This document shows positions 1-64,000 of a DNA stretch of 64,000 bases, piece by piece. The first letter of the stretch is position 1; each line of letters starts with the position of its first letter. The notes below the pieces were generated by a model that searched no databases, was not told where the DNA came from, and worked only from the letters and a program-made list of their open reading frames with translations. Position numbers and translations under genes: made by a program. The stretch covers positions 976,695 through 1,040,694 of the forward strand of contig NW_002060947.1 in the NCBI RefSeq assembly GCF_000150275.1, read 5' to 3'. This DNA is from Trichoplax adhaerens (taxonomy: Eukaryota; Animalia; Placozoa).

Positions 1-750
1 CCAAATTCTGCCTAACTTGATCAGAATTGTACGCAAGAGAAGAGGCAGGAAACTACCTAACGAATTAGTAATGCTTATTGCCGATGCTGTTTTGGGTTCT
101 GATGATCAACAGATATGGTAAGAAATTACTATCAAAAAAAATCTCTTCGTTAGGTACTAATATGGCCACTATTGTAGGTATATTGCTGATCAAAAGGCTG
201 TCAGAGCTTTCTGTCTTACGTTGCCCAAAATATCAGATACGGACACGCTTCATGACGTTATTTCTGCACTACAAAGTATTTTGCGAGTTGGTGAGGATGT
301 TAGGAAATTGGAAAATCAGTATGAAAATGCGTATGCTGCTGAATTTAAAGCTAAAGGTTGGTTTTAAAATTTCTGTCACTCTAAATAGTATTTTTAGTGA
401 TAGCACTTAAGCATGTAATCAAAATATCTATGACGTGAGAGATTTTTGGCTGTATCACATTTAATGATTAAAAAGCCTTAGATATGTAGTGGAAGTGGGA
501 TTTTAGTAGTTTTTCAAAGATATGTCTCAATTAAACTAGCTTCTTTTTTATTTTGCGAAAAGACGTTGAGTTTATGCAATCATTGGTTCAACATCAAGAT
601 AAAGCTATTAGCAGGAAAGCACGTAGTATCATGTCTAAACATTTTCGCCAAAAGAGGAAAAGAACAAAACAGCAACCACAACAGCCACAGCAAGAACCAA
701 AACAAGAGCAACAGGAAGGACAACAGGAAGAGCAACAACAAGAAGCTTAA
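1..750 (+). CDS. 3' part of a divergent importin-alpha-like ARM-repeat gene (partial; exons ~<1-116, 175-355, 563-750)
   Basis: Hand-spliced GT-AG exons give ...LVMLIADAVLGSDDQQIW|YIADQKAVRAFCLTL...ALQSILRVGEDV...ENAYAAEFKAK|DVEFMQSLVQHQDKAISRKARSIMSKHF. This parallels importin-alpha ARM9-10 (QIxYLV..LENILKVGE..NPY..IEFLQSHEN..YF), followed by a Q/E-rich tail. Confidence 0.7.
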
Positions 751-2096
751 TATCTAAGAAATAGAACAATAACCATTGATGTCGATTTTAGCAATATTGA
801 ACAGTATTTTACGATAATATATTAGTACATTTCGATGCCGTTAGACCTCACAGCACGGAATTGCCATACATTATAGATGGCTACGGTTTCTCTTGATTAT
901 GACTTTTAAATATTCATTCATCTTTATCAGTTAACACGCTAATCCAGTAGCTTATGTAACATGTCCTTGTTTATGTATAATTGTCAAATTGATGTAGAAT
1001 ATCATCAAACAAAAGTGGTTGTCATAAAAGCCTGGGGTGGACCCTTTTTATAGATTTTATTTCAACTACTATTAATTTCTTTAATGGAAATCATTAGTAA
1101 TTGTACTGTACTACTCGTGTAAAGAATCCCATGTCAGGAAACCGGCTAGACATGTAATGCATAAACGCTAAAATATATTTTATTCAGTTCCGAATGTTTG
1201 TAATAATGTAGTTGATGCTAGATGTGATTTTAAGCCACCACAATTTGTGCATTGGGCAATGTGAGATTAGAATCCAATACAGTACAGTATTACAGTTAAA
1301 TATTAATTAGTTAGAAGGTATACGCCTAATTAAGTAGATTAATTTATTATTTTAATTAAGTTGACTGTAAGGAATCGTAGGGCGACAAACGTAGATCTAC
1401 ATGATGGTTGCAGAATGAAGATGTTGCAATTAACTTGATCACACTATTTTAAAGCAAAGTCATGAGTCTCTTGTTCGTTAAGGTTTATTAATTAACTATT
1501 AAAGCTATAAGAAATCGATCGATGTTGTGTCGAATGTATATTTCCATTTCGCTATTTGGAAGATTGTGATGGCCATTAAAGTGACTGAGTGCACAATCTA
1601 TCTATGGAATACAAGCCTAAATACGTGCATGCCCTACGCAGTAAACCGTAGATCGTATTTTATGCAGAAGCAGCCTACTGTTAGATAGCACATCTTAAAT
1701 ACTGTATTTAACGAAAAATTTGTAGTATTGCTTAAATACGTAATTATTGGCATTAGAAATTTCTGATATACTTTATTGAAAGAACTGGTAGTTTTCGTAA
1801 AATCCTAGCATTACAAGAGTAATAGCAAGCACTGATAGCCGCATGCATATTACAATGCTATGTAATGTTTAGCGTCGTTATACTGTAATTTACTGGTCAA
1901 GAGCGTTGTGATAGTTTTGCCTGCACACAATGTTACGCTGCATTGCTAAAAGCAAGTTATTGTACTATACTATAAATCCCTAGTCACATTTAGCTATTTA
2001 AAGTGTTGCTGTTACAACCAGAACTGGTTAGATTAAAATTTCGTTATTTATATTATGTTTATAATGGTTCGAATCGGTGTTAAGTGCAACTATTAT

Positions 2097-5000
2097 TTAG
2101 TCTTCATCTAATCTTTCACGAAAGTAGTCTTGATAGTACATTTCTAAGAGAAAATGCGCTCTCATAACTATGGATTCGTCTTCATCTTCTAGCAAAGCTT
2201 CCACCTTTTCCAGTTCTAGAATCAGTTATGAAATCGAAATGTGCCGAAAGTGTGCCAGTTTTGTTATAATTGCCTTAATTAAAGGAGATTTTAAGACTCA
2301 CCCGTTTCTCAGTTCCTTGTGAAAATGGATTTTTAAGACTTTCTCATTTGCTGCTAATTTTTTCCAAGCCAGCTAATGCGACCTGTATCATTTCACTGTT
2401 ATCGGTTTCGGATAGTATGGTAAACAAAGATAGCATTGCCCTATGTTTCACCAATACCTATTTGCGTTAAACAGTGTTGCGCGCATTTATGGATTACTTT
2501 ATGACTCGTAATAGCTAATAACACTGATTTAAAATATAATTAATGATTTGAATGTATCTGTTGACATATAGTAATTAGTTAATAATGATTAGCCTATTAG
2601 ATCCGTCAATGTTTTCAATTTATTTCGTTAAAATTCTAAATTACCAACGAAAACTAAATGCAAAACTACACTAAAACCGATATATTACTAACGAATAACA
2701 AGTTTAAATCTAATCAATAACTCCGCGCTAGCTCTCTCTCTCTCTCTAGCTTATACGGTCTTAAATGCTATCTATTTTATGCAGTCATACTCAAGCACAA
2801 ATTACTAATTTCAGTCAATTATACTACATTAGGAACCATATCTAAATCTCGATAATTAATACTAACGCTAATCATAGCATCAGCAATAAATACCATAACA
2901 TGAACATAATTACGTCTTTACCAAATTTGTTCATCACTAGCACGTAAGGCAGCATTAACAATGGCTAACACTACATACTCATTAAATTCTGGATCATTAT
3001 CTTCGTCAGCCATATCTAATATCCATGATATTAGTCCTTCACTTATAGCAATCTATTCGATATACGATTAACATTAACAATCCTACACGGCATTTATACC
3101 TCTGATCAATATTAAGTGATAAATTCGAAAATAGGGCTTACTCCCATTTGATCAAAACTGCCCCCTAATATCTTAGCAATTGTACTGCAAAATTCTCGAT
3201 AATTATTATGGCTGTTTTCTGAATCTGTAATTTCTAAAGTCGATGCAATTCCGAGTAAGAGGGAGCATTTAAGCATAGTCTAAATAAATAATAATATGGT
3301 TCGGAGCTTAATATTTAACTTCATAACCAAGGTTATAGATTGAATATCCAGTATGCCATGGCAATTATCATCAAGAATTACCTTTCTTTCAGCATTATTT
3401 TCGGTAACAATATTGCCGATAGTCCTCAATATTGGCATTAAGTAGATTTCTTCGTATTTCTAATAGTTCGAAGGTGTATAAATTACCTTGAGCATAATAT
3501 TCATAATCTGCAGATGATAATTATAGTGATAAAAGTTGGATAAATTAATTGCCTTAGTAAATTCATAAATCGATCGCACATTTCCATAGTGACTATATAA
3601 TCAACTTTTGGTTACGAAGGATCTGTCAACACTGCTAAACACCAACATACTTCATACAGCACTTTCTCCTTGTCCAAATGGAGGAGATTTAATAAATTTG
3701 GCATCGCACTAGAGACCTACCAACAAAATACGCAGTATTTCGACGTACATAACTTATGTGATCTCAATTACGCACAGTGGTAAAGGCTATTAAGCTATAT
3801 AGGGCTAGATGAGTAGATAGGTAAACATATCGGTAAGCAAATTTATTGGCATATAAAAGTGCCTCTTACTGGAATACTAACAATAGTTATATTCGACGGC
3901 GGGCGCGTATATAACTGAAGATTCTGAAAAGTCCATAATGCGCAATCTTGTAGTTTTGAATCTTTAGCTACCTCAATTAACCTATTGATGTGCAAAATGA
4001 ACTAAAAGAGCGATTAGATGTTAATAAATTTTCAAGAAGGAAATTTTGCTTCTATATTGTTATAAATTTTCATCGGCTTAGGATTTATAATTATAATTAG
4101 ATATCTTTCTATTGGCAAATCGCGAAATTACCAAATTTGATAGGTAACACATACTCGTACGTACAGTAAATTCTTATTTGCTGTTTACTCTTGAGAGCTT
4201 ACGTAGTAACGACGGTAATAAATTTTGCTTTAATGCTTCATTACGATAACTATCACTTTCAATAACGATATTCCCCAACGTCAATACGCACTGCATATGA
4301 GCAGAATTGAAAGGGCAGCAAGCTGCTATAGATATTCCACTTTCGATATATTAAAATAACTAGTCAGGTTATAGAAATATAATAGAGTTCATGTATAATA
4401 ATAGCTACGGCCGTAGTTTTTAATAAAATAACCTGTACAACGAACTTTAGAGGTATTCATCAAAATACTTTAAACGGTAACACATTACAGCAAAGTCAGA
4501 CCCAGTTTTATATTAATTAAACCGGTTATTTTGCCATAGCAGGTTAAAGAAAGCTCACATGACGATGATATTAGTAAAAGAGCTTACTTACATTTGTCTT
4601 CATGTTAATATTATCGTTTTTGATGCATTTTATGAGCGGCACTAATGCACCAGTCACTACAATCGCTTTTATTTCAGATGCTTTCCCAGAAGTTATGACA
4701 GATAGTATAGCAGTAGTACGTTCGACTATACGATCACTTTGATCTTCTAATAGCCGTACTAATTTTGAAAGGATATCTGATTGTATAAAGAATTTTGTTC
4801 TCCAGCGTTCTATGCAAGTATGAATAACAGATATTAGTTGTAATAAAGAGAATTTGAGCGGAATCATCGCTTTTATTCCACCAAAGTATTACTTCATGCG
4901 TAGATTAGTGTATGAGCTACAAATAAGCCCAAGAGTTAGTATTAACTGCAAGGCATAAATTAATTACACTAACATTTATCAATTTCGCTAAATAAGTTAC

Positions 5001-5665
5001 TGTTGAGTTATAATAAATAATCCATCAAGATATTTATCAGCATGGGCGCATACCTTTGATACTTAAGAAACGAATATTCCGTGCAGCATTGCATACGATT
5101 TTTGAATCATCTGATTTAATTTCAGAGATTAGATTCTATGTGAAATTAAGCCGTAACATTTCAAAATTTAAAGCCTTTGTCAAAGATTTTTATAAACTAA
5201 CACCGACTGTGGTAGCGATTATAAAATGAGGAAATCTGAATTTAGGAATTATTTCGTCCCATAATAAAGCAACTGAGATAAAAATTATCGTTATTGACAT
5301 TATTATTCTGTAAAATAATTTTAAGTATTTGCTTGCAGTTCGTTATCGCAAAATTAATCGAGCCTATAGCTACACTGTAGGTGCATGAAATTGAGAAATA
5401 TGGTGTTGATCTAAAAGTTAACTTTTTTTACCTTGATATGAAAACGAAGCTTATTTCGCCTTGGATTTTTAACCTTTTGATGTTTACGTTTCATCACTTG
5501 ATGGACTTCCAACTGTATGATTTTCGTTGAAATAATAGATGAATTAGTAATAAATCTACAGCTTGACTTACAGCTACATATTTTGCATTATAGATGTATA
5601 TCTCCAGTTTTCCTCACCTGCAAATCAGTAGTTACTACCTTACTAATTACTGTAATTTTAGGCAT
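2097..5665 (-). pseudogene. Divergent importin-alpha-like gene with multiple disruptions (probable pseudogene)
   Basis: About 12 exons in importin-alpha order: a basic exon (KRKHQKVKNPRRNK), ARM2-3 (ORF 4571-4867), CVLTLGNIV, LWTFQNL, EVCWCLAVLTD, PILRTIGNIVT, and a final exon ending LLEMYYQDYF..*. In-frame TAA at 3612-3614, TGA at 2344-2346, and an apparent 1-nt frameshift at the exon starting ~2457. The start codon is tentative. Confidence 0.7.
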
Positions 5666-8621
5666 AACTTGCGAATAATTCAGTACTTTCCTTTCATGCT
5701 AATAATTACGTTATGAATAGCCATAATTATTCTATCTAAGCTAGGTGTTGTAGATATTCATGTCATAATAGTTAAATACTTACGATGAGTTACGAAACCG
5801 GGTCTTTAGCCATTAAAGGAATTGTTTGAAGATGAATATTAGGCAATGTAGCACAAACATTATAACATTTACGCTCAACTGCTCCGTTTCAATTATTAGT
5901 ACTGTGGTATAGGCGGTAATTGCATAACAGGTAGTGCAGTGCTTATAACCTACAATATTGGTAATCAACTAATCGTATATATGAAATGGAATACCAAAAG
6001 TAAATTACACACAATTTCTTCTAATAAGGGTTTGACTATTGTTTGTACGGAAAAGGTAAAGAAGTCCGTTAGAAATGGGGATCTGATTATACAATTTCAG
6101 ATATGACGCTGTGTGCTATATATTTAGATCAATAACGTAAGCTCTAGGAGTTAGGCTGTGATATACAGTTGAAATAGCTGCAGTGATTCCATGAGTTATA
6201 GAGCAAGGCATAACAGGGTGAAAGTTCGTATAATTAAAGTTGATAATTATATAAGAATTATGGACGATGCAAATAATTATTTTGTAATTAATCCCTTGAA
6301 AATGAGACTATTATAAAATGATTGCTCGATTTTCTTAAGATATTAACTAGTATAGCTCGCTTATATCAGTTCTTTTATTGAAAATGATTTAACGTGAGAA
6401 AATATATTGTAATATTATAATTCTTCACTCGCTAGAATACAAAGTGCTGGAAAATAGTTATTTATACAAAATCCCACGAACTATCGCGAAAAAGTAATAG
6501 CCCAGCTACTATTTGGTATTCTCAGTTTTTCAAAGGCATCTTAAGATTATTGCATATATGATGATTTATGAGTGCCACACACCACTAATGACAAGTAAGT
6601 CTACACACGCCAACGCTAATAAAAGATGCCTCTTACTAAGTTTAGGAGACAAGATTCCCTGCATCACCAAATCTAACAGTTCCAACGACCAAATATTACC
6701 ATAATTATAACGTCACGGATAAGCTAGACCAAAGCTGTGCAGACTTTATCTTGTGCATTATTTGTTACTCGCAAATGTATTACTGCCATAAGAATACTGT
6801 TAGTTTTTCAGATTTCTGCTCGATACCTAGTTTAACCTGAATATGTATAAAATAAGAAGCAAATAAAAATCATATTGATTAGTCCATAAATCTATGGTAA
6901 ATAAATACTAGAATATTCAATTTCGTTCCGAAAAGCTGCATAACAAAAGTAACTGTCAGACTTTACTAAATACAATTGCTGTCCTGACTTGAGTAATTAT
7001 CTAGGAATAATTAATTACAATTACAGTGACTTTATGAAATTTAAAGTATAGCTGCAAGCAGCCTTATGCAGCAAGAAATACAGTATATGAATGTGTGCAG
7101 TACATCGTTTTAATCCTGTATTTTATTATTACCTCCATTTATTTTCTCATATTGCCAAACAACCTTTATGCACTGTAAGAAATGTAGCATCCTTGATAAC
7201 TAAATAATAACTTTATATTCTTAAATATAGCTAATTTTTTAATTCTTAAAAGATAGATGCCTTTACAATCATATTGCACTACATTCAAATATAGCTTGTC
7301 TTGTTTCGTTATTTCAGGGACTACTAAAAAGTTTTTCTGATTATTTATGGCATTTGCGGCCTTTGCTATTTCCTACCATCATTTGCCATTACATGGTCTT
7401 ACACTGTATTACATAGGTTATATCTAACTCTACAATCATGTTCTCTGAATGTGTTCTTTCTCTAAAGCAACAAATACTGACGATTTCTGCCTCAGAATTA
7501 GTTAACTGTAATAGTCACAGTGCTAACTATTCTAACGTTACTTCATGTCAGTTTATATGCTGCTCTAGTGTAACTACTCCACGCTTGTAGTCTACGATTA
7601 AGAAACTATTTTCTTGCTAAACATATTTATGTAAATCTCTGATTGGCTGCTAAATTTACTTCCACTAAATCATTGAACTCTCTATTACAGATATAATAGG
7701 AATACTATAAACAGGAATTCATAGCCATAGAGCTGCCAACATGTAGGAATACTTGTAAATCATGGAATCATCTTTTTAATAGGGGAAGTTTTAACACAAT
7801 TAAATTCCAGCAAATTCTGAAAAACACGGCAAATAGCGACATCGTTTACCCATACTGTTTGGATTGTTTAATCCAAACGTTCAGTTTCTATTGGTATCAA
7901 GTAGAGGATATTATTGTATTCACTGTGCCTTTGATGGTAAATACAGGATATTAGTTAGAAGCAACGTTATGTGATGTCGGATGATTTATTGTATTGACAT
8001 TACAGTATTTACATATAAATATAGGTATCAGCGGAGCATGTAAATGGAAATCTACTATACGCAACTTGCACTAAGCATGGATACTTGCTACTTAGAAGCA
8101 GTCATCATTTGCAAAGAATACAGTTGCATAGCATTATGGTAATTTTCTGTTGGATGGATGGAAGCAAGCTAAGGGGCAGTGAGTGCCATTGTATCTACTG
8201 AGTACATGACGATATAAGTAAAAGTATGGCAGAAAAAGCACACTAAATACAAATAAGTAAATCATACACTAAGAACAACGGCTCGACAACATAAAGTTTG
8301 TCTTGTGCATTAAGTAAATTCTGTGACAGCTTCTAACTTCAGCTTGAAAGAAGTAATCATGTACCTCCACAAATAAATTAGCAGTACCGTATCGTAGTTA
8401 TCTCGGCTAATAGGTTAAGTCATGGACTACTCAATGTTCTCCGGGGAATGTTTATAGACATTTATAGCCCATATTTAAGTCAATTAATTGTAGAGTATTA
8501 ATTTCTAATAGCACACCCGCACGTCATTACGTACCTGGTACGGGTATGCTCGTAGAAGGTTCTCTGTCTACAATTCTACTTGAGTAGTTTTAATTAGAGA
8601 ATTCTTACTATACGACTTATA

Positions 8622-8976
8622 TAACATATTGAGTTCGTTATTGACTATTATTTACTCTCTGAAATATAGTATTCTTTGCCAGACATGCGTACACCTAAGT
8701 AAAGTTTAAAGTTTAATGCATGACCTTTTTCCTAGCTGCCTTTGTTGATCAATAATACTTAGATATATTATAATTAGATGCACGTTAGAGGGAGAGTTAG
8801 AGTTACCGAGAGCATATACAATTATATGCACATATTGAGCTAGTTTAACTTGGTTATTGACTGTTACTTACTCTCTGAAATACAGTATTATTTCTTAGAC
8901 GTGCATACAGCTAAGTATTAGGTTAAAGTGAGGCCTTTTTCTTAGCTGTATTTATTGGTCAATCATAATACGGATA
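8622..8976. repeat. Diverged ~210-bp tandem duplication just upstream of the first CYP
   Basis: gttattgactattatttactctctgaaatatagtatt (~8637) versus gttattgactgttacttactctctgaaatacagtatt (~8853), with collinear downstream similarity. Confidence 0.75.
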
Positions 8977-9118
8977 GTTATTACAGTACACTCTATTTGA
9001 ATCCTGCGACATTTATTTACATCGGTGCAAAAGGCAGTAGCATATTCTAGCCCTTCCTGAAGTATTTCATGTCAGTGTTTTAATTGGAAATTAAGTGGAG
9101 AGGCAGATTATTGTCAAT

Positions 9119-10597
9119 ATGATTGGATTGCAGCTATCAACATCGCAAATCTTATTAATATCAGGTACAATTTTTGCCTGGTTTTTTTATAAGGCTTATA
9201 TTAAACCTAAACGTTGCTTGAAAAATTTGGGCATAAGAGGTCCCCCTCCTAAACCCATATTGGGTAACTTGTTGGATTGTAAACCGGCTTTGCAACATAT
9301 AGCTCAAATAGAAAGGCAAGAAAAATACGGTTATGTATATGGCACTTTATTTTTTTCCATACCAACCATATGGATTGGCGATGTAGATATATTAAAATCA
9401 GTTTTAATCAAAGATTTCCCCAATTTTACCAACCATTTCGGTATCGCTAGTAACTTAGAACCGTTTAATAAGGCGTTATTAGAATTGAAAGATAGCGATT
9501 GGAAGCGAGTAAGAACTATTTTAGTACCAACATTCAGCGTATCACAGATAAAGGAAAATTTTTCCTTTGTTGACAAGGCTGGTGAAGGAATTGTTGCATT
9601 GCTCTTAAAGGCAGAGAAAGAAGGTGATTCGATTGATTTACGAAAGGTTTGTGGCAATTTTTCAATGGAAATTCTTCTTGCTACTGCCGCTGGAATGGAA
9701 TTTGAGTCGAAAGAACAAGAAAAGAAATTAACTGCAGCTGCTAGTCAGGTATCTAGTGGTGCAGCCGGTCTAATGCAGTTATTATTACTATTTGCAACAC
9801 CACTATTTCGTATCTTAGAGCCACTATCTGGTGGGCAATTTATGAACTCGTTACATTATTTAACCGATACTTGCAGAAAAGTAATCAAAGAAAGGAGGGA
9901 AAAAATGGCTGCAGGCATTGCATGTCGTAGAGATCTAATGCAACAGATGATCGAAGCTGGTGATAGCGATAAATTAGACGACAATGAAGTTGTCGCTCAG
10001 GCTGTGATCTTTCTTGTAGGAGGTTACGAAACTACAGCAAATACTTTAGCATTCGCTACCTACTTATTGGCAACAAACCCTGAAGTACAGAATCGATTAT
10101 ATAATGAAATAAAAACAAAACTTAGCGATGCTGATCCATTAGATTATGATCGTGTAGCAGACTTACCCTATTTAGAAATGGTAATATTGGAAACATTAAG
10201 AATATATCCACCCGCTTTTAGACTTACTCGGGCATGCAAAAATAATACTACAATTGATGGTCATCAGATCTCAAAAGAGGCTATGATTGCTGTTCCTGTC
10301 TATGCTATTCATCATGACCCTAAATTATGGCCTAATCCAGAACAGTTTATTCCTGAACGCTTTGCGCCGGAAGAGAAATCCAAGCGTGCAGCTTGTGCAT
10401 ACCTTCCATTTGGTATGGGACCACGAAATTGCCTCGGAATGAAATTTGCTTTGCTGAAGATTAAATTAGCTCTTGTGAAAGTGTTACAAAGTGTCGAATT
10501 AACTGTTACTGAGAAAACAGATGTTCCTTTACCAATAAAGTGTGGTATAACTATGGCTCCAGCTAATGGAGTACACCTAGGCTGTAAAAGAAGATAG
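9119..10597 (+). CDS. Cytochrome P450, clan 3 (CYP3-like), intronless (CYP-A)
   Basis: N-terminal TM anchor, proline-rich GPPPKP, WKRVR, I-helix GGYETT, ETLR, PERF and heme motif FGMGPRNCLG. First ATG at 9119. Confidence 0.95.
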   Translation: MIGLQLSTSQILLISGTIFAWFFYKAYIKPKRCLKNLGIRGPPPKPILGNLLDCKPALQHIAQIERQEKYGYVYGTLFFSIPTIWIGDVDILKSVLIKDFPNFTNHFGIASNLEPFNKALLELKDSDWKRVRTILVPTFSVSQIKENFSFVDKAGEGIVALLLKAEKEGDSIDLRKVCGNFSMEILLATAAGMEFESKEQEKKLTAAASQVSSGAAGLMQLLLLFATPLFRILEPLSGGQFMNSLHYLTDTCRKVIKERREKMAAGIACRRDLMQQMIEAGDSDKLDDNEVVAQAVIFLVGGYETTANTLAFATYLLATNPEVQNRLYNEIKTKLSDADPLDYDRVADLPYLEMVILETLRIYPPAFRLTRACKNNTTIDGHQISKEAMIAVPVYAIHHDPKLWPNPEQFIPERFAPEEKSKRAACAYLPFGMGPRNCLGMKFALLKIKLALVKVLQSVELTVTEKTDVPLPIKCGITMAPANGVHLGCKRR

Positions 10598-12834
10598 AGT
10601 AAAATAAAATTTAGCTATATCTGATAATGAATATGTAGTTGTCGCGAAGTGGCATTTGCTAAGTAATGCTTATCTTATTTTCGTTAGATAATATACTTTG
10701 GTATTTGTTGAGAATACCGTTATCTATGATATTATACATTCTTTCATAGATCAATGCGTACCATATAGCTTTACAATATTATCTAAGTACTAATTAAATT
10801 GATAATTACGATTAACGCTTATGTAGACTAAATACGCATTGGCTGAGATTGTAATAAACTTTGAGCTTAGTTGTGCCTGTATGCCTAAGAGAGACTTGCG
10901 GTGTTACTGTAAATACTGACGATCTTCTATCGTCAGCATTTAGAGTCTCACTTACTGTAGATGTCGGTGAAGACAAACCTGATATTTAGACTTGCAGTAT
11001 TTAGTTTCTAGTTTTAATGTATGTTTTCCCGGTTACATCTTTGTGATTTATAACTGTAGCGTTGGGTCATATTGGTTTACGAATGTTAAACTCAGCTAAG
11101 TTGGCAATAATAACCTCTTTATCCTTAAATTACATGATTATTGTTTACTACCGGTAGTTTAGAGACCAGCTATTAAATAAGTTGTAGATATTAGAAAAGA
11201 TAAATACGATATTAGGTACAAGTTTATCTATAGTAAGGTGAATTGATTGACAAAATCTATTATAATTATAATTCTAGTAGTATAAACCGGCTTTTCATAA
11301 ATCCAAGACATATGCTAGCTATAGGTTTTTCTTATAAACTTATAAAAAATTACTCTAAATCTCTGAAAAATGGATTTATCTTGGTTTTCAAATCCATTTT
11401 GACTATTATTATTTTGCTAATTTTACTTGCGTTTTAAAGTTCCAAAATTACTATCGCTGGCTCAATTTAATATAAGCCATCAATCATCGTCGCTGCATGC
11501 AAATAGGTGATTATGAAACCATATTCCTTATGCATACCGTAAAAGTGCATTATAGCATACACTGGATGGTTTGCTCGACCGCCAATGATTAAATTAGCTT
11601 CGTACAAGAATTAGCGAATGGCTACAGTCTAATCTGTATTTACAGCTGCATGTTAATGTTTCATAATCCCATTAAGTTCTAGTCGAAGTAGTGATGGACA
11701 TCAGAAGCCAAGTACTGTATCAATGGAAAGATGCGCGTAAAATAATTTATATAACAATTTTGCTTTTCGTTGTGCATATTCAATTTATTATTCATCATTG
11801 AGGGTCGAGTAGACTTTACGGCACATTCTATACTATTATGAACTGTGTAGAAAATATTATTCAACTTTAGTCTACTTGTTTGCCTTTAGTTCAATTGATA
11901 ATCTATAATTAATTAACATGCATATGTAATGAATTGAGTGAGTAAACCGGAAATTACGAGTAATTTCCAATATAACCTTAGCGAGCTACATCTAACATTT
12001 CAAAATCACTTATCACTTCTTCCAGGGCTCGCTCCATTAATGGTAAGCCATCAACTACTACTGCTATCACTGCGTGCAAATGGATCGAAATTGAACGACA
12101 TTCACTACTGTATGTATGTTATACCAGTGCATTATGTACAATAAAGTTTCTCAGTAGTCGTTAACGAATAAATTAAACTCGCAAAATTATAATGCAAGGC
12201 TAAATAATATACAATGTCTCTTTAATTGGCATTGTTTATTTTTGTTATTGAAATTTTCTTGTAATAGTAATTGAATTTTTACTAATTCTGTTACGTCGAC
12301 AACTGTGTGATGTTATATAGTAAATTACTGTAGAACCCACGCAAGTGCTTTACATAATGTTATTGAGTTTATAGACATTAACGTATTCACGACGTTATTT
12401 AGCGGCATGTTTGGTTAAGCACTACTAGCAAGTAGAAAATGACTCTAGTGACTCGAAAAAGTTGTGTACTTCTATAGTTAATAGTTATGATAGCTTGTAG
12501 AACTACGACACTTATTATTTATATAGTCCGTTAAAAAAAAACGTTGAATTTTGTTGACGTGGTTCATCAACAAAATTGATTTGGCTTTTTTTACTATCTC
12601 TTGGCTTACGAAACATTCCATCATTGATAAACTGTTATCGTTATTGTCTTGAAGGTTGATTTTAGAAATACAGACAAGAGTTAAGGTGTGTGAATATCAC
12701 ATCGAGAACCCAGAGATAATTAAATTTTCCATTTGATTTATATCTATATCCATTATAGCTATAAAATTAATTATCCGTTTGATTTAATCGGATATATCAA
12801 ATTGAAACGATTTTGTACACGAGATTATAACAAC

Positions 12835-14310
12835 ATGAACTGGATTCCATCGGCTTCGCAGATAGTACAGCTTATTATAGTTGGTCTAGTTTGGTATTTG
12901 TACAAATCATGGATTAGACCTTATCGTCTGTTGAAGAAGTTAGGCCTGAAAGTTCCATTTCCTAAACCTATTTTTGGTAACTTGTTGGATTGTCATCCTT
13001 CTATACAACATCTTGGTCAGTTAAAAAATCAAGAAAAATACGGTCGTGTTTATGGTAGTCTCTTTTTCTCTATACCTACTATATTGATTGGCGAACCGGA
13101 TCTTTTAAAATCGGTTTGTGTTAAGGATTTTTCCAATTTTTCCGATCGCTATCCTTTAGTCGACGGTATAGAGCCATTTGATAAAACATTACTAGAACTT
13201 AAAGGTACCGATTGGAAACGTGTCAGGAATATCTTATTGCCTACGTTTAGTGCTTCAAAATTAAAGGCGATTATGCCCTTTATTGATAGAGCTGGAGATC
13301 GTCTAGTTGCAACGATACTTAAAGCAGACGAAGAAGGTCAATCTATCGATTTATGGAGAACTTGTGGTAAATTTACTATGGAAGTGATTCTAGCAACTGC
13401 ATTCGGTATAGAATTCGAATCTAAAGAGCAAGAAAAAAAGTTAACTAATGCTGCCAGAGCCCTATTTGATACTTCACCTGGCCCCTTACAATTCTTACTG
13501 ATATTTGCACCGCCCTTATTTCGTGTATTAGAACCGAAATTAGGAGGTCAATTTATGAATTCCACACATTATTTAATGAAAACTTGTAAACAAGTAATCA
13601 AAGAAAGAAGAAGAAACATGGCCGAAGGTATAGCCTGTCGTAGAGATATTTTACAACAGATGTTGGAAGCTGGCGATAGCGACAAGTTAAACGATCAGGA
13701 GGTTGTTTCCCAAGCATTAATATTTCTTGCAGCAGGTTACGAAACTACAGCAAATACACTAGCATTCGCAACCCACTCGTTAGCAACAAATCCTGAGATA
13801 CAACAACGAGTCTTTGACGAAATAAGTGACAAATTGAGCGAGAATGATTCGCTGGATTACGATAGTGTAGGCGATTTACCGTATTTAGAAATGGTAATCG
13901 CTGAAACATTAAGAATGTATCCACCTATTTTTTTAGCCAATCGTTCTATAAAAGAAGATATGGAAATTGATGGTCTTCAAGTCTCAAAAGAGGCTATGAT
14001 TGGCATCCCTGTTTACGCAATTCATCATAATCCTAAAATTTGGCCTGAACCAGAACAATTTAGACCGGAGCGATTTACATCCGAAGAGAAATCGAAACGT
14101 GATCCATGTACCTATCTTCCATTTGGTAATGGGCCACGCAATTGCATCGGAATGAGATTAGCCATGTTAGAAGTTAAATTAGCTATAGTTAAAATTTTAC
14201 AAAAGGTAGAATTAATTGTAACTAAAGAGACAGATGTACCGTTACAATTAAAATGCGGTTCTACCTTGTCTCCAGCTAATGGTGTATACGTAGGCTTTAG
14301 GAAGAGATAG
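12835..14310 (+). CDS. Cytochrome P450, clan 3, intronless (CYP-B)
   Basis: AGYETT, ETLR, PERF and FGNGPRNCIG. The ATG at 12835 (MNWIPS) matches the start of its paralog at 36785. Confidence 0.95.
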   Translation: MNWIPSASQIVQLIIVGLVWYLYKSWIRPYRLLKKLGLKVPFPKPIFGNLLDCHPSIQHLGQLKNQEKYGRVYGSLFFSIPTILIGEPDLLKSVCVKDFSNFSDRYPLVDGIEPFDKTLLELKGTDWKRVRNILLPTFSASKLKAIMPFIDRAGDRLVATILKADEEGQSIDLWRTCGKFTMEVILATAFGIEFESKEQEKKLTNAARALFDTSPGPLQFLLIFAPPLFRVLEPKLGGQFMNSTHYLMKTCKQVIKERRRNMAEGIACRRDILQQMLEAGDSDKLNDQEVVSQALIFLAAGYETTANTLAFATHSLATNPEIQQRVFDEISDKLSENDSLDYDSVGDLPYLEMVIAETLRMYPPIFLANRSIKEDMEIDGLQVSKEAMIGIPVYAIHHNPKIWPEPEQFRPERFTSEEKSKRDPCTYLPFGNGPRNCIGMRLAMLEVKLAIVKILQKVELIVTKETDVPLQLKCGSTLSPANGVYVGFRKR

Positions 14311-16072
14311 ACGATTAGCATGTTACTAGCTATGAGTCTATACTAGCTACGTATTTCGTCTAAAAAAATTATTACGATCCTACATGTCTTTAGTGATACA
14401 TATCGTTTACGTTAACTTTATCATTCCATCGTTGTCTAATTGAAAGATGTTGTAGCACCTTGAATCAATTAGACATGTAATATCTTGGAGGCTAATTTAT
14501 AAATGGCGTTTAGATTGATTAACCTGTGTTATAACAGTTATCGTATATACCTATTATTATAATTGTGCTCCCTTTTTCATATTTTTAACGTCGTATTTAT
14601 TTACTTAATTACGACGCATGGACTGATATCTATGAATGATAGGCGGATCGAAGGTAGAGTTTATCTCTAAATTAATGCTGAATTGAGTTTCTAAATTATC
14701 AAGTTACGATGACATTGATAATTTATTAATTAATTTACTTCCCTACAAAATAAGCATTTTTCTGAGTAATAATAAGTACATTAAAGAATTACTACAGCTT
14801 GTTCTTGTTACTTATTATTTGTTCTATCATGATATACATCATGGAATAATTTCTACACGAAGCCAATGTCGACTTCTAGTTCTATAAGAAATGATAATGA
14901 TCAAGAATAAATCAAGCTACAGTATTACACTCTGATTTTTTCCTTCGGCTACAGGATTGTTAGACTATTTGAATTTTTCGAATGGGCGGATATGGATGCC
15001 ATTTTCCAGAAGAAAATACAACATAGCCAGCTAGATTTAGCATAGTCAGCGATTATTTACGGCTTGCAAATAAATGCTTACAAGCTTTTTTTTTAATCCT
15101 ATTGCTGCTCACTGTAGAGATTAGTAATAATTGATGCTTGAAAAAATATATAAAGTCACTCAGCGTATGGTCATTTATTTTTATATTTACTGATTCATCA
15201 GTCTCAATCTCTACTTTTAAGGTTGTCGCAATATGATTCTGTAAAGCCGTAACTTATCATTCAGTATTGCATACCTTGTACTCTATGTGGATCAATAATA
15301 ATCAATTTATCAGTCAGAATGAAATATACTAATCAGAGTGAATCGATGATAGGCCAATTATTGTTCAGTTGCGTTATGTCTCTAAATTAGATTTTAGTAA
15401 CTTTAGTGGGATTGCTGTCTAGCTGTTGATGCTGGTCGTTATTAAAATATTGAACTATTGCATGCAGCCTTAATATCTTCGTATTCTATACCAACTTGCT
15501 CAATGAATGCTTACCTTCTCATTGCATCGCGGTAATTATTTTTTTGCTGGCTAGAAAGTAATGAAATGATGCATGCCACTCCATGCAATACTACTTCTGT
15601 TCACCGATAATGTTCATGATGTTATGCGCTACGCCATCGTCGAATTTTACACGGTTTAGCAGCACCGTATAATGTTGCTGTACACGGCCTTAAGCGAAAT
15701 TATCGACGTGGCAGATTGGATCATGAATTGAATTTAGGATTGTTGATATTGGTATCCATTCTTTGCTTATTTTTCCCTACCAACGGACTGTAATTAGCCA
15801 TTGCTCATACTTTATATATTATCATCGAAGCGATCAATTTGTTGGCCAATGTATTATTTTGTTAATTTATCTACATATATTTACATGTCGATGTTTTAGA
15901 ATCACTTTAGACGGTAAGCATTGCGGGCTCTTCAATGGCAAGCTAATCATTGCTTTAATAGCAAGCAAATAGAAAGTCATTGAATAATATTCTCTACGAC
16001 TATCATAAATGGGCAACGTATACTACAGGGTCTACTTAGCCATCATTCGGACTAATCAATATATTCATTATA

Positions 16073-17000
16073 AGAATTAATTAATCAATACAGTACTGTG
16101 TATTGTATCGTAGGATAAAGCGATGGTATCGCCTAGCGAAGCTTTTGCAGTGGATTGTGCAGTATTTCACGATATAAGGAGTGTTCCTAAGTGATGTCAT
16201 GGTTTGATAGCGCATACCAATTTATACTTCATGGTTAATGCTATTCTACTATCATCACTACTCAAATGAGAAGGAATGACAACATTTTAGAATTAACACA
16301 CTGCATCGTAGGATCGACCGATCGTATCGACTCGTAATGCTTTTGCAGTTGATCGTTGATAATTTGATACTACACACTGTTTTGTTTTAGTGAGTGTTCC
16401 TAAGTAAAGTCATAGCATCGTAGCGCATACAAATGTAGAGGACTATTATAATTATTATCACCGTCATAGTCGATATTACTCTACTATCATCGCCGTTCCA
16501 ATGAGGAATGAGAACATTTTAGAATTAATTAATCAATACAGTACTGTGTATTGCATCGTAGGATAAACCGATGGCATCGCTTGGCGAAGCTTTTTGCAGT
16601 GGATTGTGCTGTGTGTTTCATGATATAGGAGTGTTCCTAAGTGATGTCATGTGTTCCTAAGTAATGTCATAGCATCATAGCGCATACAAATGTAGAGGAC
16701 TATTCTAATTATTATTATCGCCGTCGTAGTCGATATTACTCTACTATCATCGCCGTTCCAATGAGGAATGAGAACATTTTAGAAATTAATTAATCAATAC
16801 AGTACTGTGTATTGCATCGTAGGATAAACCGATGGCATCGCCTGGCGAAGCTTTTTGCAGTGGATTGTGCGGTGTGTTTTATGATATAAGGAGTGTTCGT
16901 AAGTGATGTCATGGCTTAATAGCACACACCAATTTATACGTCATAGTCGATACTATTCTACTATCATCACTGCTCCAAATGAGGGATGACATCATTTTGC
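16073..17000. repeat. Four-unit diverged tandem repeat (~215-260 bp units)
   Basis: aattaattaatcaatacagtactgtgtattg..cgtaggataaa recurs at ~16075, 16523 and 16784, with a variant at ~16290. Blocks gtgttcctaagt and ctactatcatc are shared. Confidence 0.85.
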
Positions 17001-17318
17001 AATCGATACTGGTTATGCTTTTATAGTTTGTTACGTTGCAGTCTTTTATCTACAAGTGATGTCATGCCTTCACAGGTCATACCACTAGGGTGGACGTGTG
17101 GACGTCCACGTCAACATTCTCTTTGTTGGCTGGTGTCCATACGATACACGGATGTGAAGACGGCTTTGTATTGGTTTTACTGCCCCCCCTCGCCCTGATC
17201 GAGACACTAATGTAACGATTGCTTTGTATGGGTTGTAGTGCCACACCCTGATCGATACCAGCGACATCGTTGACGTTGGCCGACGGTTGACGCCGACGCA
17301 TAGAAGACTATTTGCAGA

Positions 17319-20300
17319 ATGGCGCACATCGACGATGGAGCCCGAAGCTCTTTCAAAATATTTGCTAACATTTTCATCTCATTCATTGGTTCTGGAATCC
17401 TTGCCTTGCCATATGCTTTTAAAGAAGTCAGTTTACTGATAAACTAGGATAAAATTGGGTTCAAGTGAAATAAACAGTAGAATATACAATCAACTCCACT
17501 CGGGGTTGCTAAACGAGCAGTCATCGATTGCCACTATCTGGCTGGTCGTTGTTGCAGATTATGGACGACTTTAGACGATCATCATCATCGTTCAAGGCTA
17601 ACTTTACCTATTCCAAGCTTACTCTTTGTATCAATCGATTCATCACTATCATGACGATGTAGGTCTACAATCGATTTTCATGCAATGCAATCCGGCATCA
17701 ATGTTGATACCACCATGGCCAGCAATGGACATCATCTTCACTCTCGACGTGCAGCCCATATAATCACACTATAAATCATTTTGTCATGGCGACGCAATCC
17801 ATAAATTGACAGTTGCATCACAACCACCAAATCTTTGCTCGATGATAGCAATATCGCACTGTACTGTAGTATTCCACATGGTATGGCAGGTTTCTTTGCT
17901 TGCACACGGTAGCTTACAGCACTCAAGCGTTGAATGGTAATCTTAGCAGGCTATCAGGCGATGAAGAACTTGGATGATGATGATGATAATGTTGTACTGT
18001 ACTCTAAACTACCCCTAAACTCTCCAGTCCATGCGAATATATCGACAGTAGAGACAAGTCTGCAGTAGATGAAGAATTCTATTTGATCTGTTGTTTCCAC
18101 TTACACTGGAGTTCTATCGTCAAACCTGTTTGACTCTAAAACTAAGCTGCTATGAATTCAGTCGTCCAGATTATTCAATTAATTATTTTTCATTTACTTT
18201 TAATCTAATCAACAAATTTATACATTAGTAATTACATAATACAAACAGGGATATTATTCATTTCCGCCTTTCCCAAGTAACCATCGATCATTAACTTGAC
18301 TAGAATAGTATATTCATGGAGAAGAGATTTTTTAATTGCAATTTTACCATTCAACATCAATCATTGTTTTGTTCATTCTAGGCTGGTGTCATCGAAGGCA
18401 GTTTAATTCTATGTATTGTTGGTTTATTAAGGTAAGATCGCATTTTTCCTTTCTAAAGTAGACCAATTTTGCAGCCTGGTTTGGGCTACAACCCAATACC
18501 AGTATATGCAAGAAACGAATTGACTATGCTGACTCATTAAGAAATTATCTTGTCCATTGGATCTCACAGTATCAAGGCGATGCTTTTGCTAATCGATTGT
18601 AAAGATGAAATTAGTACTTCCAGAAGATGGACACGAACCGTTAATAATAATAATCTTAATGAAGAAGACTCTGCATTTAAAGCCAAACCAGTAGAAGTTA
18701 GCTATGGCGATTTAGGTTAATGCAAGATAAAATGTCACATTAAAAATAAATGCTGGGATACATTTCTTCTATTTGTATGCTTTACTAATGAGTTTACAGT
18801 ACGTTGGACCAAGTAGAATTCTATTCTTTGCTAGTCTCTACCATTCGAGTACATATCCAAACTTTCTATCGCTAAGACGTCATTATCTTCAATGGTTGTT
18901 TTCCTTTAAAAAAATTTTCTAGGATTTTATGCACTCGGCTATTCTGGACGGATATTAGTTGAAACTGCGATAATCATTTCACAAACTGGTAAAGGAATAT
19001 TAATTTTTAATAACAAAGCAGTACTGTCTCATGATTGCAAAACATAGAGTTAAAGAAAGCATTTCTTTCCATTTTGTACTAATTGTATTATAATTACGTA
19101 TAAATGATTCTCCCGGTATATTACCTAATGCCGCAAAATCATAAATTGTTGAATAATTATAGACAATTCATTTCGTTCTATTTTGTAACAATAAATGGCT
19201 CTCCTGGTGATAATTTACACCACATGCAGCAAAATCATAAATCGGTCTACCATAGAATGAAAGTTATAATCGATATTCGTGAACCCTGACATGTTTTCCA
19301 ACAATTTTAAATCATTTGATATGATTCTTGTTGTGGATAGGATTTGGATGTGCGTATTTAATTTTTATCACCGAGAATTTAAAAACCATGGTGGCCGATT
19401 ATCGAATGTAAGTTGGCTACCTTTTACAATCTTACATTGCATAATGTATTGTAGTCTTTGACTTGCTATCATACTGGTGTAACTTTGCCAACTTGTTTAA
19501 ATTTAATTCAACTTCATTGTAGTTGGCATGTCATAATTTTATATTTACACAGTATTTCGCGCACACGACCGTAGTTGAGAAGCTATAACCACATCTTGCT
19601 CTATTACTTGACAATGTAACATCTGTTGACATTTTATTCAATATTGGCAGGTTATATTATTTAATCATTCTACTACCTCCATTATTTCTGTTGGTTTGTT
19701 TGAAAAGTTTAAAAAGCCTTGCTGTATTCAGGTTGGTTAGCGCAAAGTAGTCAATTGTAATAGATGACTAGAATGCAAAGACATTGAACTTATAATGAAT
19801 AATTCTGTCTATTCTGTCTACTTTGATAGCCTCTTTGCTGATTTTGCCAATGTTTTAGCCTACGGAGTAGTATTTTGGTTCGACTTTGCTCATTTTGGCT
19901 CCATTGAGTATGATTTTTACCAGTCATTTTTATGCCATAAACGAAATGGAAGCTAATATGTTTTACTTCTTTAATTCTATTCCATCTTGGCACAGAATTC
20001 ATCCCAGGGTTATGTCTCTTGATGGATTAGCTTTCTTTCTTGGAATTTCAATATACTGTTATGAGGTTGATATGTCAGCTTTTATTTTTACCTACTTAGA
20101 CTGAATCGTAATAGATATCGTATGCAGTATTATGATATAAGCAATTTTTCAACTGCAAATAGGGTGCCGGGATGATTTTAGAGCTGCATGCCTCTGTTGC
20201 GGCCGATAGCAAAGATAAATTTAAAAAGTAATTATATTTGCCTTATATGTAAACATGCGCTTGTATTTGCTCGACTTTAAAAGCTGCGCCTATAATTAAG

Positions 20301-21402
20301 TGATTTGTCATCCGGTTTCTATTTCTGTAGTCTATTCAAGATTTCATTAGTTCTAATTACGGTGTTATATATCGCCTTTGGAATGTGTGGCTACTTGGTG
20401 AGTTTTGTCAATTTTTCATTCACAATATTTTTCGCTCTGAGTAAATATAAGAGCATGTATTATTAAGCAATTTTCGCTAGTCTAATAACTCGTTTGTTTT
20501 ATATTTCAGTCCTTTGGACCTGCTACAAACAATATTATAACGTTAAATCTACCACCTGGTATATTTTCTATACAAAAATGCTTATCTTATTTTATGTCCA
20601 ATTACTCTTAATGTTCTAATTACTATAGGTGTGATGCCCTTAACCGTCAAAATATGCCTGTGCTTCGCTCTATTTTTCACTTACCCAAGTAAGAAGTGTA
20701 ATATTTGCCAATGGCGTAGTTACTTTGTACTAACGGTCCAAATTTAAATATTTTCCTTAGTGATGATGTTTCCTGTTATCCACATCTTGGAAGAAAAATT
20801 CCTAATCCGTAATAATTCTACTAGCGCTGGGGTAATGAAAGCGTGCAGTGATAATATAAATTATCAGTAATATCTACATTTGAAAGTATAAAGGAAAATT
20901 AGTGCTAACATTTTTTTTTGCGTGGATGTCAATTTCCCTACGTGCAGCTTCTACTTCGCGCCGGAACGGTATTGCTGACTGGAGTAATTGTCCTTGCTAT
21001 TCCAAATTTTTCCACGTTGATGGCACTAGTTGGGTCATGCTGTTGTACATTGCTAGCATTTATTTTGCCTGGATGGTTTCACCTTTGTATATTTCGTGGG
21101 TAAGGAGTACTATATTACTGCAAGGTTGTCCTAATTCTGAGATTATTACTCTTTAAATCCGATTTACAAAACAATAACTTGTTTCATTAGTGAATTGACT
21201 AAAACTCAGGAGGTATTAGACTATGGGCTAATCGTGATTGGATTCATTGGGTAAGTTTAGATTCATTTGAGATGATGCATATAAATGCCACTTATCCTAT
21301 TTGTCAAGCTAATAAGTTATGGAAATACTTTTATACTTATTTCACAGAACGATTATAGGTACGAAGGACGCTTTGGGAAGACTGATGACGTCGGCACACT
21401 AG
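17319..21402 (+). CDS. Aa_trans-family amino-acid transporter (AVT3/ANT1/SLC36-like), ~15 exons
   Basis: Spliced: MAHIDDGARSSFKIFANIFISFIGSGILALPYAFKE|AG...SYGDLG...SQTGFGCAYLIFI...FFLGISIYCYEGAGMIL...FTYP.MMFPV...IPNFSTLMALVGS...RLMTSAH* (TAG at 21400-21402). Confidence 0.9.
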
Positions 21403-22178
21403 ACGTTGGAATCACTAAACATACCGCAATATTTATGATTCTCTTTCTCCGATTGCAAAGTTTTGCAATGTGAAGAATATTATCATTTTCAATCAAATTG
21501 CTACAGCAGTACTAATTTGTTGTATCTTTAACAATAGTGCATAAGAATTTCGAAAAATTTACGACACACAATTGTGTATATTCTCATTAGTCGGTAAGGT
21601 GCTTAACGTTGTAGTTAGTTCATAACTATGTAAATGGTTATTGCTAACCCGTTATCCCTGCGTATTAAATTGCGTTAGTCTTTGTCATTCATAGCAATTG
21701 ACTACATGACAAAGTGTATAAAAAATTGTATAATATCTTTTCTAATTCGAAACTAAGCATAGTTTCTATGTACGTATTTACCCCGTACTAATACTAGACA
21801 AAAAGATTGCATTGTTAATAATGTATGATTCAGCCTGGCATAACTAGCAGTTAACTGCAATATGATATAATATAAGAGGTTGTCATATCCCTCAACATGT
21901 TTAATAATTTGTCATTTCTTAAAATATCATTAATTTTAATGAACCATTAACTTACTTTATATGTAATGTATTATATTGGATGATCAGATGTTATTAGTTT
22001 GCGAAATTTAAACTAGTAAAATTCGAATAAGAAATGGACAAAAATTGGGAATTTTTTATTTTCCTTCTCTATTTACAAGATTTGTGCTATATTGGTTTGC
22101 AGGCCTAATAACCGTTAAACTATCAGTGAATATTAAAATTACACGGAGATTCTTCATTTGCCGTACTACAAGGATTTT

Positions 22179-24755
22179 TTAGTTAAATAAATGCTTTCTC
22201 GCTGCATTCAGGACTTTCTTTTCAAATGCTGGCATTTCAATTGGTGTTCCAATGTCATAGAAAGGATTCATTAGGACCTTCAATAAAAATGAGAGTAGTG
22301 CAATGGATTCATTCTTAATGACAGGTCTACGACAAATGGTAATACTATCTGTTAAATGAGCACATTATCGTAAACCGTCAGCAAAGCGACGGGAGTTTGC
22401 ACTAGTAATTATAATATTTATCTACATGCAAAACTGCGATCTGAGTACTACTGTCCATCAGTAGCAGTAAACTAATGCAGCTAATGAATGTAGTACCAAG
22501 TATACGCATATAGCTAATATCAACTTGGTGTAACAACTCAACTAAACGGATACTTTCATACCTTTACAAAGAGTTCGTAAACTTCACCAAAAAAATTCTT
22601 GATGCCATCCTCGTTTTTAGCGTCATGTAAAACAATAAATCTAGCACCTAAAAATGTGTTAAGGTAATTGCTCAAACCAGACAATCATTCCATTTACGGT
22701 CCAAAAAAACTGTTCTTAAAACTTTATGCTACAATACTGTATGTTCTAAAATGCTCTAAAGCTATTTCCTTCTTTGGCATTTATGAATACAAAATCTTTT
22801 AACAAGTATGAAACAGGCCAAGTGCTTGCAAATTGAACCACTATGATAGCAATATCTTGGCATGATACTCAAAATTGGCCTACAGCAGTATAAGCATGAG
22901 ATTAGAGTTCTTCTAAGAATGTCATGAAATTATCCATTTCTTATTAGATTAACAGTAGGTCGTCAAAGCAAGGTTACATAAGTACGGCAATTATATGCTT
23001 AGCTATAACTGAAATGACTTCGCCAGTTGACTAAGACGCGGTAAAGAGATAGTATTAAAGCCGTTATCCGAGACTATCGTAATGCTAGTTTATAAAATCA
23101 AACAATTTCTATGCTTAGTTTAAAAGGATATCACCAGCGGTAACCAAGGCAGAAACTAGCCATTCATTGAACTTATCTATAACCTTTAAATACCTAAATG
23201 GATAGATGCAATTACATTACTTCAATTTCATTCTCCATAGGAGGAATTTATACCTCCGTTAATAATATTATAATCAATTTATGTGATAATATGTGTGTTA
23301 TCGATAGATACTGTAGAGATGATTGTCAGCAAAATGATCAATATTATCAATCCAGGAAAAAGTATCAAGTGTCTTAACTCTACAGCATTATTTAAGGTGA
23401 ATGCCGTCATCTGTTAGATGCAACATCAGCAACTATCGAATTTATAACATAATCTAAGTAGACTGATATGGCATTATTGAATTACTAGAGGCTATACAGT
23501 ATCATCATCTATTGATGCATTTGAAGAGCTTGTAACCAAATTAATGCGAGTACAACATTAATTAATTATCGAATAGTGGAAGGCCATCATTTAATAGTAG
23601 AAAAGTAACTGGAGAACTGGTAGCGCAATTAATATATAACAATATTGAATGGAGATTACATCGTCATGTACTAGTAGATACGTAACTGTATACGGGTAGC
23701 TTATCATCTTAACGACCCTTGATTAGAAGAATCAATTAAAACTCTGTTACAGGTTAATCGATTCATCATATGACTGTAGCAGACTATTAAGACAATCTAG
23801 GATGGATATTAATTTCCTATGCCTACTCAAATAGCAATAACTTTTACTTACATGGAATTAGTATTCCACATCACCTCATCGACGATATCCAGTGACGAAT
23901 GGACTATAAACTGATTTAAATGCTTATGATCTTCTCTCTTTTAGCCGTGATGAAAAAAGGACAAAGTTTCATCATAAGATACATTGCTAAAATTGTTTAT
24001 AGGTGCATTATGAAAAGAAAAATAAAATGGTTGTGCACTTAATAAGAACAAAGTACTAATAATAGCTCTATGCACTGATCCTATTTTCGGTTTACAAACT
24101 GACTCTACGTATACAAGTAGACGATAGATCCAATCAATGTTGATTATAAAACTTGCATCTAAAAAATGAATGCTTTCACGATACCACTTGTGATCACGTA
24201 GGAGACAGACTTGTCTTGCTTTCATGTAAAATTGTAGATTGCTACTACTGTTGTATCCATATACTACCAGAGGATGTAGTACTCTACTGTACATTAAAAC
24301 TAGTAGCTAGCAATATCCGTGCTATTGCTTTAAGATGGATATCGACTGAAAATAAAGTTTTTACAGACTCTCTATTCAATCCATCTACCATTTCAACTAG
24401 GGTTCATTTTAAAAATATCATTTCATGGTGTATATTGATTGACAGTATGGCTACTTTCGAAAATCTCTATCAAGAGAAGACACTTGTACAACGTTTAAAA
24501 AAGCCATTCTAAGCGTACGAATCGATTGAATCGTTGAAAAATAAATTTGGGGATAGGATTTGCTTCCATTTTATTAACCGAGGTCTAACGATAGACGATT
24601 GCCATCTCCTCTCTGCAAGGCTTGCAACTTACTTTATTAGCATTCTGCTCTCGTGATCCACCAATAACATCGCCACCTTTAGTAGCCGACAATTCAATCT
24701 CAAAGAGTGGATTGTCATGGCGTCCAACAATTGCCAAGTAATACTGATTGGTCAT
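22179..24755 (-). CDS. TRAPPC2: Trafficking protein particle complex subunit 2 (sedlin); exons 24755-24633, ~23937-23852, ~23193-23132, 22647-22562, ~22277-22179
   Basis: [82 protein letters not shown] matches the sedlin/Trs20 signature. Confidence 0.95.
22648..23131 (-). other. U12-type (minor spliceosome) intron with AT-AG termini in TRAPPC2
   Basis: Donor ATATCCTTTT (23131-23122), branch site TTACCTTAAC (22667-22658), and AG acceptor 10 nt downstream. The reading frame is preserved. Confidence 0.8.
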
Positions 24756-25261
24756 AGTCTGCAAGATTTTCCTTAATGCTAAGCTGTCGAATGAAGGAAG
24801 GATGAAAGACTACAAGAAGCTCAAGAGCATCCAGTAAATGGATTAATTGCAATCGATGTCCAATTCTGCCTCTTCCAATATGCTCCTAGGTTGTCTTTTA
24901 ACTACGAGTCGATCGCATACGGATCGATTACATTTTAGGTCTGTCACGGGTAGTACACTAAGTCAAGCTATGGATAATCTTGCACCAACAACTTCCCCTA
25001 AAACGCTCTCTCCTCCTCTTATACTGTACGCTATATGGTGTTGTATTTAGGGACAAATCCCTATACAAAGACACTACAGTATTGGAAAGTCCGGCATACC
25101 AGTCGGAGGACTAGCAAGGATTTTTGAAATCTTGCATGCAGGTTTGACTTCTTCTCCATGCACATTAATGCTCCAATCTTGCAAAATGGGAAAGATTGTC
25201 ATGATAATACTCTAATTTAAGCGATATACAGTACAAGCAATGTGGAATAGCTTCAGATTTG

Positions 25262-26176
25262 AATGGATTTCCTTTATTCATGCTACTGGAATGCAATAGA
25301 CAAGTAAGCAATGTCTGATAGCTTCCCCTTCCAATAGGTTGATTCCCTTTGCTAACCATGATGGCAATCAAGCAGGCCTACAAGAAAGGCTTGATAGATT
25401 GGCTGCTTGAGATTGAAATAGATTGCCTCTTTTAACTTAGGATGATCTCATTGACACACAAGAAATGACTGATACTGTCGCTTTCAATGGATTCCCTTTA
25501 TTCATGATACTGGAATGCAATAGACAAGTAAGCAATGTCTGATAGCTTCCCCTTCCAATAGGTTGATTCCCTTTGCTAACCATGATGGCAATCAAGCAGG
25601 CCTACAAGAAAGGCTTGATAGATTGGCTGCTTGAGATTGAAATAGATTGCCTCTTTTAACTTAGGATGATCTCATTGACACACAAGAAATGACTGATACT
25701 GTCGCTTTCAATGGATTCCCTTTATTCATGATACTGGAATGCAATAGACAAGTAAGCAATGTCTGATAGCTTCCCGTTGCAATGGGTTGATTCCCTTTGC
25801 TAACCATGATGGCAATCAAGCAGGCCTACAAGAAAGGCTTGATAGATTGGCTGCTTGAGATTGAAATAGATTGCTTCTTTTAACTTAGGATGATCTAATT
25901 GACACACAAGAAATGACTAATGCTGTCGCTTTCAATGGATTCCCTTTATTCATGATACTGGAATGCAATAGACAAGTAAGCAATGTCTGATAGCTTCCCG
26001 TTGCAATGGGTTGATTCCCTTTGCTAACCATGATGGCAATCAAGCAGGCCTACAAGAAAGGCTTGATAGATTGACTGCTTGAGATTTAGATAGATTGCTT
26101 CTTTTAACTTAGGATGATCTCATTGGCACTCAAGAAATGACTAATGCTGTCGCTTTCAATGGATTCCCTTTATTCA
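25262..26176. repeat. 224-bp tandem repeat, 4 copies plus a partial
   Basis: aatggatt.cctttattca recurs at 25262, 25486, 25710, 25934 and 26158 (exact 224-bp period). Confidence 0.95.
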
Positions 26177-26910
26177 ATACGAGTAGCAAAAGAGCAAATG
26201 AGCGTAAGAGCAAAGCGTAGTACAGCATTTGACCTAGTAAGGCTTATACGAACACGGAATCGGATAGCTAAACTATTCGAGGCAGGAAAAGGTGATGGAA
26301 TGGCATCAGCTCAATTTGGAATATAAGCTCATGGACAACAAGTTGGAGTAGAAGCAATCCACTTTGACATAGTTTGGCATGTTTTTATTCAGCCCTAGTA
26401 ACTCTAGGTACCTGCTGCTGAGCTCTTTTTCAATGCAGTTGTTTGTATTTGCTAGCGATTGTGATGATAATTAGTTCATATCTCCAGATTAGAGAGTAGG
26501 GCATTAGCAGGCGTACGCCGATCCGTCGAGATAAATTACTGTTATTCATATACAAATTACTATTGTAAGAGAATCAATAAGTTATTGAAGTTAAGTGCAC
26601 TCTAGTGCCACATTAGAATTTTTAGTGTCTGCTACCGGGTTACCGCAAACACACTTGGATTAGCATATTTCCTTGGTAAGTGATTGCATCATGATTAGCG
26701 AAGTTGAAAGCCATAATTGTATCAATTTGATCCTATTATCACAGTAAAGTGAGAGAAATTGGTTTAGAGTTAAACTCATTTAGGTTATTGCTTTGATTTC
26801 TAGTTGTCGACGTACAACGTAAAACCGTCCTAGACAGTGCACAACCGCAGCAACAAGTGGACAAACAAGCAGCGATAGCATCAGCTAATTAATAACATCT
26901 TGTTTGGAAA

Positions 26911-28868
26911 ATGAAGGCCCGGACATTGATAGCTGGCTTCATTGGTATAACAGCCATCATCATAGCTTATGTAATGCTCAAACCTGAAAAGGAAGTGATT
27001 GTCAAGGCCAAGAAGAATCCTTGGTGGTCGGCAACACCACCACAGCAAGCCAATAACGATACAAGTATTCGACCATTTAAAGTTCATGTCGAGCAAAACG
27101 TATTGGATGATTTAAAAGCGAGATTGAATAATATTCGCACTTATCGTTCAATGCCTGGTTGGGATTATGGCACTCAGAGCCAATATCTCTTACCTATCAT
27201 CGAGTACTGGAAAAATGAGTATGATTGGAGAAAACAAGAAAAGATACTCAACAGCTTTGATCATTTTAAAACCAACATGTATGGTATCGATATCCACTTT
27301 ATCCATGCCAAGCCTAAAAGTGATGTTCAAACTAATTCTCTACCGGTCAAGGTAGTTTTATTAATTCATGGTTGGCCTGGATCTGTTTTCGAATTTTACA
27401 AAGCGATACCTATGTTAACCAAGCAAGGATACACTGTTGTTGCGCCTTCATTACCTGGTTATGGTTTCTCCGATGCACCAGAAGTATCAGGATTAGGTCC
27501 TGTCGAAACTGCCAGTATCTTTGCTAAACTAATGAATCGATTAGGTTACGAAAAATATTACGTTCAAGGCGGCGACTGGGGTGCAGCTATAGCTAGTGAT
27601 ATAGCAAAAATCGACACAAGGTTAAAAAGGAATATTGTAGTTCGATAGCCAAATATAATACTCCAGCTTAACATGGAACTGTTGCAATTTGCTCATTTCG
27701 TCACCTATTGTCATATCCTAGGCACTGTCGTGGAATCCACATTAATCTTATTGTAGCACAGTCACCCAATCCAATATATACTTATGGTGTAGGCAGTATT
27801 TTCCCTTCTTTGGTGTTTCCCGGTAACAACTAACAGTGATTATTAAATTTAAAGTCCTGAAATGGATATTTCTCGATGCTATCATCTACCGTCTATCCAT
27901 AAATTGAGATATAAAATAACAGTTGTAATTTCCAAGGAAATAACTCTAGGCTGCATGCAATAATACTGATCTTTTTTGCTTGATGTGATACTGCACATGT
28001 TGCAAATGCATATCACTCGTACCTTGCATAAATCAGTAATCTTACCAAAATGTATGAGCGTAGTATTCATGAGCATTTATGGTCTTTTCTGACGTTATAG
28101 ATCCAGAGGAAAGGAAGCGCCATCTGCCAGTTCTAGATCGTGCTTTGGATCTATTGCATGAAGCTAGTTACTTTATGATACAAAGTACTAGACCAGATAC
28201 ACCTGGATTTGCTCTTAATGACTCTCCTACAGGATTAGCTGCGTGGATCTTGGAAAAATTTGTTCGTTGGTCTGGTTGTGCCTTCGAAGAAGACTATACA
28301 GCCTGCATGGAAAAGAAATTTACAAAAGATGAGTTAATTACTAATGTCATGATTTACTGGGTAACTCAGAGTATAACGACTTCAATGAGATACTACAAAG
28401 AGTACTTTGCTAATGATATGGAAGCAAGAAAGTAAGTTAATTTAGCTGACTCATTAGTCATCTAAGCGTATGATAACAAATAATGAAATGAATAAGTGAT
28501 ACTTGAAAAATTCTTTAGTAATTTATGAATCATTATTAATTAAAATAGATCACGCTGTAAACCATTCATGTTTACTCATGAAAACTTATCCATATTTTAC
28601 TCATCAAAATTAATTTATCCATTGTTTCAGAGCGAAAGTTTTAATCCCTACAGGTATAGCTGATTTTCCATATGAATTGGTCCGGCCACCTCTTTCATGG
28701 ATTAAGCACCTATTCAAGCAAGTTATTACGTATAACTCTATGCCTGAGGGAGGCCATTTTGCTGCTTTAGAAAGGCCAAACTTGCTAGTACCAGATTTTA
28801 TTAATTTCGTGACTAAAACTGAAGAACTATATGCGCAGGACAAAATAGAAATACCACAAGCAAACTGA
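26911..28868 (+). CDS. EPHX1: Microsomal epoxide hydrolase (EPHX1/JHEH family), copy 1; exons 26911-27620, 27722-27822, 28101-28431, 28631-28868
   Basis: N-terminal TM, EHN domain (IRPF..YW...YDWR), HGWP oxyanion motif, GGDWG nucleophile, lid tyrosines (EASYF, SMRYY), FPYEL acid and GGHFAALE histidine. Confidence 0.95.
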
Positions 28869-29465
28869 TCAGTTTTCTCCCATTATGATTGATATTAATT
28901 CATGCTACTTGATTACTGCAAAACTCGTCGATATACTTAGAATATTTACAAATATGATACTAGTACGTGTCTATTAATTCAATCACTGATGATACTCGTA
29001 GTTGATGGCGGTGCTAGTTATGGTATTAGTTAGCCGTATACTATGCAGTTGTCTACACCTCGGCATATTCAGATGGCCATATAATCGTGTTAGGATAGAT
29101 CATACAGTTAGATAGCGTTTGGTATACGCGTAGAACTATATGAACTAGGCATGTTAATATTACAACCTTGTAGTCTATGAAGATTGACGAGCTGACTAGC
29201 AATATGTATCAATAAAGACTTAGCTGAAAACCATTACAGTAGTCGTTTTCAAGGTTTACATGTTTGCACGCCAATAAAGGTCCACTGATATTGAGATACT
29301 GTCATAGGTATATTTTTTTTGTATTGTAGCAACAATTATGCTAGCACTTCTATCCTTAACTACTTCATTCCAATCTGGTCTACAACGACTTTAAAGTGCC
29401 AATGGTAGTAATGATCTCAATTACTGATACTACATCATAAGCTAGCAGATTTATAAAGTAATTGT

Positions 29466-29812
29466 AACTGATAGAAAGTTAGATCATTATCCGTACGTAC
29501 AGCATGACGTGAGAATTAAGGATAACACGGTCAATTTGGTTGATCTAATGAATCAATCAAATATTAGCTAACTTTGGGACATTTCCAATAACTACTCGAA
29601 TGTTATATCGTCATACGTAGAGTATAATGTAATAAGTGAAGATAATACTGTCCATTTGGAAGATTCCTTGAATATCGAGCATGGGCTCACTTGGACGTTT
29701 TAGTGATGACTGATAGAAAGTTAGATCATGATACAACTGTGTATAATATAATGTAATAAGTAAAGATAATACTACCATTTTGGAAGATTTAATGAATCCA
29801 TCGAGCATTGGC
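29466..29812. repeat. Short diverged duplication between the two EH genes
   Basis: actgatagaaagttagatcat at ~29467 and ~29709. The block taatgtaataagt.aagataatact...ggaagatt...atcgagcat is also duplicated. Confidence 0.65.
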
Positions 29813-30314
29813 CAACCAACGTTGGGGTTTAGTCATTGTATTATAATCAGATTTAGTGATAACTTATCCCGGAATGTAGGGCGTGTATAATTACAGTAGA
29901 GAAAAGAATCTCTAATTATGCAGTAGCGAGTTCAAGATTGCAACGGCGATGCCTGTGTATTTACCTTATAATAATGATTAATACATAGTTTCAAAAAAAC
30001 AAAATCGTTACCCCGTGGATCTGCTGCTATTGGAGGTATGGCCTTGTTGACTGAAACGCGGTACTGCAGATCTAGCGGCACTACATTACAATAATAATTC
30101 GATCAATGTATACGTTTATGATATGTTGATATATAAATAAGCAGTAAACAGTATTTATACAATATCTATGTAATGTTTATACAGTATATATATATTTATT
30201 ATATACTACTATGCATATATGTTATGGTTAATTCTAGGATTGTTTTGACTATATTTTTAATTTTTTGAGGATTAAAAATAAAACCTTGTCTAACCTTACC
30301 ATTCGCCACTAGCC

Positions 30315-31556
30315 CCCGAACTCGACTCCTAACCTTAAACACTTTACAAGTCTACCTCGTAAATTGACCATTCGGTCTACATATACATAATTGAGATAAT
30401 ATAATAGTGCTGTATATAGAGAGAGACACTGTATACAATATATACCCGAACTCGATCCATAATCTTAAACACTTCACAAGTCTACCTCGTAAATTGACCA
30501 TTTAGTCTACATATACATAATTGAGATAATATAATCGTACTGTACTGTATATAGAGAGGGAGACTGTATACTATATATAACTGAACTCGACCCTAATCTT
30601 AAACACTTTACAAGTTTATCCCATAAATTGACCATTCAGTATACATATGCATAATTGAGATAATATAATACTGTCGTACTGCAAAGAGAGCGAGAGACTG
30701 TACAGTACACAATATATACCTGAACTTGACGCTAATCTTAAACACTTTACAAGTCTATCCCGTGAATTGACCATTCAGTCTACGTATATGTAATTGAGAT
30801 CATACAATGGTACTGCATGGAGAGAGAGAGACTATATACAATATATACCCGAACTCAATCCCTAATCTTAAATACTTTTCAAGTCTATCTCGTAAATTGA
30901 CCATTTAGTCTACATACACATAATTGAGATAATATAATAGTACTGTATAGAGAGAGAGAGAGAGACTGTATATAATCTATACCCGTAAATTGGCCATTTA
31001 GTCTACATATACATAATTAAGATAATATAGCAGTAATGTATAGAGAGAGAGAGAGGGAGAGAGAGACTGTATATAAGATATACCCATAAATTGACCATTT
31101 AGCCTACATATACATAATTGAGATAATATAACAGTACTGTACTGTATAGTGAGAGAGAGAGAGAGAGAGAGACTGTATATAATATATACCCGTAAATTGA
31201 TCATTTAGTCTACATATACATAATTGAGATAATATAACAGTACTGTACTGTACTGTATAGAGAGAGAGAGAGACTGTATATAATCTATATCCGTAAATTG
31301 ACCATTTAGTCTACATAATACTGTACATAATTGAGATAATATAACAGTACTGTATAGAGAGAGAGAGAGACTGCCTATAATATATACCCGTAAATTGACC
31401 ATTTAGTCTACATATATATAAGTGAGATAATATACTGTACTGTATAGAGAGAGAGAGAGACTGTATATAATATATACCCGTAAATTAATCATTTAGTCTA
31501 CATATACATAATTGAGATAATATAATAGTACTGTATAGAGAGGGAAAGACTGTATA
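30315..31556. repeat. Tandem array (~80-125 bp units, ~13 copies) with embedded (GA)n microsatellites
   Basis: Unit core gtaaattgaccatttagtctacatatacataattgagataatata...gtactgtata(ga)nctgtata repeats throughout. Confidence 0.9.
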
Positions 31557-31920
31557 GACGACATTATACACAGTAAGCGAACTGTTTGCGATGAGTATCG
31601 GTTCTATTGGCAAATGTACACTATGTACACATACAGTACAACACAAACTAGATCATCTGGAAAGGCGTAGCCCATACTGTACTGAGTGTAAAGTATGCTC
31701 ACTCCATCTTAATCTTTAGCTAGGCCACGACAACGGCGTTGTTACGGCAATCTTTCCTAGCGCTAAGACGTTGTTATTGCTGTTAGGTAGACTTCAACTC
31801 AGCAAGTATCTTCATCGACAACGAGTGTATATCGATATTGGGCCATAATTAAGCAGCCTAGACTGAGATATCCCTGCAGTGACTACAAGAAGAGCAAATT
31901 AACTACGTTTTATTGGCAAG

Positions 31921-33855
31921 ATGAAGACTTGGGAATGGGCTACTGGTTTAGTTGGGAGTGAAACGATAGCTACTTTATCTTCTGTCTCGCCGTGGCAATG
32001 GGCTGCTGGCTTAATTGGCGGTACAACAGCCGCCGCCATAGCTTATATATCGCTCAAGCCTGAAAAGGTAGTGATTATTAAGGCCAAGGAGAATCCTTGG
32101 TGGTCGGCAACACCACCAGAACTAGCCAATTTCGATACAAGTATTCGACCATTCACAGTTTATGTCGAGCAAGATGTATTGGATGATTTAAAAGCGAGAT
32201 TGAATAATATTCGCAATTATCGTTCAATGCCTGGTTGGGATTATGGCACTCAGAGCCAATATCTCTTACCTATCATCGAGTACTGGAAAAATGAGTATGA
32301 TTGGAGAAAACAAGAAAAGATACTCAACAGCTTTGATCAATTTAAAACCAACATTAGTGGTCTCGATATCCACTTTATCCATGCCAAGCCTAAAAGTGAT
32401 GCTCAAACTAATTCTCTACCGGTCAAGGTAGTTTTATTAATTCATGGTTGGCCTGGATCTGTTTTCGAATTTCACAAAGCGATACCTATGTTAAACGAGC
32501 AAGGATACACTGTTGTTGCGCCTTCATTACCTGGCTTTGGCTTTTCCGATGCACCAGAAGTATCAGGATTAGGTCCTATCGAAACCGCCAGCATCTTTGC
32601 TAAACTGATAAATCGACTAGGATACGAAAAATATTACGTTCAAGGCGGCGACTGGGGTGCAGCTATAGCTAGTGATATAGCAAAAATCGACACTAGGTTA
32701 GAAAGAACAAAAATACCATGGTCGATAGTTGAACTTATGCCCTAGCTTAACCAAGAATTACATTTTGCTTATTTATTGTCTTATGACCTGTAGGCACTGT
32801 CGTGGAATACACATTAATTTTGTTACCACCATGGCCCCCAATCCAATTTATACTTATGGTGTCGGCAGTATTTTCCCTTCTTGGGTGTTTCCAGGTAGGA
32901 ACAACTATTTCTTTATGGCATCTTACGATCTACTACACCCATCCATGGCATCACATAGATAGCAGTTCAATTTCTAAGAAAATAGCTCTATATTGCATAG
33001 AATATTATTCCAATTTTTACTTTCTGTCGTGTTTGCAGTCAATATAATCTTCCGGGGGGTACCCTTATGTCATCAGTTATTTTACTATAATGTATGAGCA
33101 TAGTATCCATTTGCATTCATGATCATTACTTACGTTTTAGATCCAGAGGAAAGGAAGCGCCATCTACCGGTTTTAGCCCGCATAATGGATTTTGTTCATG
33201 AAGCTAGTTACTTTATTATACAAAGTACTAGACCAGATACACCAGGCTTCGCACTTAACGACTCTCCTATAGGATTAGCTGCGTGGATCTTGGAAAAATT
33301 TGTTCGTTGGTCTGGCTGCGCCTACGAAGAAGACTATACGGCTTGCATGGAAGAGAAATTTACAAGAGACGAGTTAATTACCAATATCATGATCTACTGG
33401 GTAACGCAGAGTATTATGACTTCGATGCGATTTTATAAAGAGTGTCTCGTTAATGATATGGATGCAGGAAAGTAAGTTAGCTTATCCTATCGATCCGTCA
33501 TCCAAGTAGAGGATGATGAAATCATTGTACTACTATAACTTAAAGGAACAGGTTAAGCGCTAAACTAGAGATATTTTACTAATTAACAGTACCCATCCAT
33601 TGTTTCAGAGCCGAAGTTCTACTCCCTGTAGGCATAGCTGATTTTCCGTATGAAATGGCCAGGCCACCTCGTCGATGGGTCCGCCACCAATACAAGCAAA
33701 TTATTACCTACAACACTATGCCTGACGGAGGCCATTTTGCTGCTTTGGAAAAGCCAAACTTGCTTATACCAGATTTTCTGCAGTTCGTGGCTAAAACTGA
33801 AGAATTATATGCTCAGAAAAAAATAAATATACCACCAGCAGTTGATCCCATGTAA
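31921..33855 (+). CDS. EPHX1: Microsomal epoxide hydrolase, copy 2; exons 31921-32696, 32794-32894, 33141-33471, 33609-33855
   Basis: Same motifs (HGWP, GGDWG, EASYF, SMRFY, FPYEM, GGHFAALE) and the same intron positions as copy 1. Confidence 0.95.
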
Positions 33856-34457
33856 CATTGCAAAATAGATACTACTTTTGTCACATTTAGCTAGTAAAAT
33901 TAGATAAACTGAATAGCATTTATAAAATAGCAGATTATCACTTTTCTTTTGATTCAATATTGATCATGGTGATGTTTGAAATTTTCTTATTTATACTTAG
34001 TAAAGTCCAGTAGCAGTAGAGTAACATTATAGGTAAAATGAATCATAGCAAGATAACGTCTCAGGTATCCACTTTTTTTTAGTAAAGAAACCAGGTGTTA
34101 GCACCAATAGTCTTCATCATACCTGTTGGCTTACTCTCATGCTCTGTCAGTTTTATCGCTAATTTCCAAGATTGCAATGTTTTTAGCACTCGCACAACAC
34201 TTTGGATAGAACCAATGCACTACCAACTGTGGTACTGTTTTTGTTGAGTGAAAATATGTATTTTAAATTGCAGACAGCTTACCGTTAGCGATAGATTACT
34301 ATCTGACGCAATAAGAATTTGTTTGTGCAAGAAAAAATTGTATTTTGATAACTCATTTTATTGGCAATAAAGATAAAATTTGGTTAAAGTCATTTTGTGA
34401 TGACAATGATATGTGTACTGGCATTATCGACGATCATCACAGAGCAATACTGCTATA

Positions 34458-34895
34458 ATACTCAGTAGGCTAATTCATTGTTCATGCAAGAGAGCTATGC
34501 AAGTAATTTGCACGTTTTAAGGCAAAATGCAAAGCCGAATGATATTGCAATAGCCGATGTAGTAAAATTATATTATACTTGGCCATCACTCTATTTCAGC
34601 TTTATACTCAGTAGGCTAACTCATTGTTCATGCAAGAGAGCTATGCAAGTAATTTGCACGTTTTAAGGCAAAATGCAAAGCCGAATGATATTGCAATAGC
34701 CGATGTAGCAAAATTATATTATACTTGACTATCACTCTATTTCAGCTTTATACTCAGTAGGCTAACTCATTGTTCATGCAAGAGAGCTATGCAAGTAATT
34801 TGCACGTTCTAAGGCAAAGTGTAAAGCCGAATGATATTGCAATAGCCGGTGTAGTAAAATTATATTATACTTGACTATCACTCTATTTCAGCTTT
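34458..34895. repeat. 146-bp tandem repeat, 3 copies
   Basis: ctcagtaggctaa.tcattgttcatgcaagagagc at 34461, 34607 and 34753. Confidence 0.95.
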
Positions 34896-35309
34896 AAACT
34901 ACGATTGGTAGTAACTATGCTAAATTTAGCCAGTAGATTCGCAAAAATAAATGATAGAGGCTAGTTAGAAGGATCAAATGAAAAAACAAGTTGACAATAA
35001 GTTGATTTCTATTTAATATAGTGGTAAGTTGAAGTTTAAAATGATGGTGAAAAAAATTTCAATAATATATGTATGATATCTATGGTAATATGAGTTAAGC
35101 AATCTACGCACCTTCATAGTCTAACCTCTCAAGAAATGTGTATCGAATTTATTGATGGTGCTACAATATTATAAAACTAGACAACGATGGAGTAGCAAAA
35201 ATAAATTTAAATGCTACATACAACACTAAAGTCTTCTAGAATTGCAACGGTGTTTTCATCAGCCAAACGCTTAAATAGTATAGCCTGATAGCATTAACAT
35301 GCTAATTGT

Positions 35310-36785
35310 CTATCTCTTCCTAAAGCCTACGTGTACACCATTAGCGGGAGACAAGGTAGTACCGCATTTTAATTGTATCGGTACATCCGTCTCTTTAGTT
35401 ACAATTAATTCTACCTTTTGTAAAATTTTAACTATAGCTAATTTAACTTCTACCATGGCTAATCTCATTCCGATGCAATTGCGTGGCCCATTACCAAATG
35501 GAAGATAGGTACATGGATCACGTTTCGATTTCTCTTCGGATGTAAATCGCTCCGGTCTAAATTGTTCTGGTTCAGGCCAAATTTTAGGATCATGATGAAT
35601 TGCGTAAACAGGGATGCCAATCATAGCCTCTTTTGAGACTTGAAGACCATCAATTTCCATATCTTCTTTTATATCGCGATTGAAATGGAAAACAGGCGGA
35701 TACATTCTTAATGTTTCAGCGATTACCATTTCTAAATACGGTAAATCGCCTACACTATCGTAATCTACTGAATCAGTTTCGCTCAATTTGTCGCTTATTT
35801 CGTCAAAGACTCGTTGTTGTATCTCAGGATTTGTTGCTAACGAGTGGGTTGCAAATGCTAGTGCATTTGCTGTAGTTTCGTAACCTGCTCCAAGAAATAA
35901 TAATGCTTGAGCAACAACCTCCTTATCGTTTAACTTGTCGCTATCGCCAGCTTCCAACATTTGTTGTAAAATATCTCTACGACAGGCTATACCTTGGGCC
36001 ATGTTTCTTCTTCTTTCTTTGATTACTTGTTTACAAGTTTTCACAAGATAATGTGTGGAATTCATAAATTGACCTCCTAATTTCGGTTCTAATACACGAA
36101 ATAAGGACGGTGCAAATATCAGTAAGAATTGTAAGGGGCCAGGAGAAATTTCAAACAGGCCTCTGGCAGCATTAGTTAACTTTTCTTCATGCTCTTTCGA
36201 TTCGAATTCTATACCGAATGCAGTTGCTAGAATCACTTCCATAGTAAATTTACCACAAGTTCTCCATAAATCGATCGATTGACCGTCTTGCTCTGCTTTC
36301 AGTATCGTTGCAACTAGGCGATCTCCAGCTTTATCAATAAAGGGCATAATCGCCTTTAATTTTGAAGCACTAAACGTAGGCAATAAGATATTCCGGATAC
36401 GTTTCCAATCGGTGCCTTTAAGTTCGAGCAACATTTCACCAAAAGGCTCAATACCATTTACCAAAGAATAGCGATCGGAAAAATTAGAAAAATTCTTAAT
36501 ACAAACCGATTTTAAAAGATTGGGTTCGCTCACCCATATAGCAGGTATAGAGAAAAAGAGACCACCATAAACACGACCGTATTTTTCTTGATTTTTTAAC
36601 TGACCAAGATGTTGTACGGCAGGGTGATAATCCATTAGGTTACCAACAATAGGTTTAGGAAATGGAACTTTCAGGCCTAACTTCCTCAACAGACGATAAG
36701 GTCTAATCCATGATTTGTACAAGTACCAAGCTAGACCAACTAGAACAAGTTGTAGTATCTGCGATGTCGAAGGTATCCAGTTCAT
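35310..36785 (-). CDS. Cytochrome P450, clan 3, intronless (CYP-C); inverted paralog of CYP-B
   Basis: 491-aa ORF with all P450 motifs, collinear with and highly similar to 12835-14310. Confidence 0.95.
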   Translation of the reverse strand: MNWIPSTSQILQLVLVGLAWYLYKSWIRPYRLLRKLGLKVPFPKPIVGNLMDYHPAVQHLGQLKNQEKYGRVYGGLFFSIPAIWVSEPNLLKSVCIKNFSNFSDRYSLVNGIEPFGEMLLELKGTDWKRIRNILLPTFSASKLKAIMPFIDKAGDRLVATILKAEQDGQSIDLWRTCGKFTMEVILATAFGIEFESKEHEEKLTNAARGLFEISPGPLQFLLIFAPSLFRVLEPKLGGQFMNSTHYLVKTCKQVIKERRRNMAQGIACRRDILQQMLEAGDSDKLNDKEVVAQALLFLGAGYETTANALAFATHSLATNPEIQQRVFDEISDKLSETDSVDYDSVGDLPYLEMVIAETLRMYPPVFHFNRDIKEDMEIDGLQVSKEAMIGIPVYAIHHDPKIWPEPEQFRPERFTSEEKSKRDPCTYLPFGNGPRNCIGMRLAMVEVKLAIVKILQKVELIVTKETDVPIQLKCGTTLSPANGVHVGFRKR

Positions 36786-36907
36786 GTTGTAGTTCTAATC
36801 TCGTGTGTAAATCGTTTCGATACAGTATATCTGACTAAATCAAACGCAGTATTAACTTTATATCTAGTGCTTTGAATTCAAAGCGATATCGATATTGACA
36901 CTAGGAA

Positions 36908-36920
36908 TGACCTTTAACAC
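36908..36920 (-). promoter_or_regulatory. Candidate nuclear-receptor element (DR1-like GTGTTA-A-AGGTCA; contains ERRE-like TAAAGGTCA)
   Basis: tgacctttaacac on the + strand, ~125 bp upstream of the CYP-C ATG. Motif match only. Confidence 0.35.
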
Positions 36921-37251
36921 GGCTTATAGGCAGCAAATAATGACCGTAGAGGCTGGAACAAGCCCTTTACTAATAAAGTCAATAGCTAGGATGGCATAGC
37001 ACTGCCATATTCCTATAGCCAGAAACAATTATACCGGTCATCATCATAACAATCAACATTGGCCATTAATTAATTTAAATAGACATTGTATATTATTTGG
37101 CCATTAATTATGCTAATATTATTTGATTCGCTATTGATCGATGGATATGTTATGGTTAATGTCAAAAAATGGCAATCGTATAGAATAATCGGTCAGCCTA
37201 TACGTTCACCGACCAAATGGTAATTCTATACGCCGGTAATTCTACTCGACA

Positions 37252-38130
37252 ACCGGTCAAAGTTTGCCATTCTTAAGCTATTAAGCTATCATTCCCTAGC
37301 TCACATTCTCCATCTTTTGATGGAGAACATACGATCCGTAAGCTATCATTCCCTAGCTCACATTCTCCATCTTTTGATGGAGTTGAGTTGAGTAGGTCAA
37401 AGTTTGCCATTTATAAATGATGGAGAACATACGATCCTTAAGCTATCATTCCCTAGCTCACATTCTCCATCTTTTGATGGAGTCGAGTTGAGTAGGTCAA
37501 AGTTTGCCATTCATAAATGATGAATAACATACGATCCTTAAGCTATCGTTCCCTAACTCACATTCTCCATCTTTTGATGGTTGTGCTGTTGAGTAGGTCA
37601 AAGTTTGCCATTTATAAATGATGAATAACATACGATCCTTAAGCTATCACTCCCTAACTCACATTCTCCATCTTTTGATGGTTGTGCAGTTGAGTAGGTC
37701 AAAGTTTGCCATTTATAAATAACATACGATCCTTAAGCTATCATTCCCTAGTTAAGCTATTAAGCTATCATTCTCTGACATTCGCCAAATCTTTTGATGG
37801 TTGTGGAGTGGAGCAGGTCAAAGTTTGCCACTTATAAATGATGGATAACATACGATCCTTAAGCTACCATTCCCTAACTGACATTCTCCATCTTTTGATG
37901 GTTGTGTAATGTGTAGTTGAGTAGGTCAAAGTTTTGCCACTTATAAATGATGGAGAACATACGATCCTTAAGCTATTAAGTTATCATTCCCTAACTGACA
38001 TTCTCCATCTTTTGATGGTTGTGCAGTTAAGTAGGTCAAAGCTTGCCACTTATAAATGATGGAGAACATCCTTAAGCTATCATTCCCTAACTGACATTCG
38101 CCATCTTTAGATGGAGTCGAATTGAGTAGT
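37252..38130. repeat. ~100-bp tandem array (~8 units) carrying AGGTCAAAGTTTG and a ccatc-tttt-gatgg hairpin
   Basis: AGGTCA at 37394, 37494, 37595, 37696, 37815, 37923 and 38033, plus CGGTCA at 37254. Unit core taagctatcattcccta.ctcacattctccatcttttgatgg. Confidence 0.9.
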
Positions 38131-38484
38131 CCCGGATTGCTACAGTACTATAGTACAGTGTACAGTAGATTGAAAAGGATCTTGAGTGTAGACCACCAAT
38201 GTGGTATGTATTTGTCATAGTGATTATACAATACCCTACTCTTTTCAGTCAATTAAGGGTTATGCATAGCAATGACACAAACAGTTATATCATGCCTAGG
38301 ACTACGGTTTCAGAGCTTAGATTAACTGGTGTTACAGACTGGTATACTGTAGTACTGTAGATAGACTACCCCAAAATGGACTCCACTGATATTGGATCAC
38401 TATAGTCCATGGGCCTTGTAAAGCGTAGTAAAGTAAGGTGGTAGAGCACGCTTGCCAAGACAATATTGCCTGCAGATTTTGCCT

Positions 38485-38531
38485 CAATTCTGCTCGCAAT
38501 TCTGCTTGCAATTCCGCTTGCAATTCGCTTT
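38485..38531. repeat. 12-bp minisatellite (caattctgcttg) x4 upstream of MRPS21
   Basis: caattctgctcg caattctgcttg caattccgcttg caattcgctt. Confidence 0.8.
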
Positions 38532-38577
38532 CAAAGCAGTTGATAACGACACGTAGGGAGATCAGAATCCATTGGCC

Positions 38578-38835
38578 ATGCCAGCCCACGCTGGATTCCT
38601 TGCTAGGACTGTTTTTGTTCGAAATAACGCTATTGAGGCAGGCTATAAATCATTGCAAAGGATATTAAACAGAGAATGGATACCGCAAAAAGTAGAGAGA
38701 AAACGATATTATGAAAAACCCACCGTTAAACGACGACGATTAGAGCATGAAAAATGCAATCGAATATTGCTACGAGAATCCAAGAAAAGAGTCGATTTTA
38801 TCATGGCAAGACATCGACCATCACCTTGGATTTAA
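38578..38835 (+). CDS. MRPS21: Mitochondrial ribosomal protein S21 (bS21m), single coding exon
   Basis: HAGFLARTVFV..AGYKSLQRIL..RKRYYEKPT.KRRR..EKC.RI..DFIMARHRPSPW matches the MRPS21 signature. Confidence 0.93.
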   Translation: MPAHAGFLARTVFVRNNAIEAGYKSLQRILNREWIPQKVERKRYYEKPTVKRRRLEHEKCNRILLRESKKRVDFIMARHRPSPWI

Positions 38836-41645
38836 TGCCATTTACTTTATTCTACTGCGTGGTCATCAATGCAAGGAAATGGGTATAGAGGACGCGGTGA
38901 AAACACCACACTATTCCAACATGGATGCCCTTGGCGAGATGGATAATTGATTTTTCTATCAGCCGTCAGCGAATCCAATTCCATCTCAACATCGCTACTC
39001 TTCGTTACAAATTGAATCATTGCTAGCTAGTATTATAAAGACTACTCCACAATCCGATCATTCTAGTATAATAAAATTGCATCACTTCAATCGTTGTATC
39101 ATGCATAAAACTTCAAAAGTAATCGTAAATTTAGAATCAGTATTTTATATGCAAGCCCATGCATTCAGTAACATGCTAGCGTATGCTTTTGTAGAGTATT
39201 TCTCTTTTAATATGTACAGTACATTGGTAAACGGCCTACATGGAATGGTGGACATGCATTGCTTATGCTATTTTACCACTTTCCTTGACAGGGCTAGTAT
39301 CTTCGCTGTACAGGGTAAAATCGGCCTTAATTTCTTACTAAAAGTCCATAATCACATCGTTTGACATTGTAAAAATGCAGCGTTGAATTAGAGTACGCTT
39401 TGAATAGAATACTGTATATCAACGCTGTCTATCCTCCATTTTTATAGTACGTGTAAAACTAAATGTGTAGTGTAACGTTGCCTGCGGTATATAGAAATTA
39501 TTATCAAGACCATAACGTCTGTGATGGATGCCGATAATCCTATGCCAGCGAAGGATGGTTCAAAATGAAATGTAAATATATTTCATCCAAAACATTGGAC
39601 TGTCTTTTGGTAGTTTGGACGACATCACAACAAACTTATGGGACATTTAGTATATTGTTCGGATCGATAAAATACGGCCATTCTCGTAAGGAGGATTATA
39701 AAAATAATAAAAACATACTGTAAAATGATCTAATTGAACCATGTTGTCTTGACATGCTTGCATGCATAGTTAGATTGGCGAGTGTTGACTTCCGGTACAC
39801 ATTTATTGAACTTACTACACCTAGATATTGAAAACTTACTTTATCAATGACGGATATAGCCAGCCCCATAATGGATATTGCACTAGCAGATATGCAAGGT
39901 GAAATCAATAAAAACTGTCTATAAATTAAAAACACGATTACGGGGCATCGTTTATTCATAGACTACAAGAAGATTCCTTCTAGGTTGTCTTCTACTACAG
40001 TAGTTCATGCCTTGCTGTCCTCGTGTACATGGACTCTTTTAGTGATATCTGACCTACTGAGCAAGTAAATTGGCTACAGCATCTAATAACACTGCATGTA
40101 TGTGTTGTCGGATATCGAAATCCACAAGCATTCTCGAATACTGTCCATGATGATTCTTACTAGCCTGACTGTATTCTAATCGAATAACTATTCACTAAAT
40201 TCCATCTTTAGCTGATGATACACTACTACTTGCAGGCTAATTACAGCCAGAAATACTACTACTTATAATCGATTCTCTCTCCACGCGATGAAACTTTTAC
40301 TGTACGAATGTAGAACAGTGATTGCTTTCCATCTTACACTCATTAACCTGCAGTGAATTAAAATCTACATACCAGACATACAACATACTCGTATAGGGTA
40401 TGTTGCTGACTAATATGTACAAATTTAAAGATAACAAGAGAAGATGTGTATTCTTAATACAGCAAGGACTTGCATGCAATGAAGTAGATAGTATTTTGGT
40501 GCTAACTATTAAATAAAGTTGTGCTTATAACAATATCGCATTAAATTCGAACTGTTGAAAAGTAGGACAAATCACCTAGTGTTATTAAAATAATACGTTG
40601 ATTCTTGGTTGATTGTGGTCTGTAGATTTAATATACCAACAGATGGAATTGAAGGAATAGTAACTCACATGCAATCTAGTTCCCAGGCTGATCTTAAAGT
40701 AGGCCTAGTAGCTGTTCTACTGATAATAATTGTCGTTTATAGAGAGAATATATCGGTATCAATTGAGCCTAATGAACCGTAAGAAAGAAATGACAATAAC
40801 ATTCTTTATCAACAACTTTACAATCGTGACATTAACTACTAATGGACAGATCAAGCAATCCAATTTAAAGTAGAATCGATGTATATTTAATAATAGTTAG
40901 GTTGATTATTATTCTAGATTTATCATTTTCTATGCTCAAGCGAAAGGTAAAAATAATAAACTAAAGTCGATGCATAACGAGAGCCAAATGATTATAACTT
41001 CAAAGTGGTTATATCATGATCTCTGTAGCTACAGCACGAGGATTATTTTACTTGTATATCGAAGTGACGCCTTTGAATTCTGGTATATTACTTATTATGA
41101 AAATATAACCAGCAGCTCTTGATAAGATACAAGTAACAAGTACGATAATCGAGATATCCCGCAATGCAAAGCTTGTTGATTCTACAATCATTTATAATAT
41201 AATATCAAATACTCAATGACTAATTATAATTATCAACTATTGTCAAGCTCGAGCCAAAAATTTTCCACCTGTCAATTCGATACATTCAATACCACCAAGT
41301 AGAAGACAAAGCATGGTTGTATAATAATGCATATGCAACTTTTACATCCAATTCAATCACCTAGTTCTAGTAGTTGATATTTTGTTAGACAGTTATCGTA
41401 TTAGTATAGTACAATACATGATAGGTAAGTAACAATACCAGTACATGAAAAAAATGAATGAAATATGTATCTGCTCCACAGTAAAACAGCATTACAACAT
41501 TTGGTCTACGAAATGTTAGTAGAATTAAGATAGAAAATCACCAATTCAAGAGCTTTCTTAATCATCAATAAAGTTCGAAACATAATGATCTACTTTTAAT
41601 GCAATGTATTGCCATGATAACATCAAATCCAGGTTATAATATATA

Positions 41646-44600
41646 TTACTCTCTAGCAATGAGACCGTTTAGTTCCGGTTGCAAAAAGTTGTCTACTAGA
41701 GCTGATATAATATCCGCTAACAATGCCTTCACATCTTCTTCAGAAACCCTACAAAGTATATGGTAGCCGTATTAATTAATACTTACACTTTTTGAAAATA
41801 AATTAAATCTTGTAATAATAACTAACTTGACGCCTGGTTGTGATTTCAATTCAACGTAATATTTTAGCTTTGGTTCCGTGCCACTAGTTCTAAGTGTTGC
41901 GATACAGCCATTCTCAAATGAGAATGTAATCATTTGTGATGATGCGCTAGAAGGTAGTAACTGTTCCATGCATATCAATAGGAAATAAGAAATTAAGATA
42001 ACGCCTTTGCAATCATAAATTTTAGGTTGATAATACAGCACATACCGCTTTGAGGTCAGGTTGACTACTGTCATATCCAGTCGTTAAATCTCTTACATAT
42101 TTAATTTTAAACGAGCCACAGGCAGCTGGATACTACATTTTCAATTTAACCATGAATAAGACAACATTATTTTTATCGCAACTGCATTTATAACAATTTG
42201 AAGTTATTGGCAGGAATGGCATAATATTTCTTATATACTAACAGCCTGTTACTAGATCTAACCTTGTTGTCTCCATCGTAATTTCGCAAGCGCGAAAAAA
42301 TTTTTTCGATTGTCGGTTGTGAATAGCATAAGAAATAACTAGTAACAGCAACATGGCGTCCATATCTGGATTCATTAATATCCAAAAACGAACAAGAATA
42401 GACTGCATTAGTTTCAAGCGTCAGTCAGTTCAACTGGCATCTCTACTGTTACCTTTCCCAAATTCTTTCTAGTTGATCGTTGATAGTCAATCCATTATCT
42501 GCCAAGTATCTAGCCATATCACCTACTACAGCAGCTGCATGCACTCCGTCTTTATCCAAAACAAATGTATCACACATAAATCCTAAATAAAGGTTGAGGA
42601 GAAAATACCGAATTATATACAATACCTTAATAAGTTTCATAACACTCATAAATAATGATTTTTATTACCAATAGCTTCCTCAAAGGCAAATAAAACCCTT
42701 TTCCCGTCCTGCATAAGTTGATCACTTCGATTTCCCATCCATTTAAATCCTGTTAATGTGTCCTACAGCACACAAAGAAGTTTATCAGCAACATAATATT
42801 AATCTCACCTAAGGTCAAGACAGAGAGTTATGTGACGATACCTCAAAGTTAATGCCTTCAACTAATGCAATAGCACCTAATATAGTGGATGAGACGGTGC
42901 TAGACAACATGTATACATTGGAATCTGTTAAATAATATCAATAAGAGAGTGCTTAGTATGTTTTCTTCAATTTTACAGCTACGTATCATGTGTAATTTTA
43001 TTTATTTCTTGTTATAATCACCTTGAAAGGTTTTGCTATGATCACTTTGCTTAAAAGTGTAATAAGACCACCAGCCAAGTAAGGCACCGATTTCGTTGCC
43101 GCTCAAGATCTTCCAAGTTCCACTGGTAATGAAAACATTTAATTTATTTCAACAGTTAATAAGCAACATTCATTACAAAAATTTTTAAAAATACATTGAA
43201 TATTTGCGAGTTCTTACTCTGATTGTTGTTCGGCTACTGCCAACCTATCAGCATCCGGATCGTTGGCAAGGATAATAGTACAGTTCTTTTCTTTGGCGGT
43301 TTTTATTGATAATTCCTAGATATATTATAATCAAGTCAGACGACAATCCGCTAGTTAGAGCAATACAAACACAATTCATATTGCCATACTAGAAAAATCT
43401 ATTTTTCCAAACGTGACAATGTTAGAAGTTAATCCTACTATCAAGTTATTCTATGGAATGTTTGACTGTGCCTTTCATATCTTACCAATGCACCTCGTCC
43501 TTCTTCAGGATTGGGGTATTTAACTGTTGGAAATTCCGGATCCGGTTCGCACTGTAAGATAAAGATTAATTTTGTTTCGATTTTAAAATAAGTCATACAA
43601 TAACGTCAGATATAGCACTTGGTTTTAACATAATGCAATCAGAAGAGCACAACAAAGAGTTTACGCTCTGTGCACTTTGTATCATTTATGTTTAGTGCTA
43701 AAACTATCGTAAGTCGAGGAGGGAGGTATTGTGTGCATCTTTAAATAGAATTCGATCGAAAAATTTTTATACAATAAAAATAAATAAATTATATTCAAGT
43801 ATCAACCTGTTCTTTTACTTCATGAAAGTCAGGAAGAGAAAATGCTCGGAATGACTCTTTTGAAAATTTACAACCAACGCCATGCATAGCACTATAAACA
43901 ATTCCTATTTTACTTTCCGATGTAGCATTTGCTCTTGAGATATCAATACAAGCATAAAAGTAAAAATTTTAAAATCAACTTTAAAACTTATACAGCATAT
44001 AACGTTAGTAGGATTAACTGACAATAAAAATATCAATAATCGCTGATTCTAACCCGTAATGAAATCGCTTCTTGATTATAGAAAAGTATTCCTGATATAT
44101 TTCGTCATATGGATCGATAGCTGAATTAACAATTTCGGTATCCCATGAATCAGCCCACGGTTCCATATTATTAGTAATTAAATTTTTTATATTGACATCA
44201 TGTGGTGGAATAATTTGAGCACCGTTGTTCCAATAAACCTTGTAACCATTGTCTTCCTTCGGATTATGAGATGCAGTAATCATGATTCCCGCACAACACT
44301 TCAAATAACGAACTCCAAAGGCCTATCGGAATATAGAATGTAATCAGGTCAAGATGAACAGGACCTATCGTATGCCATATATCTATCGTTGAAGCCTATT
44401 AAAATTTATCTAGTGCAACGCTAGACATGGTTTACAATAAACTTACAACGAAAGGTGTAGGAACTATCTTTGAAAAAAGGTAAGTACGTATCCCTTGATG
44501 ACGGAATATTCCAGCAGTTAATTGAGCAAACCTATTCAATGTCAGAATTACGATTGAATATAGGTAGTTGATTATTCGTATATTATCAGTCTATTGCATT

Positions 44601-47600
44601 AATGGCATACAACTATTGAAAGCTATCAATCAATTTCGACATAATCTCATAAATACAGAATTAGATATGGCATCGATTCATACCGGTGACTATTATATCG
44701 TGCATCGAAACCAATTACAACACCACCTTCCTTAATTTCAGGAAAGCTTTGCTGTAAATATCGGCAGAACCCCTATTATAACATTTAAATGGATAAAATC
44801 GATAAGGGCAAGATTTATTAGGTAGATACAATATACGCATAACTAACAGCGTAAACGTAGCATAACACTTATTGCGTAACATAGATTGTTCGAGTAGACT
44901 TGTACCTGCGTGCTCTGAATAATTGTTAAGTCATTTAAACGATTATAGCCTGCGCCCATTTTAGCTCTTAGACCTAATAAAACAATATCAATCTTTATTC
45001 AGCTATCATGCAAAATACTTGCATCCAACTTCAAGCGCGATAACAGCATCTAAAATAGAATCTATTGATATCGGCTATTCGATTCTTAGCTATTCTATCT
45101 TTTACCAGCGGTTCCAAAACTTAATCTATTCATCAATCTTCCTTTTAATTCGTCATACTGTTTGTCTTGCAGTAAATTTAAAATTTCAGTCCGGGTTTTA
45201 ACATTCTACAAATCAAATCAAATAGAATCATTAGTACAATGATGATTGATTATGTTTATGTTCTTGCATAAATATTGATTAATTATTATTCTAATTTTTA
45301 TTATCAAGGTTTCTTCTATGTGGTATTTCATTGACCAAGTAACAATTTTCTCGATTATAACTTTATCACCGATGTACAGCAGTAACTAAATGATTTAGGA
45401 TGAAAGTATCCATTGTAGGAGCTGTTCTATTTCTTTTTAGCCATTATTAAACAACTACTACAGTAGTGAACTGAAGTAAGTCGATTAATTGAACGACAAA
45501 GTAAGAGTAGCAAACGATTATTTTTGGAGATAGTGTGTTAGCGAAAGAAACCTATAAATTAATAATGGCAAGAGGTAGAACGAGATCATTGAGGCCAACT
45601 GCAAATAACACCACCCATAATTGAACAAATAGCCTACGTTGGAATAAGTTAGAGTTGCCCCCTAGCATTATATGCCTTATACGTATATAAGAGCAAAAGG
45701 CAGCCATGAAGCATTAATTAGCAATTATTGTTAAATGATTGCTAAATAATATACTTAACAGCATGACCAGGAGGGTGGCTTATTTTTCATCACAGGAATA
45801 TTTTACTCGACCGTAGCAGATCTTTCACCAAACTATTCCAATTAGCAGCTCCCATAGAAATTTTCAACCGTTGATGACAACTAATTCATTCATTCATAGG
45901 CGTATCAATATTACCAACTCAAAATGTTATAGAAGTTCTAGTAAAGTATAATTTCCGATTATATGCAAGGATTTTTTAAGATTTTCTATTAGAAGGCCCT
46001 ATGTGCAAGATGATCGGCTAGAAATGCAAAATATAGATTCGTCTTTTCCTAAATTTCTGAGAATTGAAATAAGATTTATACAAACTCAGCAAAATGAAAT
46101 GGAATTACACTGTTTGTCAATCATGTCGCAGAGCCGACATCATCAACTCTAAGCAACAGTTGGGAAAAGGATTCGCGAGAAATGGAAAACGTAGGCTTGT
46201 CCACTCTCAATTGACTGCATATTGAAGTCCCTGTAGGATCAGCATAAGCTCAACATCATGAAAAGGGTTGGTACTTTAGGAAGCTACATCTACTCTACCA
46301 TCGACTACCAAAGTTCCCATTTTATTAGTTTGTGACTCTCCATCGATCAGTGGATGTTGAAATAACATCTACAAATTCGGTGTAAAGAAATGGTTGAACA
46401 AGTCTTTGCCAGCGGTGTCGAAGAAACATGCAATAACCCATCAAATAGACAACAACAGTTTATAGCGTAATCTATAGAGTAATTTAGTCGATGTAGAAAT
46501 AAACAATGACTAATTCGGCTTGATAACCAATAGTCAATTCAACATTGTACTTTTACGGTTGGGAAATCCGAAGAAATGCTGCTGCCAATCAAATATAAAG
46601 AGAGAATTGCTCAAGATAGAAAATAAAGCGACCAATTGAAATTCTTGTTTACGATGATTTGGTAGGTATCATATTTGAGTTGTACAATGGAGGGTTAAGG
46701 GTTGAGTAGATTATTATCTACAATATTCAATTCAATTATAATTATTCATTATCGACTATCTATCAAAACTGTTATAAATTGCGATCAAAAGTCAAGTTAA
46801 GGAATAAATTTGTCCATGTCAATTGGTATGCATATTACTTCATCTCTTGATGCATACTTTTACTTGCAAACTTTGACGAAACTATTGAAAACGGTGATGA
46901 GGTTAAGCAAATAACGTAGAATGAAACTACTTCATAGATGCGCCATTTTGTATTCTTTACAGGACAGTACAGTATTTAATAACAAACACTTTTTGGGTTT
47001 TAAGCCAGCAAGAGGAATGGATCGAGTATAGCCTATCAGTAATCGTAGTTTAAGGGCTTGTGCTAAATATCGATACAGAGTACGATGATGACAGTTTATC
47101 AAGCTATGATTTCTGTTTTAGTTGTTTGTCGTAGGTAAGTGATGAACAAACTCCATAGTCTGCAGTTGAAAAAGTCGCTTTGAATGATACAGACAACTTT
47201 CATCTTTAATATCTGCTTAGCTGTTGTTGAAATGGAGATTTTTAGCCATACTATAGTACACACCAGGCCTACCCAAGAATAGTATGGCCCATACAGTAAC
47301 AATATTAATAACATGAAACTATCACGACAAGAAGATCCTTTTTCATCAACTCGGATCTCGCTGACCGTGTTGATCAGACTGCGCTATCCATCGATAGCAA
47401 GAGTTAAGTTATGCATTCTCTTTTCATCAACCGATTGGACATGCATAAAATGACGAATGTCGAAATCGGCAATGGACTATACTAAATACATTGAGTAGTC
47501 TAAGTTAGATTTCTCATCGACGCAGAAAGATATGACAATCAATCATCCGTATAGTAGTACGCCTCGTCCATTTTGAAATGGAAAACGACATCTTGTACTT

Positions 47601-48645
47601 GATGTGGGTAAAAAATTTAGCAAAGTCATGACCGATTTGGAGCCTACAGTACAGCTAGAGAGGAAGGATAGTCAAATTGAACGTTCTCGTTGCTATCCAC
47701 ATAACGATTATTTAAGAGATCCACCTTCAACTTGACTGTCGATGCAACAAGCGGTTTCCTGGCCATACTGGCCATTTGATACGAGTTGCCATGTTTGCTG
47801 TACAATAAGTTTTACCAATCATTTCAACTAGTAATACATTGGTGAAGAGCAGAAAATCAACTTTTACGCTGCTATTACAATATTCCATTACAATGTAGGA
47901 CGAGCTGTACCTTACAAATAGGGTAGGAAAAAAGAAATCGAATGGCTTGCAGATTGTTGTACGATATTAGTACAGCCATCTAGCCTTGCAAGCTGGTCAG
48001 GGAGATTACATCGTCACGCCAGTCGACAAGGCCCGAATTGATGTTACTGATGAAACATGCACCTTTACCCCAACATTGGCAAAGCATTGACTGATTCATC
48101 ATCCGCTCCTCTACTACAGTCTATCCATCACTAGTATGATCATGTTATCCCCATAGCCTGTTGTTATTGAATCGATGAAAAATAGCAAGACCAATGCTTT
48201 GATTTTTTTATTAAGCAAATATTTCATGGTACGCCATAGTTTGGGTGTGCCTGGTGTAGGCATGATAGCATTGGATTGATAAACAGCTCTCTACTACAGT
48301 CTATCCATCACTAGTATGATCATGCTATCCCCATAGCCTGTTGTTATTGAATCGATGAGAAATAGCAAGACCAACGCTTTCACTTTTTTTAAATTAATTA
48401 ATATAAGCAAGTATTTGATAGTACGCCATCCTTCGGGCGTACTTGGTGTAGGCACGTTAACATTCAATTTCATTTTGTAAGCTTGTACGTTCAGAGCGCC
48501 CTTGGATATTGCAGTCGATCGCGTACTCGATGTTGCTGCTATTCCACTATCCTACCTGATCATAACGTAGCCATTCCTTAATCTTTTGATCTAACATTTC
48601 ATCTCCGGTATTGCAATCGATCGGTTGATCATTTGGGGAAGCCAT
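41646..48645 (-). CDS. PGM2: Phosphoglucomutase-2 / phosphopentomutase family, multi-exon; first exon 48645-48556, ~3.3-kb first intron
   Basis: [15 protein letters not shown]|[20 protein letters not shown], catalytic TASHNP, metal loop [36 protein letters not shown], ending [13 protein letters not shown]. Cannot be fully separated from PGM2L1. Confidence 0.92.
48109..48462. repeat. 180-bp tandem duplication in PGM2 intron 1
   Basis: ctctactacagtctatccatcactagtatgatcatg at 48109 and 48289. Confidence 0.9.
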
Positions 48646-49030
48646 GGCGTTGTTGTTGCTTTCTTTTCCTATATTCAATCGTCACTTATGGCTTGAAAAG
48701 CTGATGCAATGTACAGCTCCAAATAGACTAATTGGAGATACAAGGGAGAGGCCAAGAAAAAGAGTAAATTATATAGACTGCTCAGAGCCTACAGTACAGT
48801 AAATGCCAGTCCAAGATATTGTAATAATTAATTTCGAGATTGGGTGGCAGGCTGGCAGCTCTGCAGTAGTTTCCACTGGTGGAAATTATTATTATTATTA
48901 TTAGCGAGTGGGAGTGGGCTGGTAGGGTACAGTAGTAATTGGTAACGCACTATCCAGGAGAATAACAAACTGCACTATTTGCGCTCATCGGCTAGCGTTT
49001 ACTACGATCTTGACTTACCGTATGGGACTG

Positions 49031-49620
49031 TATGTTGTAGTGTTGCATCAGCACGAAGTCAGGTGGCTTAATTAATCATAAGCATCCCATAAGGACCTGA
49101 GGGAGGTTTACCACTGCTAGTAGGATCCAATTCTTGCTAATTTGCCATGGTTGTGGTAACAGCAAGGCAGTCTATTCCATCTCTAATCATATCCATTGCA
49201 AATTTAGTCTATTAGTCTAGGTTAGAAATGCTAGAAATTGAATCTGATGAATAATTTTATACTGCTTTTGTCATCACAGCCATCAAATAAGTAAACTGTG
49301 TGGAACTGTTGCTATGGCTCGAAGTGGGACAATGATATGTTGTAGTATTGCATCAGCATGCATTTCCAGTAGTAGAAAGTCAAGAATAAATCAATCAATA
49401 CGCTATACCCATGCAACACTGGTCAGGAGTGGATCCCTGACTATATTTATAGATGGTAGAGAGAGATTTTATTAGTCCCTACTAGAGCTTCAATTAGAAC
49501 CAGCAATCAAGACAACCTCGATTCAAGAAATGACCCATCTTGCTATGGTCATGGAAACTGCAATGCAGTCTACACAATCTTCAATCATAAAATATATACA
49601 TTGCAAACCCAGTCCGTTCT
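49031..49620. repeat. Old diverged duplication upstream of PGM2
   Basis: tatgttgtagt.ttgcatcagca at ~49031 and ~49337. A tcttgcta..gcagtcta..aatcata..cattgcaaa block also recurs. Confidence 0.55.
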
Positions 49621-49928
49621 CTAGATTACAACTATTGTTATGATTAATTCCCAAAATGCTATTCAACGAATATCGAAAAATTGCACTTACACTGGTATCC
49701 TAATAAGTTAAGTTAGCAGGTTTCTACCTGCAGCTTTGTAACTTCACTCCCTGACTACAATGCACTTTCTGACTGTTGTTTGACTAACATTTATAGAAAT
49801 ACGTTTACTGAAATATCCTCATGTGATTGGCACTACAAACTGTATCGTCTAGGATATACGTATAACGAAGCAGTATTGCCACGGAGAAAAAATTCACTAA
49901 AAATATTTCTCGAACTATTTATTTGTAG

Positions 49929-49969
49929 CTACGACCATAGATCACTAGCCTAGTGATCTATGCTATGAC
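49929..49969. mobile_element. 27-bp palindrome flanked by 7-bp near-direct repeats (candidate DNA-transposon remnant or footprint)
   Basis: ctacgac-CATAGATCACTAG-c-CTAGTGATCTATG-ctatgac. Confidence 0.5.
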
Positions 49970-50665
49970 AAATCCCAAACATGGCCTATAACGGTATTTA
50001 ACTGCTGTGATAGAAGAGTGATGATAAAAAAAGTTGATCTCTTGATTTAACATAGTTGCAATATACAGCCGTAAAGAGGAGAATAATACCATTGAGCAGC
50101 AAAGTGTCTTATAATTAGAAAAGCGAACAACAATATAGCTATAATATATAATACGATAGAGTAATTACCGTAATCAACGCGTCAGACTACAGCATTTCAT
50201 AATTGGAGAAAGTCCCTTCTTGACGGGCTTATACCTATTTGCTATTAAATCCAACATGGCATATTTCATATACAGATAATTCGCTAGCTATTAAGCGCCA
50301 CTGTTAACAGGTGCGAAATTCATAGAACGGTAATACACTTTCATTTTTGGCAAGTCATAATTAAAAGAAATTAAAATAGAGGCTTTGGAAACAGTGTTAC
50401 AGCCTTATAAATACAGCATAACTAGACGTTAAGTTACTGAAATAAATAGCTTTCTATTACGAAGCAAAGTTTCACGACAGGACTCTAGCAATACCTTTAT
50501 GCATTTACAATGATCTCTAAATAAGAGTTTTTGATACATTTTCCGATTTTTAAATGAAGCATCTGAATTCAAGGTCAAAAAGAAATAATGACTCGAGGTG
50601 TACGCACTTTGCACATGTACAAAATAAATATACGAATATAGTTAGTACTAAACTATATGCAATAG

Positions 50666-53600
50666 CTACGTAATTTTTAAGATTAGATCGAAATGTCCCG
50701 TTTGATTGTCAAAATTAAGCTGTATTTCAAAGTCATCTTCATCTTGAAAATGCTCTACGATTTGATCGTCCATATTTACAAGAATCCTAACCAAGATAAC
50801 AACTTTTTAGTACAGTACTGCATAATACCAATGAAATAAACGCTAACAAAAAAAAGTAAGCCTATAGTACCCCTTTTTTGTACGCTTGTAAACACCCGTT
50901 ATCATATCAGTTCGTACACCGTATTTTTTGGCAAGCTGAAATAAATCATGGTAATAAGTTTCTTAATTACAGTATTATTGGCCTGGACTTAGCCCATCAT
51001 TCAATAGTCAAAATTCACATACACAATCGACTAGTTCTGCTACAGTGCAGTTCTTCAGCATTAGCGCATGATATGCAGTTTCTTCTTCCTTCTTGACATA
51101 AATTGTAACAGCTATCAACAAAGATCAATAGTATGTTACTTTAATCGAAACCATGATACACATTCTGGCGTACAAAAAAATTACACAAACTACAAAACCT
51201 GGCGGAATCGGTCGCGCAACACGCGGTGTTTTTACTACAGGTGTTGCAACTTCTAGATCAGCTAATACATCCTATCGAAATCGATCGAAAAGTAATAAGT
51301 GAACACGTTAAAGGTGCCTTACAGTACTATTTCACTTGATATCACAGAATAATCTATTAAAGGGTAAGTTGGAAAATAACTTGATAATAAAGTGAATTGA
51401 ATTAATTCTAACGGTACCTTCGTTACTGCTAATGCATATGTAAATGATCGTTTATTCTCACGCTCCCTATGTAAGCAATAGTAAATCATGAAGACATTGA
51501 TACTAGACAAAGACTAGTGATACAAAAGAAGATATTTTTGTACCTAACTGTCGTAAAAAATGAGGATGAAGGATTACTTGATCCAGTAGGCGTATTATTA
51601 ACGTTTTCTAGGCGCTGAAAGACAAGCTGTTTCTTTAATACCTATGTCTTAGTCATCATAAAATTTGTAAACACTGCGAGATAAAAGATCTATTGAACAC
51701 CAACCAGTCGATTCGAAGTTTCGATATTCATGTATGGCATAAACAATACTGGTTTCGGACCTAAAGGTGTGGTTGGGGTTAGATATGTAGATGACGGCGT
51801 ACTCTCCATAATCGCCGACGATGCATCCACACTCTGAGCTAAAAGAATTAAATTGAAGAAAAGGAATTTCGTTTATTACATAAAATGAACCTGTCAGTAA
51901 ATAAAACGCAAAGTATACAAATATCCGCTGTCTTTAAAAACAAATTAAATTCATGATATAGTAAGAGTAGTAACTTACTATGTGCTTTAAGCATTTTTTG
52001 GATACGCTTCCGTGCAGTCTTTGACTCGTCCTTATTCTTTCTTTCAGCACCCTAATAAGATTTACAGATACAATTTAAAGGCAGATTGAGAATCTAAAAG
52101 AGGCACTACATTACATTGGTTGTAAGCATTACTTTGTCTCTGAATATTTTGACTTTGCAAAAGGCTCTGTGCACAGGTTCTACATCGCTAGAAGTTAGAT
52201 CTTCGTAAGTATCGATTTGCAAATGCAGAGGAATACCCTAAAATAGTAATTTGTGTCAAACGTACGGCATTGTAATGGTGCTTTCACTTAAAATACATGA
52301 TTACCTTCACGCCTTTTTGAGGAGAAAAGTCTGTGCTCAAACAATTAATACGTGCAGCAATCTATATAACGAAATTGATATTAATATCGTTAGTCGAAAA
52401 AGATAAAATGATAACAATAGATTGTTATGATTACTTTAGCATTATCGGCAGGATTCCAATAGAAGGCAACCGCATTATAAGCTATTTCTTCAATACGTTC
52501 TTCTACATTTTGACATGATTTGCGATCTAAGAAATAAAAAAGTTACGTCATATTAACATTGAATTTGGAGAAAACAATATTTTTATAGTTTTTAATTTCA
52601 ATATTTAGAAATGCTAACCTATATCAAAGGCACGTTGATTAGGATTGGGCTGCTGACTATACCAGTACTGCCAATGCGACATTTCATTATCAGGCTCTTT
52701 TTCTTCTCTGAAGACTAGATGTAGTATCGACTACATCGTGAAGAAAATATTGGTATATTACACTTTTGTGACGATACTTGCATAACTGATTTACTAAAAT
52801 ACCTTCAGACGAGTAGTTGAGGGATTAGATTCAGGTGTAGCCTCAAAATTAATATTGTAAAACTGGCCTGAAACGAGAAATGCATAAGCTAGAATATAAC
52901 TACTAGAACAAGCTATTAACTTGGCAATTCTATAATACCGTATGTCAATAATATGATTAAACAATAATTTACATAATGTATTTATAGAGTTGTAATTAGA
53001 GTATGATAAAGAATTTGTTACCTTTTCTATGCACGAATAACAATAATACTTACTCTGTTTTGTATCTACTCACTTATACATACCGCAACTGTCTGTACTA
53101 CAATATAACAGGGACTATCCTATTATTACAGTAGTGAACATTTTGTCCAACGCTTCAATAAAATAAATGGAAACTGGGATCATGTCAAATAAGCAACGGT
53201 AATGTAATTACCTTTATTGATATATGTCAATGCGTCACCAGTCCATTTATGCACTATTGATGCTGGGGCTTCCAAAGAAAATTTATACCTGAAAAATGAT
53301 TAACTCAATTAATGGACTTTAATCTAAATAAATTCTTATAGATGTTCACGATAGTTGACAAGCGGAATATTACAGTCATTGAAGCATTACTGAGTAGTCC
53401 CATTCAATATCTCAGTCATAGCCTATTGCAACTTACCTCTCTTGAGCTTGGAAGACCGTTGAAGATTTCGATGGAGAGGTAAAAGGAGGTAAAACTATAG
53501 AAGACATCTAAAGAAAAGGTATTCCTCATTTTCATTATCATCAATGAAACTTACGTAGACACTGTCAGTAACAATTAATATATTGGAAAGGTTGCGGCTG

Positions 53601-56070
53601 GTTCAAAGAATTAAGAGAATAATTTTAAATCAATAACGTACATCAGGGTCAGAATGATTTGTGGCACTCATTAAGTCACTATGGTTTAGCTCCGGCTGTG
53701 AACTTCCATCATTAGCTAAATTTCGTAGCGATGATTCTAAATCGTTGGTACACAGCGCTGGTTGATGGCTACAAGTATAAATAGGGAAAGTATTACGAGA
53801 ATTAGCGTTCTTTTACAACTGTGCAACAACAGTACGAGTATATACAGCAATGGCAATAACGATTGGTAATGAGCTTTAAATACCTTTGATTCGAATCCGG
53901 TGATTCGTCGCTTACGGATTTTACATTGCAATAATAATCCAAAAAAGTCAAATTACTATCTATATCTGTGTTACTGCTACTACCAGACAATAACACAGAT
54001 GGAGATGTTGGTGGTAAAGGTACATTTTGAAGGTAAGAATGCCAACTTCTGTTCTCCTTGGTTACAATAGGAGCACTATTGGTATTGCTATTATTACTAT
54101 CGCTATACTGAACTGGAGAGGCTTTTCGCCCTAGTTGATCAGGTATGCATGCATAGTCGGAGAGCTTTAAGTTGTCAGCTGTGCTCCTGTTGATCGCTTC
54201 ACGGCCGGCAGAGTCTTTGCGCGCATTTGAAGATGATGCTGAATCTTTTCGTGGCCTAAATTGTATATAAAATCATGTTTTGTATAAGTCGTGACGTCTA
54301 GAACGTATGCTAATACTGGTGATTGAGCCACTATACAGGTTATGACGGACAATTAACGATTAATACACGTAAGTCATCAATTCTAAAATATATGGTAAAA
54401 CTGCAATCGGAGTTCAGTCTGTGCACATACAGAGACAAAGAATTAAGTGGACTACATGATTGCGTGATTGATAACAGCTGATAGCAACGGAAGTAGCTCA
54501 TCATTGCAACTGATTGACTATAGTTCATTTATTTGAACGGTTGGTTACTAGTGAAGGCTATCAGCAGCAATGCTATGATTTAATTTGTCCATTTACGTAA
54601 TTTACAGTCATTATGGGCATAAGCTATTGCATTCTATGTAGGAACTCTCCACGGACATACAATACAGACGTTGACGCAGTCAATATTGCATGTATTTTTT
54701 CTCGGCAATTGTATTCTATTCCAATAGTAAATTCGATATTATGTACTGTACTTTTCAGCACTGCACATCTCTCAACAATTTGGTAACTTTACCGATCGCA
54801 GTTACTGTCTACACAGGTGATCGATTGTACGTTAGAAGAAATCAGGAAGGGATAAATTAATAGTTATAATATTATGTATTAGTAGTACAATATCTTACTG
54901 GCTGAAATATCCATTTGCCCTGTTGAGTAAACTATCGTACAAGCGAGAAATATTATTTTTAGTTGTTTCTACTGCAACCAGTAACGGCTTACGGACTAAG
55001 AGTAATATGAAACTGTTATTATCCGGTATCAAGTGGGTCGACACATATGGATATTAATGTAGCCTGTACAAGTATTTAAGAATCATCATTGTAATGTAGA
55101 GATGGACTGACATCAACATAGTAATGTGTACAACAGTATCTTCTTTTTAAATACTATCTATTTTTGGTTTAAGTAAAGTACTATAATTAACGATAGAGAA
55201 ACGGGTCAAATAATGGTGTGCCCCATCTAGCACGTCGAATCAGGAATTCAATTGAAAGTTACATCAACGTATGTATAAACTGTCTTGTACAATTGTAGTC
55301 CCTATCGCTATAACTATGACCGGATGAAGACCGTTGTCTACTTCTGTGCTAAGATATTTATCTGTATGTCCACCAATTTAGCTAAAGTGAATTTGAATGA
55401 TGTACATAAGACTAATATACTGTACTACTGAATATGAATAATACATTGTAAACTAGACTACTGTATGACAACACCGTAAAGTAGTGTATGCTTGAGCTCG
55501 CCTATTACAGTAGACGATCATCTCTTCTACGAGTAATATTGCAGTCATTTTGCAGTGTAAATCTACCTACAGATGAATGCATGTCTCCACAAAAACGCTG
55601 GATAAATAATAGTAATGTATGCAAGATTCACTTGCACCTATGCCGTTGTTGCAGCAGATTAATTCAATTGAAATGGATTGGCAGACCAAATAGAGTCGTA
55701 AAGTATAGCGCAGTACTGTATATCAGGTTGAAAAAGACACCAGGCGCTCATGCAATCCAACAATGTCAATCAACAAAAACAATACGAGCGCGCAAGAAAC
55801 GCTCCAGTGACAGTACTTGTAAGGTTAACTAGCAGCCATTCTGGTTGCAAGTGACGAAATAGAATCCCTATCTGATATGATTGTAACATCATCTTTCTTG
55901 ACTATTGTCATTTTTACTGAAGAATTGGACGTTTTTAGTGGATACGAATAGAATATCAAGTATTGATATGTTGTTGATCATGTACAGTAGCTGCAAGTAG
56001 AATGGGTTCTATACTGTATAGCATGATGGCAACGGGTTCAAACTTACTCTTTCTTAATTCGTGACGCCAT
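50666..56070 (-). CDS. GRHL: Grainyhead-like transcription factor (CP2 family, GRH subfamily), ~17 short exons
   Basis: [81 protein letters not shown], and C-terminal YKRTKKGILVNMDDQIVEHF. The tentative first exon MASRIKKE (56070-56048) splices in phase to 54255. Confidence 0.92.
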
Positions 56071-56267
56071 AATCACCTTGAAAATGAACGACTTCAATCA
56101 TCCAAGTATCATTCAGTAAACAACAACGACAACAGGGCCAATAACTGGATATTCTTTTCTACCTTATTAATCGATCGATGGTGGTCTTGCCTATCAAAGT
56201 AGAAGTCAACGATGCTAAAATGGCAAGAAATCTACAGACTGCCGACTGCAGCATCAGTAGCAAGTTC

Positions 56268-56445
56268 TCGTGTACACTGTACAAACTGTACAGTATGCTT
56301 GTAACTTGGATTCAAAATTTGTACTGTACACTGTACACTGTACACGGTACTGTACTGTACACTGTACAGTATGCTCATAGTGTGCAGTGTACAGTGTACA
56401 GTACAGTGGATTAAAATCTTGTACAGTACGCACTGTGTACGTAAC
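56268..56445. repeat. TGTACAC/CAGTAC low-complexity palindromic tract upstream of GRHL
   Basis: Runs of ctgtacactgtacac, with the inverted cagtgtacagtgtacag nearby. Confidence 0.75.
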
Positions 56446-58833
56446 CGTCGGTGGGCGCGGTTCAAGCAAACGACGGTAGAATATTATTGGTGGAATTTGT
56501 GTCTCATGATAGAGCTACAAGAAATAGATACAGTATGGCGATATGTTATAACAACAGGAGTGCAGTATTGCAGCAAAATGATCAATCAAGTGGTAGTAAT
56601 GTTCATAATCTATTCTACAGTACTCTACTATCATGTTGAACATGATAGATATGGGAAGAGACTCGATATAGCAGGTACAGGTTTGCATCCGCGGCGAAAA
56701 AGCGGCCAGATTGTTTCCAGTACTGTACTGTACACTGTACACTGTACTGGTCGATTGGAAACCAATCCTACAATGCATTGTACGCTCATGTACCGTACTG
56801 GACGTGCAGAAAGTTCGACTACCTTTTGTCAAAGTGCAAATTCATCTAATTAATGGACAATGTCTCTGTCAATTCTAAATTTCTATACTATACGCTAAGC
56901 GTGCATTCATCTTCATCCTCGATTCTTGCATAGAGGTGGACGCATGTTTTGCACAGATTTTGGGGGAAACGTTGCCTATTCAAAATTCCAACCGAATAAC
57001 TGACAGTATAATATTGGTTCACTCATAACTCAGTCAACGTTAATCAAATAAGAAATAAAAAATTAAGGCAAGAATCAATTTATTGGCAACTACTCGCTAG
57101 CTGATAACTAACAAAGAGAGGCAAGCATACATGAAAGACATACGGCATGGCATGTTGGAAGATTGTCATTTTGAATTTTTTCAAATGATTCATTATTTTC
57201 AAAGTTAGAATGTAAACAATGTACAGCTACCAACGACAGTATGGAATAACCAGGCCAGTAGCAGGGGTATACTGTAGTATATGGTATATTTAGTGATGAG
57301 ATGATACGTACTTCTAATCCTTCTGCTATATTCTGACAGTTATCTGCTGGAACGTAATACGATCTATACTAATAGTATTGCATAATATAGTTTTATACTG
57401 TATGTAGCATATTAAGTCATGGCGCATTGTGAGTAGACTATAAAACGAGTTGTTGGCCAATGCCACCAGGAATTGTGATTATACAGGCAGCTGGAGCTAT
57501 ATTAGTGCTTTGGAGTAATAAAGGTCCTTATTTCCATGATTAAAAGGGTGCTTGTATTGCCTGTGAAGAATCCTTAACCTCCCTAGGATCCAGTGATCAT
57601 AACATTAAGTAATAAATTCAAGCAACATATCATACTGTGCTGTACATTGCCGTCAAGTACTGCTAGATGTGATTGAGTAGCGCGCTCATCACGTAACTAT
57701 TGATCTTATGTCATGCTAATAATTAGTAATACTGTAGATAGGCTATGGTTAATCCCTGAAGTTGGACTTTGCTCATCTTTGCAATGCAGATCTTAAAGAT
57801 GACAGTACCACTTGAAGCGGCACTATTCACCGCATAGGATGATGTAAATAAAGGTAATAATTCTCGAATATTTGAACTTTATTTCGGGCATTGTGCAACT
57901 TCGAGTTAGTTCAGAACTGATTGAACTGTTTTACAAGTTGATATTGCCTACGGTAGCATCTGCAATCGATAAACGACCGTACAGTACAGTAGACTACTGA
58001 AATTGATAAAAGGTAGATCAACTTATCCGGTGAGCTGTCCCTAAGGTTTCCTATGTGCTGTAACTACAACAATTAAAGAATAGATTATCACGAGCTAGAT
58101 TCTCCTAATTTTAGAAACTTGAATCAGGAGGATCGGAAAGGAGCATTTACAGTAGTGAAATGCGATGTAGAACGCTGCAAAGTGATATCTTGTCCTTTCG
58201 TGATAATCAGGCGTAAGCTAGTACAATAAGACAAAAGTAGAAATTTTAAATATCTCCAGCGACGTCCATAGGTAGAGTACTGTACAACTAACAACATTTA
58301 CTGTAGAAAGTGCTAACAGTATCCCAAATACGAAGGGTCGTTTCCTACAGTTGAAGAGGAACTTGTTATTGTCTTAAATACGCGAACATCAGATCATGAA
58401 GTCATTAAGGAAATGAGATTTTAAGCATTAGCAAGCTCTCATATCTAAAATCGTATAGAAGTTCTAAAATTGCCCGCAATAATATTTCTACAGACGACTA
58501 TACGCGTACATGTTTTTATTTTCATGATCGAATTTTGGGTAGCGGCATGAATTCTTCCTAAAACTGGATGAGCGATTTGTACATGTAATCACCTTTTGTG
58601 ACGAGAATTATTTCATTATCCACAAAATGCAGATACTTTCAAGATCAAAATTACAAACAGCGTCAACACCATATTAAGCGCTATTTCGTACAGTATACAG
58701 ATACACTTACAATTTTCAAATAATAGTTTTACTTGGAGTTCAAAATTTTTGCAAATTTTATAATATATAATTTAATAGAGTACATTAACGACATCAGAAA
58801 AGGCCTTTTCAAAATCAATGATGCTTCTACAGT

Positions 58834-59259
58834 TTATGAGTAGTCGTCGAGCACATCATTGCATTGTCTTTCAAACTTTCTGATGTAAGATTCAACCTCA
58901 TGATCAAATCGCAACATCTGCCTTGCATTTTCTAATTTTATAACCTCTTCAAACGTCATATCATCTTCGTCTTTTGCTAATTGTATAAACGGACACTTGG
59001 AGGAATGCTTTTCATGCTCTTGAAAAGGATCGTCATTTTGTTCCCAGCCGTCGAGCTCCTTCATGCAAGCAAAGCAAGTCACACAATCTGGATAATCCGA
59101 AGTTGGCGTATGATAAAATCCTGCTTTAGCCATTTTTTCTGCTACACATTTGGATTTCCTTTTGAAGGGCCAATTTTGGAAAGTATGCAACCTTGCAACA
59201 TAACTGTGCATAGTAAAATGGACTGGAAAATTTTCCTCTATTGCTTTGGTAGAAGTCAT
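58834..59259 (-). CDS. BIRC5: Survivin (single BIR domain plus C-terminal helix), single coding exon
   Basis: RLHTFQNWPF..MAKAGF..CFACMKELDGWEQNDDPFQEHEKHSSKCPF. ATG at 59259. Confidence 0.93.
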   Translation of the reverse strand: MTSTKAIEENFPVHFTMHSYVARLHTFQNWPFKRKSKCVAEKMAKAGFYHTPTSDYPDCVTCFACMKELDGWEQNDDPFQEHEKHSSKCPFIQLAKDEDDMTFEEVIKLENARQMLRFDHEVESYIRKFERQCNDVLDDYS

Positions 59260-59373
59260 AACCAACGCAGTAATGCTTGCCAGTGGTTCCTAGTATGAAC
59301 AAATCAATCCGTAATAACCAACGCAGTAATTCTTGCCAGTGGTTCCTTGTATGAACAAATCAATCAGTAATAA
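59258..59373. repeat. 56-bp tandem duplication abutting the survivin start codon
   Basis: ataaccaacgcagtaat.cttgccagtggttcct.gtatgaacaaatcaatc.gta at 59258 and 59314. Confidence 0.9.
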
Positions 59374-59514
59374 ATAACGAAGACACTCGATAGAAATTTC
59401 AGCTTATCAAGTTGAAATGATGAAGAGATGATATTTACGTTTGCGTTATTTACGTAATGGCAAGCGAGTAACTGCTGATGATTTCTTACGAAAGAGTTGT
59501 AACGGTTTTTGTTT

Positions 59515-60195
59515 TCAGTACAGTACTGTACAGTACTAACTGTACAGTACGTCGTACACTACAGTACAGTACTGTACTGTAAGTTTATGGGTGGTTGAAT
59601 GGTTAAGCATTTGAATTAGCCGCCACCTTTCAAGACATTCATTCCATAGTAATTCATTCTGTTCGTTCACTATTGATCCACCTTCACCTTCAAGACGTTG
59701 ACACGACAGATCGAAGGCAAAACAGTACTTTTACCACAGAGGTATGAACTGCTAGATACTGTACTGTACCCGTGTACCGGTGTACGGTACCATATACTCG
59801 TGCCGTACCGCTCCGTGCCATACCGTACCGTACCGTACTGTACAAGTACTTCCCATACCATCAAGACCTTTACACTGTACGAACCGATTACAGTACTGTA
59901 CTGTACAGTGTACAGTACAGTAAATAGTAGTACTGTACAGTACAGTACGATACTGTATGTAGTAAGTACTGTAGGCCTCATAAAAGTTCAGTACCTGGAC
60001 TGGACTGGACTGGACTAACAGTACAGTACAGTAGTGTAAAAATAATAATAATTACTGACTGGATTGTACTGTACACTGTACTGTACACTCCTATAGATTT
60101 TAACTTGATATTCAGAAATGTCTCGAACGATAGCATCTACAGTACTGTATGTTTGGTTGCGCACGGTACGGTACGGCACGATACGGTACGGTACA
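59515..60195. repeat. GTAC-centred pentamer tracts (CAGTA/TACTG, GTACG/CGTAC, GGACT) in the BIRC5-ZDHHC divergent promoter
   Basis: Direct reading of 59515-59582, 59758-59845, 59888-60035 and 60060-60195. Confidence 0.75.
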
Positions 60196-60330
60196 TGGAC
60201 CACACCTTCTGTGTGGGCAACGTTGTGTTTCTTGTTTTTGCATAACAAACTCTACTTGGCAAAGCCAGAATGAATGCAGATGTAAATTACCCATCCCTAA
60301 ATAGACTAACCAACGAAACTTTCTAAACTC

Positions 60331-63300
60331 ATGTCTTCAAATCCAGAATCGAACTCACTCCTTCTACAGCTCATTAAAGCTGTAAAAAACGGGTAAATCA
60401 TTGTCGATCTTTAGCATAATCATCGATGTCTATAGTCAACAAATGCTGTACTGGACAATTTTCTTCTTCGAGGATGGGTATGCTCGACAGTCGAGAGGGT
60501 TTACTGTGGAAACAAAATTCTATAATTTGTACTATGAATTATTGATTGATAAGGAATGAATGAATAGACTATTAATGTACTATATCTGCGTCGTTATAAG
60601 CTATACTAAAGTACATGGATAGCTACCTTGGCTTAGACATCTAGTCCATTGTACTTGTTTTCCATAAATTCACATACAGTTTTACGATACTGTACACATA
60701 TCAAAATCGCTGCACCATGCGTAGACTTACAAGTAGTTTTAAAGGGTGATGCCCTGATATGTGATAGAGGAAGTATTGAATAGGTGATATGAACACCGAT
60801 AGAAACTGACCGAATTACTGTAAAATAACCACCTAAATGACAATAGCAAGATCCCTTCCAGCACTGGGGATAACGATAAAATACTATAATCTTGCGCATA
60901 AAACTATAGTATTTCTTATTAATCTAGGAAATTTTTAGAATAATAATTCTTTATTTATAACATTGTTCAGAGTTTGTAAAAACCGTATTGATTCGATTGA
61001 ATAATTTTATATCATTAATAGGGATGTGAAAATGTGTAAATGTATAATCGATGGTAGTTGTAACGGCAACTTAGTCAGTGAATTGGATCAGCATGGATAC
61101 AGTGCGTTGCATTGGGCGTGCATCGCTGGTCATTCAGAGGTCGTACAATATTTAATTGATCTCGGTGCTAATATTGATTGTGCTAGTATGAGTAAACTAA
61201 GTGTGAAGCCCATTCATTGTGCGTGCACATATGGGCATACACTGTCGGTGGAAATGTTGTTTCAAGCTGGTGCCGATATTAATGCCAAAGACAGTTATGG
61301 ACGAACACCACTGATTACTGCTGTTCAGAATGATTATACGCTGTTGGTAGCGTATTTGACTACTAAAAGGGCTGCAATCGACCTTACGGATATACATGGT
61401 GAAACGCCCTTACATTGGGCGGCTCACAAAGGTTGTATCAGCTGATCTCTTTAAGTTTAGCTTCGATGGATAAAAGTATTAATGATACCTATCTACAAAT
61501 TAAATTGAAATATTACTGTAGTACTTTGCTTTGAATTAGCCAGAAACTTGTTGCATAGTAATCGAAACTTATAACTCATAGAAAAGAGGGATTATACACT
61601 TTGATTTAGTGCCAGTAGTTAGAAATTTACTAATTTCTTGCAGTATCTGAAATGTGCAAGATATCCGTAATAATATATTACTGATGGCAATACTCTACAT
61701 AGGTTGTAGAGATATAACCAGAATTCTTATAAATGAAGGAGCTGACCCGAATGCAAAGGATAATTTCGATCAGGTTCACTTGATTTTTAGCAAATAAAAT
61801 AAGCATTCAATGAATATTTTATTTTATGGATTACTTAAGTATATTTATCATCTTTCATCGTAAAAACGATCTCTGCAAATTTTTCCCATAAAAATTAAAT
61901 TTCTTGAATTTTATACTGTATATCTACTCTTCTTGCGTCAATAATGTCGTATTTTTTTACCAGACACCACTCCATTTGGCTGCATCACATGGTAGTGTTG
62001 TAGTTGTAGAGATGGTTGCTAATGCCGTGAGTTCATTTCTTATTTCAGATTATTGTCTTGTCTTGAATTTACATATTTACATATTAAGTAATTCTGCCTT
62101 TAAAAATTTGTCGTGTATTCACTAATATAGGGAGGTAGTGTTACTAGTTTAACGGAAGATGGCTTAAACCCAATTGATGTTGCTGAAAAGAAAAAAAATG
62201 ATGCAGCTGCCGATTATCTGAAAATGTTGAAATCTGGAGGGTGTGGTTTTCTTAATTGTAATTGGAGGTGAATGCTTTCTCTATTTATTTAAATTTTAAT
62301 GGTAATTGGAGAGGTAATTTTAGTGCGAATTTATGATATTAATTTTCATATTGACGAATTTCAATAAATTGATAATTAGAACAATTATAACTGGACCTAG
62401 CAGAGAAACCTATCTCCCTGTTGGTTTCATGCTTATCACATTATTCTGTATGGGCTATCCAATGTATGCCTTGAAGGTAGATATATTCATATGTTATTGA
62501 AATTGATTACTCCACTTAATGTAATAGAAAGTATTAGCATCAGTAGTCAATGATTGAATTTTAATAATTACATAATTTGGTTAAAGTAATGTTAATTTTT
62601 TGTTATAGCTGTATCGTTACGTCATATCAACAGCACCTCGGATACATGTAGTCTTTCTTCTATCCAATACGACATTATGGCTATTTTTATTGCTTACTTA
62701 TTACACAAACCCAGGATATATTCCGAAAAAGACTGGATTCTACGAGAAGGCACTTAAGGAAGTAAGACAGTACTGTTAATATTTCATTAAAAATATCGAT
62801 AACTTTGAAATCATTTCTCTTGATACTAAGAATATGAATGATTAAAAGGTACATAAATATGATGGATGTACACTAAACAAGAACCCTTTACAACGCCTCT
62901 GTCATACATGTAAAATAATAAAGCCGTTACGTGCGAAACACTGTCGAGTATGCAATAGATGCGTTGGCCATTTCGACCATCACTGTCCCTATGTTTTAAA
63001 TTGCGTTGGTTACAGAAATCGGTAAAATTGTATAGGAGTAGTTTACTATACAAACTGACATAACTCATATGATGTGCATGCAAACAATTGGTACTAGCTT
63101 TTGTTGATATATCATTTTTTGTGATAGTGCCTTTTTCCTAGTTTTTGTCGCATCATGCTATGTTGCATGTAGTATTGTAGTATACTATGCAATACATGCA
63201 ATCAGGACGGAAGGATTTTCTTGGATATTGAGCGCATTTATATTCCACTTTTCCCTGCTCGATTTTATGCTTTTAGGATTACTACTTTCTCACGTATGTA

Positions 63301-63597
63301 ACTGTTGACAACTGTATTTCTACGTACTATCTTGCCATGTATGTTAATACGTCAATTCATTTTATTGACTTCATCTCCTTTAATTTTTTGTCTCTACTAT
63401 AGATTTACTTGGCCGCGGCAAACTTAACAACCAACGAATATTTGAATTCATCACGATACCCCTATCTCCGTAGTTCATCGGGATTGTATCGAAATCCTTT
63501 TCATCGTGGATTACTGTACAACTGTTGTGAGCACTTTCATTTGATTCGTCCTTTCAAATTTGATAACTTGGGTGATAATGGAAAAAAAAATATTTAA
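60331..63597 (+). CDS. Ankyrin-repeat DHHC palmitoyltransferase (ZDHHC13/17, Akr1-like), ~10 exons
   Basis: Ankyrin repeats ([34 protein letters not shown]), TM helices, [56 protein letters not shown]. Confidence 0.93.
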
Positions 63598-64000
63598 AAG
63601 TAATTGTTTATCAGCAGTAGATATACATGCAGGTACTGATATTCTTTCTGCTTGTAATACAACATTGCATGTTTGGGCATTTTAATCTAAAACTTTTCAG
63701 TCTATTGCAACCACTGAAACACAGTATTCGCTAGTAATTGACTAGTGTTGATAACGATGAAATGATTATTCCTTCTGGAGTAACTCATCTAGAACTTGAT
63801 GATAATAATGGTCAATTTTGTATTTATTTCAATTTCTCAGAAACTTATTACATATATCACTAATAGAGTACATGAAATGTACATCAATAGTCATAAACTT
63901 TAATGATACAGCTGGTAATATTATTGTAACTTCTCACTGAACATTGAACAGGATTGTTAAGCATGGCACGTATCATGGTGTAGGCTATATGGCATATTAG

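Follow-up and report, generated by a model that had tools for sequence, protein, structure and literature searches.

The P450 (CYP) and microsomal epoxide hydrolase (EH) genes that lie together in a 64,000-nucleotide stretch of the Trichoplax adhaerens genome (the window) are best read as an inherited, conserved gene neighbourhood enlarged by local gene birth, to which we give a probability of about 0.6, and not as a demonstrated pathway cluster. What keeps them linked is most likely ordinary retention of microsynteny together with a setting prone to duplication, rather than selection for co-inheritance or co-regulation. A preliminary description had proposed a clustered epoxidation-hydrolysis pathway at 9119-36785; the physical pair is borne out and ancestral (retained in Trichoplax sp. 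H2 and on contig L074), but nothing tested supports a selected cluster. The features, in window coordinates, are:

9119-10597, plus strand: CYP-A, intronless clan-3 (CYP3-like) P450, 492 aa, Pfam p450 E 8e-98
12756-14564: left arm of an inverted duplication, comprising CYP-B together with 79 bp on its 5′ side and 254 bp on its 3′ side
12835-14310, plus strand: CYP-B, intronless clan-3 P450, 491 aa, Pfam p450 E 5e-105
20918-21103, plus strand: Aa_trans exon of an amino-acid permease gene, Pfam Aa_trans E 1.2e-11, genome scan match 20942-21097
22529-24755, minus strand: TRAPPC2 (sedlin), Sedlin_N matches at 22529-22657 and 23833-23952, head-to-head with EH1
24648-24755, minus strand: TRAPPC2 exon 1, 81% aa identity to the start of contig L006
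26911-28868, plus strand: EH1, four-exon EPHX1/JHEH-type microsomal epoxide hydrolase (exons approximately 26911-27620, 27718-27822, 28100-28431, 28620-28868), EHN E 3e-32 plus Abhydrolase_1
31921-33855, plus strand: EH2, four-exon EPHX1/JHEH-type hydrolase, EHN E 1e-32 plus Abhydrolase_1
33856-35309: EH2/CYP-C spacer, 1454 bp, in which a 146-bp unit is repeated three times in tandem (34458-34900)
35310-36785, minus strand: CYP-C, intronless clan-3 P450, 491 aa, Pfam p450 E 4e-103
37318-38129: ~100-bp tandem repeat upstream of CYP-C (TRF), carrying the motif AGGTCAAAGTTTG

The three intact clan-3 CYPs and two intact EPHX1-type hydrolases of the preliminary description were all found in place. 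Each CYP is a single, intact ORF with a full-length Pfam p450 match (PF00067; 329, 353 and 346 bits for CYP-A, -B and -C, where the curated cut-off is 22.8) that spans positions 2-455 of the 462-position profile. Using FxxGxRxCxG, I-helix (A/G)GxxT and K-helix ExxR as P450 motifs, we find the heme-thiolate loop FG(N/M)GPRNC(I/L)G, I-helix (A/G)GYETT and K-helix ETLR in all three, lined up with those of CYP3A4; the Cys motif was also confirmed by regular expression. An N-terminal signal anchor with a proline hinge is visible in the sequences. Among solved structures, the closest are CYP3A4, 3A5 and 3A7 (E 1e-89 to 2e-92, the latter for CYP-B against CYP3A4), followed by CYP46/CYP4 (1e-41), and the named non-placozoan matches are CYP3A-like or thromboxane synthase. 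Scores against other families thus place the window CYPs in clan 3, while their identity of 34-37% to mollusc and pig CYP3A-type matches is below the 40% aa identity to a named member that defines the CYP3 family, so that they would be clan-3 members outside CYP3. The labels “P450 3A11” and “3A24” in Trichoplax sp. H2 appear to be automated best-hit names. Family knowledge predicts that the products are monooxygenases anchored in the ER and dependent on a reductase, acting on lipophilic compounds of dietary or endogenous origin.

As a unit, the “island” was wrongly delimited. At least 57 full-length, single-ORF, intronless CYPs occur genome-wide, 22 of them in a 0.5-Mb part of the window's scaffold (C1410), with one array just upstream of the window (932-966 kb) and further ones at 882-891 kb and 1180-1198 kb. 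The window CYPs are the tail of a ~14-CYP array inside this 22-CYP, 0.5-Mb bloom. In a genome-wide CYP tree, they are nested in a 22-gene clade located almost wholly on this scaffold. CYP-B and CYP-C are sisters (support 100), and CYP-A (63% and 62% aa identity to CYP-B and CYP-C) is sister to a CYP on another scaffold (C1391:456k). The CYP-A protein has an identical entry in the public collection and a 90% cluster mate in Trichoplax sp. H2 (RDD39473.1); the cluster mate of CYP-C is RDD39464.1, from the same strain.

Domain and structure matching of EH1 and EH2 was run exon by exon. In both genes, EHN (PF06441) and Abhydrolase_1 (PF00561) fall in the exon 1 ORF, and exons 3 and 4, as well as exon 1 of EH1, match Bombyx JHEH (4QLA; the closest solved relative, E 1.6e-50) and other epoxide hydrolases including 4I19. 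The catalytic set sought comprised an HGXP oxyanion motif, the nucleophilic Asp of GGDWG, two Tyr residues, and a His plus its acidic partner. Both genes carry HGWPGS, GGDWG, the Tyr of SYF(M/I)IQSTRPDT, the Tyr of MR(Y/F)YKE, FPYE and GGHFAA, aligned to the equivalent JHEH motifs. Read from the sequence, a hydrophobic stretch of ~19 residues directly follows the start of EH1 and a longer one that of EH2, whose N-terminus is the longer of the two; the Trichoplax sp. H2 orthologs have 459 and 484 aa, respectively. By family knowledge, EH1 and EH2 would be ER-anchored alpha/beta-hydrolases (Asp nucleophile, His/acid relay, two Tyr) that convert epoxides to diols in the membrane that the CYPs also occupy. 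Purifying selection acts on all five CYP and EH genes, each of them intact: dN/dS is 0.17-0.52 for the paralogs and 0.17-0.42 for the orthologs of H1 and H2.

As had been noted from the sequence, each family has local duplicates. Self-BLAST aligns 12756-14564 with 36866-35055 in inverted orientation (89% nt over 1821 bp), and EH1 (26932-28862) with EH2 (32005-33840) as tandem copies (82% nt). Between the hydrolase copies, exon 1 has a dS of 0.16 and exon 3 one of 0.55 (dN/dS 0.17-0.52). The short divergence of CYP-B and CYP-C (89% aa identity, dS 0.139, dN/dS 0.38), their inverted arrangement and the shortness of the flanks they have in common would fit a recent accident in which a copy of CYP-B came by chance to lie beside EH2. 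Against this, identity in the non-coding flanks is 81% (5′) and 72% (3′), a divergence of 19-28% that exceeds the coding dS, and so suggests that gene conversion has lowered the apparent age of the pair. The accident is also at odds with L074, a metagenome contig of 4.1 kb that comes from a divergent placozoan (lineage Y), on which an ortholog of the B/C ancestor already converges on a hydrolase gene; we consider it very improbable, and for the position of CYP-C the L074 ortholog rules it out.

L074 carries the C-terminal 255 aa of a CYP on the plus strand (67% to CYP-B, 65% to CYP-C) and hydrolase exons 4 and 3 on the minus strand (65-73% identical). In the tree, this CYP is the sister of CYP-B and CYP-C (support 93), and CYP-A and C1391:456k fall outside. 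It is the ortholog of the CYP-B/C ancestor, and its convergence on a hydrolase shows that the CYP-hydrolase pair is ancestral and that the EH1/EH2 and CYP-B/C duplications both took place in the Trichoplax lineage. Linkage in relatives, which the preliminary description had named as a check, is retained in Trichoplax sp. H2, where the pair is also convergent, and in L074, and so is not absent within the phylum. On a second contig from a divergent placozoan (L006), TRAPPC2 exon 1 lies head-to-head with a hydrolase gene, 1.6 kb upstream of it.

The ancestral block comprised TRAPPC2 (minus), one microsomal hydrolase gene (plus) and one clan-3 CYP (minus, convergent); the block now lies at the edge of the bloom, whose 22 intronless clan-3 CYPs occupy 0.5 Mb. 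In the Trichoplax lineage, tandem duplication of the hydrolase gene gave EH1, which retains the ancestral 5′ neighbour TRAPPC2, and EH2, which retains the ancestral 3′ neighbour CYP-C. The CYP also duplicated, CYP-C remaining by the hydrolase in the ancestral convergent position, and CYP-B, probably the derived copy, now lying inverted 22 kb away, adjoining its older paralog CYP-A. Two observations sit less easily with the conserved-neighbourhood reading: the pair has outlasted divergence to ~65-70% protein identity, and the presence of a microsomal hydrolase locus 1.5 kb or less from a CYP carries, taken alone, a nominal P of ~0.01. Both partners duplicated in one lineage, with a similar non-coding divergence of ~29%, which could reflect joint selection on dosage.

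A possible but doubtful alternative is a selected two-step module, in which lipophilic compounds, either endogenous or from an algal or bacterial diet, are epoxidised by the CYP and the resulting epoxides opened by the adjoining ER hydrolase. Linkage would be kept by a common regulatory domain or by co-inheritance of co-adapted alleles, and the parallel duplications, with their similar non-coding divergence, would increase the dosage of the two steps together. Retention of the convergent pair in H2, and on one contig (L074) of a divergent lineage, is consistent with this, as are the putative N-terminal membrane anchors of both products and the presence of other defence-type families near CYP arrays. 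Placozoan genera, however, have 73.6% gene collinearity and 33.8 genes per syntenic block (PMC6067683), and retention is weak evidence for selection because the baseline collinearity is already ~74%.

The arrangement of the locus bears on the same alternative. CYP-C converges on the second hydrolase copy as first described, with the stop codons 1454 bp apart, an orientation that provides no common promoter, and a comparison of sequences upstream of the CYPs and of the hydrolases found no common promoter element, motif or similarity. The orthologous spacer in lineage Y is ~2.7 kb, and a colinear 670-bp stretch of it is common to lineages X and Y (60-bp core at 82%), a point in favour of a module; in the window spacer, no similarity to this stretch, its core included, was detected. 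The block contains or is flanked by unrelated genes (Aa_trans, TRAPPC2, Arm-repeat, mitochondrial-type S21 and PGM), two of which separate CYP-A and CYP-B from the hydrolases. TRAPPC2, previously set aside as a likely bystander, is confirmed by its Sedlin_N matches, and the “transporter” of the preliminary description is present as an Aa_trans exon (the H2 ortholog is annotated PF01490) but belongs to an amino-acid permease, not a xenobiotic pump.

Chance adjacency was gauged from the genome fraction near CYPs, with 0.36% lying within 2 kb of any CYP match and 0.6% within 5 kb. The probability that one of two independent hydrolase loci would be so close to a CYP is ~0.007-0.012, a nominal value for a post hoc observation. 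This low value favours a module, and its post hoc nature counts against it, as do the ~50 sister CYPs and the third hydrolase paralog that have no such partner. The genome has only three EHN loci, and no CYP lies within 10 kb of the third. Nor was a CYP found within 10 kb of the microsomal hydrolase genes of Daphnia magna and Asterias rubens.

We consider it improbable that the two enzymes form an endogenous signalling pair that makes and inactivates an epoxy-lipid or terpenoid signal, comparable to epoxyeicosanoid or juvenile-hormone turnover. The pair is older than the Trichoplax bloom, and the nearest solved hydrolase relative is an insect juvenile-hormone epoxide hydrolase, but JHEH and EPHX1 are one family and the 4QLA match says nothing for a hormone role. 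The repeated motif upstream of CYP-C is nuclear-receptor-like, which would favour signalling. AGGTCAAAGTTTG has nine matches in the window, eight at 37254-38045 and the ninth at 10855-10867, with none of the nine upstream of EH1 or EH2. The CYP, moreover, sits in a fast-duplicating lineage-specific bloom, a pattern of detoxification-type and not of biosynthetic P450s, and constraint is modest, with CYP and EH orthologs 65-70% identical between placozoan lineages and dN/dS up to 0.4-0.5.

The placozoan CYPs resemble vertebrate CYP3A4/5/7 in the p450 fold, signal anchor and proline hinge, AGYETT, ETLR and an FGxGPRNCIG pattern identical to that of CYP3A4, whose E-value is ~50 orders of magnitude below that of the next family, and in their tandem-array, birth-and-death behaviour. 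They differ in being only ~34-39% identical to named non-placozoan CYP3A-type and thromboxane-synthase proteins, and in forming an intronless, apparently placozoan-specific bloom of at least 57 genes. EH1 and EH2 have the EHN domain, HGWP, GGDWG, two epoxide-polarising Tyr and GGHF His of EPHX1 and insect JHEH, and may also share their N-terminal anchor; insect JHEH genes are also found as tandem duplicates. In mammals, EPHX1 and the CYP3A cluster are on different chromosomes; CYP and microsomal hydrolase act in the same membrane in vertebrate liver, although the gene families are unlinked. In the ~106-Mb placozoan genome, by contrast, one of three paralogs is 1.45 kb from a clan-3 CYP.

Fungal, plant and bacterial clusters of P450 and epoxide hydrolase genes likewise place non-homologous enzymes for potentially consecutive reactions side by side. 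In those clusters, co-regulation and a common product are the defining features, whereas the placozoan block has housekeeping genes inside it and consists of detoxification-type families. By adjacency, EH2/CYP-C resembles a metabolic gene cluster, and consecutive chemistry is plausible from family knowledge.

Nematode chromosome arms carry CYP/UGT/GST “defensome” arrays, where fast-duplicating families pile up in duplication-prone regions. The placozoan block is similar in that families are adjacent without a pathway operon, and differs in that a specific CYP-hydrolase pair, whose enzymes could catalyse consecutive steps, is conserved across divergent lineages. Among blocks of the a-priori partner families EH, GST, UGT and SULT, 1/31 is within 5 kb of a CYP (expected 0.19, P ~0.17); with acyl-adenylating genes added, the count is 3/39 (expected 0.23, P 0.0017). 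One GST array is 10 kb from two CYPs. Together, the three nearby blocks and this array hint that chemical-defence genes may co-locate non-randomly in the Trichoplax genome.

Three intact clan-3 P450 genes and two intact microsomal epoxide hydrolase (mEH) genes of the EPHX1 type had been read from the window, and both sets hold up on closer analysis. Each P450 is a single ORF with a full-length match to the Pfam p450 family, and both hydrolases keep the HGWP, GGDWG, FPYE and GGHF motifs and both tyrosines.

P450 and epoxide hydrolase genes of the window
9119-10597, plus strand, CYP-A, single ORF with full-length Pfam p450 match
12835-14310, plus strand, CYP-B, single ORF with full-length Pfam p450 match
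26911-28868, plus strand, EH1, four exons
31921-33855, plus strand, EH2, four exons
35310-36785, minus strand, CYP-C, single ORF with full-length Pfam p450 match

The heme-cysteine loop, the I-helix threonine motif and ExxR were found in CYP-A, CYP-B and CYP-C; among solved proteins they match CYP3A4, 3A5 and 3A7 best (E ~1e-92; next family, 1e-41). Because they are only 34-39% identical to named non-placozoan proteins of CYP3A type, under the 40% rule, we class them as clan-3 members and not as CYP3 family. All three proteins have exact matches in the public protein collection, two of the three with 90% cluster mates from Trichoplax sp. H2, and further paralogs encoded on that 8.57-Mb contig bear T. 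adhaerens locus tags, which marks the genome as this species or a near-identical strain. Hydrolase searches were run exon by exon, with no joined protein as query. Exon 1 of EH1 and EH2 comprises the hydrolase N-terminal domain (EHN) and Abhydrolase_1 and aligns to Bombyx JHEH (4QLA, E 1.6e-50), and exons 3 and 4 likewise align to the epoxide hydrolase family. A hydrophobic N-terminal stretch in both looks like a putative membrane anchor, and the P450s and hydrolases would work in the ER membrane, by analogy with family members elsewhere. A genome-wide scan found only three EHN loci; the third (C1414:1331k, 48-55% identical to EH1/EH2) has no CYP inside 10 kb.

The "transporter" that had been counted with these genes is Aa_trans, an amino-acid permease. 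TRAPPC2 is a minus-strand gene in head-to-head orientation with EH1, and the genes flanking the block encode Arm-repeat, mitochondrial-type ribosomal S21, phosphoglucomutase, BIR and ankyrin proteins, none of them of defence type. Around the hydrolases and CYP-C, each intergenic spacer carries its own tandem repeat array, mutually unrelated and of 80-97% identity.

Tandem repeats in the window
16394-16913, period 261 bp
25258-26176, period 224 bp
30315-31556, period about 100-130 bp
34458-34900, period 146 bp
37310-38114, period about 100 bp

Self-comparison of the window bore out the local duplication of both families and resolved it into two separate events. CYP-B (12756-14564) and CYP-C (36866-35055) form an inverted pair of 89% nucleotide identity, and EH1 (26932-28862) and EH2 (32005-33840) a tandem pair of 82%. 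A duplicated unit of one hydrolase plus one CYP was rejected, as a sensitive tblastn search gave no CYP relic between EH1 and EH2. Synonymous divergence is 0.139 between CYP-B and CYP-C; for EH1 against EH2 it rises from 0.16 in exon 1 to 0.55 in exon 3 (27598-28435 vs 32674-33475). All dN/dS values are below 0.55, and therefore every CYP and EH copy is under purifying selection. Identity in the non-coding portions is about 70-81% for each of the two duplicated units. These sequence comparisons suggest that the two duplications are broadly alike in age and that gene conversion homogenised the coding region of the CYPs and exon 1 of the hydrolases; in the tandem hydrolase pair, from the exon 1 and exon 3 dS values, it seems restricted to the 5′ portion. 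The 1.8-kb CYP-B/CYP-C inverted repeats bracket a 20.5-kb segment with Aa_trans, TRAPPC2, EH1 and EH2. They could mediate its inversion; its orientation is identical in T. adhaerens and Trichoplax sp. H2.

A p450 scan of the whole genome (105.6 Mb, 1414 contigs, roughly 33-39% G+C) recovered at least 57 full-length single-ORF CYPs, together with multi-exon CYP fragments. All 57 are uninterrupted ORFs, the other matches being short exon-sized pieces of multi-exon genes, and this bloom may descend from one intronless founder, perhaps retrocopied. On C1410, the scaffold that holds the window, an array of ten intact and one broken CYP (932-970 kb) ends 7 kb ahead of the window, and more arrays occupy 882-891 kb and 1180-1198 kb. 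The broken gene (C1410:968536-969883, 7-8 kb before the window) appears as two matches split by an internal TGA. In a quick tree of 56 bloom proteins, CYP-B and CYP-C are sisters, and CYP-A, CYP-B and CYP-C form a clade with one C1391 CYP (support 100) that nests in a 22-gene clade located nearly entirely at C1410:0.79-1.29 Mb. The preliminary description had set the window's P450 and hydrolase genes apart as a metabolic island. That gene set is real, but its delimitation is wrong: given the array and the position of the three P450s in the 22-gene clade, the "island" is the tail of a far larger, lineage-specific CYP bloom. Some CYPs on tiny contigs are near-identical to CYPs on large scaffolds (tree branch lengths 0-0.012). 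Uncollapsed haplotypes or redundancy in the assembly probably account for these copies, and the CYP count is slightly inflated as a result.

Near-identical CYP pairs
C994:748-2073 and C1404:1961443-1962765
C1189:6737-8035 and C1411:495248-496549

Linkage of CYP and EH in relatives, proposed as a check on the island, is present in Trichoplax sp. H2 and on a single contig of a more distant lineage. Gene order and orientation in H2 are the same as in the window; its dS from T. adhaerens is only 0.01-0.02, so that this synteny says little. Two divergent placozoan-like lineages are known from short metagenome/Logan contigs: X (L003-L005, L065-L067, L072, L073) and Y (L006, L007, L068, L074). Their hydrolases are 66-73% identical to EH1/EH2 and their CYPs 64-67% identical to CYP-B/C. 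Taken singly, the short contigs L003, L065 and L068 carry no information on synteny. The L003 tail, 3′ of the X hydrolase, is colinear with the reverse complement of the L068 tail, 3′ of the Y CYP (179 bits vs ≤31 for controls). This spacer similarity spans 670 colinear bp with a 60-bp core at 82% (L003:4302-4940, L068:2431-3074) and, judging from the alignment, could represent a conserved regulatory element or 3′ UTR; the core was undetectable in the window and the rest of the Trichoplax genome. A look-up of a small ORF in the contig tail led to L074, a single 4102-bp contig of Y on which the two genes lie about 2.7 kb apart: the plus strand encodes the C-terminal 255 aa of a CYP, the minus strand hydrolase exons 4 and 3. 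On L006, also of Y, TRAPPC2 exon 1 sits 1.6 kb upstream of the hydrolase gene, head-to-head. In the CYP subtree the X and Y genes are sister to CYP-B plus CYP-C (support 93), with CYP-A outside. From L074, L006 and the CYP tree it follows that the ancestral block consisted of TRAPPC2, a single hydrolase gene and a single convergent CYP. The EH1/EH2 and CYP-B/C duplications are thus Trichoplax-lineage events, with CYP-C at the ancestral position. A CYP-C that was a young copy recently dropped beside EH2 is ruled out by L074 and the CYP tree.

The CYP/hydrolase linkage is thus physically real and old within Placozoa. For T. adhaerens and Hoilungia, Eitel et al. (PMC6067683) report a mean gene collinearity of 73.6% and 33.8 genes per syntenic block, so that a neighbour pair is kept by default. 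Beyond Placozoa, in Daphnia magna and Asterias rubens, no CYP lies inside 10 kb of the mEH genes.

We also asked how far the adjacency exceeds chance. The share of the genome inside 2 kb of any CYP match is 0.36%, and inside 5 kb it is 0.6%, which gives the CYP-hydrolase adjacency a nominal, post hoc P of about 0.007-0.012 for two independent hydrolase loci. Among the a-priori partner families EH, GST, UGT and SULT, 1 of 31 blocks lies ≤5 kb from a CYP (expected 0.19, P about 0.17). When acyl-adenylating genes are added beyond the a-priori families, 3 of 39 blocks are near a CYP (P 0.0017), and the two acyl-adenylating adjacencies are probably products of one segmental duplication. At two C1410 sites the distance between these AMP-binding genes and a CYP array is 3-4.5 kb, and another lies 30 kb from a third array.

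AMP-binding genes near CYP arrays
C1410:902343-928947
C1410:1201850-1203067
C1404:1997082

The CYPs at 1193k and 1197k cluster in the tree with those at 882-889k, and the block of CYPs and acyl-adenylating gene may have been segmentally duplicated. A GST array of about six genes and two intronless CYPs are separated by 10 kb (C1375:112101-121668 and 131510-135681). Non-random co-location of defence-type families in this genome is hinted at, not proven, and caution is needed, as neighbours of the kind "P450 plus plausible partner" are to be expected here.

As to regulation, CYP-C and EH2 are convergent and so share no promoter. Apart from one site with one mismatch after CYP-A, a DR1-like motif (AGGTCAAAGTTTG) is confined to the repeat upstream of CYP-C, and it is absent upstream of EH1 and EH2. 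Comparison of 1-kb upstream regions of CYPs and hydrolases by blastn-short gave chance matches of 11-13 bp only, and in a weak survey of 56 CYP upstream flanks (median usable sequence 174 bp) no k-mer was common to more than 10.

The pathway-cluster inference is thus unsupported by what could be tested, and a selected epoxidation-hydrolysis module is an unlikely account of the locus. The best reading, with a probability of roughly 60%, is a conserved neighbourhood with local gene birth at the edge of the P450 bloom. Two points are established: the clan-3 P450s of placozoans include a very large bloom of intronless genes, and one bloom CYP has stood beside an mEH gene since before distant placozoan lineages diverged, both having later duplicated in Trichoplax. 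A literature search returned no paper on placozoan P450-hydrolase linkage or on placozoan P450 cell-type expression.

We consider it quite doubtful that the convergent CYP/mEH pair is an ancient, selectively maintained two-step placozoan module (epoxidation followed by hydrolysis), co-amplified in Trichoplax and belonging to a wider tendency of chemical-defence genes to co-locate non-randomly in this small genome (CYP arrays with acyl-adenylating genes, the GST array, hydrolases). Animals rarely have functional metabolic gene clusters, and such a module, if true, would be one of the few animal cases. A conserved P450-epoxide hydrolase module in so simple an animal, among the simplest there are, would then inform our picture of how early-branching metazoans organise and regulate chemical defence.
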